NCBI GenBank assembly: GCA_963717935.1
Contig: CAVQXP010000004.1
Coordinates: 1,856,001 to 1,920,000 of the forward strand
From: Candidatus Eiseniibacteriota bacterium
GTDB lineage: Bacteria; Eisenbacteria; RBG-16-71-46
Length of the DNA: 64,000 nt
Reading direction: 5' to 3'
The notes under the pieces are model-generated. The model ran no database searches. It was not told the origin of the DNA and saw nothing but the letters and a program-made list of their open reading frames with translations. The translations under genes were made by a program, and so were the position numbers. Shown in pieces: positions 1 through 64,000 of this stretch. How positions within the stretch are numbered: position 1 is the first letter of the stretch; each line of letters starts with the position of its first letter.

Positions 1-2
1 GG

Positions 3-131
3 GACCTGGTCTCGCCGCGTGCCGTGACCTTCGCCCCGGACGGCAGCCTGCTCGTGGCCGAGGGCACGGCGGGCCGGGTGCGCCGCTTCGCGCTCGAGCC
101 CGCCAGGACAGCCACGCCGCCCGGGCGCTGA
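3..131 (+). CDS. 3' end of an NHL-repeat / beta-propeller protein (partial)
   Basis: Frame from nt 3 reads DLVSPRAVTFAPDGSLLVAEGTAGRVRRF...TGA(129-131), an NHL-like blade motif. Confidence 0.6.
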   Translation, partial: DLVSPRAVTFAPDGSLLVAEGTAGRVRRFALEPARTATPPGR

Positions 132-134
132 AGC

Positions 135-3100
135 ATGCTGCCCGTGGCGCTGGCGCTGGGCGCGGTGCTGTTCGCGGCGGCGTCCGCGACCGTGCCGCCC
201 GGCCCCGCGCCCGTCGCGTCCCTCCAGCGCGACCCCGGCTGCGGCACGCTGGTCGTGGTGCAGCGCAGCGACGCGCTGCTCTATCGGCTGCCCCGGACCT
301 TCCTGCGGGCGGGCAGCGATTCGGCCTGGAGCCGTACGGGGCCCTGGCGACGGGGCAGCGACTACCTGCTCGACCCGCTGCGGGGCGAACTGCGGCTGCT
401 GCGTTCGCCGCTACCCGGGGACACGCTGTGGCTCGCGGCCTGCTGGCTGCTGGCGCCGCCCGTGCTCGAATGGGAGATGCAGCGCTACCGGCCGGCGCGG
501 CCGCCGGGCGCGCTCGACAGCGCCACCGCGGCGCCGCGCGAGAGCCCGGCCCCAGGTGCGCATCCCGCGACCGCCCGCAGCCCCCTGGTCGCGCCCGCGG
601 GGGCGAGCCTCGCCGTGAACGGGAACAAGACCATCGCCGTGGACTTCGGCTCGAGTCAGGACGCCTTCCTGCGCCAGTCGCTCGACCTCGCGGTGAGCGG
701 GACGCTGTCCCCGGGCGTGGAACTCACGGGCGTGCTCTCCGACCGCAATCTGCCGCTCACCTCGGCGGGCAGCACGCAGGACCTGCAGGCGCTCGACCGC
801 GTCATGATCGAGCTCACGGCGCCGCGGGGCTCGGCCGCGCTCGGCGACGTCTCGCTGAGCCTCCGGCAGGGCGAGTTCGGGCAGCTCGACCGGCGCGTGC
901 AGGGCATGCGGGGCGAGTGGGCGGCGGGTGGCTTCCGCGGGTTCGTGGCGGCGGCCAACTCCCAGGGCGAGTACCTGCGCGTGCAGTTCTACGGCTCCGA
1001 AGGGCAGCAGGGGCCCTACCAGCTCCGCGATCGCAACGGCAACGCGGGCATCTCGGTCGTGGCGGGCAGCGAGGTCGTGACGGTGGACGGTGTGCGCATG
1101 GCCCGCGGCGAGGGGGCGGACTACGCGATCGACTACGAGCGCGCGCGCCTCACGTTCACGAACCGGCGGCCGATCACGGCGACCTCGCGCGTCACGGTGG
1201 ACTACCAGTACACCCTCAACCGCTATCGGCGGAACCTGGTGAGCGCCGCCGGCCGCTGGGAGTCGGGGCGGTTCCGCCTCCACACCCAGTTGATCAGCGA
1301 GAGCGACGACCAGGGCCGGCCACTCGGCCTCACGCTGAGTGCGGAAGACCTGGCGGTGCTGGCCGCGGCCGGTGATTCCGCGGCGCTGGCCCTGGGGCCG
1401 GGCGTGGTCGCGGGTCGCGGGGACTACGATACCGTGCGGGTCGCGGCCGGGGCCCTCGTGTTCGCCTACGCGGGGCTCGACTCGGGAGACTTCAGCGTGC
1501 AGTTCGCGCACGTGGGCGACGGGCTGGGGGACTACGCGGACTCGCTCCTGAGTTCGGGACGCACGGCGTATCGCTGGATGGGTGCGGGCGGGGGGGCGTT
1601 CCGCGTCGGGCGCGCACTGCCGTTCGCCGAGTCCCACCAGCTCTGGTCGCTCGGGACCGGGATGAAGGCCGGGGCACTGCAGCTCGAACTGGAGGGCGCG
1701 GTCTCGAAGCTCGACCCGAACACGTTCTCGGTCCGGGATGACGGACGTCACACCGGCGGCGCAGGCCGGGTCTCCGCCGGCCTCGAGGGACGTCTGCCCG
1801 GGGCCCTGGGCGCGGGCGGCCTGCTCGTGGCAGCCCGTGCCGTGGGCGAGCGCTTCGCGCCCTTCGCGCGGCTCGAGCGCCCCTTCGAGCAGGAGGACTG
1901 GGGCCTGCCCGTGAGCGGGGATCTGCAACACGCGCGGCGCGTCGGATCTGACGGGCTTCGTGCGGCCGCGCGCGGGCGGCGAGCTGCGGGCGCTGGCCGG
2001 CAGGCTGACGCTGCCGGGCGGGTTCTCGTCCTGGCGGCGGGGGCTCGAGTGGCAGCGCGACGGCCGGATCGCGACCCGGGCGCGCTGGGAGCGCGCCGAC
2101 GCCACGCAGGCGGGCCTGCGTCTCGCGGACGGCGGGCGCGAGCGGTGGTCCGGCGAGCTGCGGCTGCGGCTGCCGTGGCTCGAGCCCGCGCTGCGCGCCG
2201 AGACCGACGAGCGGCGCTTCGCCGGTGACACGGCCCGCACCGGCGACCGCTACCGCGAGACGGGGGCGGAGCTGCGCAGCCCGAGCCGGCTCGCCTGGCG
2301 CGCGCTCGCGGGCTGGAGCCTGCGCCGCGACGGGCGGCTCGTGACCGGTGAGTTCGTGGACCAGTCGCAGGCGCGGACTCTGAGGGTCGCGCTCGAGACT
2401 CCGGCCGATGCGGCGCTCTCGGCCGTGCTGAACCTGCAGCGCCGCCTGATCGAGCCGCTCGCGGACCCGCGGCGCAGCCGCAGCGACCTGGCCAGCGTGC
2501 GGCTCAAGGGCGAGCAGCCGCGCCGCGGGCTGCGCGGGCATCTCGACCTGGAGATCACCAGCGAGGGCGAGAACCAGCGCCTGCGGCGCGCCGTCTACGT
2601 GGGAACGGGCAAGGGCGGCTACGACGCGCTCGGCAATTACACGGGCACGGGCGACTACGATCTGGTCGTGGAGGTGAGCGGGTCGCTCACGCCGGTGGCC
2701 CGCGCGGCCACGAGCGCGCGCGCCGAGTGGCAGTTCGCCGGGCAGGGCGCGTGGCGGGGCACGCGGGCGGGATTCGACTTCGAGACCGAGTCGCGGCGGC
2801 GCGGCGAGTTGCGCGCGCTGGACCCGTTCCTCGCGCCCGGGGCGGCGTTGACGGACCCGACGCTCTCCCGCGCCAGCGTGCTGCAGCGCCTGGAGGCCGA
2901 GGTCGCCGCCCGAGTCGCGCAGCGCCGCGCTGCGCCTGCGCGCCGAGCGGCGGGTGACCGGCGACCGCTCGTACGAGAACTTCGCGCAGACGCTCGATGA
3001 CCGCACCCTGAGCGCGCGCTGGCGCACCCGCCCCGGCACCGTCGTGGGCACCGAGCTGGAGGCGCGAGCGCGGCGCCGCGTGGCGGTCCAGGCCCTGATC

Positions 3101-3512
3101 GGCGAGCGCGGGCTACGCCCGCACGCTGATCGAGCAGACCGGCACGGGACAACTGGTCTACACGCCGGGCGCGAAGCTGCGGGCAGTGGGCGTGCTCGAG
3201 TTCACGCGCTCGCGGCCCGAGGGCGAGACGGAATACACGCGGACCCTGCGATTGGGCCCGGATCTGGGCTACGCCTTCGGCAAGCGTGGACGCGCGGAGC
3301 TCAGGCTCAGGCGCGCGTTCGTCGCGGGGCCGCCGGCCGTGAACCTGTTGCCGACCGCCGACCCGGCGGGGGTGCCGCGCTGGGAGGCCACCGCCCGGGC
3401 GGACTACCGGGTCCACGAGAACACCACCGCGAGCCTGTCGCTGGACGTGCGCGAGCGGGCGGGGCGCTCGGCGCTCATGACCGGGCGCGCGGAGCTGAGG
3501 GCCTTCTTCTGA
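135..3512 (+). CDS. Large (~1100 aa) exported outer-membrane beta-barrel protein, SprA-like segments; frameshifted
   Basis: Signal peptide. Joined from ORFs 135-, 1960-, 2954- and 3186-3512 (shifts near 1945, 2910, 3105). Motifs QSLDLAVSGTL, VVAGSEVVTVDG, DYAIDYERARLTF. Amphipathic strands; C-terminal ELRAFF. Confidence 0.65.
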
Positions 3513-5243
3513 TGAGACGCGCGGGCGCGATCCTGATGGCCGTGGCGATGCTCGGCGCCCCGACGGGCGGGGGCGGCGCACGCGCGGCCGCCCGGCTCGA
3601 GTACCGGGGCACCGTGTTGCCGCGGCGGGAGGTCCAGGCGCTCGCGGTCCCCGCGCTGCGCGCGCCGGGCGACTCGACCGCGCTGGCGGCGCTGCTCGGC
3701 ACGGTGGTCACGCGGCTCCAGGAACTCGGTCATCTCGAGGCCCGGGCGGAGGCCGCGTGGGACGCGGGCCGGGGCGCCCTGTGGCTGGAGACACGGGAAG
3801 GTCCGCTGCTTCCGCCTGCGCTCGGTCACGATCGAGGCGCCGGACCGCTCGGACTCGGCCGCCTTCGGCGCGGAGCTCACGCGGCGCGTCGGGCGACGCG
3901 GCGTCCCCGGGCGCGGCAGGCCAGGCGGGGGAGCGCGCGCTGCGGGCGGTCGCGGACGAGGGTTATCCGTATGCGCGGTTGAGCCTGAGCCGGTTCGAGG
4001 TGGACACCGCCGGGGCCCCGCCTGGAGCGGCCGGCGGCGTGGCGCTGAGCTACGCCGGGACGCGCGGGCCCCGAGTGGTGATCTCGCGGCTGCGCGTGGA
4101 CGGGCTCAAGGTCACGCGGCCGGACGTGGCGACGCGCGCACTGGGACGGCTGACCGGGAGGCCCTGGGACCGGGCCGCGGCGTTGGCGGCGCGCGAACGG
4201 CTCGCCCAGCTCGGGCTCTTCCGCAACGCCTCCTTCGAGGGGCTCGAGGGAGAGGCCGACTGGAGCCGGGCATGTCTCGTCTACCGTGTCGAGGAGCCGC
4301 GCTACAATCGCTTCGAGGCGGTCGCGGGCTTCCAGGGCGACGCCGGCACCGCGGGGCTGGCGCGGCTCGAGTTGGGCAACCTTCTGGGCACCGGACGTTC
4401 GGCGGCGTTGCGCTGGGAGTCGCGCGGCCGGGGGCGGTCGGACTTCGAGGCGCGCTACGCCGAACCGCTCCTGCTCGGTGCGCCGCTGCGGCTCGAGGGC
4501 GTGATGCAGCAGCAGATCCAGGACTCGCTCTATGCGCGCACGCGCTGGGGCGGGACGCGCGCGCTTCACGCTCGGTGCGCAGGAGCGGCTCGAGGTGGGC
4601 TGGGAGCAGGAGCGCGTGGTGCAGGAGCGCGGCGAACTGGAACGCGCGGAGATCCAGAGCACGCTCTTCGCGCTCGAGCGCAGCACGCTCGACGAGCCGC
4701 CTGGCGCCGCGTCGCGGCACGCGCACGCGGCTCGAGGCCACGCAGTCCTTCAAGCGAGAGGTCCTGCGCCCGTCGGGGGAGAGGAGCGCGCGGGCCTCGG
4801 CGGCCCAGCTGCGGGGCGAGTGGCATCGTCCGTTGGGGCGCGCGGCGGGGCTGAGCCTGGAGCTGACGGGCGCGGGCCGGCTCAGCTCGCAGCGCGTGCT
4901 GCCGCTCTTCGAGCGCTACGCGATGGGTGGGGCGGCGAGCCTGCGGGGCTACGACGAGGAGACCTTCCGCGTCGACCGCTACGCGCTCTCGCGCCTGGAG
5001 TGGCGCTGGTTCCTGGGGCGGGGCGGGCAGCGCGCGTTCGTGTTCTGGGACCACGCCGTGATGGGCACGCGCCTCGCGCTTCCGGAAGGTGGCGACCGGC
5101 TCGAGGTGTTGCAGCGCGACGGAGCGGGTTTCGGGCTGCGGCTCGAGGCGGCGGGCGGACTGGTGGGCGTGGACTACGGCCTCGAGCCGGGCCGCCCGCC
5201 GCTCGAAGGCAAGATCCACCTGCAGCTGGTCTCGACGTTCTGA
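3512..5243 (+). CDS. BamA/TamA (Omp85) family outer-membrane protein with POTRA domains; frameshifted
   Basis: TGATG coupling to the upstream gene, signal peptide, POTRA motifs (ADEGYPYA, RLAQLGLF), NLLGTGR, GGAASLRGY (VRGF/Y-like), C-terminal F. Shifts near 3805-3895, 4555 and 4700. Confidence 0.8.
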
Positions 5244-5316
5244 CGCGCGCGGTCCGCCGCGCCGCTCGCGTGCATGCCGCCGCCGTTCGTGGATAATGCG
5301 CGCGGAGGGGAGAGCC

Positions 5317-7501
5317 GTGTCGCTGGTCCGCGAGGTCGAGACGTTGCTGGCGCCGGAGGGGCGACTCTCGCGGCGCTGGCCGCGCTACGAGGAGCGGACG
5401 GTCCAGCGCCGGCTCGCCGCGGACATCGCGCGGGTGATCGAGCAGGGCGGCGTGCTGCTGGCGGAGGCGCCGACGGGCGTGGGCAAGTCGCTGGCCTACC
5501 TGCTGCCCGCGGTGCTCCACGCGCAGCAGCGGCGAGCGGCGGGTGGTCGTGGCGACCTGCACGCGCTCGCTCCAGGACCAGCTCTTCGAGCGCGATCTGC
5601 CGGCACTGCTGGAGGCCGTGGACCTGCGGCTGCCCTGCGCCCGTCTCAAGGGCAAGCAGAACTACCTCTGCCCGCGCGCTCTCCAGCAGATCGACGGACG
5701 CGGCCCCGAGGAGGACGAGACCCTCGACGAGCTGCGCCGCTGGGCGGCCGCCGACGAGGAGGGCGACCTCGATCGCTTCCCGGCCTCCGACCCCGAGGCG
5801 ATGCGGCGCCTGCGCGGACGCCTCGGCGCGGATCCGCACGCCTGCACCATGCTCACCTGCCGCAAGGGCCGGGAGTGCTACTGGGTGCGGGCGCGGCGCG
5901 TGGCCGCGCAGGCGCGCGTGGTGGTCGTGAACCATGCGCTGCTCGCGATCTCCGGCGAGGTGGAGGGCCTGCTCCCCGACTTCGACGTGCTGGTGGTGGA
6001 CGAGGCCCACCGGCTCGAGGGCGTGCTGCTGGGGCAGCTCGAGGTCTCGGTGTCGCGCAACCGCATCGAGGAGGCGCTGCGGCTGGTCGGCACGGGCCGG
6101 AGGCGGGGCGGTCGCGCGGTCGGGCTCGCCGGGGAATCCCGCGGGGCCTCGTCGCGCGCGTGCGCGGCTTCGCCCTGCCGCTCTTCACCGCGGAGAAGGG
6201 CAGCGCGAAGGCCGCGCGCGAGGAGTTGGACGCGCTGGCGGGAGCGGGTCACGCAGGCCCGCGAGGACGCCGACCGCTTCTTCGAGACGATCGAGCCCAG
6301 GGGCGAGCGTCACGAGGTCTACGGGGCGCGGGAGCGGTATCGCTCGGCCCTCGAGCTGCTCGGGCGCGACCTCGAGCCGCTCGAGGCCATCCTCTCGCAC
6401 TGCAACCGGTTCGCGCGCTCACTTCATCTGCTGGCCGAGGACCTCGATGGGCCTCAGGGCAGGCGAGGCGGCGGACGATCTGGTGGGTGAGCTCGAGCAG
6501 GTGGGTGGCCGCTTCGCGCAGCTCGGGGTCGACCTGGGGCACCTCGCCGAAGCGACCCACCGCGACTGGGTCTACTGGCGGAGCGCCGGTGGCCGCGGGG
6601 TCGAGCTGCACGGGTCACCGGTGAGCGTGGGGGACCACGCGCGGCGGCTGGTGATCGGCAGGGCCCGCGCGGCGATCCTCACGTCGGCGACACTCTCCAC
6701 GGGCGGGGACTTCGGCTTCCTGGCCGAACGGCTGGGCCTGGGCGAATCGTGGGGGCTGCCCTACGAGACGGCCTCGTACCCGTCTCCGTTCCCGCTCGCA
6801 GCGCCAGATGAAGGTGTTCGTCTACGAGGGGGACGGGGGCGAGGCCGAGGCGGTGAGCGAGGTGGTCGCCGAGCTGGCGCGCGCGACCGGGAGGAACCAG
6901 CTCGTGCTCTTCACGGCCCACGAGCGCCTGCGGCGCGTCCGCGAGCGGCTGCTGTCGAGCCTCGAGGCCGGCGGGCCGCTGCTCGCGCAGGAATGGGATG
7001 GGCCCGCCAGCCTGCTGGCCGAGCGCTTCCGCCTCGAGCGCGGCGCCGTCTTGCTCGGAGTCCAGAGCCTGTGGGAAGGTGTGGACTTCCCGGGTGAGGC
7101 GCTCGAGATCCTCGTGGTCGCGAAGCTCCCTTTCTCCGTGCCGGACGAGCCTCTGGTCGAGGCGCGGGGGGAGCGGCTGCGCGAGCAGGGGCTCGAGCCG
7201 TTCCAGCACGACGCGGTACCCGAAGCGGTGTTGCGTTTCCGACAGGGGGTGGGCCGCCTGATCCGCCGTCTCCGACGATCGTGGGGTCCTGGTGGTGTGT
7301 GATCCGCGGCTGGTCACGGCCTCGTACCGCAGGCCGTTCCTCGAGTCGCTGCCGGTCGTGCCCGAGCGGACCCGCGACGCGCGCGCGCTGGCAGCGGGGG
7401 CGGCGCGCTTCCTCGGTGGTGCTGCGGCCGCCCCGGAGGCGGTGGTGGCGCCGCCCTTGCCGGCCGGTCCCGCCGTCCCCGGGTCGGGGGAGCGGCCGTG
7501 A
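5317..7501 (+). CDS. dinG: DinG/YoaA family ATP-dependent Fe-S DNA helicase; frameshifted
   Basis: Q motif YEERTVQ, EAPTGVGKS, four Fe-S Cys (YLC...CTMLTC...CY), VVDEAH, TSATL, WEGVDFPG, KLPF, QGVGRLIR spread over several frames. Confidence 0.88.
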
Positions 7502-9033
7502 TCCTGCTCGGGGGTCCTGCGCTCTCGCTGGACGACGTCGCCGCCGTCGCGCGCGCGACGGGCGACGGGTTGCGCGATGTGCGGGTCGGTCTGGCGCCGG
7601 GGGCGCGGGAACGCATGCAGGCGAGCCGGGCGGTGGTGGAGGCCGCGGTCGCCGAGGGCCGTGTCGTCTACGGCGTGACGACCGGATTCGGTGAGCTCAA
7701 GGACCGCGTGATCCCGCGCGATCAGGTGCGGGCGCTGCAGGTGAACCTGCTGCGCTCGCATGCCGCCGGGGTGGGGCCCGAGGCCCCCCGCGAGGTGCCA
7801 CGCGCCATGCTGCTGCTGCGCGCGGCGTCGCTGGCGTACGGCCGCTCGGGCGTGCGCCCGGAGGTGGTCGAGGCCCTGCTCGCGCTGCTCGAGCGCGATG
7901 TCACCCCGGTGGTCCCGCTGCAGGGCTCGGTGGGCGCCTCGGGTGATCTGGCGCCGCTCGCGCACCTTGCCGGCGTCCTCGTGGGCGAAGGCGAGGCCTG
8001 GCTCGGCGACCGCAGGCTGCCGGCCGCGCTGGCCCTGCGTGGCGCGGGGCTCGAGCCGCTGGCGCTCGAGGCCAAGGAGGGCCTGGCGCTGATCAACGGC
8101 ACGCAGTTCTCCACCGCACTGGCGGTGCTGGCGCGCGTGGACGCCGGGCGGGTCTGGGAGGCGGCGGTGGCCGCGGCGGCGCTGAGCACCGACGTGCTGC
8201 TGGGCTCCTTCGAACCCGCGCGCGAGGACGTGCAGTCGCTGCGTCCCTACCGGGGCGCCCTCGAGACGGCGCGGCGGCTGCGGGCCTGTGCGGCCGAGAG
8301 CACCCTCACCGCCTCGCATGCCGGCTGCGCCCAGGTACAGGACGCCTACTGCCTGCGCTGCGCGCCGCAGGTCCTGGGGGCGGCGTACGACGCGCTCCAG
8401 CACGTGGGGGCACAGCTTGCGGTCGAGGTGAACGCGGTGAACGACAACCCGCTGGTGCTCGCGGACGGCGAGGAGGTCATCTCGGCCGGGCTCTTCCATG
8501 CCGAGCCCGTGGGGATGGCCGCTGACTACCTGAAGATCGCGGTGGCGGAGATCGCATCGCTCTCCGAGCGCCGCACCGACCGGTTGCTGGACGGCCGCGG
8601 GTCGGGGCTGCCGGCGGTGCTGGCCAACAGGCCGGGCCTGGAGTCCGGCTACATGCAGGCGCAGTACACCGCGGCGGCGCTGGTCTCCGAGAACAAGGTG
8701 CTGGCCCACCCGGCCACGGTGGACTCGATCCCCACCGGGGCCGGGCTGGAGGACCACGTCAGCATGGCGCCCATCGCGGCGCGCCACGCGCGCGCCGTGG
8801 TGGAGAACACGGCGCGGGTGGTGGCGCTGGAGCTGCTGTGCGCGTGCCGGGCGCTGGAGTTCCGGCGCCCGCTCACCGCCGGGACCGGCTCCGAGCGGCT
8901 CTACGCCGCGATCCGACGTCTCGTGCCCGCACCCGAGGGTGACAGGCCGCTCTCGGAACCGTGTGAGCTGGTGACGGGGTGGGTGCTTTCGAGCGCCCCC
9001 GAACGTCTGGCCCAGGAGGTGTTGAGCGAATGA
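7498..9033 (+). CDS. hutH: Histidine ammonia-lyase
   Basis: [12 protein letters not shown]-forming [39 protein letters not shown]. Confidence 0.96.
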
Positions 9034-10706
9034 ACCCGACCCCCGTGACGCGCGTCGTGCGCGCACCGCGCGGCACGACGCTCTCGTGCAAGGGCTGGGC
9101 GCAGGAGGCCGCGCTGCGCATGCTCATGAACAATCTGGACCCCGAGGTGGCCGAGCGGCCGGAGGATCTCGTGGTCTACGGCGGCCGCGGCAAGGCGGCG
9201 CGTTCCTGGGAGGCCTACGAGCGCATCGTCGCGGCGCTGCGGGCGCTGGAGGGCGACGAGACCCTGCTGGTGCAGTCGGGCAAGCCGGTCGGTGTCTTCC
9301 GCACCCATGCCGGTGCCCCGCGCGTGCTCATCGCCAACTCGCTGCTGGTGCCGCGCTGGGCCACCTGGGAGCATTTCTGGGAGCTCGAGGGCAAGGGCCT
9401 CATGATGTACGGGCAGATGACGGCGGGCTCGTGGATCTACATCGGCTCGCAGGGCATCGTCCAGGGCACGTTCGAGACCTTCGCCGAGTGCGCCGTGCGT
9501 CACTTCGGCGGCTCGCTCGCCGGGCGGCTCGTGCTGACCGCCGGACTCGGCGGCATGGGCGGCGCCCAGCCGCTGGCGGCGACGATGAACGGCGCCGTCT
9601 GCCTGGCGGTCGAGGTGGACGAGGCCCGGGCGCGGCGTCGCGTGGAGCGGCGGCTACTGCGACCGGCTGACGCCCGACATGGACGAGGCCATCGGCCTGG
9701 TGCCGGGAGGCCCTGGCGGCGCGGCGGCCGCTCAGCGTGGCGCTCGATCGGCAACGCGGCCGAGACGCACCCGCGGCTGGTCAAGCAGGGCCTGCGCGTG
9801 GACATCGCCACCGACCAGACCTCGGCGCACGATCCGCTCAACGGCTACGTCCCGGCGGGCTCACGCTCGAGCAGGCCGCAGCGCTGCGCGCGCAGGACCC
9901 GCGAGGAGTACGTGCGCCGGGCCCGCGCCTCGATGGCCACGCAGGTGAAGGCCCTGCTGATGATGAAACAACTGGGCACGGTCCTCTTCGACTACGGCAA
10001 CAACCTGCGCGGCGAGGCCGAGCAGGGCGGCCTGCCGCACGAGCAGGCGTTCTCCTATCCCGGCTTCGTGCCGGAGTACATCCGGCCGCTCTTCTGCACG
10101 GGCAAGGGCCCGTTCCGCTGGGCGGCGCTCTCGGGCGACCCGGCGGACATCCTCGCCACCGACCGCGCCGCGCTCGAGGAGTTCCCGCACGACGAGCGGC
10201 TGCACCGCTGGATCCCGCTGGCCCAGAAGCACGTGCGCTTCCAGGGCCTGCCCGCCCGCATCTGCTGGCTGGGCTACGGCGAGCGAGCGCGGCTCGGCCT
10301 GCGCTTCAACCGCATGGTGCGCGAGGGCGCGCTCCAGGCGCCGGTCGTGATCGGCCGCGACCACCTCGACGCCGGTTCGGTCGCGTCGCCCTGGCGCGAG
10401 ACGGAGGGGATGCGCGACGGCAGCGATGCGGTCGCCGACTGGCCCATCCTGAACGCCCTGCTCAACACCGCCTCGGGTGCGTCGTGGGTGAGCGTGCACC
10501 ATGGTGGCGGGGTGGGCATCGGCAACTCCATCCACGCGGGCGTGGTCATCGTGTGCGACGGCAGCGCCGATGCGGACGCGAAGCTGGAGCGCGTGCTCAC
10601 CAATGACCCGGGGACCGGGGTCATGCGTCACGCCGACGCGGGCTACCCGAGCGCCATCGAACATGCCAGGAAGACCGGGATGAAGCTGCCCGGCGTCACT
10701 TCGTGA
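9030..10706 (+). CDS. hutU: Urocanate hydratase (internal compensating frameshifts ~9650-9900)
   Basis: [55 protein letters not shown]. Confidence 0.96.
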
Positions 10707-10713
10707 GTCGCCG

Positions 10714-12010
10714 ATGATCCCCGATCCCTCGCGCGATCCGTTCTCGCGGCCGGTGGCCGGGCGAGCGTCGTACCTGATCCTGCACAACACCTCGGAAGTG
10801 GTGACGCCCGATCCCGGCGGGCCGGGCAGTGCTGCGGTACCCGCGCGGGGCGATCGTCTTCCAGGAGGGGCGCGTGCTGGAGGTCGGGCCGGGCCCCGAG
10901 CTGACGAGACGTCACCCGGAGGCGCGGCCGCTCAACGCCTACGGCAAGCTGGTCACGCCCGGGCTGGTGGACTGCCATACGCACATGATCTTCGCCGGGT
11001 GCCGCGCCGGCGAGCTCCAGCGCCGGCTCAAGGGCGAGGACTACGCCGCCATCGCCGCGTCGGGCGGGGGCATCCGGTCGACCGTCGCGGCGACCGCCGC
11101 CGAGCGTGACGACACGCTCGAGAAGTCGCTCGCGAACCGGCTCGAGCGCTGGCGCGCCAACGGCTGCACCACGGTCGAGGTCAAGAGCGGCTACGGCCTC
11201 ACGCCTTCGGGCGAGACCCGCCTGCTCGAGTTGATGCGCGGCGCCGGGCAGCGCGTGCCGGCGCGGCTGCACCGCACCGCGCTCCTGCTGCACGCCCTGC
11301 CGGCCGAGTTCCGGGAGCGCCGCGGGGAGTACCTCGCGGCCATGGTCGAGCGGGTGCTGCCCGACGTCGCCACGCGCCAGCTCGCCAGCGCCGTGGATGT
11401 CTACTGCGACCCGGTGGCCTTCACGGTGGAGGAGTGCCGCGCGGTGCTCGCGCGCGCGCAGGAGCTGGGCCTGGACATCAAGTTGCACGCCGACCAGCAC
11501 AAGCGCAGCGGCGGCGCGCTGCTCGCCGCGGAGCTGAGGGCCTGCTCGGCGGACCACCTCGAGAGCGCGACCGAGGCGGATTGGCAGGCGCTGGCCGGCG
11601 CCGGGGTCGTGGGCGTGCTCCTGCCCGGAGCCGCGCTGACCCTGGGGCAGCCGCTGCCCGAGGCCGCGATGCTGCGCCGCAGCGGGGCGCGCTGGGCGAT
11701 CGCGACCGACTTCAACCCCGGCACGTCGCCGGCGCAGTCGCTGCTCGAATGCGCCGCGCTGGCGGCGCGGCTGTGTGGCTTCGACGCCGAGGAGACGCTG
11801 ATGAGCGTCACCTGGAACGCGGCGCGGGCGCTCAAGGTCGAGGCCGAGGTCGGGCACCTGAACCCCGGCGCCTGGGGCGACGCCGTGGTCTGGGAGTGCG
11901 AGTCGCTCGAGGAGTTGCCGTACTGGCTGCCAGCCGTCCGCCCCGACACCGTCTTCATGCGCGGCGCCGACCTGGCGCTGCCTTCCGTCGAGCGGCGGGT
12001 CTGGCCGTGA
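10714..12010 (+). CDS. hutI: Imidazolonepropionase (frameshift ~10828)
   Basis: PGLVDCHTH, EVKSGYG, LHADQ, ADHL, ATDFNPG; position in hut operon. Confidence 0.92.
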
Positions 12011-12266
12011 TGCAGCCGCGCCGGGACGGGCCATCTGCCGCGTCGCCGGGCCGGTCCCGGCCGGCGGGGGTGCGGGTGGGCGAGCGCGTGATCCAGGCCC
12101 CGATGCTCCGCTCCCGGCGCGGGCAGGCGCGGACCGGCGTGCGAGCCGCTCTCCCCGGCGCCGTCCGGCACCGGCTGCGCGTCGTGCCCGTCACCACGTT
12201 GAATCCCGATCGGGTCACCCCGCATCCGGGGCCCCGCCCACACAACTGACGGAGAATCCCATCCCC

Positions 12267-13801
12267 ATGGCCAAGCTCGTCGAATGCGTCCCGAACTTCT
12301 CGGAAGGCCGCCGCCGCGAGGTGGTGGAGGAGATCATGCAGGCCATCGCGTCCGTTCCCGGCGTCACGCTGCTCGACAGCGAGATGGACGCGGACCACAA
12401 CCGCTCCGTGCTCACCTTCGCGGGCGAGCCCGATCCGGTGATGGAGGCGGCGTTCCGCGCGGTGAAGCGCGGCAGCGAGCTGATCGACCTGACCCAGCAC
12501 CGGGGCGAGCACCCGCGCATGGGCGCGGCCGACGTGGTGCCGTTCGTGCCGGTCGAGGGCCTGACGCTCGAGGACTGCGCCGAGCTGGCGCGGCAGGACC
12601 GGGAAGCGGATCGGCGAGGAGCTGGGCATCCCGGTGTTCCTCTACGAGGCGGCGGCCACGCGGCCGGACCGCGTGACCCTCGCGGACGTGCGGCGCGGCG
12701 AGTTCGAGGGGCTGCGCGAGCGGATCGGCAAGGACCCGACGAGCAAGCCCGACTTCGGCCCCGAGCGCATCCACGCGACCGCGGGTGCCACCGCCGTGGG
12801 GGCCCGGCGCTTCCTGGTCGCCTTCAACGCCAACCTGAACACGCCCGACCTGCGCGTGGCCAAGGCCATCGCGGCGTCGATCCGCGAGCAGAGCGGGGGC
12901 CTCAAGAACGTGCGGGCGCTCGGCTTCTCGATCGAGGGCGGACGGCGGGCGCAGGTGAGCATGAACCTGGTGAACACCGAGGCCACGCCCATCCACCGCG
13001 TACTGGCGCTGGTGCGCGAGGAGGCGGCGCGGCACGGCGCAGCCATCTCGGGCTGCGAGGTCGTGGGGCTGGTGCCCGAGTACGCGATGCTCGACGCGGC
13101 CGAGCACTACCTGCAGCTCGAGAGCTTCAGGCGCGATCAGGTGCTGGAGCTGCGCCTCAAGGCGCCGCCGCTCACCGAGGCGACCTCGGTGGCGTCGTTC
13201 TTCGACTCGGTCGCCTCGCCGACGCCCACGCCGGGCGGGGGCACGGTCTCGGCCTTCGTCGGGGCGCTGGCCGCGACTCTGCCGGCCATGGTGGCCGGTC
13301 TCACGCTGGGGAAGAAGAAGTACGCCGCGCACGAGGAGGCCATGAAGGAGGTGCGGCGCAAGGCCGCGGGGCTGCGGGGGCGGCTGCTGGGGCTGGCGCG
13401 CAAGGACAGCGAGGCCTTCGAGGCGGTGCTGCGGGCCCGGAAGTTGTCCGCAGGCCAGCCCGGCCGACGCCGAGGCGCGGGAAAAGGCCATGGCGGCGGC
13501 GGACTTGGAGTCGATGCGGGTGCCACTCGAGACGGCCCAGGCCTGTCTCGAGGTGCTCGAGCTGGCTGCCGAGGTCGCGGAGAAGGGCAACGTCAACGCC
13601 GCCAGCGACTCGGGCGTGGCGGGGTTGCTGGCCCACGCCGCGGCAGAGGGCGCGCTGCTCAACGTGGAAATCAACCTGAAGTCCGCCGGGCAATCCGCCG
13701 ATAAAACCGACATCGAGATGGGCCTGCAACGCATCCGGACGGCACTAGGCCCGGCGGCTCGGCGCTGCCAGGATGCCGTGCATGCCGCCTTGAGCGCTTG
13801 A
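12267..13801 (+). CDS. ftcD: Bifunctional glutamate formiminotransferase / formiminoTHF cyclodeaminase; frameshifted
   Basis: ECVPNFSEGR, DADHNRSV, GEHPRMGAADVVPF, QVSMNL, then cyclodeaminase PTPGGG and GNVNAASD. Shifts near 12597 and 13450. Confidence 0.9.
13677..13705 (+). promoter_or_regulatory. sigma28 (FliA/WhiG)-like promoter inside the ftcD 3' end, upstream of the TPR gene
   Basis: TGAAG(13677-81)-N15-GCCGATAAA(13697-705). Confidence 0.55.
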
Positions 13802-13876
13802 CAGGGACTGCGTCATGGCGGGAGGGCTGCTGCCTTCGGGACCGGTGCGGCAGCATGCTCCGCGGAGAAAGCCAGC

Positions 13877-15889
13877 TTGGAAAAGGCGATCGACATCAAG
13901 CGACGGGCACAGCGTTGTTTCCAGAGCGGCGATCTGGATGGCGCCCTAAGCGAGTACGAGAAGCTCACCCGTGTTGAGGACGCCGAACCCATCAACATGG
14001 TCCTCATGGCGGACCTCCTGTACAAGAAGGAGGATCTTGCCGAGGCGTCCCGGCGTTACCTGCAGGCGGTAGGCGCCTACACGGAGACAGGGCTCTACAA
14101 GAACGCCATCGCGGTCTGCAAGAAGATGGCGCGGCTGTCGCTGTCCCTGACCGTCGTGCTGCAGCGGCTCGCCGAACTCCACCTGCTCGATGGGCTGAGC
14201 ACCGAGGCGGCGCTCTACTACCAGGAATACGCCGAGCACCTGGCGCGCGAGGAGGACTTCCGCGGGGCCGCCGCCAGTCTGCGCAAGGCTTTCGAGGCCT
14301 CGCCCGAGAACCCCCGGTTGCTCGAAAGGGCGGCCGAGTGGCTGCTGCAGGTGGGGGATGCCGCAGCGGCGGCGGCCTTGCTGATCGAGGCGTCGCGCCA
14401 TTTCACGCGGCGGGGACAGTCCGGTGACGCGGCGCGTGCGCAGGCGCGGGCAGGGGAGTTGGCGCCGGGCGCTGCCGCGACGCAGGAGGCGCAGGAGGCG
14501 CGGGTGGACGCCGAGGCCGCCGCAGTGCAGGAGGCGCAGGTGGACGCCGGGGCCGCCGAGGCGCAGGAGACGCAGGTGGCCGCCGAGACCACCGAGGCGC
14601 AGGAGGCGCGGGTGGACGCCGAGGCCGCCGAGGCGCAGGAGGCGCAGGTGGACGCCGCGCCCGCCGAGGCGCAGGAGGCGCAGGAGACGCAGGTGGACGC
14701 CGAGGCCGCCGAAGCGCAGGAGGCGCAGGTGGACGCCGAGGAGACCGCCGCAGCCGTGACCCCGGTCCTGGCTGCGGAGCCCCCTGCCGAGTTCGTGCCG
14801 GAGGCGGCGCCCCCGCCCATGGAGGATCTCGTGAGCGGCCTCGAGTCACGACCCACGTTCGAGAGCCCACCCGTGGGGGACGTGCCACCCGAGGAGGCTC
14901 CTGCGGGCGTGACGCCCCCGGTGCCCGGCGGTCTGCGCTTCGAGCCGGCCTCCGCGACGGGGAGCTCGATGACGCCGGAGATGTCGGACGTCGAGGACCT
15001 GCTGCGCCGGGCGGCGGATCGCTTCAAGGAGGGGGAGCAGGATCTGGCGGCCGATGCGCTGATCGAGGCGGCCCGGGCCTACGAGTCGCTCGACCGGCTG
15101 GAGAGTGCCGCTGCCATCTACCGCAGCCTGGGCCGCAGCACTCACGCCACGCCCGAGGTGCTGGGCCTGTGGCTCAGGAACTGTGAGCTGCGCCGCGAGG
15201 GCCGCGAGGCGGCCGAGGTGGCCTGCGGGCTCGGCGACTGTGCGTTGAACGACGGCGACCTGGAGCGTGCGCGCGAGTGGTTCGTGCGCGCCGTGGGGCA
15301 CGTCCCCGACCACGAGTTGGCCACCCGCCGGCTCCAGAGGCTGGGACAGCGTGCGGCTGAAGTCGCCCCCGCGGCCAAGAACGACCCGCCGGGCGCGATC
15401 ACGGGATCCGACGGCCGGGTCGAGGTGGCGGTCGGTCGCGCGCAGGCCGTGACTCTCGACCTGGGCTCGGTGATCGCGGAGTTCCAGCGCGGGGTCGAGT
15501 CCCAGCTTTCGGGTGATGCCCAGAGCCATTACGATCTGGGCATGACCTACCGCGAGATGGGACTGCTCGAACAGGCCGTGGAGTGTTTCCGCACCGCGGC
15601 GCTGGATTCCGCCTTCGGTCAGCGCTCGGCCGAGATGATCGGCCGTTGCCTGCTCGACCAGGGGCGTTTCGACGACGCGGCTGCGGAGTTCGCGCGCGCG
15701 CTGGAGGGCCTCGGGGATTCGTCCGAGGCGGGCGTGTGCCTGCACTTCCAGCTCGGGCTGGCGCACGAGGTCGCGGGCCACCTGCCCGAAGCGCTGGCCG
15801 AGTTCGAGCGCGTCTACGCGGTGCAGCCCAACTACCCGGATGTGGCGCAGAAGCTCCGCCTCCTGCGCAGGGCACCGGAGCGAGTCTGA
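13877..15889 (+). CDS. Tetratricopeptide-repeat protein with acidic repeat linker (SgmX-like architecture)
   Basis: N-terminal TPR array (KNAIAVCKKM), acidic linker, C-terminal TPRs DAQSHYDLGMTYREMGLLEQAVECF and PNYPDVAQKL; TTG start. Confidence 0.8.
   Translation: MEKAIDIKRRAQRCFQSGDLDGALSEYEKLTRVEDAEPINMVLMADLLYKKEDLAEASRRYLQAVGAYTETGLYKNAIAVCKKMARLSLSLTVVLQRLAELHLLDGLSTEAALYYQEYAEHLAREEDFRGAAASLRKAFEASPENPRLLERAAEWLLQVGDAAAAAALLIEASRHFTRRGQSGDAARAQARAGELAPGAAATQEAQEARVDAEAAAVQEAQVDAGAAEAQETQVAAETTEAQEARVDAEAAEAQEAQVDAAPAEAQEAQETQVDAEAAEAQEAQVDAEETAAAVTPVLAAEPPAEFVPEAAPPPMEDLVSGLESRPTFESPPVGDVPPEEAPAGVTPPVPGGLRFEPASATGSSMTPEMSDVEDLLRRAADRFKEGEQDLAADALIEAARAYESLDRLESAAAIYRSLGRSTHATPEVLGLWLRNCELRREGREAAEVACGLGDCALNDGDLERAREWFVRAVGHVPDHELATRRLQRLGQRAAEVAPAAKNDPPGAITGSDGRVEVAVGRAQAVTLDLGSVIAEFQRGVESQLSGDAQSHYDLGMTYREMGLLEQAVECFRTAALDSAFGQRSAEMIGRCLLDQGRFDDAAAEFARALEGLGDSSEAGVCLHFQLGLAHEVAGHLPEALAEFERVYAVQPNYPDVAQKLRLLRRAPERV
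14486..14746 (+). repeat. Coding tandem repeat, 7 x 36 bp (EAQEAQVDAEAA)
   Basis: Consensus gaggcgcaggaggcgcaggtggacgccgaggccgcc; unit 6 has an extra 9-bp gaggcgcag. Confidence 0.9.
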
Positions 15890-16734
15890 TGCACCGGCCG
15901 CCTGAGCCCGGAGGCGGTCGCCGCGTCGATCTCCACGCACACACCCTCTTCAGCGACGGCGTGCTCACGCCCGAAGCGGTCGTGACGCACGCCCTGGAGC
16001 GCTCGCTGGCCGCACTCGCCATCACCGACCACGACTCGGTCGAGGGCGTGGAGCGCGCGCGGATCGCGGCGGGGACGGCCCTCGAACTGGTGCCGGGGAT
16101 CGAGGTCTCGTCCACGCTGGACGGCGCCGACCTGCACATCCTGGGCTACTACCTCGACCCCGGGGACGAAGAGTTGGCGGACTCGCTGGGGCGCTTCCGC
16201 GAGGAACGGCTGCGGCGCGCTCAGTCCATGGTCGAGCGCCTGCGCGCCCTGGGCGTGCCGGTGGACCTCGATGAGGTCGTCGAGCTGGCGGGGCCGGGTG
16301 TGGTGGGCCGCCCGCATGTCGCCGAGGCGCTCGTGCGCGCCGGGCACGTCGAGACGGTGGACGAGGCGTTCCGGCGCTTCATCGGGGCGCGGGGCGAGGC
16401 GTTCGTGCAACGGCCCGCGTTTCGTCCCGAGGACGCCATCGCGCTGATCCACGCGGCGGGCGGTGTGAGCGTGCTGGCTCATCCGGGGGCGTCGTTGTCC
16501 GACCTGGTGGTGGAGCAGTTGGCCGCGGCGGGACTGCGCGGCATCGAGGTCTGGCACCCCCAGCACGGTGCGGCGGCGGTGCGGCGCTTCCACGCCCTGG
16601 CGCGGCGCCTCGATCTGCTGGAGACGGGTGGCTCGGACTACCACGGGTGGCCGCGAGGAGCGGCACTGGGTGAGTTGCCGGTGCCGGCGAGCGTGCTCGG
16701 CCCGCTCAAGCAGGCGGCCGGCGTTCCGGGTTGA
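15889..16734 (+). CDS. PHP-domain phosphoesterase (YciV/TrpH-like)
   Basis: DLHAHTLFSDG, AITDHD, GIEVS, HILGY, GRPHVA, LAHP, TGGSDYHG. Confidence 0.92.
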   Translation: MHRPPEPGGGRRVDLHAHTLFSDGVLTPEAVVTHALERSLAALAITDHDSVEGVERARIAAGTALELVPGIEVSSTLDGADLHILGYYLDPGDEELADSLGRFREERLRRAQSMVERLRALGVPVDLDEVVELAGPGVVGRPHVAEALVRAGHVETVDEAFRRFIGARGEAFVQRPAFRPEDAIALIHAAGGVSVLAHPGASLSDLVVEQLAAAGLRGIEVWHPQHGAAAVRRFHALARRLDLLETGGSDYHGWPRGAALGELPVPASVLGPLKQAAGVPG

Positions 16735-16767
16735 GCGTCCCGCCGGGCTCCGCCCGCCGCCGTTCCG

Positions 16768-16797
16768 TTGACTTGCGCGCGCGGGTGACCTTACTCT
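16768..16797 (+). promoter_or_regulatory. sigma70-like promoter of the ECF S-component gene
   Basis: TTGACT-N18-TACTCT, 12 nt before ATG 16810. Confidence 0.5.
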
Positions 16798-16809
16798 GCG
16801 CGTGCCCTC

Positions 16810-17382
16810 ATGAACGACCTCCCGCCTTCCGCGGAGCCTGCGATCGCGCGACCGCTGCTCACGTCCCGCCGCCTTGCGTACATGGCGCTGCTCGTGGCTG
16901 TCTGCCTTGCGGGGGCGTATGCGCCACGCCCGCCGGACTTCGAGGTGCAGACCCTCGGGATCTTCGGGGCCGGCGTGCTGCTCGGGGCCCGCGACGGCGC
17001 TCTGGTGGGGGGGCTCACGATGCTGGTGTACTCGCTGCTGAACCCCTACGGGCCGGCCCATCCGCTCGTGACCCTGGCTCAGGTGCTCGGCCAGGTGCCG
17101 GCCGGGTTCGCAGGGGGGATCTTTGCGGCACTGGGGCTGCAGGGGCGTCCCGTGGCCGTGCGCGGCGTCGTGCTCGTGGGGCTGGCGCTGGTGCTCACCC
17201 TCTGGTTCGACCTGGTGACCAACGTGGCGACCGGTCTGGTCTTCGGCCAGATGCGCGTCGTCCTCCTGCAGGGGATCCCATTCGCGTTATGGCACACCGG
17301 CTCCAACGTGCTGCTCTTCGTGCTGCTCGGTACGCCGCTCGTGGCGGTGTTCGGGCGCTATCGGGCGCGGCTCTCCTCCTGA
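16810..17382 (+). CDS. ECF transporter S-component-like membrane protein
   Basis: 190 aa, about 6 hydrophobic segments, PDFEVQTLGIFGAG, YSLLNPYG, GIPFALWHTGSN. Confidence 0.7.
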   Translation: MNDLPPSAEPAIARPLLTSRRLAYMALLVAVCLAGAYAPRPPDFEVQTLGIFGAGVLLGARDGALVGGLTMLVYSLLNPYGPAHPLVTLAQVLGQVPAGFAGGIFAALGLQGRPVAVRGVVLVGLALVLTLWFDLVTNVATGLVFGQMRVVLLQGIPFALWHTGSNVLLFVLLGTPLVAVFGRYRARLSS

Positions 17383-19093
17383 CGCTCGGCGCGCCCGCGG
17401 CGCGTGGGCAGGCCCCGGAGGCCGGGGCCGCCGCGCTCGCGGGTTCGGGGCTGTTGGATGCGGTCTCGTGGTGGGGCGAGCCGGGACGCGCCGGCTGGCT
17501 GCCCGGGGCCTGGCTCGGCATGGCGCCCCCCTCCTCACTGGCCGGGTTGGCGCTGGGGGGCTGGCACCTCGAGGAGCCGGGCCGCGCGCCGGCCTCCACG
17601 CCGTGGCCGGGTGTCTGCCAGGCCCGCTCACCGCTCGCCTGGTACGACTCCCTCGAAGTGCGGGGGACGGGCGGGGGGCGTTCGCCGGATTCGGCGGGGC
17701 GATCGCCGGCCTGCGCGGGCACACGCCGGTCGCGGAGCGGCGGGCGCGGGCCACGTTCTCCCTCGTCAACGGCTCGGGGGGGCTCGACGGGAACGCCCTC
17801 ACCCTGGTCAGGGGGGACTCGCTGCGGGGCTTCGGTGTGGACGTGGCGAACGGGAAGTGCGGTGCGACGGGGGGGCTTCAACTTGCCGGCCGTCACCAGT
17901 GGGGCGCGCACGCGAACCTGACGCGGGGGCGTCATGAATTCCAGGCGAGCGTCGCTCAGCGTGGTGCCGCGACACAACTCGTGGGCCTGGAGGAGCAGTC
18001 GGCCTCCGGGCAGAGCGGGGCGGCGGCGTGGCGCTGGCAACGCGGTGGGACCGGCTGGACGGCAGCGTTCTCGCGAGGGCTGGACCGGCACGAGAGCTTC
18101 GGTGGTCTGCTCGCGTACTCGCAGCGGGAGGCGCAGGAGACCCGTCTGACGGCGGGCTTCGGGCAGGCGCGCGACGGGCGTGAGCTGAACGCGCGGGCGG
18201 AGTGGACCGAAGGCTCGGTCAAGCGCTTCGGGAGCGGGGCGTTCTCGCGGGAGTGCCGCGGGCTCTGGGGCGCGGTCCGCGTGAAGCTGCCCGCGAGTGG
18301 CGGCCGGCTGGATCTCGCCCTGGGCATGGGCCGCCACGGGGGAGTGGACCGCTTCGAGGTGGCGCCCAGCGCGGAGTTCCAGGTCCGCTCCCGCGGGCTT
18401 GACGCCGCGCTCGGGCTCGAGCGCGTGCTCACGCCCGTGTGGGCGGATCTCGCGCCGGGGACGGAGCCGTTCCTGCAGCACGCCTGGATCGGTACGATGA
18501 GGCTCGCGACCGCGCGGCCCGGAGGCTGGCGCGCGCGTGCCTCGCTGCGGGCGGGGCGTGTCTATTCGCGCGCGCTCCTGGAGCGGTTGCCGCTCGAGGA
18601 TCTGTGGTTGCGCCGTGGGCTGCGCCCCGAGTGCGGGACCTACGACCTCGCGCTCGCCGAGGGTGGGCTCGAGTGGGAGGGGCGGTGTGCCGGCGCGGGC
18701 GTGGAGGGCTTCGGGCTCGCGCACCGCAGCAGGGCCGCGCCAGGTGGCGCCGCGCGTGTCCCCGGCGTGGACCCCGACGTTGGTTGCCGGGCGTGGGTGG
18801 GTGGCCGCACCACGCTCTTCGGCGGTGACCTCGGCGTGGGACTGCGTGGCGAGGCCGCGGGCGTGGGGGTGCGTGAGGCGCAGGTCGAGCCGCTGCGCCG
18901 CCTGCCCGCGTTCGTGACCTTTGCGCTGGTCGGGCAGGTGACGCTGCTGCACGACGCGGTGATCGTGCTGCGGGCGCGCAATCTCGAGGATCGCCCGCGC
19001 GCGCAGCTCTGGACCGATTCGGCGACCGGGTTGCCCGCGGTCACGGAGGGCCGCAACCTGACCCTGAGCTTCGTGTGGAGGCTGTTCAACTGA
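17289..19093 (+). CDS. Outer-membrane beta-barrel, degenerate TonB-dependent-receptor-like; frameshift ~17672
   Basis: Signal peptide MAHRLQRAALRAARYAARGGVRALSGAALLLTLGAPAARG, plug-like LAWYDSLEVRG..AFAGFGGAIAG, alternating beta-strands, RNLEDR and C-terminal LSFVWRLFN. Confidence 0.55.
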
Positions 19094-19170
19094 ACCGGGT
19101 CCCGTGAGCGGACGGGGCCGGCGAAGGCCCCGCCCGGAACGGGAACCGCACGCGCCCCCGCGGAGATCGG

Positions 19171-19629
19171 ATGCCCGCCTGGACGCCGGCGGAGCGGCGC
19201 GGCGCGCTGCTGGTGGCGCTGTTGCTCTCGCTGGGTGCGACGCGTGACCTGTGGCGCGCGACGCATCCGCGGACGCCCCCCCCGCCGCCGGCGACGGCGG
19301 ACGGTTCCGGCGGCCGCCCGGCGGCCGGCGTGGCTACCCGAGTGGAGCGGCCCGGCCCGGTGCCGGGGGAAGCCGCGCCGGCTGTGGACCTCAACCAGGC
19401 GGGGCTCGCCGAGTTGGACGCCCTGCCCGGCATCGGGCCCGTGCTCGCCGGGCGCATCCTGGAGCACCGCAACGCCCACGGCCCGTTCCGGGAGCCGGAG
19501 GACCTGCTCGCGGTGCCCGGCATCGGGCCGCGCCTCCTCGAGCGTCTTCGTCCCCGGATCCGTGTCGGCTCCCCCGCGACCGCAGAAACCGGGTCCGGCG
19601 CGCGTCCGGCCGGCCCGCCCCGGCCCTGA
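19171..19629 (+). CDS. comEA: ComEA-family helix-hairpin-helix DNA-binding protein
   Basis: N-terminal TM (WTPAERRGALL), VDLNQA..ELDALPGIGPVLAGRI..HR...GPF...DLLAVPGIG. Confidence 0.9.
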   Translation: MPAWTPAERRGALLVALLLSLGATRDLWRATHPRTPPPPPATADGSGGRPAAGVATRVERPGPVPGEAAPAVDLNQAGLAELDALPGIGPVLAGRILEHRNAHGPFREPEDLLAVPGIGPRLLERLRPRIRVGSPATAETGSGARPAGPPRP

Positions 19630-19680
19630 GGACGTTGCATTCGGCATGACCGCCCCCGCTTTCCGCGTGTGGATTCCGGT

Positions 19681-19709
19681 TCAGGAGGACGGGGAGACCG
19701 GCCGATAAC
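19681..19709 (+). promoter_or_regulatory. sigma28-like promoter upstream of pilB
   Basis: TCAGG(19681-85)-N15-GCCGATAAC(19701-09). Confidence 0.65.
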
Positions 19710-19878
19710 CCGGGTGAATCGGGACGTCCAAGTGCATCGTGCGGCGGCCGTTCGCTCCTCGAATCCCGGCTGCCGGGATGCACGCCGCTTCCGTTCGCAG
19801 GCTCAAACGCCCCGCGACTCCGTTTCCGCTGTGGCGGAGAGGGTGTCGCGCGGCACGACCACCGCCGGGGACCGATCC

Positions 19879-21573
19879 GTGCAGGAAGACATCGGACAGC
19901 TGCTTCTCGCAGCCCAGCTGATCGACGAGGACGTGCTCAACAAGGCCTCGCTTCAGCAGAAGAGCACGGGCGGGAGCCTGACCGGCAACCTGGTCAAGAT
20001 CGGCGCGCTCAGCGAAGACGCGCTCCTCGAGTTCCTTGCGCGGCACTACGGCACGCCCGCGTTCGATCTGAAGACCTTCGTGCCCGACCCCGCGCTCACG
20101 CGGCTCATCCCGGGGGACATCGCCACCCGGTTCATGGCGCTGCCCGTCTCCCGCAGCGGGCGGCGGCTGGTGGTCGCCATGGCGAACCCCACGAACATCT
20201 TCGCCATCGACGACATCAAGTTCATCACCGGCTACGAGGTCGAGCCGCAAGTCGCGACGGAAGCCGGGCTCAAGAAAGCCCTCGACCGCGCCTACGACTC
20301 GGCCGGCACGATGGCCGACGTGATGAAGGGCATCGAGGACGATCTGTCGGTCGTCGAGGAGGACGACAGCGCCGAGGTCGAAGCGGGGCTCTCGGCGGCC
20401 GACGAGGCGCCGATCGTCAAGCTCGTGAACTCGCTCATCGCCGATGCGGTGCGCAAGGGAGCCTCGGACATCCACGTCGAGCCCTACGAGCGGAGCATGC
20501 GGGTGCGCTTCCGCATCGACGGCGTGATGCAGGAGATGATGTCGCCGCCCTTCAAGTTCAAGGCGGCCATCCTCTCGCGGCTGAAGATCATGGCGGAGCT
20601 GGACATCGCGGAACGGCGCGTGCCGCAGGACGGTCGCATCAAGATCAAGGTGATGAACCGCACCATCGACCTGCGCGTCTCGTCGTTGCCGACGATCTTC
20701 GGCGAGAAGATCGTGATGCGAATCCTGGACAAGGCGAACCTCAACATCGACCTGGAGAAGCTCGGCTTCGAGCCGGCCTCGATGAAGGAGTTCGTCTCGG
20801 CGATCGCCAACCCCTACGGCATGGTGCTGGTGACGGGGCCCACCGGGTCCGGCAAGACCACCACGCTTTACTCGGCGCTCTCGCGCGTGAACACGCCCGA
20901 GGTCAACGTGATGACCGCCGAGGACCCGGTCGAGTACAACCTGGACGGCATCAACCAGGTGCTGGTGCACGAGGACATCGGGCTCACCTTCTCCGCGGCG
21001 CTCAAGGCGTTCCTGCGGCAGGACCCCAACATCATCATGGTGGGCGAGATCCGCGACCTGGACACGGGCTCGATCGCGGTCAAGGCGGCGCTCACGGGCC
21101 ACCTGGTGCTCTCCACGCTGCACACCAACGACGCGCCGAGCGCGATCGGCCGCCTGATCGACATGGGAGTCGAGCCGTTCCTGGTGGCGTCGTCGGTCAA
21201 TCTGATCCTGGCCCAGCGCCTGGTGCGCAAGGTGTGCAGTGGCTGCAAGGCTCCCCTGACGCTCAGCGCGGAGGTGTTGCACGAGCTGCAGCTCACGCCC
21301 GAGCAGGCCGCGAAGGCTTCGTTCGTCGAAGGCCAGGGGTGTGTGGACTGCAACAACACCGGCTACCGCGGGCGCCAGGGCGTGTACGAGGTGATGCCGA
21401 TGACGCCGGCGATCCGCGAACTGGTGCTGGAGCGGGCGTCGGCCAACGAGATCAAGCGGGTGGCCATCGAGCAGGGCATGCTGACCCTGCGCCGGGATGC
21501 GCTGGAGAAGCTCAAGCGCGGCATGACCACGGTCGAGGAAGTGCTCAAGGAGACGGCGGCGGACCAGTTCTAG
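19879..21573 (+). CDS. pilB: Type IVa pilus assembly ATPase
   Basis: GASDIHVEP, PQDGR, GPTGSGKTTT, EDPVEY, LRQDPNIIMVGEIRD, STLHTN, Zn tetracysteine CSGC/CVDC. Confidence 0.96.
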   Translation: MQEDIGQLLLAAQLIDEDVLNKASLQQKSTGGSLTGNLVKIGALSEDALLEFLARHYGTPAFDLKTFVPDPALTRLIPGDIATRFMALPVSRSGRRLVVAMANPTNIFAIDDIKFITGYEVEPQVATEAGLKKALDRAYDSAGTMADVMKGIEDDLSVVEEDDSAEVEAGLSAADEAPIVKLVNSLIADAVRKGASDIHVEPYERSMRVRFRIDGVMQEMMSPPFKFKAAILSRLKIMAELDIAERRVPQDGRIKIKVMNRTIDLRVSSLPTIFGEKIVMRILDKANLNIDLEKLGFEPASMKEFVSAIANPYGMVLVTGPTGSGKTTTLYSALSRVNTPEVNVMTAEDPVEYNLDGINQVLVHEDIGLTFSAALKAFLRQDPNIIMVGEIRDLDTGSIAVKAALTGHLVLSTLHTNDAPSAIGRLIDMGVEPFLVASSVNLILAQRLVRKVCSGCKAPLTLSAEVLHELQLTPEQAAKASFVEGQGCVDCNNTGYRGRQGVYEVMPMTPAIRELVLERASANEIKRVAIEQGMLTLRRDALEKLKRGMTTVEEVLKETAADQF

Positions 21574-21645
21574 TCGCGCACCGGCGCACGGGCCCCGCGA
21601 TCGGCGGGCGTCCGCACTGCCGAATCGGAGAGGAGAGGATCAGAC

Positions 21646-22749
21646 GTGGTGACCCTTCGCCAGTTGCTCGAGGACATGGTGTCACGGCGGGCTTCGGACC
21701 TGCACATCACGGCCGGATTGCCGCCGGAATTCCGCGTGGACGGTGCCATCGCGCCGAGCGAGTACGACGTGCTCGGCCCGGAGCACACCGTGCAGCTCGC
21801 CTACAGCGTGATGTCGGACGAGCAGCGCAAGCGCTTCGAGACCACCAAGGAACTGGATTTCTCGTTCGGCATCAAGGGACTTGCGCGCTACCGCGCCAAC
21901 GTCTTCCTGCAGCGCGGGACGGTCTGCATGGTGATCCGGCAGATCCCGTTCGAGATCCTGGCGATGGACAAGCTGGGGCTGCCGAACGTGGCGCGCGAGT
22001 TCACCAGCCGCATGAAGGGGATGATCCTGGTGACCGGGCCGACCGGGAGCGGCAAGTCCACGACGCTGGCCGCGATGCTGGACAAGATCAACCAGACGCG
22101 TCAGTGCCACATCATCACCATCGAGGATCCGGTCGAGTACATCCACCACCACAAGAAGTGCATCGTGAACCAGCGCGAGGTCGGCTCGGACACGGCATCG
22201 TTCCCGACCGCGCTCAAGTACGTCCTGCGGCAGGATCCGGACATCATCCTGATCGGCGAGATGCGCGACCTCGAGACCATCGAGGCGGCGCTCACCATCG
22301 CCGAGACCGGGCACCTGGTGTTCGCCACCCTGCACACGAACTCGACCTACGAGGCGGTCAACCGCATCGTGGACGTGTTCCCCGCGGACCAGCAGAAGCA
22401 GATCCTCACCCAGCTCGCCTTCACGCTCGAGGGGGTGATCACCCAGCAGCTCATCCCGCGCAGTCACGGCACGGGGCGCGTCCTGTGCGCCGAGGTGCTG
22501 GTGTGCACGCCGGCCATCAAGGCCGTGATCCGCGAGGGCAAGAGCCATCAGATCTACAGCCTCATGCAGGTCGGTCAGAAGTTCGGCATGCAGACCATGA
22601 ACCAGGCGCTCCTGCAGGCGGTGCTCGACAAGCACCTGACGCCCGAGGACGCGCTCGACCACTGCAGCGACCGGACCGAGCTCGAAGGGATGCTCGGGAA
22701 GGTCTGGGCCGGGTCGGCCGGTGGCACGGCCCACCGGAAAGTCGCGTAG
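21646..22749 (+). CDS. pilT: Type IV pilus retraction ATPase
   Basis: ASDLHI, GPTGSGKSTT, IVNQREVG, LRQDPD, AETGHLVFATLHT, AIKAVIRE, GMQTM. Confidence 0.95.
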   Translation: MVTLRQLLEDMVSRRASDLHITAGLPPEFRVDGAIAPSEYDVLGPEHTVQLAYSVMSDEQRKRFETTKELDFSFGIKGLARYRANVFLQRGTVCMVIRQIPFEILAMDKLGLPNVAREFTSRMKGMILVTGPTGSGKSTTLAAMLDKINQTRQCHIITIEDPVEYIHHHKKCIVNQREVGSDTASFPTALKYVLRQDPDIILIGEMRDLETIEAALTIAETGHLVFATLHTNSTYEAVNRIVDVFPADQQKQILTQLAFTLEGVITQQLIPRSHGTGRVLCAEVLVCTPAIKAVIREGKSHQIYSLMQVGQKFGMQTMNQALLQAVLDKHLTPEDALDHCSDRTELEGMLGKVWAGSAGGTAHRKVA

Positions 22750-22758
22750 GAGGATCCC

Positions 22759-23982
22759 ATGCCTGTCTTCGTGTGGAAGGGACGTACGCTCGCGGGTGAG
22801 GCGCAGAGCGGAGAGATCGAGGTCGGGCGCCAGGACGAGGCCGTCGATCTGCTGCGCAAGAAGAAGATCCTGGTCACCTCGATGCGGCCCAAGAGCGGCG
22901 GCTTCAAGCTGCCGAAGTTCGGCGGCTCCGGCGTGACGACCAAGGACCTCGCCATCTTCACGCGCCAGTTCGCCACCATGATCTCGGCCGGTCTGCCGCT
23001 GGTCCAGTGCCTCGACATCCTGGCCAAGCAGGCCAGCAAGCCCTCGTTCGGCCGGGTGATCGGGGAGGTCACGCGCGAGGTCGAGGCCGGCGCGACGCTG
23101 GCGGATGCGCTGGGCAAGCACAAGACTCGTCTTCGACGACCTGTTCCGCAACATGGTGGCCGCGGGCGAGGCCGGCGGCGTGCTGGACGAGATCCTCATG
23201 CGCCTCGCCACGTACATCGAGAAGGCGGACGCCCTGAAGCGCAAGATCCAGGGCGCGATGGTCTACCCGGCGGTGGTGCTCTCGGTGTGCGTCGGGGCCG
23301 CGGCCTTCATGCTGATCTTCATCATCCCGACCTTCGCCAAGATGTTCACCGATTTCGGCGGTGAGCTGCCGCTGCCCACCAAGGTCGTGCTGATGCTGTC
23401 CGAGCGGCCTGCAGAGCTTCTGGTGGGTGATCGTGCTGGCCGTGGTCGGCTCGGTGATCGCGCTATCAAGCGCTACTACGCCACCGAGGCAGGCCACCGG
23501 AACATCGACGCGACGATGCTGCGCGTGCCGGTGCTGGGCGACGTCCTGCTGAAGGGCGCCGTGGCGCGCTTCACGCGCACGCTCGGCACCCTCATCGCCT
23601 CGGGCGTGCCGATCCTGGCGGGCCTGGAGATCACGGCGCGCACGGCGGGCAACCGGATCATCTCCGAGGCCATCATGACGGCGCGGGCGTCGATCCGCGA
23701 GGGCGAGACGGTGTCGGCGCCGCTGAAGACATCGGGAGTGTTCCCGCCGATGGTGGTGCAGATGATCTCGGTGGGCGAGCAGACCGGCGCGCTCGACGAG
23801 ATGCTCACGAAGATCGCCGTCTTCTACGAGGCCGAGGTGGACACGGCGGTGGACGACCCTGACCTCCGATCATCGAGCCGGTCATGATCGTGATGATGGG
23901 CGGCATGGTGGGCGGCATGGTCGTCGCCATGTACCTGCCCATGTTCAAGCTCATCAGCGTGGTCGCGGGCGGCGCCAACTGA
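22759..23982 (+). CDS. pilC: Type IV pilus inner-membrane platform protein; frameshifted
   Basis: FTRQFATMISAGLPL, AGEAGG, YPAVV, RFTRTL, VGEQTG, AMYLPMF. Confidence 0.93.
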
Positions 23983-25691
23983 TGAGGAACCCGTTCCCGC
24001 ACGAGACGGCTGACCCGGGCGCCACGCGCGCCGCGCGGCAGCCCGTGTCCGGCCCTGCGGGCCGGGCGCAGGCGCGCGCGCGTGGGCTCATGACCCTGGT
24101 CTGGGGCCGGCTCGTGGTGGCGGCGCTCGCGCTGCCGCTGGGCCTGCTGCTGCGCCCGGACGCCACCGGAGGCGATGCGCATCGCGGTCACCGGGTCGGC
24201 GGCGGCGATCGTGGTGATCTCGGTGCTCTTCGGGCTCGCGGCGCGCACGCGACGGGCGCTTGCGCTGCAGGCCTTCGCGCAACTGGCCGCGGACCTCGCG
24301 TTGGTGACGGCGCTGGCGGCCTACACCGGTGGAAGAGGGAGCCAGTTCGTACTCTTCTATGTGCTGGTGGTGATCACGGGCGGTCTGCTGGCCCGGCTCC
24401 CGGGCGGGCTGTTCGCCGCCGCGGGTGCCGGTGGCGCGTACGTGCTCCTGCCGACGCTCGTCGCGCGGGTGGACTCGTCCTGGGCGACCGCCGTCGAGCC
24501 GGTGCTCCCGACCGGCATGCTGCTCGCCTTCGTCGCCATCGTGGGTGTGCTGGCCGGCGTGCTGGGGCGGCGTGTGCGCGCGGCGCACGATGACCTGGAG
24601 CGCACCACGCGCGAGCTGGACCGCGTGCGCGTGGACAACGACGTCATCCTGCGGCACCTCGCGACCGGCGTGCTCACGGTGGATGCCTGGGGCATGGTCG
24701 CGTACCTGAACCCGGCCGCCGAGCAGGTGCTGGGACTGCGCACCGCGGAGCTGCGCGGCCGGACGCTGCAGGAGGCGCTGCCGGAGCGGCTCGGTCTGCT
24801 GCGCGACCTCGTGCAGGAGACGCTGGCCCGCGGCGAACCGCGGCTGCGCGCCGAATTGACCGCGCACTCGGCCGCGAACCACGAGCTGGTGCTGGGTGTG
24901 ACGACCAACCTGCTGCGCCACGAGGGCGTGGTGACGGGCGTGGTCGCGGTCTTCCAGGACCTGACCGAGGTGCGCGCCATGGAGCGGCGCGCGCGCCGCA
25001 ACGAGACCCTGGCCGAGGTGGGCGCGCTGGCGGCCGGGATCGCGCACGAGCTGCGCAACGGGCTCAAGCCGATCAGCGGCTCGGTGGAGTTCCTGCAGCG
25101 CGAACTCAAGCCCGAGGGCGAGAGCGCCGTGCTCATGAGCCTCATCACGCGGGAGTGCGGGCGGCTGAACCGGTTCGTGAGCGACCTGCTGAGCTACGCC
25201 CGCGAGCGCGACCTGGTGCCTGGAGCCGCTCGACCTCGACGAGCACATGGGCGAGTTGCGGGACGGACTGCGGCGCGACCCGCGCTGCAGCGCCGGACGT
25301 CCGGATCGACTTCGAGCCGCCCGGCGTGAGCGTACGCCTGCGGGGCGACCGCGAGCAGCTCCGGCAGGTCTGGCTGAACCTGGTCAACAACGCGCTGGAC
25401 GCGATGACCGGCAGCGGCGCCCTGACGGTGCGCTGGCGGCCGGCGGGCGACGGGCGGGCGGTCGTGGAATTCGAGGACCAGGGAGTCGGCATCGCTCCCG
25501 AAGTCCTGCCGCGCGTCGGCGAGCCGTTCTTCACCACCAAGCAGGAAGGCACCGGGCTGGGTGTGGCGATGGCCCAGCGCATCGTGGAGCGGCACGGCGG
25601 CACGCTTGCGTTCGAGAGCGCGCCGGGCCGTGGCACGATCGTCCGGGTGAGCCTGCCTGTGGAAGTCAAAATCCTAGCGGAAGCCGCTTGA
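23982..25691 (+). CDS. pilS: Membrane sensor histidine kinase PilS; frameshifted
   Basis: Multiple TM segments (YTGGRGSQF), PAS, AHELRN, QVWLNLVNNA, DQGVG, FFTTK, GTGLG. Confidence 0.88.
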
Positions 25692-25726
25692 GAGACCGTG
25701 AACACCCCCCTGGAGAGGTGAACGAC

Positions 25727-27136
25727 ATGCCCACGGAGAAGATCCTGGTCGTAGACGACGAGCAGAGCATGACCCAGTTCCTGGGCATCGTGCTGCGCAA
25801 GGAAGGCTACCAGGTGACGTCCACCAATAGTGGCAAGGACGCGCTGGAGAAGGTCCGTGGCGAGAGCTTCGACGCCGTCATCACCGACATCCGCATGCCC
25901 GGGATGGACGGTATCCAGCTCCTGGAGGGGATCAAGAAGATCGACCCCACGCTGCCGGTCGTGATCATGACCGCATACGCGTCCCAGCAGTCGGCCATCG
26001 ACGCCGTGAACCTGGGCGCCTTCCAGTACCTCATCAAGAACGCGAAGAACGACGAGATCAAGCTGGTGGTGCGCAACGCCATCGAGATGCGGCGGGTGCG
26101 CAGCGAGAACCAGTATCTCAAGCGGGAGCTCAAGAAGGGACACGAGGAGAAGGTCATCATCGGCACCTCCGACGAGATGGTGCGCGTCTTCAAGATGGTG
26201 GAGAAGGTGGCCGACAGCGAGGCCACCATCATGATCCAGGGCGAGAGCGGCACCGGCAAGGAGCTCATCGCGCGCGAGATCCACTACAGCAGCCGGCGCG
26301 CCGGCGGCCCGTTCGTGAGCATCAACTGCGGCGCCATCCCGCGCGACCTGCTCGAGAGCAACCTGTTCGGGCACGTCAAGGGCTCCTTCACCGGCGCGGT
26401 GCGTGATTCCGCCGGCCTCTTCCAGGTCGCCGAGGGCGGCACGTTCTTCCTCGACGAGGTGGGGGAGATGCCGTCGGCCACGCAGGTCAAGCTGCTGCGG
26501 GCGCTCCAGGAGCGGGAGATCATCCCGGTCGGCGGCACCCAGCCGATCAAGATCGACTGCCGGCTCGTGGCCGCGACCAACGCCGACCTCGAGAAGGAGG
26601 TCGCCGAGGGGCGCTTCCGCGCCGACCTCTTCTACCGGCTCAACGTGATCCCCATCAAGCTGCCGCACCTGCGACAGCGCCGCGACGACATCCCGCTGCT
26701 GGTGGACCACTTCCTCAAGCGCTACGCGCTGAACAACCCGGCCAAGACCGTGAACCCGGAGGCCATGGAGCTGCTGATGAAGTACGACTGGCCCGGGAAC
26801 GTGCGCGAGCTCGAGAACGTCATGGAGCGTGCGCTCATCCTGGACGAGGGCGGGGTCATCGGGCCGGACGACCTGCCCGACAAGCTCCGCTTCGGCGCCG
26901 CCCACCGGGGCAGCCTCATCATCGACTCGCCGACGCTGACGCTCGAGGAGCTCGAGAAGGAGTACATCCTCAAGGTGCTCAGCTACACGCGCTGGCAGAA
27001 GAAGAAGGCCAGCGACCTGCTCGGGATCAATGCCTCGACGCTGTATCGCAAGCTGATCGCCTACGGGGTGGAGCGGGCGAGCGCCGAGGGGGATGACGAA
27101 GCCGAGTCGCGGGAGCCCCAGGCGCACGCCGCGTGA
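25727..27136 (+). CDS. pilR: sigma54-dependent (NtrC-family) response regulator PilR
   Basis: REC (VVDDE, TDIRMP), GESGTGKE, GSFTGA, FLDEVG, WPGNVREL, C-terminal HTH. Confidence 0.92.
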   Translation: MPTEKILVVDDEQSMTQFLGIVLRKEGYQVTSTNSGKDALEKVRGESFDAVITDIRMPGMDGIQLLEGIKKIDPTLPVVIMTAYASQQSAIDAVNLGAFQYLIKNAKNDEIKLVVRNAIEMRRVRSENQYLKRELKKGHEEKVIIGTSDEMVRVFKMVEKVADSEATIMIQGESGTGKELIAREIHYSSRRAGGPFVSINCGAIPRDLLESNLFGHVKGSFTGAVRDSAGLFQVAEGGTFFLDEVGEMPSATQVKLLRALQEREIIPVGGTQPIKIDCRLVAATNADLEKEVAEGRFRADLFYRLNVIPIKLPHLRQRRDDIPLLVDHFLKRYALNNPAKTVNPEAMELLMKYDWPGNVRELENVMERALILDEGGVIGPDDLPDKLRFGAAHRGSLIIDSPTLTLEELEKEYILKVLSYTRWQKKKASDLLGINASTLYRKLIAYGVERASAEGDDEAESREPQAHAA

Positions 27137-27311
27137 GGATTGCACCGTGCATGGACTGGCCGGTTCCGTTGCGAATCGCCACAGTCGGTGGCCGGTCCTC
27201 GTGGAGATTGCGCGGCGATCGAGGGGCCGCGGGCGGCGGATGGGCAAGGGCGATGAGCGCAAATCCCTGTACAGAGAAGCAGTAGGGACGCAGCACGGGG
27301 AGCGCGCCGCG

Positions 27312-27326
27312 TGGCACGACGGTTGC
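27312..27326 (+). promoter_or_regulatory. sigma54 -24/-12 promoter of the pilin gene
   Basis: TGGCAC-GACGG-TTGC, exact consensus spacing, between pilR and pilA. Confidence 0.88.
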
Positions 27327-27400
27327 TCGACTACCCGGTCGAGGGTCCAAGAGCCAACGCGACGGGCGACCCGAGGACTCAACCAGGAGGAGTGCCAGAC

Positions 27401-27841
27401 ATGTTCCGGTCCCAGAAAGGCTTCACCCTGATCGAGCTGATGATCGTGGTCGTCATCATCGGCATCCTTGCGGCGATCGCGATCCCGAACTTCATCGCGA
27501 TGCAGAACCGCGCCAAGGAAGGCAGCATCAAGGCCAACATGCACACCCTGCAGCTCGCCGCCGAGGACTACGGCGTCCGCAACGACGGCGTGTACTCGGC
27601 GACGATGACCGTCGGCACGGCGGCCACGGACTTCCAGCTCCCGGCGCAACTTCAAGAACCCGTTCGACGGCCTCACGACCTCGGGCCACGCGTGGGAAGA
27701 CCGGGCGGTCTTCACGGCAGCCGGCTTCGGCCGCCGTCTGGCATCACGAGCTACGGCGACTCGGCGACTGCGACCTACAACATCAAGGGCTACGGCAAGG
27801 ACGCGGCGCTCACGCTCCTGGTGCTGACCGCCGGGCAGTAG
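27401..27841 (+). CDS. pilA: Type IVa pilin (probable major pilin); internal compensating frameshifts
   Basis: RBS AGGAGG; MFRSQKG|FTLIELMIVVVIIGILAAIAIPNF. An alternative frame at ~27648-27725 reads NFKNPFDGLTTSGHAWEDR, matching the paralogue. Confidence 0.92.
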   Translation: MFRSQKGFTLIELMIVVVIIGILAAIAIPNFIAMQNRAKEGSIKANMHTLQLAAEDYGVRNDGVYSATMTVGTAATDFQLPAQLQEPVRRPHDLGPRVGRPGGLHGSRLRPPSGITSYGDSATATYNIKGYGKDAALTLLVLTAGQ

Positions 27842-27861
27842 TCGGTCCAGATCCAGCGAAA

Positions 27862-27891
27862 CGCGGGGGTGGGAGATGTCCCGCCCCCGCG
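27862..27891 (+). terminator. Hairpin between the two pilin genes
   Basis: CGCGGGGGTGGGA-gatg-TCCCGCCCCCGCG followed by CCTTC. Confidence 0.65.
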
Positions 27892-27961
27892 CCTTCGCGG
27901 CAGGGACGGCGCGAAGGGAGTTGCGCGGCCCCGTTGCCCGCGGAGACCTCGAGAGGATCCC

Positions 27962-28391
27962 ATGAGGCGTGACGGCGGCTTCACCCTCGATCGAGCTGAT
28001 GATCGTGGTCGTCGTGATCGGCATCCTGGCTGCGGTCGCGATCCCGAACTTCATCACGATGCAGGCGCGCTCCAGGGAGGCGGGCGTGAAGGCCAACATG
28101 CACACCTTCCAGCTCTCCGCCGAGGACTACGGCGTGCTGAACAACGGGTACTACCCGTCGAACGCGTCGGTGGTCGTGCCCCTCATGCCCGGGGGCGACG
28201 CCAACTTCAAGAACAGCTTCACCGGCTTGACGGGCAGCGGCGTCGCCTGGGAGGACCGGGGCACGTACGATGCGCCGGCGAGCACCATCCCGGGGATCAC
28301 GAGCTACTCGGACTCGAACAACTTCACCTACAACGTGAAGGGCCACGGGAAGACCAGCCCGATCTCGATCATCCTCACCTCCGGATACTGA
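27962..28391 (+). CDS. Second type IVa pilin, paralogue of pilA; frameshift ~27989
   Basis: MRRDGG|FTL/IELMIVVVVIGILAAVAIPNF...KANMHTFQLSAEDYG...NFKNSF...AWEDR...GITSY. Confidence 0.88.
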
Positions 28392-28544
28392 GCGCGCTGC
28401 GGCCGCGGACGTCCCGCTCCCGCGGGGCGCGCCGGCCCATCTCCGGCGAGCCCCCCTCGTACGGTCTGACTCCGGCCCGCCCCCCCTCCCGAAGCGCCGC
28501 CACCATCCCCGCGCAAGGCATGTCGCACGGTCTGCCCGTTTGCG

Positions 28545-28560
28545 CGGCACGCGCGTTGCA
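28545..28560 (+). promoter_or_regulatory. sigma54 promoter upstream of the pilin-associated ABC system
   Basis: CGGCAC-GCGCG-TTGCA. Confidence 0.7.
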
Positions 28561-28650
28561 ACCGGGGACGCCCCGGAGGATCGGCCGCGAGGCGCGATCG
28601 GCCGGATCCTGATGGCGCAAGGGGTTGGCCCCGGTGGAGGGAATCGGGAC

Positions 28651-29685
28651 GTGAGCGGAAACAGGCAGACTTCGGCCGCCTCGATCGCAGACCGGCAAGC
28701 GACTGGCCGGTCGACCGAGGTGCAGGCTGGAAGGGACCCCGGCCTGGCCGTCTGCGCCCGTGGTCTTGCGAAGCACTACGTGCACCCGTGGACACTCCGG
28801 GTGACGCGCGGGCTCGACGCGCTGGACCTCGACGTGCGCCGCGGCGAGGTGATGGGCCTGCTCGGTCCCAACGGTGCCGGGCAAGACCACCACGCTCAAG
28901 CTCCTCACGGGCCTGCTGAAGCCCACGCGCGGGCAGGCCTGGCTGATGGGCGAGCCGGTCGAGAGCACGGCTTCGCGCCGCGAGCCTCGGCTTCCTGCCC
29001 GAGCAGCCCTACTTCTACGACTACCTGAACGGCCTCGAGTATCTCGAACTGGCCGCGCGGCTCTCGGGCCTGGCGGCTGCGGTCGCCGCGCGAGCGGGCG
29101 CGCCACTGGCTCGGCCGGGTCGGGCTGGACGAGCGTCCGCGCCTGGGGCTGCGCAAGTACTCGAAGGGCATGCTGCAGCGCCTGGGGCTGGCGGCAGCGC
29201 TGGTGCACGACCCCGAGCTGCTCATCCTGGACGAGCCCATGAGCGGGCTCGACCCGTTCGGCCGTCGCGACGTGCGCGACCTCATCACCGAGCAGCGCGA
29301 GCGCGGCGTGACCGTGCTGTTCTCGTCGCACATCCTGCCGGACGTCGAGATGCTGTGCGACCGGGTGGCCATCATGATCGGTGGCCGCCTGACGCGAGTG
29401 GCCACGGTAGGCGAGCTGGTGGAGGACGGGACGCAGGCCGTCGAGATCCGCTGTGCGCCGGGCGCGTTGCTCGAGATCCCGCGGCACTGGTCGGGCCTGG
29501 TCTCGCGCACCCAGCGCGCCGACGAGTCGGTCTTCCGGTTCGAGGATGAGGCGCGACTGGCCGACGTGCTGGACTGGCTGCTCCGGGCGGGCGTGCAGGT
29601 GCGTGCCGTGACGCCGCAGCGGCCGACGCTCGAGTCGCTCTTCATGGCCGCCGCCGAGGCCGAGCGCGTGCGGAGGAGCGCATGA
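28651..29685 (+). CDS. ABC transporter ATP-binding protein (Myxococcus PilH-like); frameshifted
   Basis: [33 protein letters not shown]. Confidence 0.88.
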
Positions 29686-30447
29686 TCCCGCTGCTGATCG
29701 CGCACAACACGTTCCGCGAGGCCACGCGGGACCGCGTGGTGGCCGGGGTCGTCGTGGCCGGACTGGCGCTGCTCGCGCTGACGCAGGTGGCGAGTCCGCT
29801 CGCGCTGGGCGAGGGCGGACGGCTCACGGTGGACCTCGGGCTGCTCGGGCATCTCGATCCTCGGCCTGCTCGTCATCCTGCTCACCGGGACGAGTCTGGT
29901 CGCGAAGGAGGTCGAGCGGCGCACCATCTACAACCTGCTCTCGCGCCCGATCACGCGACCCGCCTACCTGGTGGGCAAGTGGGCGGGGCTCTCGGCGGCG
30001 CTGTGGACCGTGGCGCTGCTGCTCGGGCTGGCGCTGTGGGGCGTGCTGGGGACGCGCGGCCTGGCCGGGCACGGCGCGGCGGTGCTGCAGGGGGTCTACC
30101 TGGCCGGGCTCGAGCTCAGCGTGATCACGGCGCTGGCCGTGATGTTCTCGGCGCTCTCGACTCCGGTGCTCTCGGCGCTCTACACGCTGGGCTTCTACGT
30201 GGTGGGGCAGTGGAGCTACGACCTCCGCCTGCTGGCCGAGAAGCTCCCGAAGGATCTCGGATGGCTGCTGGCGGCGACTGCGAACCTGGTCCCGAATCTG
30301 CCGCTGTTCAACATGCGTACGCTCGCCGCGGAGGGACATCCCACGACCTGGCTGCACCTCGCGCTGGCCTCCGGCTACGCCGTGGTCTACGTGGCCTGCG
30401 CGCTGTGCCTGGCCACGGCCGCCTTCGAGTCGAAGGACTTCAAGTGA
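29682..30447 (+). CDS. ABC-2 type permease (Myxococcus PilI-like); frameshift ~29845
   Basis: [39 protein letters not shown]. Confidence 0.85.
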
Positions 30448-31207
30448 GTCCGCTGGCTGCGCTGGACTCGCGCCGGCGCCGCTTCCTCACGGCCTGGGCG
30501 GCTGCCCTCGTGCTCGGAACGGGGGTGTTCACGCTGGCGTCCGCCGCATGGCGGACCGTGCCGCATCCGCAGCCGCTCGAGGAATTGTCGTACTACCCGT
30601 CCGGGCGGTTCCTCGAGCCGGCGACGCTCGGGCATGCCGCGACCGCGGCCGACCTGGCGTGGCTGCGTGCGGTGCAGTACTACGGGCAGCACCGCATCAC
30701 GGACAACCAGTTCGTGCGGATGGGGCACGTGTTCGACATCCTCACCGCGCTCGATCCCGGGTTCGTGCCGGCGTACGTCTTCGGTGCCTTCGCCCTGGCC
30801 CAGGAGGGCCGGGACTTCCCTGCGGCCGAACGGCTCATGCGGAAGGGACTCGCGGCCAATCCGACGAGTGGCGAGCTGGCGTTCCAGCTTGGCTTCCTCT
30901 ACTACGTGCGCCCGGGCGGGCGGGACCTGCGTGCGCGCAGCCGAGTGCTTCGAACAGGCCGCGCGGCAGCCGGACGGGCCGCCCGCAGTCGGCCCGGTTC
31001 GCGGCCTTCGCCCGGCAGAACGCGGGGGATCTGGCGGTGGCCTACGAGCTGTGGTCCCAGGTCGAGCGCAACTCGCCCAACCTCTACCTGCGCGAGATCG
31101 CCCAGCGGGAGCGGGCCCGGATCCGCGAGGCGCTGGAACGCGGCCGCCGCGAGCAGGCCATGCGGCGCCTGACTACGCCGGCCGTGCTGTTCAAGAGGCG
31201 GCCGTGA
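30444..31207 (+). CDS. Membrane-anchored TPR-like accessory protein (Myxococcus PilG-like); frameshifted
   Basis: N-terminal TM, ADLAWLRAVQYYG, ALDPGF, GLAANP, LGFLYY. Confidence 0.7.
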
Positions 31208-31255
31208 GGCCCCCCCTGCGTCCCGGGGGGCCCGGAACGGGGCCCGAAAGGCGGC

Positions 31256-31284
31256 TCAAGGGACGGCCGCGGGCGACCGATAAC
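31256..31284 (+). promoter_or_regulatory. sigma28-like promoter upstream of pilM
   Basis: TCAAG(31256-60)-N15-ACCGATAAC(31276-84), just after a GC hairpin that follows the pilG-like gene. Confidence 0.65.
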
Positions 31285-31435
31285 CACAACGGCAGGTCAC
31301 CCGTCGGGGTCCAGAGGTCACGGGTAGCCTGGAGTTCGATTCGCTGTCGTTGGTTCCGCCGCGAGAGGCCCGAGAACCCCGCGGTTCAGCCCGCCGTGCC
31401 GGGTCAGGCCCGCACCGCGTCCAGGGAGTGAAGAC

Positions 31436-32491
31436 ATGCTCTTCGGCAAGAAGCAGTCCCTCGTGGGGCTGGACATCGGTAGCCACACCATCAAGGCGGT
31501 CGAGCTGGAGTCCCAGCCCAACAAGTCCTGGCGGCTCACCCGCTGGGGCATCTCGGCCCCGCTCGCCGAGGCCATCGTGGACGGCGAGATCATGGACCGC
31601 CAGTTGGTGACCGACGCCATCTCGAACCTGTTCGAGTCGCGCGGGATCAAGTCGCGCAACGTCGTCGCGGCGGTGAGCGGCCGGGCGGTGATCGTGAAGA
31701 AGATCACGATGAACCGTCTCTCCGCGGCCGACGCGCAGCAGGCCGTCTACTGGGAGGCCGAGCAGCACGTGCCGTACGACATCAACGACGTGTCGCTCGA
31801 CTTCGAGATCGTGGGCCCGGCCCCGAACGACCCCAAGCAGATGCAGGTGCTGCTGGTGGCCGCCAAGAAGGACATGGTCATGTCTTTCGGCGACCTGATC
31901 CGCGAGGCGGGGCTCACCCCGTCGGTCGTGGACGTGGACTCGTTCGCGGCGCAGAACGCGCTCGAGGCGAACTACGACTTCGCGCCCGAGGAGGTCGTCG
32001 CGATCCTGAACGTCGGCTCGGAGATGACGAACATCAACATCATCCAGGCGGGCGTGCCGTACTTCACCAAGGATCTGCAGGTGGGCGGCACGACGTTCGT
32101 CGAGGCCGCTCAGCGCAAGTTCAACCTGAGCCAGGCCGAGGCGGCCGCCGCCGTGCGCGGCGAGTCGGGCTCGAGCCTCGAGCTCGCGCCGGTGATCGAA
32201 CAGGCATGCGAGGGGCTGGCGACCGCACTCGAGCGCGCGCAGGCGTTCCTGCGCACCTCGGGCGAGGCGGGAGCCATCTCGCGCATCATGCTCTGCGGTG
32301 GAAGCGCGCTGACGCCGGGCGTGCCGGAGTTCCTGCAGCGTCGCTTCGGCGTCACGACGGAGATCGCCAACCCGCTGACCCGTGTGGCCTATGACCCCGC
32401 GCTGTTCGCCGGGCAGGACGTCATGAAGGTGGCGCCGCTTCTGACGGTCGGGATCGGACTCGCGCTGCGCCGCGTGGGAGACAAGAAATGA
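31436..32491 (+). CDS. pilM: Type IV pilus assembly protein PilM
   Basis: VGLDIGSHTIKAVEL, EAEQHVPY, VLLVAAKK, VVDVDSFA, LCGGSA, IGLALR. Confidence 0.95.
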   Translation: MLFGKKQSLVGLDIGSHTIKAVELESQPNKSWRLTRWGISAPLAEAIVDGEIMDRQLVTDAISNLFESRGIKSRNVVAAVSGRAVIVKKITMNRLSAADAQQAVYWEAEQHVPYDINDVSLDFEIVGPAPNDPKQMQVLLVAAKKDMVMSFGDLIREAGLTPSVVDVDSFAAQNALEANYDFAPEEVVAILNVGSEMTNINIIQAGVPYFTKDLQVGGTTFVEAAQRKFNLSQAEAAAAVRGESGSSLELAPVIEQACEGLATALERAQAFLRTSGEAGAISRIMLCGGSALTPGVPEFLQRRFGVTTEIANPLTRVAYDPALFAGQDVMKVAPLLTVGIGLALRRVGDKK

Positions 32492-33057
32492 TCCGGATCA
32501 ATCTCCTCCCCGGGGAGGAAAGGCGGCAGCGCAAGGCCGCGGTCGCGCTGAAGGTCGGGGACCTGGTGGTACCGCTTGCCTTGTTGGTGGCGACGGCGCT
32601 GATCGTGGCCGGCACGGCGTTCTCGCAGCGCACCCGCGCGGACGGCCTCGTACGTTCCATCGCGGAAGTGGACGCGCAGTCGCGCCTGCTGGCGCCCCAG
32701 ATCGAGCGGGTCAACCGGCTGGCGCAGGAGCGCGCCGAACTGGACCTGCGGCTGGGCATCATCGGCAGGCTGCAGAAGGGACGCACCCAGAGCGTGCGGC
32801 TCATGGATGAGCTGGCGCGCTGCATCCCCGAGCACCTGTGGGTCGGCGCCGTCAACCAGGAAGGCGGGACGACGCTGACCGTGGAGGGCACCACCCTCTC
32901 GAACCTCGTGGTCTCGGACCTCATGTCGCGGCTCGAGCGCTCCCCGCTCTTCGCGAACGTGGAGCTCGACGTGGCCGAACAGGCGGCCATCGAAGCCCGC
33001 GACGTCGTCCGCTTCCGGGTGACCTGCCAGGTCACGCCGGACGAACCGGCCCAGTAG
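32488..33057 (+). CDS. pilN: Type IV pilus assembly protein PilN
   Basis: MIRINLLP, TM, coiled coil, IPEHLW. Confidence 0.92.
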   Translation: MIRINLLPGEERRQRKAAVALKVGDLVVPLALLVATALIVAGTAFSQRTRADGLVRSIAEVDAQSRLLAPQIERVNRLAQERAELDLRLGIIGRLQKGRTQSVRLMDELARCIPEHLWVGAVNQEGGTTLTVEGTTLSNLVVSDLMSRLERSPLFANVELDVAEQAAIEARDVVRFRVTCQVTPDEPAQ

Positions 33058-33067
33058 GGAGAACGCC

Positions 33068-33712
33068 ATGGCCAACCTCGATCTCAAGAACCCGATGGTG
33101 CAGAAGACCGTGCTCAGCGTGCTCCTGTCGGGCGGCCTGCTGGCGGTCTTCTTCTTCACGCACTTCCTGCCGTTCGGCTATCCGAACCAGCAGGACCGGC
33201 TCAACGTGCTCAAGACCGACTTCGAGCGCAAGTCCACCGAGCTGGCCCGGGCGCGCACGACGGTGGCGGACCTGCCCCGTTTCGAAGCCGAGTACGAGCA
33301 ACTGCACGACCGCTGGCTGCTGGCGGCCGAGTTGCTGCCGACGGACCGGCAGCTGGGCTCGCTGTTGCGCAAGATCACGCTCGCCGGGCAGGAGACGGGG
33401 GTGCAGTTCGTGCGCTTCAAGCCCACGGCCGCGAAGACGGAGACCTACTACACCGAGATGCCGGTGCAGATCGCGGTGAGCGGCGGCTACCACCAGGTGG
33501 GGTCGTTCCTTGCGGAACTGGCGAACCTGCGCCGCATCGTGACGGTCACGAACATGCGCCTCAAGACGAACCCGGGGCTGTCCGACAACCCTCTCGCCAC
33601 GACGGCCATCGAGCTCACTGCGTCGGCCTACAGCCTGAACACCTCGTCGACGGTCGCGCCAGTGAAGGAAGCTCGTAAGGAGGGAGGCTCGGATGCGCGC
33701 AAGTCTTCGTAA
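33068..33712 (+). CDS. pilO: Type IV pilus assembly protein PilO
   Basis: TM, coiled coil, LLP, YYTEMPV, GGYHQVGSFL, RRIV. Confidence 0.92.
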   Translation: MANLDLKNPMVQKTVLSVLLSGGLLAVFFFTHFLPFGYPNQQDRLNVLKTDFERKSTELARARTTVADLPRFEAEYEQLHDRWLLAAELLPTDRQLGSLLRKITLAGQETGVQFVRFKPTAAKTETYYTEMPVQIAVSGGYHQVGSFLAELANLRRIVTVTNMRLKTNPGLSDNPLATTAIELTASAYSLNTSSTVAPVKEARKEGGSDARKSS

Positions 33713-34466
33713 GCGGACCCCGGACACCGGTGCCGCGCATGCCGCGGCGCGCAGGAGTGCCGGCGTCGCGCTGCTCGTAGCGTGTGCCGGTCTGGTGGCG
33801 GGAACGGCCCTGGCGGGCTCCTCGGTCGAGGCGCGCGCCATCGCCGCCGCACGGCAGGTCGCGGCGCGGGCCGAGACCTGCGCACAGACTCAGAACGTCG
33901 TCGCGGGCGTGTCCACGCCCCGAGGAAAGCCGGTCCCGGCGAAGGCCGTGGCCCCGGCGAAGACCGTCCCGGCGGCGGCCGCGATCCCGGCAAAGGTCGG
34001 GAAGCCCGCGGTCCGCGCGTCGGTGGGCGGCAAACCCGTGGTGGCGGCATCCGTTCGCCCGAGGGTCGCGGCGACGGCCGCCTCGATGCGGTCAACCATG
34101 AATCCGGTGCCGTCGCCGTCGGCCGCGCGACTCGACGACCAGGTGACGTACCAGTACAACGCACTGGGTCGGCGTGATCCGTTCATGCCGCTCGTGGGCG
34201 GTGGGGAGTACGTCGCGATCGAAGCCCCGCTCGAGGTCGGCGCCATGCAGGTCGTCGGCATCGTGTGGGGGACGCAGGACAAGTTCGCGATCATCGAGGA
34301 CGGCCGCGGGAACAGCACGGTGCTGCGCCCGGGCGACAAGGTCATGAACGGAGTCGTGGAGGGCCTGAAGCGGGACGGTGTCGTCGTGAACCTCACCGTG
34401 GACGGCCAGACGCAGTCGGTGACCATCCCACTGACGCGGAAGGGAGATTCGAATGCGAACCGCTAA
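33693..34466 (+). CDS. pilP: PilP-like pilus assembly protein
   Basis: YQYNALGRRDPFMPL, VVGIVW, AIIED, LRPGD; lies between pilO and pilQ. Confidence 0.8.
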   Translation: MRASLRKRTPDTGAAHAAARRSAGVALLVACAGLVAGTALAGSSVEARAIAAARQVAARAETCAQTQNVVAGVSTPRGKPVPAKAVAPAKTVPAAAAIPAKVGKPAVRASVGGKPVVAASVRPRVAATAASMRSTMNPVPSPSAARLDDQVTYQYNALGRRDPFMPLVGGGEYVAIEAPLEVGAMQVVGIVWGTQDKFAIIEDGRGNSTVLRPGDKVMNGVVEGLKRDGVVVNLTVDGQTQSVTIPLTRKGDSNANR

Positions 34467-35806
34467 GCTCCTGGCGAGTCTGTTGCTGATCGCCGGCGCT
34501 GCCCTGGCCGCCCTCGCGCCCGTCTCGGCCAGCGCGCAGGATTCGGGCACCATGAAGCAGGTGGGCCTCGTCCGCACCAGCTCGGGGACGTTCAGCCTCG
34601 ACGTGGAGGGCGCGGACATCCGGACGGTGCTGCGCGCCATCTCCGAGTTCAGCGGGCGCAACATCGTCGTGAGCGGGAACATCAGCGGCAAGGTGCGGGT
34701 CTCCCTCAAGAACGTCGGGTGGCAGGACGCGCTGCGCACCGTCCTGCGGTCGAGCGGCCTGGACTACGTCGAGGAGAACGGCATCCTGCGCGTGGACGAG
34801 ATGCAGAAGCTCCAGGCGGAGGGGGTCGAGCGCGAGACCGCCCGGGCCAAGCAGCAGGAGCTCATGACGCTCGAGACCCGGGTCGTGAAGCTCAACTACG
34901 CCAACGCGGGCGAACTCACCAGCGCCCTGATGGGCTCGTTGACCAAGCGCGGCTCCATCCTGGTCGAGAAGCGCACGAACTCTCTCATCATCAGCGACCT
35001 GCCCGAGCGCGTGGGCCCGGTCGTGAAGATGGCGCTGGATCTGGACACGGCCACGCCGCAGATCGAGATCACCGCGAAGCTGGTGGACGTGGACGTGGAG
35101 GCCCTGCGCGGCCTCGGGGTCGAGTGGAACATCGCGCCGGTGATGCCCGAGTTCTGGGGCGGCGACGCCCTGCCCGGCGGCGGCGCTCTGCACAACAGCG
35201 ACCGCACGCTCAACATGTCCGGTGAGCAGAATACCGGGCTCGGCGATCCCGCGAACCGGTTGACGTTCGGTCTCTTCAAGAACTGGGCGTCCATCGAGGC
35301 CCAGCTCCAGACGCTGGAGCAGAATCGCAAGGCCAAGATCATCTCGAACCCCCGGATCACGACGGTGGACAACCGGGAGGCCAAGATCCTGGTCGGACAG
35401 AAGATCCCGCTGATCGTGCAGGACGTGGCGGGGAACCCGGTCTCGCAGTTGCAGACCATCGGCATCCTGCTCAGGGTCACGCCGCACCTGACCGCGGACA
35501 AGAAGATCGTCATGGACCTCCACCCCGAGGTCAGTGACCTGTCCACGCAGAGCACCGTGCAGGGCGGCGTCATCATCAACACGAGCGAGGCCGACACGCG
35601 CGTGATGGTGGACGACGGCCAGACGGCCGTCATCGGCGGCCTGATCCGCACCAACGAGGGCAGCGTGCGCCGCGGCGTGCCGTACCTGAAGGACATCCCG
35701 CTCCTCGGGCTGCTGTTCAGCTCCACCAACACGCGTGAACTCGAACCGCGAGCTGATCATCTTCGTCACCCCGCGGATCATCAATCCCATCGCCAGCAAC
35801 GAGTAG
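34453..35806 (+). CDS. pilQ: Type IV pilus secretin; frameshift ~35740
   Basis: SLDVEGADIRTVL, LNYANA, RTNSLII, PQIEITAKLV, SNPRITT, GVPYLKDIPLLGLLF, then shifted-frame NRELIIFVTPRII...TAG(35804-06). Confidence 0.92.
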
Positions 35807-35824
35807 GCCGAAGCATTCCCGAGG

Positions 35825-35850
35825 CGGCCGCCGGTCTCGACCGGCGGCCG
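35825..35850 (+). terminator. Hairpin after pilQ
   Basis: CGGCCGCCGGTC-tc-GACCGGCGGCCG followed by TTC. Confidence 0.6.
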
Positions 35851-35919
35851 TTCGGCGTTCCGGGCCCGGGCCCCGCGGGGCGCTTTGCCGCGCCCCGCGA
35901 TGCGGTTAGGCTGGCGGCC

Positions 35920-36471
35920 ATGACGAACGCGGATGCGCGCCCCATCGCCCTCGTGGGGCTGATGGGCGCTGGCAAGAGCGCGGTGGCCCGTGCCCTGGGC
36001 GAACGCCTGGGAGGGGCCGTGGCCGACCTCGACGCGATGGTGGAGGCGGAGCGGGGCTGCTCGGTCGCCGAGCTCTTCGAGCGCGAGGGGGAGCCCGCGT
36101 TTCGGAGGCTCGAGGGCCGCATCCTCGAGCAGGCGCTGGCCGCCGGCGCGGGCGTCATCGCCTGCGGCGGGGGCATCGTGCTGGACCCGGCGCACCGCGG
36201 TGCGCTCGCGGCCCGGTGCCGGGTGGTGTGGCTCGAGGTCAGCCCGGGCGCGGCGGCGCGGCGGCTCGCGAGCGCCGCGGGCTCGCGGCCGCTGCTCGCG
36301 GCGGGCGTGGCAGGAGAGACCGCGGTTCCGGTCCAGCGGCTCGGAGAGCTGCTGGCCGCGCGCCGGCCCCTCTACGAGCAGGTGGCGCGGGTGCGCGTCT
36401 CGGTCGAGGACCGCACCGTGGACGAGGTGGCGGACGAGGTGCTCCGCGCGCTGGGCGGGCGGGCGGGATGA
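35920..36471 (+). CDS. aroK: Shikimate kinase
   Basis: LVGLMGAGKS, DLD, GEPAFRRLE, IACGGG, RPLL, RRPLY. Confidence 0.93.
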   Translation: MTNADARPIALVGLMGAGKSAVARALGERLGGAVADLDAMVEAERGCSVAELFEREGEPAFRRLEGRILEQALAAGAGVIACGGGIVLDPAHRGALAARCRVVWLEVSPGAAARRLASAAGSRPLLAAGVAGETAVPVQRLGELLAARRPLYEQVARVRVSVEDRTVDEVADEVLRALGGRAG

Positions 36472-37301
36472 GAGGGCGCCGGCGGACCCTCGCGCGGGTG
36501 GTGGCGACGGTGGCGCTGGGAGTGGTCGCGGCGTGTGCGCCGCGGCCGTCGACGATGGCGCCTGTGACCGGAGGGGCGCGCGTCGAGCGCTACCTGTCGC
36601 AACTGTCCCGGCGCGAGCAACGGGCGGCCATGGTCGAGGGTGTCGCCACGATCTGGCCGCGGGCCTTCGCCCTCTGCGAGACCTGCCCGCCCCGTCGGTT
36701 GCCCGCCCTCCAGGCGGGGATCGTCCTGGCCTGGCCGGACGCCTTCCGGCTGCGCGTCGGCTCGGCCTTCGGCACGGCCCTGGATCTCGGCCTGGTGGGC
36801 GACTCGATCATGGCCCATGCGCCGGCGCAACGCTGGGGCGTGGCGCTCGACGCGACGAACGACTCGGTCGGGCCGGAACAGCCGGGACGGCTCGCAGTGC
36901 GTCTCGTGAGCGCCGCGTGGCGACCGCCGCCGCCGGCGTGGGCGCGGGGGAGCTGGGAGGGCGACCTGCTCGTCCTGCGCTGGAGCGACGCGGCGGACTC
37001 CGTCGCCGTGGCGGTCGACGAGGCCGGCACGCCGATCTGGGCGCGCGTGTGGCGGGGCGTGCGGTGGGGGGTGGTCGTTCATTACGAGCGCTGGGAGGTC
37101 GTGGACGACGTGGCCTGGCCGGTCCTGCTACGGGTGGGGATGCCGGGGCGTGGGTTCGATCTCACCTGCCGTGTCGATCGAGTGACGTTCCGCGCCCGTC
37201 CGGACCGCTCCCGGCTCGCGGTGCGCATCCCTGCGGATGCCGACCGGCTCGGGCTCGACGGGCTGCGCGGCCTGCTGGAGCGGGTGGGGGACGTGCGGTG
37301 A
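36468..37301 (+). CDS. Lipoprotein, LolB/DUF4292-like
   Basis: Lipobox VAA-C, then beta-rich WPDAFRLRVGSAFG...WPVLL...RIP. Confidence 0.5.
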   Translation: MRGRRRTLARVVATVALGVVAACAPRPSTMAPVTGGARVERYLSQLSRREQRAAMVEGVATIWPRAFALCETCPPRRLPALQAGIVLAWPDAFRLRVGSAFGTALDLGLVGDSIMAHAPAQRWGVALDATNDSVGPEQPGRLAVRLVSAAWRPPPPAWARGSWEGDLLVLRWSDAADSVAVAVDEAGTPIWARVWRGVRWGVVVHYERWEVVDDVAWPVLLRVGMPGRGFDLTCRVDRVTFRARPDRSRLAVRIPADADRLGLDGLRGLLERVGDVR

Positions 37302-37921
37302 GTCCGGTCCTCGTGCTGTTGCTCTCGGCCATGCTGACGGTGTCCGCCCCGGGCACGCCCGCGGCCGCGGCCCGGGCTCCGCTCGGCTCGAGCCGGGCGC
37401 TGCTCGCGCGGTTGCGCTCGTCGGGCCGGGCGGAGGCCGCGGTGCGGCTCAGCCGACTCGACCCGCTCAGCGGGCGCACGAACGTCGTGCGCGGGCGGCT
37501 CATCCTGGAACTGCCCCGGCTCGCGCGCCTGGAGTTCGAGGACGGCCAGCGGTTCACCCTGCGCGATGACGGCGGCGACTGGCTCCAGCCCGCGGCGCGT
37601 CAACTCGTGCGCGCGGGGGCCCGCTCCGCCGGGGGAGCGCTCGTGTGGTGGGGGGCGCTGCTGGACCCGCAGGCGACGGGGGTCCAGGAGCGCAAGGTCG
37701 CCGCACGGCAGTACGTGCTCACGCGCCCGGGGGTCGGCCAGGCGCTGGCGCAGCGAGTCGAGCTGGGCGCGGACGGGCTGCCGTGCCGCCTGACGGTGGA
37801 AGCGAGCGCGGGCGAGCGCGTCGAATACCGTCTCACGCGCTGGCGCTTCGTGCGGTCGCGCGGCCGGGCCGACTTCGTGCTCGAGGCCCCGGCGGGGTTC
37901 GAAGTCGTGGAGATGCCCTGA
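37298..37921 (+). CDS. LolA-like periplasmic lipoprotein carrier
   Basis: Signal peptide; GRLILELPRLARLEF..GQRF...DGGDWLQPAARQLV; C-terminal FVLEAPAGFEVV. Confidence 0.6.
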   Translation: MSPVLVLLLSAMLTVSAPGTPAAAARAPLGSSRALLARLRSSGRAEAAVRLSRLDPLSGRTNVVRGRLILELPRLARLEFEDGQRFTLRDDGGDWLQPAARQLVRAGARSAGGALVWWGALLDPQATGVQERKVAARQYVLTRPGVGQALAQRVELGADGLPCRLTVEASAGERVEYRLTRWRFVRSRGRADFVLEAPAGFEVVEMP

Positions 37922-37981
37922 GGCCCGTCGGCCCTGGCCGCTCGAGGGGCGCGGCGGCGCCGCCGGCGCGGCACGCCTCGC

Positions 37982-38010
37982 TTGACACCCCCCGGAGGCT
38001 CGCGGAGACT
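37982..38010 (+). promoter_or_regulatory. sigma70-like promoter of the rsmD-coaD operon
   Basis: TTGACA-N17-GAGACT, 11 nt before GTG 38022. Confidence 0.5.
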
Positions 38011-38021
38011 CGCCGTCCTTC

Positions 38022-38600
38022 GTGCGCGTGATCGCAGGCATCCTCGGGGGGCGCCGGCTCAAGGCGCCGCGCGGCCGGGACACCCGGCCGACGTCGGACC
38101 GCGTGCGCGAGTCGCTCTTCATGGCGCTCGAGCCCCTGGAGGGGCAGCGGGTCGTGGACCTGTTCGCGGGCTCGGGGGCGCTGGGGATCGAGGCGCTTTC
38201 GCGCGGTGCGGCCCGGGCGGACTTCGTCGAACGCGACGCGGCCGCGCGCCGGGTGCTCGAGGAGAACCTCGAGTCGCTCGGACTCGTCGAGTGCAGCCGG
38301 GTGTGGGCGCTCGAGTTGCCGCGCGGGCTGGAGCGGTTGCGCGAGGAGCTCGGCCGGGCGGACCTGGTGCTGGCGGACCCGCCGTACGGGGGAGGGCCGG
38401 CGCGGGAGGTGCTGGAGGTGCTGGGGCGGCCGGGGATCCTGAGGCCGGGAGCGCGGGTGGTGCTCGAGCACCACGCGAAGGACGAGGTGCCGGAGTCGAA
38501 CGGACGTCTCGCGCGGGTGCGCGCGCGGCGGTACGGCGAGACCATGGTGTGCACGTACCAGGTGGCGGATGCATCCGCTGCCGAGGAGCGAGGGCGATGA
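38022..38600 (+). CDS. rsmD: 16S rRNA m2G966 methyltransferase
   Basis: MRVIAG, RPTSDRVRESLF, DLFAGSGALGIEALSRGA, DPPY. Confidence 0.93.
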   Translation: MRVIAGILGGRRLKAPRGRDTRPTSDRVRESLFMALEPLEGQRVVDLFAGSGALGIEALSRGAARADFVERDAAARRVLEENLESLGLVECSRVWALELPRGLERLREELGRADLVLADPPYGGGPAREVLEVLGRPGILRPGARVVLEHHAKDEVPESNGRLARVRARRYGETMVCTYQVADASAAEERGR

Positions 38601-39169
38601 GCACGAGCCGCACGGCGCTGTTCCCCGGGACGTTCGATCCGATCACCAACGGCCACCTGGATCTGGCGCGGCGGGCGGTGCATCTCTTCGACCGCGTCGT
38701 GGTGGCGGTGGCGGACAGTCCGTCGAAGGGCGTCCTGTTCACCCTGGAGGAGCGCGTCGAGATGATCCGCGTCGCCACGCGGGGGATGAAGCGCGTGGAG
38801 GTGGTGTCGTTCGGGGACCTGGTGGTGGACTGCGCGCGCCGGGTGGGCGCCCAGGTGATGATCCGGGGCCTGCGGGCCGTGAGCGATTTCGAGTTCGAGT
38901 TCCAGATGGCGCTGATGAATCGCCGGCTCTCGCCGCGGCTCGAGGTCGCCTTCCTGATGCCGAGCCAGAAGTACACGTACCTGAACTCGACGCTGGTGAA
39001 GGAGGTCTCGCGCCTGGGGGGCGACGTGACGGACCTCGTGCCCCGGCTGGTGGCGGAGCGCCTGCGGGCGCGCCTGCGGCCGGGGACGATCCCCGCGGCT
39101 CGGACGCGCAGGCCGGCGCGGGTGACAGGGCGGAAGCCGGCGCGGGTGGCGAGGCGGAAACCGGCTTGA
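38597..39169 (+). CDS. coaD: Phosphopantetheine adenylyltransferase
   Basis: PGTFDPITNGH, RGLRAVSDFEFE, NSTLVKE. Confidence 0.95.
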   Translation: MSTSRTALFPGTFDPITNGHLDLARRAVHLFDRVVVAVADSPSKGVLFTLEERVEMIRVATRGMKRVEVVSFGDLVVDCARRVGAQVMIRGLRAVSDFEFEFQMALMNRRLSPRLEVAFLMPSQKYTYLNSTLVKEVSRLGGDVTDLVPRLVAERLRARLRPGTIPAARTRRPARVTGRKPARVARRKPA

Positions 39170-40162
39170 GCGCGATTCTGGAGCGCATCCGGCGCGACGG
39201 CGCGGTCGCGGCCGCAGCGCGTGTTGCTGGCGGAGGCGGACGACGAGCGCGTCGTGCGCGCGGCGGAGAAGCTCGCGCGCGAGCGCATCGCCGAGGTCGG
39301 CGTCGTGGGCTCCCGCACCGTGCTGAGAGCGACGGCGCGCAGGGCGGGGGTGGGGCTCGGCGGCGTCGAGGCCATCGAATCGAGCGAGGCGGCCGAGATC
39401 GCGCGCACCGCGGCGGAGTTGCGCGCCGTGCGCGGCGACCGGCTGAGCGGCGCCGACCTCGAGCGCCACGCGCGCGATCCGCTCTTCCAGGCGGCCTGCC
39501 GCGTTCGCCTGGGGCTGGCGGACTGTTTCGTGTGCGGGGCGGTGCGGACCACGGCGGACGTGCTGCGGGCGGCGCTGTATCTGGTGGGACTCGTCCCGGG
39601 CACGAGGACCCTGTCCTCATTCTTCCTGATGGTGCTGCCCGGCGCCGGCGGGCGGGAGCGCGCGCTGGTCTTCGCGGATTGCGCGGTCGTGCCCGATCCA
39701 TCCGCGGAGCAACTCGCGGACATCGGCATCATGGCGGCCGAGCACTTCCAGCGCCTGATGGAGGAGATCCCGCACACCGCCTTCCTGTCGTTCTCGACGC
39801 GCGGCTCGGCCGATCACCCGCACGTGGCGAAGGTGCGGCAGGCCGTGGCCCTCGCGCGTGAACGGCGGCCGGACCTGCATCTGGACGGCGAGTTGCAGAT
39901 CGATGCCGCCATCGACCCGGAGGTGGGCCGCAGGAAGGCCCCCGGCAGCGTGGTCGCGGGGTACGCGAACGTGCTCGTCTTCCCCGATCTGGATGCGGGG
40001 AACATCGGATACAAGCTGGTCCAGCGGCTGGCGGGTGCGCAGGCGTACGGCCCGATCCTGATGGGGCTCGCCCGGCAGGGCAACGACCTCTCGCGCGGAT
40101 GCAGCGCAGCGGATGTCGTCGAGACTGCTACGATCGCCTGCGCGCTTTCCGCGACGAGTTGA
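39166..40162 (+). CDS. pta: Phosphate acetyltransferase; frameshift ~39200
   Basis: [55 protein letters not shown]. Confidence 0.9.
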
Positions 40163-40177
40163 GGGAGGACGGTCTCC

Positions 40178-40610
40178 ATGCCCACCTACGACTACCGGTG
40201 CCGGAAGTGCGGGCACCAGTTCGAGCTCTTCCACGGCATCAAGGACGACGTGCCGAAGCGCTGCCCGAAGTGCAGGGGAGGGGCGCAGCGCGTCCCGGCG
40301 GGCGGGGCGGGCGTGCTCTTCAAGGGGAGCGGTTTCTACGTCACCGACTACCGGAGCAAGGCGTACAAGGAGAAGGCGCGCCAGGAGAAGTCCGCGGGTG
40401 GCGGAAGCGGCTCGACGGGTGGCGGAAGCGGCTCGACGGGTGGCGGAAGCGGCTCGACGGGTGGCGGGAGCGGCTCGACGGGTGGCGGGAGCGGCTCGAC
40501 GGGCGGCGGGAGCGGCTCGAGGGGCGGCGGGAGCGGCTCGACGGGCGGCGGGAGCAGCTCGCGGGTGGGGGAGTGGTCCGACGGGCGGCAAGACGCCGTC
40601 GGGCGGCTGA
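40178..40610 (+). CDS. FmdB-family zinc-ribbon protein with Gly/Ser repeat tail (end uncertain: 40610 via frameshift or 40738)
   Basis: MPTYDYRCRKCGHQFE...CPKC...FKGSGFYVTDY. Confidence 0.85.
40397..40564 (+). repeat. Coding tandem repeat, 8 x 21 bp (GGGSGST)
   Basis: ggYggcggRagcggctcgacg units. Confidence 0.92.
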
Positions 40611-40622
40611 GAGCCGGCGCGG

Positions 40623-42512
40623 ATGGCCTTCGGTCTGGTGCAGGCTGTGCTGGATTCGCACGGGCTCGGGAGCGGGGGCCCGGAGCGTGGCCCGGATGCG
40701 GGAACGCGGCTCGTCGATCAGGTGCTGCTCGGCAGTGAACAGGCACCCCTCGTGGTCGCACTCCTGAGGCGCTCGGGCGTCGAGTCCGTGTGCGTGAGCC
40801 CCGCCCTGGTGGATCCCGGGTGTGGTGGGAACGGAGGGGAGGACGAGGCCGCGGGCGATTGGCGCCGCGCCGCGCTCGGACTCGGCCTGCTGCTTCCGCG
40901 GCCCGGGCACGGCGACATGAGGGTGCTCCACCGGGAACGGCTGGCGGCGCCGGGGCGCCTGGCGCTGTGCGCGGGACGGCTCGCGGACTGCGGAGCGCTG
41001 GGCATGCTGGCGGTGGAGACGGACGCGCTGGTCGCGGCGGCCGTGCTGGCGGGGGGGCCGTTCGCCCCGGGGGCGCCCCGGGTGCTCGGCGTGGAGCTTG
41101 CGGGGGCGTTGGCGCCTGCGGCGGGAGGTGTGGATCTCGCGCTGGCGTTGCTGTCGCGGTTGCGCGAAGTGAGTGAAGCGGTGGAGGTGCTCGAGTTCGG
41201 GGGGGCCGGAGTGGGGACGCTGGCGATGACGGAGCGGATGAGCGCTGCCTGGCTCCTGGGGGAGGCCGGGTTGCTGGCGATGTTCCCGTCGGACGACGTG
41301 ACCCGGGCGGAGCTGGCTGCGCTGGGGCGCGATCAGGACTGGCGCCGCCTCGATGCGACCGGCGAGGGCGATGGCGCGGTGTGGCGCGTGGACCTCGAGA
41401 GTCTCGATCCGCTGGTCGCCCCGATGGAGGAGCTCTGGGGTTCGCGCCGCGCGAGCGCGTTCGCGGGGACTCCGGTCGAGCGCGTGCTGGTGGGGCCGGC
41501 CGCCACGCTCGCCGATCTCGCGCGGCTTGGCGCGCGGTTCGAGGGCCAGCGCGTGCACGAGCGCGTCGAGTGCACGGTCGTGGTGGGGAGCCGCACCGTG
41601 CTCGACCGTGTCGCGGCGTCGGGTGTCGCGCAGCAGTTGACCGTCGCCGGCGTGCGCGTTACGGAGGGACAGGTGGCGGCCCACGCCGCGGGTTCGGGCA
41701 CCGGGCTGTGCTTTGGCGTGCCGCGGGAGGCCGTGGCGTCCGGTCGCGCGCGCTGGCTGGTGGCGGGCGTGGAATGCTGCGCGGCCGCGGCGCTGGCGGG
41801 GACCGTGACGCGACCCGGGCGCGACGGCGAGCCGGTGGTCCTCGAAACAGGGGACGGGCTCGACACGGATCCGTGGATGTCCGGAGGCGCGGGACGGCAA
41901 GCGCCGGCGCCGGCCGCGGAGCAGCCGGGGCGCGGGGCGCCGCCCGCTCCGCGCGGTCCGTTCCGTGGCGAAGTGCTCGCGGTGTTGGGCGACGAGTTGG
42001 AGTGCGCACGGTTGCTCGCTCCGGGCGCGCGCCTCGAGGGTCTGCGCGGCCGGCTGCGCTCGCTCGCGGGGCAACTGCTGGCGGGCATCGATCCGGGCTT
42101 CCCGGAACGTGCCCGTGAGCGGGGTGGGGGCTTCGTGGTGGCGGGGACGGGGTTCGCCCGCGGGGAGCCGTGTGCGGCCGTGGCTCTCTGCCTGGCTGAA
42201 TCGTCCGTCCGGGCCGTGCTGGCGCGTTCGTACGCGCCCGGGGCGGCGCAGACGCTGGTGAACGCGGGGGTGATGCCGTTGCTGCTGACGCAGGAGGGGA
42301 TGCCGGGGCCGCTCGAGCGTGGCGATGAAGTCGAACTGCCGGGGCTGCCGGGGACGCTCGTGCCGGCGCACCCGCTCACGGCCAGGAACCTGACGCGCGG
42401 CACGCACGTCACGCTGGGGCACGACTTGTCGGAACGGGCGATCGCAGTGCTGCGCGCAGGCGGGCTCCTGCCGTTCGTCACTGGCCGCGCGTGGAGCGCG
42501 GGGAGGCACTGA
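40623..42512 (+). CDS. Aconitase-family protein lacking Fe-S ligands and catalytic residues
   Basis: Colinear with ~640-aa aconitases (RPGHG, GALGMLA, LEFGGAGV, TERM, FPSD, AAAALAG, LVNAGVMP, LRAGGLL); uninterrupted 629-aa ORF. Confidence 0.8.
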   Translation: MAFGLVQAVLDSHGLGSGGPERGPDAGTRLVDQVLLGSEQAPLVVALLRRSGVESVCVSPALVDPGCGGNGGEDEAAGDWRRAALGLGLLLPRPGHGDMRVLHRERLAAPGRLALCAGRLADCGALGMLAVETDALVAAAVLAGGPFAPGAPRVLGVELAGALAPAAGGVDLALALLSRLREVSEAVEVLEFGGAGVGTLAMTERMSAAWLLGEAGLLAMFPSDDVTRAELAALGRDQDWRRLDATGEGDGAVWRVDLESLDPLVAPMEELWGSRRASAFAGTPVERVLVGPAATLADLARLGARFEGQRVHERVECTVVVGSRTVLDRVAASGVAQQLTVAGVRVTEGQVAAHAAGSGTGLCFGVPREAVASGRARWLVAGVECCAAAALAGTVTRPGRDGEPVVLETGDGLDTDPWMSGGAGRQAPAPAAEQPGRGAPPAPRGPFRGEVLAVLGDELECARLLAPGARLEGLRGRLRSLAGQLLAGIDPGFPERARERGGGFVVAGTGFARGEPCAAVALCLAESSVRAVLARSYAPGAAQTLVNAGVMPLLLTQEGMPGPLERGDEVELPGLPGTLVPAHPLTARNLTRGTHVTLGHDLSERAIAVLRAGGLLPFVTGRAWSAGRH

Positions 42513-42513
42513 G

Positions 42514-43539
42514 ATGCTCATCGATCAGGCGCGCATCCATGTGCTCTCCGGGCCGGGCGGGGAAGGCTGCGTGAGCTTCCGCAGGGAGAAGTTCGTGCCC
42601 AAGGGCGGGCCGGACGGGGGCGATGGCGGGCGTGGCGGCAGCGTGTTCCTCGAGGTGGACGCGCACGTGCGCACGCTGCTTGACTGCCGTGAACAGCCCC
42701 GGTACCGTGCCGACAGTGGCCGTCACGGCTCGGGCAACAGGCGCTCGGGCAAGGACGGGCGGGATCTCGTGGTGCGCGTGCCCCGGGGGACGGTGGTGCG
42801 GGATCCGGCGACCGGCGAGGTGCTGGTGGATCTGGTTCGCGCCGGGGAGCGCTTCGCGGCCGCACGTGGCGGACGCGGTGGACGCGGCAATGCGCATTTC
42901 GCGACCTCGACGCACCAGGCGCCGCGGCACGCCGAGCCCGGCGGGCCCGGCGAGGAGCGCTGGCTCGAGCTGGAGCTGAAGCTCATCGCCGACGTGGGCT
43001 TCGTGGGCCTGCCGAACGCGGGCAAGTCGACGCTGCTCGCGAGGGTGTCGAAGGCGCGGCCACGCATCGCGCCGTACCCGTTCACCACGCTGGAGCCGCA
43101 CCTGGGGATCGTGGTGCTCGACGACGAGCGCCAGTTCGTTGCTGCGGACCTGCCGGGGCTGATCGCGGGCGCGCACGAGGGCAAGGGGCTCGGCCATCAG
43201 TTCCTGCGCCACATCGAGCGTACGCGGGTGCTGTTGTTCATGGTGGAGGCGGGCGCGGAGGATCCGGCGCGCGACCTCGAGGTCCTCGAGCGGGAGGTGT
43301 CGTTGCACGGTCCGGCGTTGCTGGAGAAGCCCCGGCGCGTGGTGGTCACCAAGGCCGACCTGCTGCCGTCGGAGGACCACGCGGCTGCCTGCGCGAGCCT
43401 CGGACTCCCGGATGCGCGGCTGATCAGCGCGCAGAGTGGCGAGGGGCTGGCCCCGCTGCTCGAGGATCTCTGGGGGCTGATCGCCCCGAGCCTGGCGGCG
43501 GAGGACGCCGCCGCCGCGGACGAGGGCGAAGATGGGTGA
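42514..43539 (+). CDS. obgE: GTPase ObgE
   Basis: SFRREKFVPKGGPDGGDGGRGG, GLPNAGKST, YPFTT, DLPG, TKAD. Confidence 0.96.
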   Translation: MLIDQARIHVLSGPGGEGCVSFRREKFVPKGGPDGGDGGRGGSVFLEVDAHVRTLLDCREQPRYRADSGRHGSGNRRSGKDGRDLVVRVPRGTVVRDPATGEVLVDLVRAGERFAAARGGRGGRGNAHFATSTHQAPRHAEPGGPGEERWLELELKLIADVGFVGLPNAGKSTLLARVSKARPRIAPYPFTTLEPHLGIVVLDDERQFVAADLPGLIAGAHEGKGLGHQFLRHIERTRVLLFMVEAGAEDPARDLEVLEREVSLHGPALLEKPRRVVVTKADLLPSEDHAAACASLGLPDARLISAQSGEGLAPLLEDLWGLIAPSLAAEDAAAADEGEDG

Positions 43540-44263
43540 CCAGAAGCACTCCCCGGGAAAGACCTACGACCCGCTGAACACACGCAGCCTGGCGGCCAAG
43601 CGCGAGTACGTGCGCGGCCTCGAGCAACGCCGCGACACCGAGGCCATGTCGCTGCTGGTCGAGTGCCTGTGCGACGAGTCCTGGTACCTGCGGCAACTGG
43701 CCGAGCAGGCCTTCCTGAACGTCGGCAGCGAAGGGGCCCCGATGCTCCTGCCGCTGCTGGAGGAGGGGCTGTGGTTCACGCGCACCAGCGCCGCCGGCAT
43801 CCTCGGGAAGCTGGGCTACCCGCCCGCCGTGCCGGGCCTGCTGCGCCTCACCGAGGACAAGAACCGCACCGTGGCCGAGGCCGCGTGCGAGGCGCTGCTC
43901 GCCGTCGGCCGCTCGAGCGGCGCGGTGCGGATCGCCCACGTCCTGCACCGCGTGCCGCCCGATGCCCGGCGCCGCCGGCTCGATGATCTCACGGCGCGCG
44001 ACGCGGCCCTGGCCGAGCGCATCCAACGCCTGATGACGAACGATGAGCTCATGGCGGTCGAGGATGCCGAGCTGCTCACGGACGACCACCCGCTGGTGCG
44101 GGCGAGCGAGGAAGGCTTCGAGTGGGAACTGCTCACCAGCCCGTCCGTGCCGAAGGTGCCCGCCGGGCCCGGGCCCCAGTCGGGGCCGCAAGGAACGTCC
44201 TCCCCGCAGTCCCAGGCCGAGCCCCCCGGGCGCACGGAGGATGACGGCGGTCCCACCGCTTGA
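43532..44263 (+). CDS. HEAT-repeat protein
   Basis: LVECLCDESWYLR, WFTRTSAAGILGKLG, LTEDKNRTVAEAACEAL. Confidence 0.75.
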   Translation: MGDQKHSPGKTYDPLNTRSLAAKREYVRGLEQRRDTEAMSLLVECLCDESWYLRQLAEQAFLNVGSEGAPMLLPLLEEGLWFTRTSAAGILGKLGYPPAVPGLLRLTEDKNRTVAEAACEALLAVGRSSGAVRIAHVLHRVPPDARRRRLDDLTARDAALAERIQRLMTNDELMAVEDAELLTDDHPLVRASEEGFEWELLTSPSVPKVPAGPGPQSGPQGTSSPQSQAEPPGRTEDDGGPTA

Positions 44264-45218
44264 AGCGCGGGTGCTCTTCTCACGCTCGCCCGCCGCAGCC
44301 GACCCGGAGTCGGCCTGGCAGGCTGCCGGGTCCGGGGAGCGCGTCGCGGCGGACCGTGCGGCGCGGGCGCTCGAACGATTGGGCGTGCGCGCTCCGCTGG
44401 CCGGCGAGCCCGACTACCCCGCGGCCCTGCGCGATCTTCCCGACGCTCCGCGCGTGCTGTTCGTGCGTGGCGTCCTGCCGGAGCGCGGCCGGTCGGTCGC
44501 CGTGGTCGGTTCGCGGGCAGCCACGCCGTACGGGATGGCGCAGGCGGCGGCCCTGGGTGCGGACCTCGCTCGCCTGGGCTACACCGTGGTGAGCGGTCTG
44601 GCGCGCGGAATCGACGGGGCCGCGCATCGCGGTGCGCTCGAGGCGGGTGGCGCGAGCGTGGCGGTGCTTGCCGGCGGCCTCGACGCGATCACGCCACGGC
44701 ATCACGCCGAGTTGGCCGAGTCGCTGTGCGCGCGTGGTGGGTTGCTGAGCGAGCGGGCGAGCGGGCCGCCGCCGTTCCGCGGGACGTTCCTCGAGCGCAA
44801 CCGGCTCATCGCTGCGCTGTCTGCCGCGACCGTGGTGGTCGAGGCGGCGAGGCGCAGCGGCGCGCTCGCGACGGCGGCCTGCGCGCGCCGGCTCTGCCGG
44901 CCGGTACTCGCCGTGCCCGGTGACGTGGACCGCGAGACGAGCCGTGGCACGCACGCACTGATCCGCGCCGGAGCCGCGCTGTGCGAGAGCGCGGGTGACG
45001 TGCTGAGGGTCCTCGGCGGTGGTCCGCGCCGTGGGGGCGAGGCGCCACCGGAGGCGCGGCTGGGTGCGGTGCTGCGGGCCGAGCCGCGCGGCGCGGCCGA
45101 ACTCGCTGCGGCAGCGGGCCTCGCGGTGGACGAGACGCTCGCGCTGCTGCTGCAGTTCGAGTGGGCGGGCGCGGCCGTAGCGCTGCCGGGACAGCGCTGG
45201 CGGAGGGCCCCATCGTGA
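44241..45218 (+). CDS. dprA: DNA-processing protein A
   Basis: YPAALR, AVVGSR, VSGLARGIDGAAH, ERNRLI, VVEAARRSGAL, AVPG; C-terminal winged helix. Confidence 0.93.
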   Translation: MTAVPPLEARVLFSRSPAAADPESAWQAAGSGERVAADRAARALERLGVRAPLAGEPDYPAALRDLPDAPRVLFVRGVLPERGRSVAVVGSRAATPYGMAQAAALGADLARLGYTVVSGLARGIDGAAHRGALEAGGASVAVLAGGLDAITPRHHAELAESLCARGGLLSERASGPPPFRGTFLERNRLIAALSAATVVVEAARRSGALATAACARRLCRPVLAVPGDVDRETSRGTHALIRAGAALCESAGDVLRVLGGGPRRGGEAPPEARLGAVLRAEPRGAAELAAAAGLAVDETLALLLQFEWAGAAVALPGQRWRRAPS

Positions 45219-46138
45219 GGGCGAGCGACCGGGCGGTCTCGCTGCTGGCCCGCGGCACGCTGGCGGGCCTGCGCGCGCTGTCCTGGGAGAGGGCCCGGGC
45301 CGCGGGTGAGCGCCTGGGCGATGCGGCGCGCGGGCTGGGACTGCGGCGGCGCGTGGCGCAGGAGAACCTCGCGCTCGCCTTCCCGCAGTGGAGCACCACG
45401 GAGCGGGAGCGGGTGCTGCGGGAGCACTATCGCGAGCTGGGACGCGTGGTCGCCGAGTACGCGCACGTCGACCGGCTGGCGCGTGCGCCGCTGGGCGAGG
45501 TGTTCGTGGAGACGGGCGGGATGGAGATGCTCGAGCCGCTGAGGGGCCGCGGCGCGATCCTCCTGAGCGGCCACTACTCCAACTTCGAGCTGATGGGCGC
45601 CATGGTGGCGCGCCTGAACCCGGTGGACTTCCTGGTGAAGCCGCTCGCGAACGCGGGTGTCGAGCGGCTCATCGCCGGACGCCGCGCCGAGGCCGGCGTG
45701 GGCTGCATCCGCACGAGCGAGGGGACGCGGGGCGTCTACCAGGCGCTGGCCGCGGGGCGGTGGGTCGCGATCCTCGCCGACCAGGACGCGCGACGGAGTG
45801 GGCTGTTCGTGCCCTTCTTCGGCAGACCTGCGAGCACGGCCGTGGGACCGGCGCGCATGTCCATCAAGACCGGGGCGCCCATCGTGATGGGGTTCGCGGT
45901 GCGACGGCCCGATGGGCGCTTCGATCTGCAGGTCGAGGGTCCGCTCGAGGTGGCGGAGCCGGAAGCCCCCGACGCGGTGCTGCGGCTCACCGCGCACCAT
46001 GTGGCCGTGCTCGAGGCGCGGGTCCGCGCGCGGCCTGAGCTCTGGTTCTGGCTCCACCGACGGTGGAAGACCCGCCCGCCGTCCGGCGGACCGGGGGGCG
46101 GGTCGGCGGATTCCGCGACGGGAGGCGGGCGAGCATGA
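45215..46138 (+). CDS. lpxL: Lipid A lauroyl/late acyltransferase family
   Basis: GHYSNFE, LADQD, VPFFG, PELWFWLHRRWK. Confidence 0.85.
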   Translation: MRASDRAVSLLARGTLAGLRALSWERARAAGERLGDAARGLGLRRRVAQENLALAFPQWSTTERERVLREHYRELGRVVAEYAHVDRLARAPLGEVFVETGGMEMLEPLRGRGAILLSGHYSNFELMGAMVARLNPVDFLVKPLANAGVERLIAGRRAEAGVGCIRTSEGTRGVYQALAAGRWVAILADQDARRSGLFVPFFGRPASTAVGPARMSIKTGAPIVMGFAVRRPDGRFDLQVEGPLEVAEPEAPDAVLRLTAHHVAVLEARVRARPELWFWLHRRWKTRPPSGGPGGGSADSATGGGRA

Positions 46139-46563
46139 GCAGCGACCGGGGCGAGACCGCATCGCGGTTCGTGGTCCGCGTGCGGTACGCGGACACCGAC
46201 CAGATGGGGATGGCGTATCACGGGAATTACATGCGCTGGTTCGAGGTGGGGCGCACGGAGATGCTCCGCGCGCAGGGCATGAGCTACCGGGAGGTGGAGC
46301 AGGCGGGCTTCCGGATGCCGGTCCTGGAGGTGCGCTGCCGCTATCTGAAGCCGGCGCGCTACGACGACGAGCTGGCGATCGAGACGGTGCTCGCAGACCT
46401 CGGGCGGGCGTCGCTGCGCTTCGAGTACCGCGTCGTGCGCCAGGCGGACGGCGAGTTGCTGGCGCGCGGCATGACGAAGCACTGCTTCCTCGACCCGGCG
46501 GGCCGGCCGGTGCGCCCACCGGCGTTCTTTGCCGATCTGCTGGAGCGGGTGACGCGGCACTGA
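46135..46563 (+). CDS. Acyl-CoA thioesterase (YbgC/4HBT family)
   Basis: RVRYADTDQMGMAYHGNY..WFEVGR, PARYDD. Confidence 0.92.
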   Translation: MSSDRGETASRFVVRVRYADTDQMGMAYHGNYMRWFEVGRTEMLRAQGMSYREVEQAGFRMPVLEVRCRYLKPARYDDELAIETVLADLGRASLRFEYRVVRQADGELLARGMTKHCFLDPAGRPVRPPAFFADLLERVTRH

Positions 46564-46573
46564 GCGGGGGGCG

Positions 46574-46648
46574 GTCAGGGAGCCTGTACATAGTAGGGCC
46601 GAGCAGAGGCACCATGCGCTCGGCCCTACTATGTACAGGCTCCCTGAC
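46574..46648. repeat. Perfect 31-bp inverted repeat with 13-nt spacer (MITE/REP-like or bidirectional terminator)
   Basis: GTCAGGGAGCCTGTACATAGTAGGGCCGAGC ... GCTCGGCCCTACTATGTACAGGCTCCCTGAC. Confidence 0.9.
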
Positions 46649-46685
46649 TACGATGGTGGCAGGCGAGCAGAGGAAACGTGCGCTC

Positions 46686-46746
46686 GGGGAAGCTCGGACA
46701 GGGGAGCCGAGCGCACGGCGGCTCCGCTCCCCTGTCCAAGTTCCCC
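46686..46746 (-). terminator. Long GC hairpin just downstream of DUF3467
   Basis: Core GGACAGGGGAGC(46696-707)/GCTCCCCTGTCC(46726-37), extended by GGGGAA/TTCCCC. Confidence 0.65.
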
Positions 46747-46754
46747 CGACCGGG

Positions 46755-47063
46755 CTAGGACCTGAAGCCGAGCCCCTTGGCGGGATTCTGATCCCCGGGG
46801 AGCTTGATCGCGCCGAACTGCGCTTCGTAATTCTTGAGGTTCTGCTCGAGCGCTCCGAGCAGCGACTTGGCGTGCTGCGGGGTCATGATCACCCGGACGT
46901 GGACGCGCGCCTTGGGGAGTCCAGGGAGGGCGCGCGCGAAGTCGAAGATGACCTCGGAGGGGGAGTGGGCGATGAAGACGAGGTTGGAATAGATGCCCTC
47001 GGCTTCCTTCTCGCCCACCTCGACCTGGAACTGGGGCGGGACCTGGTTTTGGCCATTTTCCAC
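46755..47063 (-). CDS. DUF3467-family small protein
   Basis: EAEGIYSNLVFIAHSPSEVIFDF...RVIMTPQHAK...YEAQFGAI; RBS AGGAG. Confidence 0.9.
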   Translation of the reverse strand: MENGQNQVPPQFQVEVGEKEAEGIYSNLVFIAHSPSEVIFDFARALPGLPKARVHVRVIMTPQHAKSLLGALEQNLKNYEAQFGAIKLPGDQNPAKGLGFRS

Positions 47064-47143
47064 GATGGACTCCTGTTCACACCCAAAAGGCCCGGGACGG
47101 GGTGCCCTGCGAACGCGGGAGGGTCCCGCGAATGGGCTTCTGC

Positions 47144-47172
47144 ACGGTATGAGGAAAGCGCTCTAGCGTCAA
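47144..47172 (-). promoter_or_regulatory. sigma70-like promoter of DUF3467
   Basis: Minus strand TTGACG-N17-TACCGT. Confidence 0.55.
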
Positions 47173-47246
47173 GCGGAAAGCTGAGTTACAGGTTTGCTGC
47201 AGCTCGGAGGAATCCCGCTGCGTGGTGTCAGTGGCGGGGTGGGCGA

Positions 47247-47261
47247 TGGCATGCGCCTTGC
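47247..47261 (+). promoter_or_regulatory. sigma54 promoter upstream of the GAF pseudo-kinase
   Basis: TGGCAT-GCGCC-TTGC, 50 nt before GTG 47312. Confidence 0.7.
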
Positions 47262-47311
47262 GCGGTTCCAGGGTGAGTGTACCCCACCATGCCCCCATCC
47301 GGGAGGTCCAC

Positions 47312-49208
47312 GTGAGTTCTGACGCCTCCTCCGCCTCCTCGGGCAAGCGCCCGGAGGGCCTTGACGACTTCGCCGCGGGCGACCTCGCGAGTGGCTGCGA
47401 AGTGGTGTGCGCCCTGGCAGGGTTGCGCGATCTGGAGACCCTGGAGCGCGGCGCGCTCGCCGCGTCGGTGCATCCGGCCGGGGCCGGCTTCGAGCGGGCG
47501 TGGCTCTTCGTCTGGGATGCGTGCTCGAGCCTGCTGGAGGGCCGTGGGTCCGCCTGTGCCCCGGCGGCGCCGCCGCCCCTTGCCGCCTGGGTCGAGCAAC
47601 ACACTTCGCCGCGCCTCGAGTTGGAGCCGCGCTCGAGGCCGTTGACCCTGAGGCCGGATCAGCTGCGCGGTGTGGTCGGGCAGGCGTGGACCCCGGGAGC
47701 GACGCCGTCCGCCGCCGAGCCGGAAGCCGGCGTGCCGTGGGCGGGAGCGGCGCAGGTCGGGGCGGTGGCGCTGCGCCGGTCTGGGCTCCCGTGGGTGCTC
47801 CTGGTCGGAACGTGGAGCGTGGCCCCCGAACCCGGGCGGCGTGCGGCGCTGGCAGCGATCGCGGGACTCTGCCGACAGGCTGCACGGGCGCTGGATCACG
47901 AGCGCGAGGGCAGACGCCGGGCGCAGCACGCAGGCGCTCTGGCGCAGGCGGCGCGTGCCGTCGGCGCCACGCTCAACCTGGTCGAGGTCCTCCAGCAGTT
48001 GGTGCGCCTCGCCGCGCAAGGCACGGGGGCGCGCGGGGGTGCGCTGTGGGTGGTGGAGCCGGACGGGCTGCGCCTCGCGGTGACGCACGGATCCGCCGGG
48101 GGGAGGGAGCGCACGGGGCGGGCGCTGCAGAGCCTTGCCGAGAGGGTGGTGGAGGAGGGGAGGACGCGCGTGGCGGAGCGGGCGACCGAGGAGCTGTTGC
48201 ATGCGCCCGAGGTGATGGCGGAGGTGGACACCGTGGTGATCTGCCCGCTGAGCGCCTACGGGCAGGTGCTCGGGGCGGTGGCTTGCTACGACCGCCTGTC
48301 CACGCATCGGAGCGACCCTGTGGGTTTCCCGGGCGCGGACGTCGAGTACGTGGCTGCGCTGGCCGACCTTGCGGGGCTCGCGCTCGACCAGGCGGGCCGG
48401 TTCAAGGAGTTGCGCCGGGGTGAGCAGCAGCGCCGCGAGCTGACCGGGCGGCTGCAGCGACAGGAGCGGCTCGCGTGGCTCGGGGAGCTGGCTGGCCGCA
48501 TGGCGCAGGAGACGCGCAACCCGCTGGCATCCATCGGGGCGTTCGCTCGGCGTGCCCAGCGTTCGCTCGCGGAGGACCACCCGGGCCGCGACTACCTCGA
48601 GATCGTCCTGCGCGAGGTGGAGCGACTCGAGCGACTGCTGGCCGAGCAACTCAGCTACGCGCCGTCGAGCGAGGGCGCGCTTCGCCTCGAGAGTCTCAAC
48701 GTGGTGGTGCAGGAGGTGTTGTCGGGGGCCGCCGACGCGCTGGTGCTGCGGCGCGTGCGGCTCGTGAAGAAGCTGGCGGCCGACCTGCCCGCGCTGCTGC
48801 TCGATCGCGAGCGCATCCAGCGCGTGGTCGCGAACGTGCTGGAGAGCGCGCTCGAGGCCGTGGGCGTCGGGGGTCGCATCCGGATCGAGTCGCGTCGCCT
48901 CGGGGCGTCGGTGCTGCTGGAGTTGGCGCACGACGGCGCGCGAGCCCCGGGCGAGGTGCTGGAGCAGGTCTTCGTGCCCTTCGCGAGTCAACGGCCGGGC
49001 GGGCCCGGCGGTGGGTCTGGGGGTCGCGCAGCAGATCGTGCGCGAGCACGGCGGGGAGATCCGCGTACGCGGCGACGGGGAGTGGGGGACGGTCTTCTCC
49101 TTGAGCTTGCCGGTGCGCGAGAACCAGGACCGCCGGCGCGTCGGTGCGGACCGGCGCCGAATCCGCGCGGACCGGCGCTCGCAGCGGTCCGAGGCGAGGC
49201 CGGGTTGA
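47312..49208 (+). CDS. Cytoplasmic GAF-domain histidine-kinase-like protein with degenerate H, N and G1 boxes; frameshift ~49010
   Basis: RBS GGGAGG; GAF (CPLSAYGQVLGAVACYD), ERLAWLGELAGRMAQETRNPL, VFVPF, GLGVAQQIVREHGG. Confidence 0.8.
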
Positions 49209-49232
49209 CCCCCTTGCGGCGGGCGTGATAAT
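49205..49232 (+). promoter_or_regulatory. sigma70-like promoter of the tRNA pair
   Basis: TTGACC-N16-GATAAT. Confidence 0.55.
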
Positions 49233-49293
49233 CGTGACGGGTCTGCAGGGGCTGCCGGTGGCGCCTCCGACCGGTGCGCCCATTGGATCCGGT

Positions 49294-49369
49294 GCGACCC
49301 TAGCTCAGTTGGTAGAGCACGTGACTGAAAATCACGGTGTCCCCAGTTCGATTCTGGGGGGTCGCACCA
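49294..49369 (+). tRNA. tRNA-Phe (GAA)
   Basis: 76 nt cloverleaf GCGACCC...GGGTCGC-ACCA, anticodon loop CT-GAA-AA, TTCGA T-loop. Confidence 0.97.
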
Positions 49370-49425
49370 TACGTATGCGCGGCGGTCGCGGCGTTTCTGC
49401 GCTGGCGGCCGTCGGAGACGCGAGA

Positions 49426-49501
49426 GCCGGTGTAGCTCAGCTGGTAGAGCCTTCGATTCGTAATCGAAAGGTCTGCGGTTCGAATCCGCACACCGGCTCC
49501 A
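49426..49501 (+). tRNA. tRNA-Thr (CGT)
   Basis: 76 nt cloverleaf GCCGGTG...CACCGGC-TCCA, anticodon loop TT-CGT-AA. Confidence 0.97.
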
Positions 49502-49631
49502 TTCCCGGGCCGAACGCGCGCCACGCGCGGCTGGCACATCCCGGGCCGAAGGCGCGGGGGAGACCCTGCCCGCCGGTCCGGCGCAGCGGGGTACGGACCT
49601 CGCAAGGCCGGCCCCGGGAGGGGCCCGGACG

Positions 49632-50981
49632 ATGACTTCACCGTTGATGATCAGTGTGGCCGGCGTGCGCGGCATCGTCGGGGATTCCCTGACTCCGCCG
49701 GTGGTGACGCGGTTCGCGGCGGCCTTCGCCCGCTCGCTCGGGACCGGTCCCGTGGTCGTAGGACGCGATGCGCGGCCTTCGGGCCCGGTCGTCCATCACG
49801 CCGTGGCCGCGGGGCTGCGCTCCGCGGGCCGGGAGGTCGTGGACCTCGGCCTCGCCACCACGCCCACGACCGAGATCGCCGTCGAGCGCTTGTGCGCGGC
49901 GGGCGGCGTGATCATCACGGCGAGCCACAACCCCGCACCCTGGAACGCGCTCAAGTTCCTCTCGGCGCGCGGCGAGTTCCTCGGACCGTCCGAGGGTGCT
50001 GCGGTGCGCGCGGCCTTCGAGGCGGACGCGGGCCTCTGGACGGACGCCGCCGGGCTGGGTGGCGAGCGCGCGGAGTCGGCTGCGCTCGACTGGCACCTCG
50101 AACGGGTGCTCGGGCTCGACGTCCTGGACGTCGCCGTCATCCGCGCCCGCGCTCTGAGCGTGGTGGTGGACGGTTGCTCGAGCGTGGGGGGCATCGCGGT
50201 TCCGCCGCTGCTGCGCGCGCTCGGGGTCCGCGTGACGGAACTGGATTGCGCGGCGGACGGCGATTTCCGTCGTGAGCTCGAACCACTCCCCGAGCATCTC
50301 GGTGGGCTGTCACGCGCGGTGGTCGAGTCCGGTGCCGACTTCGGTGTCGCGCTCGACCCCGACGGTGATCGCGCGGCGTTCGTGGACGCGGGTGGTACGC
50401 CGCTGGGCGAGGAGTTCACGCTCGCGCTCGGAGTGCAGGTCGTGCTGGCGCGGCGGCGCGGGCCGGTGGTGACAAACCTCTCCACCTCCCGTATAGTCGA
50501 TGCGGTCTGCACGCAGGCGGGTGTGGCTCTCCATCGTACGCCGGTGGGCGAGGCGCACGTGGTGGCCGGGATGCGAGCCTGCGGGGCGGTGGCGGGCGGG
50601 GAGGGCAACGGCGGCATGATCCTGCCGGCCGCTCACTATGGCCGCGACGGGCTCGTGGCCGTGGCGCTCGTGGCACAGGCGGTGGCCGCCGGGGGGATGA
50701 GCCTGCGCGCGCTGGCCGACGCGCTCCCGGCGCTCCACATGGTGAAGCGGAAGTTCCCGCGGACGGGTGGGGACTGGGAGGGCCCGTCCGGGAGGTTGCT
50801 GCGGCGCTTCGCCGGGTTTGCGGCGGACGAGGCTGACGGGCTGCGGTTCGCCCGCGGCGAGGAGTGGGTTCACGTGCGGCCCTCGGGCACCGAGCCGGTG
50901 GTCCGCATCATCGCGGAGGCGCCGGCAGAGGCCCGCGCGCTGGAGTTGATCGAGCAGGCGCGCGAGGCGTTGCAGGGGTAG
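49632..50981 (+). CDS. glmM: Phosphoglucosamine mutase / phosphomannomutase
   Basis: SVAGVRG, GRDAR, ITASHNP, DPDGDR, GEGNGG, RPSGTEP; adjacent to glmS. Confidence 0.85.
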   Translation: MTSPLMISVAGVRGIVGDSLTPPVVTRFAAAFARSLGTGPVVVGRDARPSGPVVHHAVAAGLRSAGREVVDLGLATTPTTEIAVERLCAAGGVIITASHNPAPWNALKFLSARGEFLGPSEGAAVRAAFEADAGLWTDAAGLGGERAESAALDWHLERVLGLDVLDVAVIRARALSVVVDGCSSVGGIAVPPLLRALGVRVTELDCAADGDFRRELEPLPEHLGGLSRAVVESGADFGVALDPDGDRAAFVDAGGTPLGEEFTLALGVQVVLARRRGPVVTNLSTSRIVDAVCTQAGVALHRTPVGEAHVVAGMRACGAVAGGEGNGGMILPAAHYGRDGLVAVALVAQAVAAGGMSLRALADALPALHMVKRKFPRTGGDWEGPSGRLLRRFAGFAADEADGLRFARGEEWVHVRPSGTEPVVRIIAEAPAEARALELIEQAREALQG

Positions 50982-50993
50982 GAGGGTCGTTCC

Positions 50994-52827
<1,834 letters not shown>

Positions 52828-52846
52828 GGCGGCGGCGGAGGAGCCC

Positions 52847-53248
52847 ATGAAGAGCCCGTTGAACGTCCCGGATGCGCCGGCCGCGATCGGTCCCTACAGC
52901 CAGGCCCAGGTCGTGCGCCTGCACGGTGGCAACCGGCTGGTCTACACCTCCGGCCAGCTCGGGCTGGACCCGGCGAGCGGGAAGCTGGTCGCGGGCGGTG
53001 TCGCGGGGCAGACCGAGCAGGCGCTGCGCAACCTCGCCGCGGTGCTGCGTGGCGCGGGGCTGACGCTCGCCGACGTGGTGAAGACCACGGTCTACCTCGC
53101 CGACATGGCGGAGTTCGCGGCCATGAACGAGATCTACGGTCGGCACTTCGCGAGCGATCCGCCCGCGCGGACCACGATCGCCGCCGCCGGCCTGCCGAAG
53201 GACGCCCGGGTCGAGATCGAAGCGGTGGCCGTGGGACGGGAACTCTGA
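52847..53248 (+). CDS. ridA: RidA/YjgF enamine-imine deaminase
   Basis: APAAIGPYSQA, TSGQLG, VVKTTVYL, PPART, LPKDARVEIE. Confidence 0.92.
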   Translation: MKSPLNVPDAPAAIGPYSQAQVVRLHGGNRLVYTSGQLGLDPASGKLVAGGVAGQTEQALRNLAAVLRGAGLTLADVVKTTVYLADMAEFAAMNEIYGRHFASDPPARTTIAAAGLPKDARVEIEAVAVGREL

Positions 53249-53255
53249 GCCGGTC

Positions 53256-54315
53256 GTGAGCGAGCGACGGCGCATCGAGGTGCGCCTCACCGCGCAGGTC
53301 GCCTGCTCGGGCTGAGCGTCCAAGCTGGGTCCGGCGGACCTGAGAGCGGTCTTGAGCGGGCTTCCGGCGCGGTGCGCGCGACCGGCGCGTGCTGGTGGAC
53401 GAGTCCACCCTCGACGACGCGGGCGTCTTCGCCTTCGGCCGGGGCACGGCGCTGGTGCAGACCGTGGACTTCTTCACGCCCGTGGTGGACGACCCCTACG
53501 ACTTCGGGCAGATCGCCGCGGCCAACGCCCTGTCGGACGTCTACGCGATGGGCGGGACGCCACTGACGGCGCTGGCGGTGCTGTGCGTGCCCGGGAAGCA
53601 GATCGGCCCGGAGGTGCTGCGCGCGATCCTGCGCGGCGGGCAGGACAAGATGCGCGAGGCGGGCGTGAGCATCCTGGGCGGTCACTCGGTGACCGACCCC
53701 GAGCTCAAGTTCGGCTACAGCGTGACGGGCGTGGTGCAGCGGCGCCGGTTGCTCTCGAATGCGGGCGCGCGCCCCGGGGACCGGCTCGTCCTGACGAAGC
53801 CGCTGGGAACGGGCGTGCTGGCCACGGCGCTCAAGCAGGGGCGGCTCGACCTGGCGCAGACGCGCCGCCTCACGCGCACGATGACCGCGCTCAACCGCAG
53901 TGCCGCGGAGGTGGCGGTCGAATTCGGCGCGCACGCGGCGACCGACGTCACGGGCTTCGGGTTCGTCGGCCACGCGGTGCAGCTGGCCGAGGCGAGCGGC
54001 GTGACCCTGCGCCTGCGTCCGGCCCGGCGCTGGTTCCTGCCCGGTACGCTCGAGCTGGCGGCGCAGGGTGCGGTGGCGGGGGGGCTGAACCGAAACCGCG
54101 AGTTCTACGCCCCGGCGGTGGGTGGCGACGCGCTGGCCGAGCCGCTGGCCCTCGCGCTGCACGACCCGCAGACCTCGGGCGGGTTGCTCATCGCCTGTTC
54201 GGCGCGGCGGGCGCCGGGGCTGCTCGTGGCGCTCAAGCGCCGCAGGGTCTGGGCGATGGTGGTGGGCGAGGCGCTGCCACGCGGAACGCGCGCACTCGAG
54301 CTGGTCGCGCCCTGA
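53256..54315 (+). CDS. selD: Selenide, water dikinase with in-frame UGA (Sec) at 53313-53315; frameshift ~53375
   Basis: RLTAQVACSG-U-ASKLGPADL, DDAGV, QTVDFFTP, AANALSDVYAMGG, GGHS, TDVTGFG, DPQTSGGLL. Confidence 0.93.
53324..53347 (+). promoter_or_regulatory. Putative bacterial SECIS hairpin of selD
   Basis: GCT-GGGTCC-GGC-GGACCT-gag-AGC; G-starting apical loop 17 nt after the UGA. Confidence 0.65.
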
Positions 54316-54456
54316 GGGCGCCGGGGCCGCGCGCGCTGGGCGCCAGGGCGCTGCGGTGGATCGCGCCGCCGAAGGTTGGCGCGGAGGGTCGGCTCTCTGG
54401 TAAGAGTGTGAGGATGGACTTCAGGCGAGCGGGCCCCGGTGGGCGTAAAGCAGTGC

Positions 54457-54554
54457 GGGAACGAATGGGATCTGGTGGTCCCCGGGGACTTCAAATCCCG
54501 CGGTCGGGCGTTAAGAGCGTCCGAGGTGGGTTCGATTCCCACGCGTTCCCGCCA
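54457..54554 (+). tRNA. selC: tRNA-Sec (UCA)
   Basis: 98 nt; acceptor GGGAACG/CGTTCCC-GCCA, anticodon CT-TCA-AA (54491-93), long variable arm, GTGGG-TTCGATT-CCCAC. Confidence 0.93.
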
Positions 54555-54587
54555 TCCCGACGACGGGCCGGCTGGCTCGCCATCGGG

Positions 54588-55226
54588 ATGGCGGTGGGGC
54601 TGGCCGTGGGCGCCGGGGCGGGCGTGGCTCGAGCGATGGCGCCCGCGGAGCCGGCCTTGACGCCGGTGGTGGCGGACTCGAGCACGGGGATGCTCCCGGG
54701 CGCGAGGGAGCCGGGTGCGGTGCCCTCGGACAACGCGGGGCGAGGGCTGCAGCTCGAGCGCCGGGCGGACACTGCTGTCGACACGGTGCGGGTCCGCGTG
54801 CGGCGCGGCCGCTTCGAGACCCCGCGCTGGGTCATGCTGCGATCGCTGGCCTTCCCGGGCTGGGGGCAGCTCCACAACGGTTCGTGGCTCAAGGCAGCGG
54901 TGTTGGGGGGCGGCGAGATCTGGCTGCTTGCCGGGATGGTGGAGGATGATCGGCGCATCCGGCAGCTGAGGGCCGAGGCGGACCTGGCGATGGCAGAGGC
55001 AGACAACGAGCGGTACAACACCGCGGTCGACGCGTACAACAGCCGGCTCGAACGGCTCATCTCGCGCCAGTGGCTGCTGGGGGGCCTGCTGGTCTACGCG
55101 CTGACGGACGCCTACGTGGACGCGCACTTCAGGGACTTCAAGGTGGAGTTCGAGTTCGACCCGGCGCTCAAGGGCGGGAAGCCGCCGGCCGGCCAGACGC
55201 GGCTCTCCCTGCGGTGGGACTTTTGA
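54588..55226 (+). CDS. DUF5683-like membrane/exported protein (start uncertain)
   Basis: [32 protein letters not shown]-terminal LRWDF. Confidence 0.7.
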
Positions 55227-57031
55227 GCGACCCGCGCCTGAGCCGCATCCGCAACTTCTGCATCATCGCCCACATCGACCACGGCAAGAGCACGCTGGCC
55301 GACCGGCTGCTGGAGCTCACGCACACGCTCACGCCCCAGCAGATGAAGGCGCAGGTCCTGGACGACATGGATCTCGAGCGCGAGAAGGGCATCACCATCA
55401 AGTCGCACGCCATCGCCATGGAGTACACGGCCCGCGACGGCGTGACCTACGAGCTGAACCTGATCGACACGCCCGGGCACGTGGACTTCACGTACGAGGT
55501 GTCGCGCAGCCTGGCGGCCTGCGAGGGCGCGATCCTGGTGGTGGACGCCTCGCAGGGCATCGAGGCGCAGACCCTCTCGAACTACCTCCTCGCGCGCGAG
55601 CAGAACCTGGCGCTGACCGCGGCCATCAACAAGGTGGACCTGCCGGCGGCGCGTCCGGACGACGTGGCGCTCGAGATCGAGCACGCGACCGGCCTGCCGG
55701 CCGAGCACGTGGCGCGCATCAGCGCCAAGACGGGGCTGGGTGTGCCCGCCCTGCTGGAGCAACTCATCCAGGACATCCCGCCGCCTGCGGGCGACCCCGA
55801 TGCACCGCTGCGGGCCCTGATCTTCGATTCGCGCTTCGACCAGTACCGCGGCGTGGTCGCGCTGGTCCGGGTCGTGGACGGCCAGGTGCGCGCCGGCGAC
55901 GCCATCGTCTTCCTCTCGACGGGCAAGCGCCACGAGGTGACCGAGGTCGGCCACCTGCGTCTGAAGCTCGAGCCCGCGGAAGTCCTGGGCACGGGCGACG
56001 TGGGTTACGTCGTCGCCGGGGTGAAGACCGTGGCGGACGCGCGCGTCGGCGACACGCTGGGCGCGGCGGACGCGCCGGGTCTGGAGGCGCTGCCGGGGTT
56101 CCGCGACGTGAAATCGATGGTGTTCTCGGGGCTCTATCCGATCGAGTCGGAGGGGTACGAGTCCCTCAAGGAGGCGCTGGCGAAGTTCGCGTTGAACGAT
56201 GCGGCGCTGGTCTACGAGCCCGAGACCTCGGTCGCGCTGGGCTTCGGCTTCCGCTGCGGCTTCCTCGGCCTGCTCCACATGGAGATCGTCCAGGAGCGCC
56301 TGCGCCGGGAGCACCAGCTCGACCTCATCGCCACGACTCCGAGCGTCGAGTACCATGTGCTGCTCGAGAGCGGCGAGCAGTTGAAGGTGGACAACCCGAG
56401 CCAGATGCCGCCCGCGGGGGACATCGTGGTCGTGGAAGAGCCGTACGTGCTGTCGCATGTGCTCACGCCCGCCGAGTACCTGGGCGCCGTGATGAAGCTG
56501 TGCCAGGACCGGCGGGGGGTCTTCGTGAGCCTGGACTACCTGGAGGAGCAAAGGGCACGCGTAGCGTACCGGCTGCCGCTGGCGGAGATCGTGCTCGACT
56601 TCTACGACCGCCTGAAGAGCGTCTCGCGCGGGTACGCGTCGCTGGACTACGAGTTCGAGGGCTGGCACGAAGGGGACGTCGTGAAGCTGGACATCCTGCT
56701 GAACGGTGACCGCGTGGACGCGCTCTCGGCCATCGTGCACCGGGACAAGGCCTACGAGTGGGGGCGGGACATCTGCGCGAAGCTCAAGGAGCTCATCCCC
56801 CGCCAGATGTTCCAGGTCGCCATCCAGGCGGCGCTGGGGGGCAAGGTGATCTCTCGCGAGACGGTCGGCGCGCTGCGTAAGAACGTCACGGCGAAGTGTT
56901 ACGGTGGCGACATCACCCGCAAGCGCAAGCTGCTCGAGAAACAGAAGGAAGGCAAGCGCCGTATGAAGCAGATCGGCACGGTCGAAGTACCTCAGGAGGC
57001 CTTCCTGGCGGTGCTGAAGGTCGAACGATAG
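55223..57031 (+). CDS. lepA: Elongation factor 4
   Basis: [49 protein letters not shown]. Confidence 0.97.
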
Positions 57032-57039
57032 GGGGAGGC

Positions 57040-57693
57040 ATGGCGGGGAAGAAGCGTTCCATCGTCCGCGAGTACGTCGAGGCCGCGCTGTGGGCACTGG
57101 TGCTCACGTTCCTGCTGCGCGCGTTCGTCATCCAGGCGTTTCGCATCCCGTCCGAGTCCATGGTCCCCACGCTGCTCAAGGGGGACTTCCTGTTCGTGAA
57201 CAAGTTCGAGTACGGGCCCAAGATCCCCTTCACCCACGTCCGCCTGCCCGGCCTGCGCGGGCCCCGCACGGGAGACGTCATCGTCTTCCAGTTCCCGGCC
57301 AATCCAAGCCTGGACTACATCAAGCGCTGCGTCGCGACCGGCGGGCAGACGGTGGAGGTCCGGGACAAGGTGGTCTACGTGGACGGGGTGCCCTCTCTTG
57401 CGGCCGACCGCTACGCGTACCACATGGACCCGGGCATCTCGTGCGGGGGCCAGATCGGGCCCTTCCCGGAGGACGTGGGGCTGCAGACCTGCCGGGACAA
57501 TTTCGGGCCGTTCCGCGTGCCGCCCGGGCGTCTGTTCATGATGGGCGACAACCGCGAGAACTCGAACGACAGTCGCTTCTGGGGCACCGTGCCGATGGAC
57601 TACGTGAAGGGCCGCGCCATGTTCATCTACTGGTCCTGGGATGGCGCGCGCTTCCAGCCCCGCTGGGAGCGTCTGCTGCGCATCCTGCACTAG
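57040..57693 (+). CDS. lepB: Signal peptidase I
   Basis: IPSESMVPTL, DYIKRC, MGDNRENSNDSRFWG. Confidence 0.95.
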   Translation: MAGKKRSIVREYVEAALWALVLTFLLRAFVIQAFRIPSESMVPTLLKGDFLFVNKFEYGPKIPFTHVRLPGLRGPRTGDVIVFQFPANPSLDYIKRCVATGGQTVEVRDKVVYVDGVPSLAADRYAYHMDPGISCGGQIGPFPEDVGLQTCRDNFGPFRVPPGRLFMMGDNRENSNDSRFWGTVPMDYVKGRAMFIYWSWDGARFQPRWERLLRILH

Positions 57694-57703
57694 CGCGGCG
57701 GCG

Positions 57704-58992
57704 ATGATCGCGCGCAGCGGCGAGGGGCCCGGCGTGGCCGCACGCGAAGCCGCGCGCGCGGGGCTCTACGTGCACGTGCCGTTCTGCGCGGCGCGCTGCG
57801 CCTACTGCGACTTCTCGAGCGGCCTCTTCTCGGTCGCGGGCGCGGAACGCTGGCTGGCGGGCCTGGAGCGCGAGGTGGGGCAGCGCGCACCGGCGGCGGC
57901 CGGGCTGGCCTTCAGTTCGGTGTTCCTGGGCGGCGGGACGCCCTCGACGCTGGCTCCGGAGCAGGTCGGGCGGCTGTTCCGGGCGTTGCACGGCGGTTTC
58001 GCCATCGCGCCGGACGCGGAGATCACGCTCGAGGCGAACCCGGAGTCGGTGGGGGCGCGGCGGCTTGCCGCCTGGCGGGAGGCGGGCGTGAACCGGCTCT
58101 CGGTCGGGGCGCAGAGCTTTCACGCCGACGAGCTGGCGCGTCTCGGTCGCATCCACCCGGTGGGGCGCCCCGCCGAGGCGTTCGCCCTGGCCCGGGCGCA
58201 CGGCTTCCGGCGGCTCTCGCTCGACCTCATGTTCGGCTTCCCGGGGCAGACGCTCGAGCGCTGGGAGGCGAGCCTGGAGCGCGCGCTCGAACTGGAACCC
58301 GAGCACGTTTCCGCGTACGCGCTCAGCCCCGAGCCGGGCACGCAGCTGGGCGACGCGGTGCTGACGGGCGCGGCCGCGGTGCCGTCGGACGAGGAGCAGG
58401 CGGAGGCCTACCGGTTCTTCCTGGAGCGCGCCGCCCGGGCGGGTCTGGGGAGTCTACGAGACGTCGAACGTGTGCCGGCCCGGTGCCGAGGCGCGTCACA
58501 ACCTGGTCTACTGGCTGCGGCGGCCGTATCTCGGGCTCGGGCCGTCGGCGCACGGCCTGCTGGGTGGCGCGCGTTACGGGAATCTCCGGGACTTCGAACG
58601 CTGGGCAGTGGCGCTCGCGTCGGGTGGCTCGCCCGAGGCGGAGCGCGAGGCGGAGAGCGCGGCCGCTGCAGCGCGCGAGGTGCTTCTGCTGGGCCTGCGC
58701 CTCACGACGGGTGTGCGCCGGGGCGACTACGAGCCGGGGTTGTGGGAGGCCGTGGCGCGGCGCTACGGGGCCGCGCTGGAGGATGCCGCCGCGACCGGGC
58801 GGCTGCGCGCGACCGCGGACGGCTTCGCGATCCCGCAGCGCGCTGCGCTACCTCGCCGACGACGCGCTTGCGTGGATCGAGGCGCGCGCGGAGGCGCACG
58901 GATTTGACAGTGACTCCGCGCACTCCGTACCTTCGCTGCCATGTCCCAGCCCGCCGTCATCGGCAACCGGAGCGGCTCCGACCCGGACCTGA
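57704..58992 (+). CDS. hemW: Radical-SAM heme chaperone HemW; frameshifted, 3' end uncertain
   Basis: LYVHVPFCAARCAYCDF, GGGTPS, EANP, NRLSVGAQSF, HNLVYW, YLGLGPSAH. Confidence 0.9.
58904..58933 (+). promoter_or_regulatory. sigma70-like promoter of hrcA (leaderless geometry)
   Basis: TTGACA-N18-TACCTT-7 nt-ATG(58941). Confidence 0.6.
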
Positions 58993-59982
58993 ACGCCCGT
59001 CTGCTGCGAGGTGTTCTCGGCGCTGGTCCAGGTGCACCGCGAAACCGCTCATCCGGTGGGGGCCGAGACCCTGGCACACCGGTCCAGGATCCGGCTCTCG
59101 CCGGCCAGCATCCGCCACACGCTGGCGGAGCTGGAGGCACTCGGGCTGCTCGAGCAGCGGCACGCCTCCGCCGGCCGGGTGCCGACCTCGCGCGGTGTCG
59201 ATCTCTACGTGCGTACGCTGCTCGCACCCGCGTTGCTGCCGCCCGAGATGGTCGCGGAGATCGAGCGGACGCTGACGCGTTCGACGCGCGACATCCAGCA
59301 GCTGCTCAGCGAAGCCTCGCGCCTGCTCTCGACGCTGACGCGCCAGCTCGGGCTCGCCGTGGCGGCCCTGCTGGACGACGAGCCCGTGCGAGAGCTCGAG
59401 CTGGCCCCGCTGGACCCGCGACGCAGCCTGATGGTGCTGAACCTCGGGGGTGGCAACGTGCGGACGCTGGTGCTCGAACTGGAGGGGCCGCTCCAGCTCG
59501 AGGAGCTGCAGGAGGTGGCCGCGGTGCTCCGCGAGCAGCTGGCGGGGCGCCCGCTCTCCGAGGTGCGCGAGCGGCTCGCCACGGACGCCGATCTGGCGCG
59601 GTACTCCGCCGTGCGGGTCGTGGCGCGTGCCGCGATGGCGGGCTGGAGCCGGCCGGTCTCCACGCCGCTCTTCGCCTCGGGTGCGATGCACATCGCCGAG
59701 CTCCCGGAATTCGCGGACGCGACGCGGCTGGGCTCGGTGCTGCGCTCGGTCGAGTCGGGCACTCCCCTGGACCGGCTCATGGTGAGGAGCGTGGAAGGCC
59801 AGGTGGCCGTGCGGGCCGGGGTGGACGAGGACCGCGCTCTGGCGGGCTGCAGCCTGGTGAGCTACGCGCTGCCAGGCTCCGTGCGCGGCGCGGTGGGCGT
59901 GCTGGGGCCGCTGCGCATGGACTACGCGCGCACGCTCGCGGTGGTGGACGCGGTGGGCAGCCGGCTCGCGGATCTGCTGTGA
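58941..59982 (+). CDS. hrcA: Heat-inducible transcription repressor; frameshift ~59003
   Basis: PVGAETL, SPASIR, HASAGRVPT, PEF, GVLGPLRMDY. Confidence 0.92.
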
Positions 59983-60013
59983 GGCGGCGCTGCCCGCGAA
60001 GGGGATCCCGGAC

Positions 60014-60622
60014 GTGAGCGAGGAACGCAAGGGCAGGCGCACCCCGCCGGCGGACGACCCGGCGGAAGGGGGTGCCGGGGCGACCCCGGCCGGCTTCGGG
60101 ACTTCCGGGGCGGACGCCGCGGCCGCGGGGGAGGCGCGCCCGGCCGAACCGGCGGGGGCGGGGCCAGTGGACGCGGCGGAGGACGCTGCCGTGCTCAGGG
60201 ACCGCTGGCTGCGGGCGGAGGCGGAGTTGCAGAACTTCCGGCGCCGCGCGGCGCGCGATCGCGAGGAGACACGCCGGAGCGCCGAGGAGGGCGTGATGCT
60301 CGAGGTCATCGCGGCCCTCGACGATCTCGAGCGCGCTCTGGCGACGGTGCCCGAATCGGGTTCGCCGGAGCCGTGGGCCGAGGGTGTCCGCCTGGTGGCG
60401 GGCCGGCTGGTGGAGTACCTCGGGCGTCAGGGCGTGGTGGCGCTGGATCCGGTGGGGCGGCCGTTCGACCCGGTCTTCCAGGAGGCCGTGCTCGAGACGG
60501 TGGTCCCGGGGGCGGCGCCCGGCCACGTGACGCAGGTTCTGCTGAAGGGCTGGCGACGCGGGGCGCGGGCACTGCGCGCCGCGCGCGTGGTGGTGGCGCG
60601 GGCGCCGGATGGGGAAGCCTGA
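60014..60622 (+). CDS. grpE: Nucleotide exchange factor GrpE
   Basis: [38 protein letters not shown]. Confidence 0.93.
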
Positions 60623-61767
60623 TGGCCCGGCGCGACTACTACGAGGTGCTCGGAGTCCCGCGCGGGGCGAGCGAGGACGACGTCAAGAAGGCCTACCGCA
60701 AGATCGCCTTCGAAAGCCACCCGGATCGGAACCCCGGCGACAAGGATGCCGAGCGGCGCTTCAAGGAGGCCACCGAGGCGTACGAGGTGCTGCGCGACGC
60801 GGAGAAGCGCGCCCGCTACGACCAGTTCGGGCACGCAGCCCCGGGCGGCGCCGGCCCGCAGGGCTTCGACGTCAGCGGCTTCGACCTGGCCGATGCGTTG
60901 CGCGCCTTCATGAACGAGTTCGGCGGCGACATGGGTGGCTTCGGGGATCTGTTCGGTGGGGGCGCGGCGCGCGGAGGCGCGCGGCTTCGGCGCGGCGACG
61001 ACCTGCAGGTCCGGGTGCGCCTCACCCTGGAGGAGGTCTCCACCGGCGTCGAGAAGAAGATCCGGGTGAAGCACCTGCGGTCCTGCGCCGCCTGCCAGGG
61101 GCGCGGGGGAACGGGCGAGGGCGCCTGTGCCCAGTGCCAGGGCCGCGGGCAGGTGAGGCGCGTGCAGCAGTCCATCTTCGGGCAGTTCGTGAACGTCTCG
61201 ACGTGTCCGCAGTGCGGAGGCGCGGGACAGGTGGTGCGCGAGCGCTGCCGGGAGTGCAAGGGCGAGGGGCGTGTCTCGGAGTCCGACACGATTGCCGTGA
61301 AGGTGCCGCGCGGGGTCGCAAGCGGGAACTTCATCCCGCTGCGCGGCATGGGCGACGCTGGTCCGCGAGGGGGCCCCGCGGGTGACCTCATCGTGCTCAT
61401 CGAGGAGAAGCCTCATGCGGTCTTCGTCCGGGACGGTGAAGACCTGCACGTGGACCTGCCGGTCGGGTTCGCGACGGCTGCCCTGGGCGGGAAGGTCGAG
61501 ACGCCGCTCATCGATGGCACGAAGGCCTCGCTGAGCGTGGCGCCGGGCACGCCGACGGGCCACGTGCTCCGCCTGCGCGGCAAGGGGCTCGCTTCGTTGC
61601 GGGGCGGATCGGGCGACCTCCTGGTGCGCCTGGTCGTGTGGGTGCCGGAGCGCGTGAGCGGTGAGGAGCGTCGCCTGCTCGAACAACTGGCGCACTCGGA
61701 GGGTTTCAAGCCGCCCGGCCCTTCGAGGAGCCTCTTCGAGCGCGTCAAAGGCGCCTTTGGCGGCTGA
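60622..61767 (+). CDS. dnaJ: Chaperone DnaJ
   Basis: J-domain HPDRN, G/F-rich linker, four CxxCxGxG motifs. Confidence 0.96.
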
Positions 61768-62476
61768 CGCGGCGCCAGCGCTGCTCTATCTGCCCGGGCT
61801 TCCGGAGCCCGGGTCGCGCCTCGAGCTTGCGGCGGCCGACGCCCACTACGTGGCGCGCGTCTGCCGGGCGCGCGTGGGGGAGCGCGTGGAGGCCACCGAC
61901 GGACAGGGCGCGCGGGCGACACTGCGACTGATCGAACTGCGCCAGGGCGTGGTGGTGGAGATCGAGGCGGTCACGCGCGAACCGGCCCGGCGACGTTCCT
62001 GGGTGCTGTGCGGGGCGCCCGAGGGCGAGCGGGCGGACTGGCTGGTGGAGAAGCTGGCGGAACTTGGGATCGGGCGCTTCCTGCCGGTGGACACCGCGCG
62101 TGGGCGCTGGAGGACGGCTTCGGGGCGGCGGGCGCGATGGGAACGCCTGGCCATCGCGGCGCTGCGTCAGTCGAGGCGGCTGCACCTGATGGCCGTCGAA
62201 GAGCCGGTGCCCCTGCGGGAGGCGCTGTCCTCGCTGCCGCCGGGAGGCAGCCGCTGGGTGGCCGACGCGTCCGGGGCTGCTGCCGGACACGGCCAGATTC
62301 CCCCCGGTGGAGAGCCGGGGATCGGGCTCGTGGGGCCGTCCGGGGGGTTGGACGATGGGGAGCGGCAGGCGGCATTTATCGCCGGTTTCCAGCCTTTGCG
62401 GCTCTCGGACGCCCGCCTCAGGACCGAGACCGCGGCCCTTGCCTGGGCCGTCTGGTGGTCGGGCGGGGGGGGCTGA
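61757..62476 (+). CDS. rsmE: 16S rRNA m3U1498 methyltransferase
   Basis: [34 protein letters not shown]. Confidence 0.88.
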
Positions 62477-62501
62477 CGGCCTTTCTCTGGCCAGGCCTGC
62501 C

Positions 62502-62530
62502 TTGACGGTTGGTGCGAGCGGTCATAGACT
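62502..62530 (+). promoter_or_regulatory. sigma70-like promoter of rpsU
   Basis: TTGACG-N17-TAGACT. Confidence 0.65.
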
Positions 62531-62628
62531 CAGAATGCTCGTTCACGCCCAGGTCGTTCCCCGAGGGGCGTCCTCAAGGAAGTTCTTCAATTGAATCAAT
62601 CTAAACTGGGCAGAGAGGGGGGGATGGA

Positions 62629-62823
62629 TTGCCCGGAATCAGGGTGAAGGACGGTGAGTCCTTCGAGAGTGCCCTGCGTCGTTTCAAGAAGAAGTGTGAG
62701 AAGGCTGGGATCATGGCTGACCTGCGCCGTCATCAGCACTTCGAGAAGCCGAGTGAGCGGCGCAAGCGTAAGCTGAACGCGGCCAGGCGCAAGAACTTGG
62801 CTCGCCGTCAGCAGGAGATCTGA
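62629..62823 (+). CDS. rpsU: 30S ribosomal protein S21
   Basis: [18 protein letters not shown]...[14 protein letters not shown] start. Confidence 0.96.
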
Positions 62824-62828
62824 AGAGC

Positions 62829-63401
62829 CTGAACTTCTGGCACAGCTTCACCGCGCTGGACTGGGGGATCCTCGGTCTGGTCGTGGTGTTCGCTATTCGG
62901 GGCCTCATCCGCGGCTCGGTCCGGCAGGTGTTCGGCCTGCTGGGTTTCGTGGGTGGCCTCTGGTTGGCGATGCAGGTTTCACGGTGGGTCGGAGCGCAGT
63001 GGCTGGGCGCCCGGCCCGCTGTGGTCTATTGGGTGCTGCGATGGCTCGTGGCGGCCCTCGCAGGGCTCGTGGTGGCGTCCCTTCTTCATTGGTGGGGAAG
63101 TCTGCTTGGCAAGGCCGTCAAGGCTGGGCCGGCAGGATGGGTCGATCGCGTCTTCGGCGTGCTGCTGGGGGCGTTGATCGGCGTGATGTGGGCGATCGCG
63201 CTCGTGACGCTCGCGTTGCTTGCGCCCCGGCTGGTCGGGGTGGAAGCCGCGGTGACGCAGGCGCGCACGGCCCACGCGCTGGTGAGCACGGGTGCGCGCG
63301 CGTGCGATGCGGTCGAAGCGCGCGTGCCCAGGCTCCACGGGCTGGGGCGTCTGCTCCACGAGGCAGAACGTCGCGCCCGGGCGCATCCCCGTGGTTCGTG
63401 A
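62829..63401 (+). CDS. cvpA: CvpA family membrane protein (start uncertain)
   Basis: ALDWGIL, GLIRG, DRVFGVLLG; four TM segments. Confidence 0.8.
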   Translation: MNFWHSFTALDWGILGLVVVFAIRGLIRGSVRQVFGLLGFVGGLWLAMQVSRWVGAQWLGARPAVVYWVLRWLVAALAGLVVASLLHWWGSLLGKAVKAGPAGWVDRVFGVLLGALIGVMWAIALVTLALLAPRLVGVEAAVTQARTAHALVSTGARACDAVEARVPRLHGLGRLLHEAERRARAHPRGS

Positions 63402-63447
63402 CATCCAGGTGCGAGCGCGGGAAGGAACCCGCGCCGACGGGAGCGGC

Positions 63448-64000
63448 GTGGACGATCATTCCCTGCGACTCCTCGAATATGATCGCGTGACCGCTGCGGT
63501 CGCGGCGCGCGCGGCGGGGAGCGGTGCCCGCTCGCGTCTGCTCGCATGGCGGCCTCGCCCTGACGCCGCGGAGCGTGCGCGTGAGAACGCGCTGCTCGAC
63601 GCGGCGATCCGCCGCCAGGGCGAGCCCGACCCCTGGTGTCGCGTGGGCGCGGGCGATCTGGCGCCGCGGCTGGCTCCCGAGGCGCGCGAGGCCCTCGACG
63701 GAGCGGGGTTGGTCGAGGTGCTGGGCTGGCTCGAGGCGGGGCGCGAGACGCGCTCCCTGTGGTCCGACGAAGGCGTGCGCGCGCGCTTCCCCGGGCTGGT
63801 GGGCCTCGTAGACGCACTGCCCGAGGTGGAACTCCTGCGCCGCCGCCTGGCGTCCTCGCTGGAAGCGGACGGGCGCGTGACCGACGGGGCCTCGCCCGAC
63901 CTCGCCCGGCTGCGGCGCGGGCTCGAGCAGGGCGAGCGCGGGATCCAGCAGCGCCTCGAGCGCTGGGCGCACGGTTTCGGGGAATCGGCCTACGTGACCC
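63448..64000 (+). CDS. mutS2: MutS2 endonuclease, N-terminal part (runs off the window)
   Basis: Frame from GTG 63448 reads MDDHSLRLLEYDRV...LEADGRVTDGASPDLARLRR and stays open to the window end; follows cvpA. Confidence 0.8.
   Translation, partial: MDDHSLRLLEYDRVTAAVAARAAGSGARSRLLAWRPRPDAAERARENALLDAAIRRQGEPDPWCRVGAGDLAPRLAPEAREALDGAGLVEVLGWLEAGRETRSLWSDEGVRARFPGLVGLVDALPEVELLRRRLASSLEADGRVTDGASPDLARLRRGLEQGERGIQQRLERWAHGFGESAYVT

What the first reader, a model, noticed from the sequence alone, without database searches (positions are those of the whole stretch)
13677..31284. Three identically spaced sigma28-like promoters define a candidate pilus regulon
Seen: TGAAG-N15-GCCGATAAA (13677), TCAGG-N15-GCCGATAAC (19681) and TCAAG-N15-ACCGATAAC (31256). 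They lie about 170, 170 and 150 nt upstream of the TPR gene, pilB and pilM. They are the only CCGATA occurrences I found by eye on the + strand, and one is hidden inside the ftcD coding end. Established: GCCGATAA is the -10 element of FliA/WhiG (sigma28), normally used for late flagellar or sporulation genes. Inference: a sigma28-family factor drives the pilus machine and pilSR, and PilR-sigma54 then drives pilin and its ABC system. That is a sigma28 to sigma54 cascade, the reverse of the usual sigma54 to sigma28 flagellar order, possibly in a non-flagellated organism.
Basis: partly seen in the sequence, partly recalled or inferred. Interest (0 to 1): 0.82.

Follow-up and report, generated by a model that had tools for sequence, protein, structure and literature searches.

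The report
Flagellar sigma factor wired to pili
Three conserved promoter-like sites show that, in an uncultured bacterium with no flagellar genes found, the sigma factor that normally finishes flagella likely switches on the pilus machine inside a predicted sigma54-sigma28-sigma54 loop; pilus control by this sigma family is known in Actinobacteria, but the loop was not found in print.

Summary
The three motifs are real and conserved in relatives. The one inside ftcD fixes a rare Asp codon in 28 of 29 readable loci. The genome (Ca. Eisenbacteria, inferred) has one FliA/WhiG and rpoN; flagellin, FlhA, FliG and rod proteins were not found (93% complete). The sites belong to a regulon of about 30: the pilus machine, a second pilB- and pilT-type ATPase, a minor pilin, csrA plus an FlgM-like gene, c-di-GMP and kinase genes. 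A site also precedes lptC-lptB-rpoN in 23 of 23 family genomes. Sigma54 promoters precede pilin (28 of 30 loci). The 'reversed cascade' is wrong as stated: the fliA operon keeps a sigma54 promoter (65 of 65 loci). The likely wiring is sigma54 to sigma28 to PilR/sigma54, with feedback onto rpoN. Sigma28-driven pili are known in Rubrobacter and Actinoplanes; the nested loop was not found in print. The scan earlier noted the fliA locus on another contig of this genome and proposed the pilus link. No start site was mapped.

The parts
13677..13704 (+). sigma28-type promoter 1, embedded in the last codons of ftcD; predicted to drive TPR-PHP-ECF S-component-unknown-comEA genes
   Evidence: PWM >=12 in 29 of 30 loci; GCC GAT in 28 of 29 readable loci against GAT at 48 of 261 other ftcD Asp codons
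12267..13801 (+). ftcD (formiminotransferase-cyclodeaminase), frameshifted in this assembly; hosts promoter 1
   Evidence: FTCD_C on 13490-13798; a related RNA contig lacks one base at 13448
13877..15889 (+). TPR protein, conserved next to the pil cluster; role in pili not shown
   Evidence: Pfam TPR; homolog in 33 of 41 genomes; Atlas hits are generic TPR clusters
15892..19629 (+). PHP-domain gene, ECF S-component, unknown 541-aa ORF, ComEA-like HhH gene
19681..19708 (+). sigma28-type promoter 2, before pilB
   Evidence: PWM >=12 in 13 of 30 loci, loose pattern in 18 of 30 against 0 of 30 reverse-complement; mostly limited to the own family
19879..23982 (+). pilB, pilT, pilC (pilC frameshifted in this assembly)
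   Evidence: TIGR02538 and TIGR01420 over cut-off; T2SSF
23982..27136 (+). pilS (6TM_PilS-PAS-HisKA-HATPase, frameshifted) and pilR (REC-sigma54 activator-HTH); pilC stop overlaps the pilS start (TGATG)
   Evidence: start codon within 3 nt of the pilC stop in 11 of 16 junctions read
27312..27327 (+). sigma54 -24/-12 promoter of the major pilin
   Evidence: present in 28 of 30 pilR loci, the 2 misses lacking downstream DNA
27401..28391 (+). two type IV pilin genes
   Evidence: N_methyl; weak PilA_Myxo hit; second pilin matched by tblastn with the first
28545..28560 (+). second sigma54-type site, before the pilus-linked ABC transporter genes
   Evidence: present before the ABC ATPase in 12 of 18 regions examined
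28590..31172 (+). ABC ATPase, permease and a third gene (pilH/pilI/pilG-like arrangement, recalled from Myxococcus); 5' boundary approximate
31256..31283 (+). sigma28-type promoter 3, before pilM
   Evidence: TCAAG-N14/15-xCCGA[TA] in 24 of 30 loci against 0 reverse-complement; loose pattern in 18 of 36 loci of distant families against 3 of 36
31436..35730 (+). pilM, pilN, pilO, pilP-like, pilQ secretin (3' boundary approximate)
   Evidence: one RNA-run contig spans 31338-35811

Best explanation
The three sites are conserved sigma28-type promoter motifs, likely read by the genome's single FliA/WhiG sigma factor, which would act as the middle tier of a three-tier loop that builds type IVa pili. 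Tier 1 (inferred): a sensor kinase and sigma54 activator, left from the old flagellar cluster, fire the sigma54 promoter of REC-sigma4-orfX-flhG-fliA. Tier 2 (motifs shown, transcription inferred): FliA opens the pilB-T-C-S-R, pilM-Q and TPR-comEA operons. It also opens accB-pilT/U-accC, a second PilB/GspE-type ATPase, a minor pilin cluster, an MglA-like GTPase, csrA plus an FlgM-like anti-sigma (negative feedback), HD/GGDEF and hybrid kinase genes, and lptC-lptB-rpoN (positive feedback, on top of a sigma70-like promoter). Tier 3 (motifs shown, PilR action inferred from Geobacter and Xanthomonas): PilR with sigma54 transcribes the pilins and the ABC genes. The machine would thus be made before its fibre subunit. 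FliA control of pilM seems older than flagellum loss.
For: Motif beyond chance outside the window. A PWM trained without the window sites gives 29 hits >=20 bits against 0-4 in 7 shifted-spacer controls; 21 of the 29 lie outside predicted coding DNA, which covers about 85% of the genome. Boxes are conserved with variable spacers at pilM, pilB and TPR, with synonymous constraint in ftcD. The motif fits the WhiG consensus XT(C/A)AX-16-GCCGA of PMC13595943; distant families show canonical TAAA at pilM. One FliA is over cut-off (244 against 190 bits); its best PDB hit is 6pfv. rpoN site: 23 of 23 own-family loci >=12 bits, 0 of 30 on the reverse strand. csrA 49 of 50, mglA-like 7 of 7; accB-pilT/U 24 of 29, second pilB 18 of 24. 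Sigma54 site before the fliA operon in 65 of 65 loci against 0 controls. FlgM-like gene: 13 of 27 members hit PF04316 weakly (best E 0.0023; the one score shown, 15.5 bits, is under the 25-bit cut-off). Complex model 0.64 against best control 0.01, contacts at least 93% agreed, partner pLDDT at least 73, interface on sigma region 4 (mark met by 116 of 157 solved and 2 of 215 mismatched pairs). That pass may come from likeness to the solved sigma28-FlgM complex, and the two chains came from different loci (L160, L146).
Against: No start site was mapped. RNA-run contigs of two runs cross promoter 1 from ftcD (13533-14385 and 12811-13908), so read-through may matter. rpoN also has a conserved sigma70-like promoter, and its sigma28 site is absent in 7 of 7 loci of family f3. 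The pilB site is weak or missing outside the own family. Wiring differs by lineage: in G025 and G029 pilM carries a sigma54 site and the ABC genes a sigma28 site. Families f10 and f12 keep FliA without FlhA yet show no pilM site (0 of 5, 0 of 4). G001, G007, G074 and G075 have pilM sites but no FliA match (drafts). The PWM was trained on G000 sites, including those of rpoN, csrA, pilT/U and the second pilB, and relatives are not independent. Which activator fires each sigma54 site is inferred from adjacency only.
Confidence: 0.72

Rival explanations
1. The sigma28 sites are real but only boost operons that are also transcribed by housekeeping promoters or read-through, so there is co-induction without an ordered hierarchy.
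For: Sigma70-like TTGCGA-17-TAGCGT conserved before lptC-lptB-rpoN; RNA contigs cross ftcD into the TPR gene; site strength and presence vary by family.
Against: No strict sigma70 match in window 12000-31900 (weak test in a 71% GC genome). In one run a contig covering pilM-pilQ starts about 30 nt after promoter 3 (one study, and contigs cannot show starts).
Confidence: 0.17
2. One reading: sigma28 sits on top and sigma54 below, reversing the flagellar order.
For: Sigma28 sites before pilB-pilSR and before rpoN; sigma54 sites before pilin.
Against: Sigma54 site before the fliA operon in G000 and 65 of 65 loci. No conserved sigma28 site between REC and fliA (>=12 bits in 9 of 65 loci, scattered). 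The kinase, activator, REC, flhG and fliA genes keep the order they have in the flagellar cluster of G025.
Confidence: 0.06
3. The motif is read by another sigma factor (the RpoS-like one or an ECF) or is a transcription-factor operator.
For: 13 sigma70-region-2 genes in G000; some -35 boxes read TGAAC; a search for sigma28 specificity residues found no paper, so they were not checked.
Against: The -10 box equals the sigma28/WhiG box (PMC8325347). The geometry matches PMC13595943. The site precedes csrA and the FlgM-like gene in the fliA locus (49 of 50). One such site lies at the flagellin locus of G025.
Confidence: 0.04
4. Chance match, or, for site 1, a by-product of the FtcD protein sequence (NLK......AD).
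For: CCGATA alone is not enriched; the codons for L-K and A-D-K supply most letters of site 1.
Against: 0 of 100 shuffles; 7 of 30 at one spacing outside the window; GAT in 28 of 28 Asp codons at the site against 18% elsewhere in ftcD.
Confidence: 0.01

Closest known systems
WhiG-RsiG control of type IV pili in Rubrobacter radiotolerans (PMC8325347; passages read)
   Same: A sigma28-family factor with three promoters in the pilus cluster and several before DGC/PDE genes, found by motif search; there confirmed by TSS mapping.
   Different: Actinobacterium with a c-di-GMP anti-sigma (RsiG). Here: a diderm T4aP machine with PilQ, an FlgM-like small protein, PilSR/sigma54 on the pilin, and a site before rpoN. 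RsiG was not searched for.
WhiG/FliA regulons of Actinomycetota, including Actinoplanes (PMC13595943; passages and section 9 read)
   Same: Same promoter consensus (-35 XT(C/A)AX, 16 nt, -10 GCCGA); pilus and c-di-GMP targets; co-control of flagella and pili in Actinoplanes.
   Different: No sigma54 tier appears in the passages read.
PilSR-sigma54 control of pilA (Geobacter, PMC2725144, passages read; Xanthomonas RpoN2-PilRX, PMC7170775, listing only)
   Same: pilR directly upstream of pilA with a -24/-12 promoter; fliA operon under sigma54.
   Different: No sigma28 control of the pilus machine, pilSR or rpoN in the passages read.
Flagellar regulators kept in non-flagellated Legionella (PMC5655016; passages read)
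   Same: FliA, FlgM, FleN and FleSR retained without flagella.
   Different: No pilus regulon is assigned to FliA in the passages read.
SigJ/SigF cascade of Nostoc punctiforme (PMC6495340; passages read)
   Same: Machine genes (pilB-C, pilM-Q, pilT2) under one sigma factor and the major pilin under another, downstream one.
   Different: Different sigma factors and promoter (J-box); no sigma54.

Membership tests
sigma28 (FliA/WhiG) promoter | -10 GCCGATAA-type box | tested here: met
sigma28 (FliA/WhiG) promoter | -35 TAAA or T(C/A)A at fixed spacing | tested here: met
   TCAAG-N15 fits XT(C/A)AX-16-GCCGA; spacing peak at 15; TAAA in families f7, f11, f13
sigma28 (FliA/WhiG) promoter | cognate FliA/WhiG gene in the genome | tested here: met
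   TIGR02479 244.5 bits, cut-off 189.6; 116 of 121 phylum genomes
sigma28 (FliA/WhiG) promoter | FliA-dependent start just after the -10 box | not testable with these tools
   only assembled RNA contigs were available
Flagellar sigma54-to-sigma28 hierarchy | fliA operon under a sigma54 promoter with an adjacent activator | tested here: met
   65 of 65 loci; activator gene
Flagellar sigma54-to-sigma28 hierarchy | flagellar structural and export genes as targets | tested here: not met
   flagellin, FlhA, rod and FliG not found in G000, 93% complete
FlgM anti-sigma28 | PF04316 match over cut-off | tested here: inconclusive
   13 of 27 weak hits, best E 0.0023; no meaningful PDB sequence hit
FlgM anti-sigma28 | binds sigma region 4 | tested here: inconclusive
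   model 0.64 against control 0.01, on region 4; may reflect likeness to the solved complex
WhiG-RsiG c-di-GMP switch | RsiG anti-sigma with c-di-GMP motif | not tested
   no RsiG search made
PilSR-sigma54 pilin regulation | pilS-pilR upstream of pilA with a -24/-12 promoter | tested here: met
PilSR-sigma54 pilin regulation | PilR binding and activation | not testable with these tools
   inferred from PMC2725144

The most novel reading that the evidence does not exclude
Eisenbacteria run type IVa pili with the flagellar regulatory chassis as a closed loop. Sigma54 makes sigma28; sigma28 makes the pilus machine, PilSR and more sigma54 (rpoN); PilR-sigma54 then makes pilin. An FlgM-like brake, which cannot be exported through a flagellum, must be relieved some other way. 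Positive feedback through rpoN could make this a bistable switch into a piliated, surface-motile state.
Probability: 0.45. Interest if true: 0.68.

Novelty: new variant of a known kind. Interest (0 to 1): 0.52.

Why it matters
It gives a near-complete, testable regulatory diagram for surface motility in an uncultured phylum from sequence alone. It extends sigma28-controlled pili from Actinobacteria to a diderm T4aP system, and shows a sigma28 promoter on rpoN, which the paper searches (listings, with passages of two papers) did not turn up. It suggests why flagellar regulators can outlive flagella: they already served pili. It also raises the question of how an FlgM-like inhibitor is removed without an export apparatus. 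The ftcD site is a clean case of a promoter fixing codon choice.

Tried and rejected
CCGATA alone is not enriched. The sigma70 and terminator scan of 12000-31900 found nothing informative. RNA evidence: 16 runs listed, all as assembled contigs, best share 0.21. One contig starts near 31317 and spans pilM-pilQ, and one low-depth contig starts near 13726, but two others cross site 1; none can map a start. The cluster-member look-up could not be made. A paper search for sigma28 specificity residues found nothing, so residues were not checked. 'Eisenbacteria + pili + flagell' gave one paper, on Gemmatimonadota, listing only. The Atlas search of the TPR protein gave only generic TPR clusters. No MglB/roadblock domain was found in G000, so 'MglA-like' rests on sequence resemblance recalled from memory plus a weak Arf hit. 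The first ftcD codon script had a wrong pattern and was redone. 'FliA was rewired to pili after flagellum loss' was rejected as the general story: flagellated families f9, f13 and f15 already carry the pilM site, and non-flagellated f10 and f12 lack it. No FliA tree was built; orthology rests on synteny and identity (58% to G025 FliA, 40% to the second FliA of G004). Supplements of the cited papers were not read; target tables there could hold further precedents.
Full report
Observation. The three bipartite motifs are at 13677, 19681 and 31256 as stated, 170, 168 and 150 nt before the TPR gene, pilB and pilM. CCGATA alone is at chance level (6 found, 7.9 expected). The pairing is not: outside the window, 7 of 30 RCCGATAA boxes have T[CG]A[AG]G exactly 15 nt upstream, against at most 1 at any other spacing and about 0.1 expected. 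A PWM trained without the window sites gives 29 genome hits at 20 bits or more, against 0-4 in seven shifted-spacer controls. 21 of these 29 lie outside my crude coding mask, which covers 85% of the genome. The window sites score 23.8, 22.6 and 16.7.

Organism and sigma factor. Most records holding the closest FliA relatives are titled Ca. Eisenbacteria. G000 (93% complete) has one FliA/WhiG over cut-off, RpoD, an RpoS-like sigma, ten ECF-looking sigma genes (my reading of their sequences) and rpoN. Flagellin, FlhA, rod and FliG families were not found. Across 121 phylum genomes FliA was found in 116, pilM in 116 and FlhA in 41. The motif fits the WhiG consensus used in PMC13595943 and the -10 box given in PMC8325347. 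Distant families show the canonical TAAA -35 at pilM.

Conservation of the three sites. pilM: TCAAG-N14/15-xCCGA[TA] in 24 of 30 loci (best 30 of 36 matches, G000 included), 0 on the reverse strand; PWM >=12 in 18 of 30. In 36 loci picked from distant families a loose pattern gave 18 against 3 on the reverse strand. pilB: PWM >=12 in 13 of 30, loose pattern 18 of 30 against 0; one locus had only 65 nt upstream, and the site is mostly missing outside the own family. TPR/ftcD: PWM >=12 in 29 of 30; one locus lacked upstream DNA and in two the best site lay elsewhere. At codon level the site reads GCC GAT in 28 of 29 readable loci. Other Asp codons of the same ftcD frames are GAT in 48 of 261, and other Ala codons GCC in 774 of 1736. 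The promoter, not the protein, fixes the codons. Kin are not independent, so these counts are not significance tests.

The regulon is wider than the window. Sites precede accB-pilT/U-accC (24 of 29 loci >=12 bits, 1 of 30 dropped as too short), a second PilB/GspE-type ATPase with a c-di-GMP-binding motif (18 of 24, 1 of 25 dropped), a prepilin-like cluster, an MglA-like GTPase (7 of 7) and csrA with an FlgM-like gene (49 of 50). Others precede HEAT plus HD-domain pairs, a REC-GGDEF gene, several hybrid kinases, a FIST gene, and polysaccharide export and glycosyltransferase genes. This mix of pili and c-di-GMP genes parallels the Rubrobacter WhiG regulon. New here: a site precedes lptC-lptB-rpoN in 23 of 23 own-family loci and 0 of 7 loci of family f3, with 0 of 30 reverse-strand controls at 12 bits. 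A sigma70-like promoter lies downstream of it in both families.

The sigma54 tiers. A -24/-12 site lies before pilin in 28 of 30 pilR loci, the misses lacking DNA, and before the ABC genes in 12 of 18 regions. pilC overlaps pilS in G000, and a start codon follows within 3 nt in 11 of 16 junctions, so pilSR likely belongs to the pilB transcript. However, the operon REC-sigma4-orfX-flhG-fliA, next to a kinase and a sigma54 activator, has a -24/-12 site in G000 and 65 of 65 related loci, against 0 controls. The usual order is kept (as in Geobacter, PMC2725144); the system is a sandwich with feedback, not a reversal.

Brake. The 60-70 aa gene after csrA weakly matches FlgM (13 of 27 members, best E 0.0023). 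It models onto sigma region 4 at 0.64 against a best control of 0.01 (mark met by 116 of 157 solved and 2 of 215 mismatched pairs; contacts at least 93% agreed, partner pLDDT at least 73). The chains came from two different loci, and the pass may reflect likeness to the solved sigma28-FlgM complex. How it is removed without a flagellar export apparatus is open; an earlier scan note proposes the free sigma4 protein as a decoy, which I did not test.

History. In flagellated G025 the same kinase, activator, REC, flhG, fliA and GGDEF genes flank and close a full flagellar cluster. The G000 locus therefore looks like that cluster with the structural genes deleted (inference from synteny). Flagellated members of the own family mostly have a second FliA; in G004 it is 40% identical and lies in a separate cluster with FlbT and FlaF. 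pilM sites occur in flagellated families f9, f13 and f15 (1 of 1, 5 of 5, 3 of 6) and are missing in non-flagellated f10 and f12 (0 of 5, 0 of 4). In G025 and G029 pilM has a sigma54 site and the ABC genes a sigma28 site. So sigma28 control of pil genes predates flagellum loss and is rewired by lineage. G001, G007, G074 and G075 have sites but no FliA match, possibly assembly gaps.

RNA. Only assembled contigs were available. One contig spans pilM-pilQ and starts about 30 nt after site 3; two contigs cross site 1. Neither result maps a start.

Comparison and verdict. Sigma28-family control of type IV pili is known: Rubrobacter (TSS-mapped) and Actinoplanes. Retention of FliA without flagella is known in Legionella, and a machine-then-pilin sigma cascade in Nostoc. 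A sigma28 site on rpoN and the nested sigma54-sigma28-sigma54 loop did not appear in searches. Of these I saw listings, plus passages of PMC2725144 and PMC3930126; the library lacks most subscription papers. Verdict: real, a new variant of a known kind, interest 0.52. Shown: motifs, genes, conservation. Inferred: transcription, activator assignment, order and feedback.

Noticed in passing
G000:C2:412685-412713 (L145, L226): Sigma28 site plus sigma70-like promoter before lptC-lptB-rpoN-hpf-hprK-PTS genes; no lptA was seen between lptC and lptB.
   Followed up: partly
G000:C4:1320497-1323200 (L285): A pilT/pilU-family ATPase gene is inserted between accB and accC, behind a conserved sigma28 site, coupling fatty-acid initiation genes to a pilus motor.
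   Followed up: partly
G000:C4:1811980-1813990 (L287): Second PilB/GspE-type ATPase with an MshE-type c-di-GMP motif and a C-terminal double zinc ribbon; found in 16 of 24 family relatives but in 0 of 7 of the same genus.
   Followed up: partly
L272-L273 (G004:C1:1678000-1718000): Flagellated own-family genomes carry a second flagellar cluster type with its own FliA and with FlbT/FlaF, suggesting re-acquisition of flagella.
   Followed up: partly
L398, L399 (G025, G029): Swapped wiring: sigma54 site before pilM and sigma28 site before the ABC genes; G025 also has a sigma28 site directly before pilR.
   Followed up: partly
L022:16271-16755: Free sigma region-4 protein and a conserved ~75 aa orfX (RLERLG...RYW motif) between REC and flhG in most fliA loci; orfX has no Pfam match.
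   Followed up: no
G000:C4:368404(-) and 639485(-): Two paralogous HEAT-repeat plus HD-domain gene pairs, and two DUF6982-like genes (C1:173936; C4:1224442), each behind a sigma28 site.
   Followed up: no
window 14480-14760: Imperfect AEAQEAQVD-like repeats in the TPR protein linker, which differ in length from a related RNA contig.
   Followed up: no
window 12000-36000: Many single-base frameshifts (ftcD, pilC, pilS, pilins, ABC, pilQ) that related contigs lack: probably long-read errors, not pseudogenes.
   Followed up: partly
window 47247: Another sigma54-like site (TGGCA-N7-TGC) near an ORF start at 47222 on the + strand.
   Followed up: no
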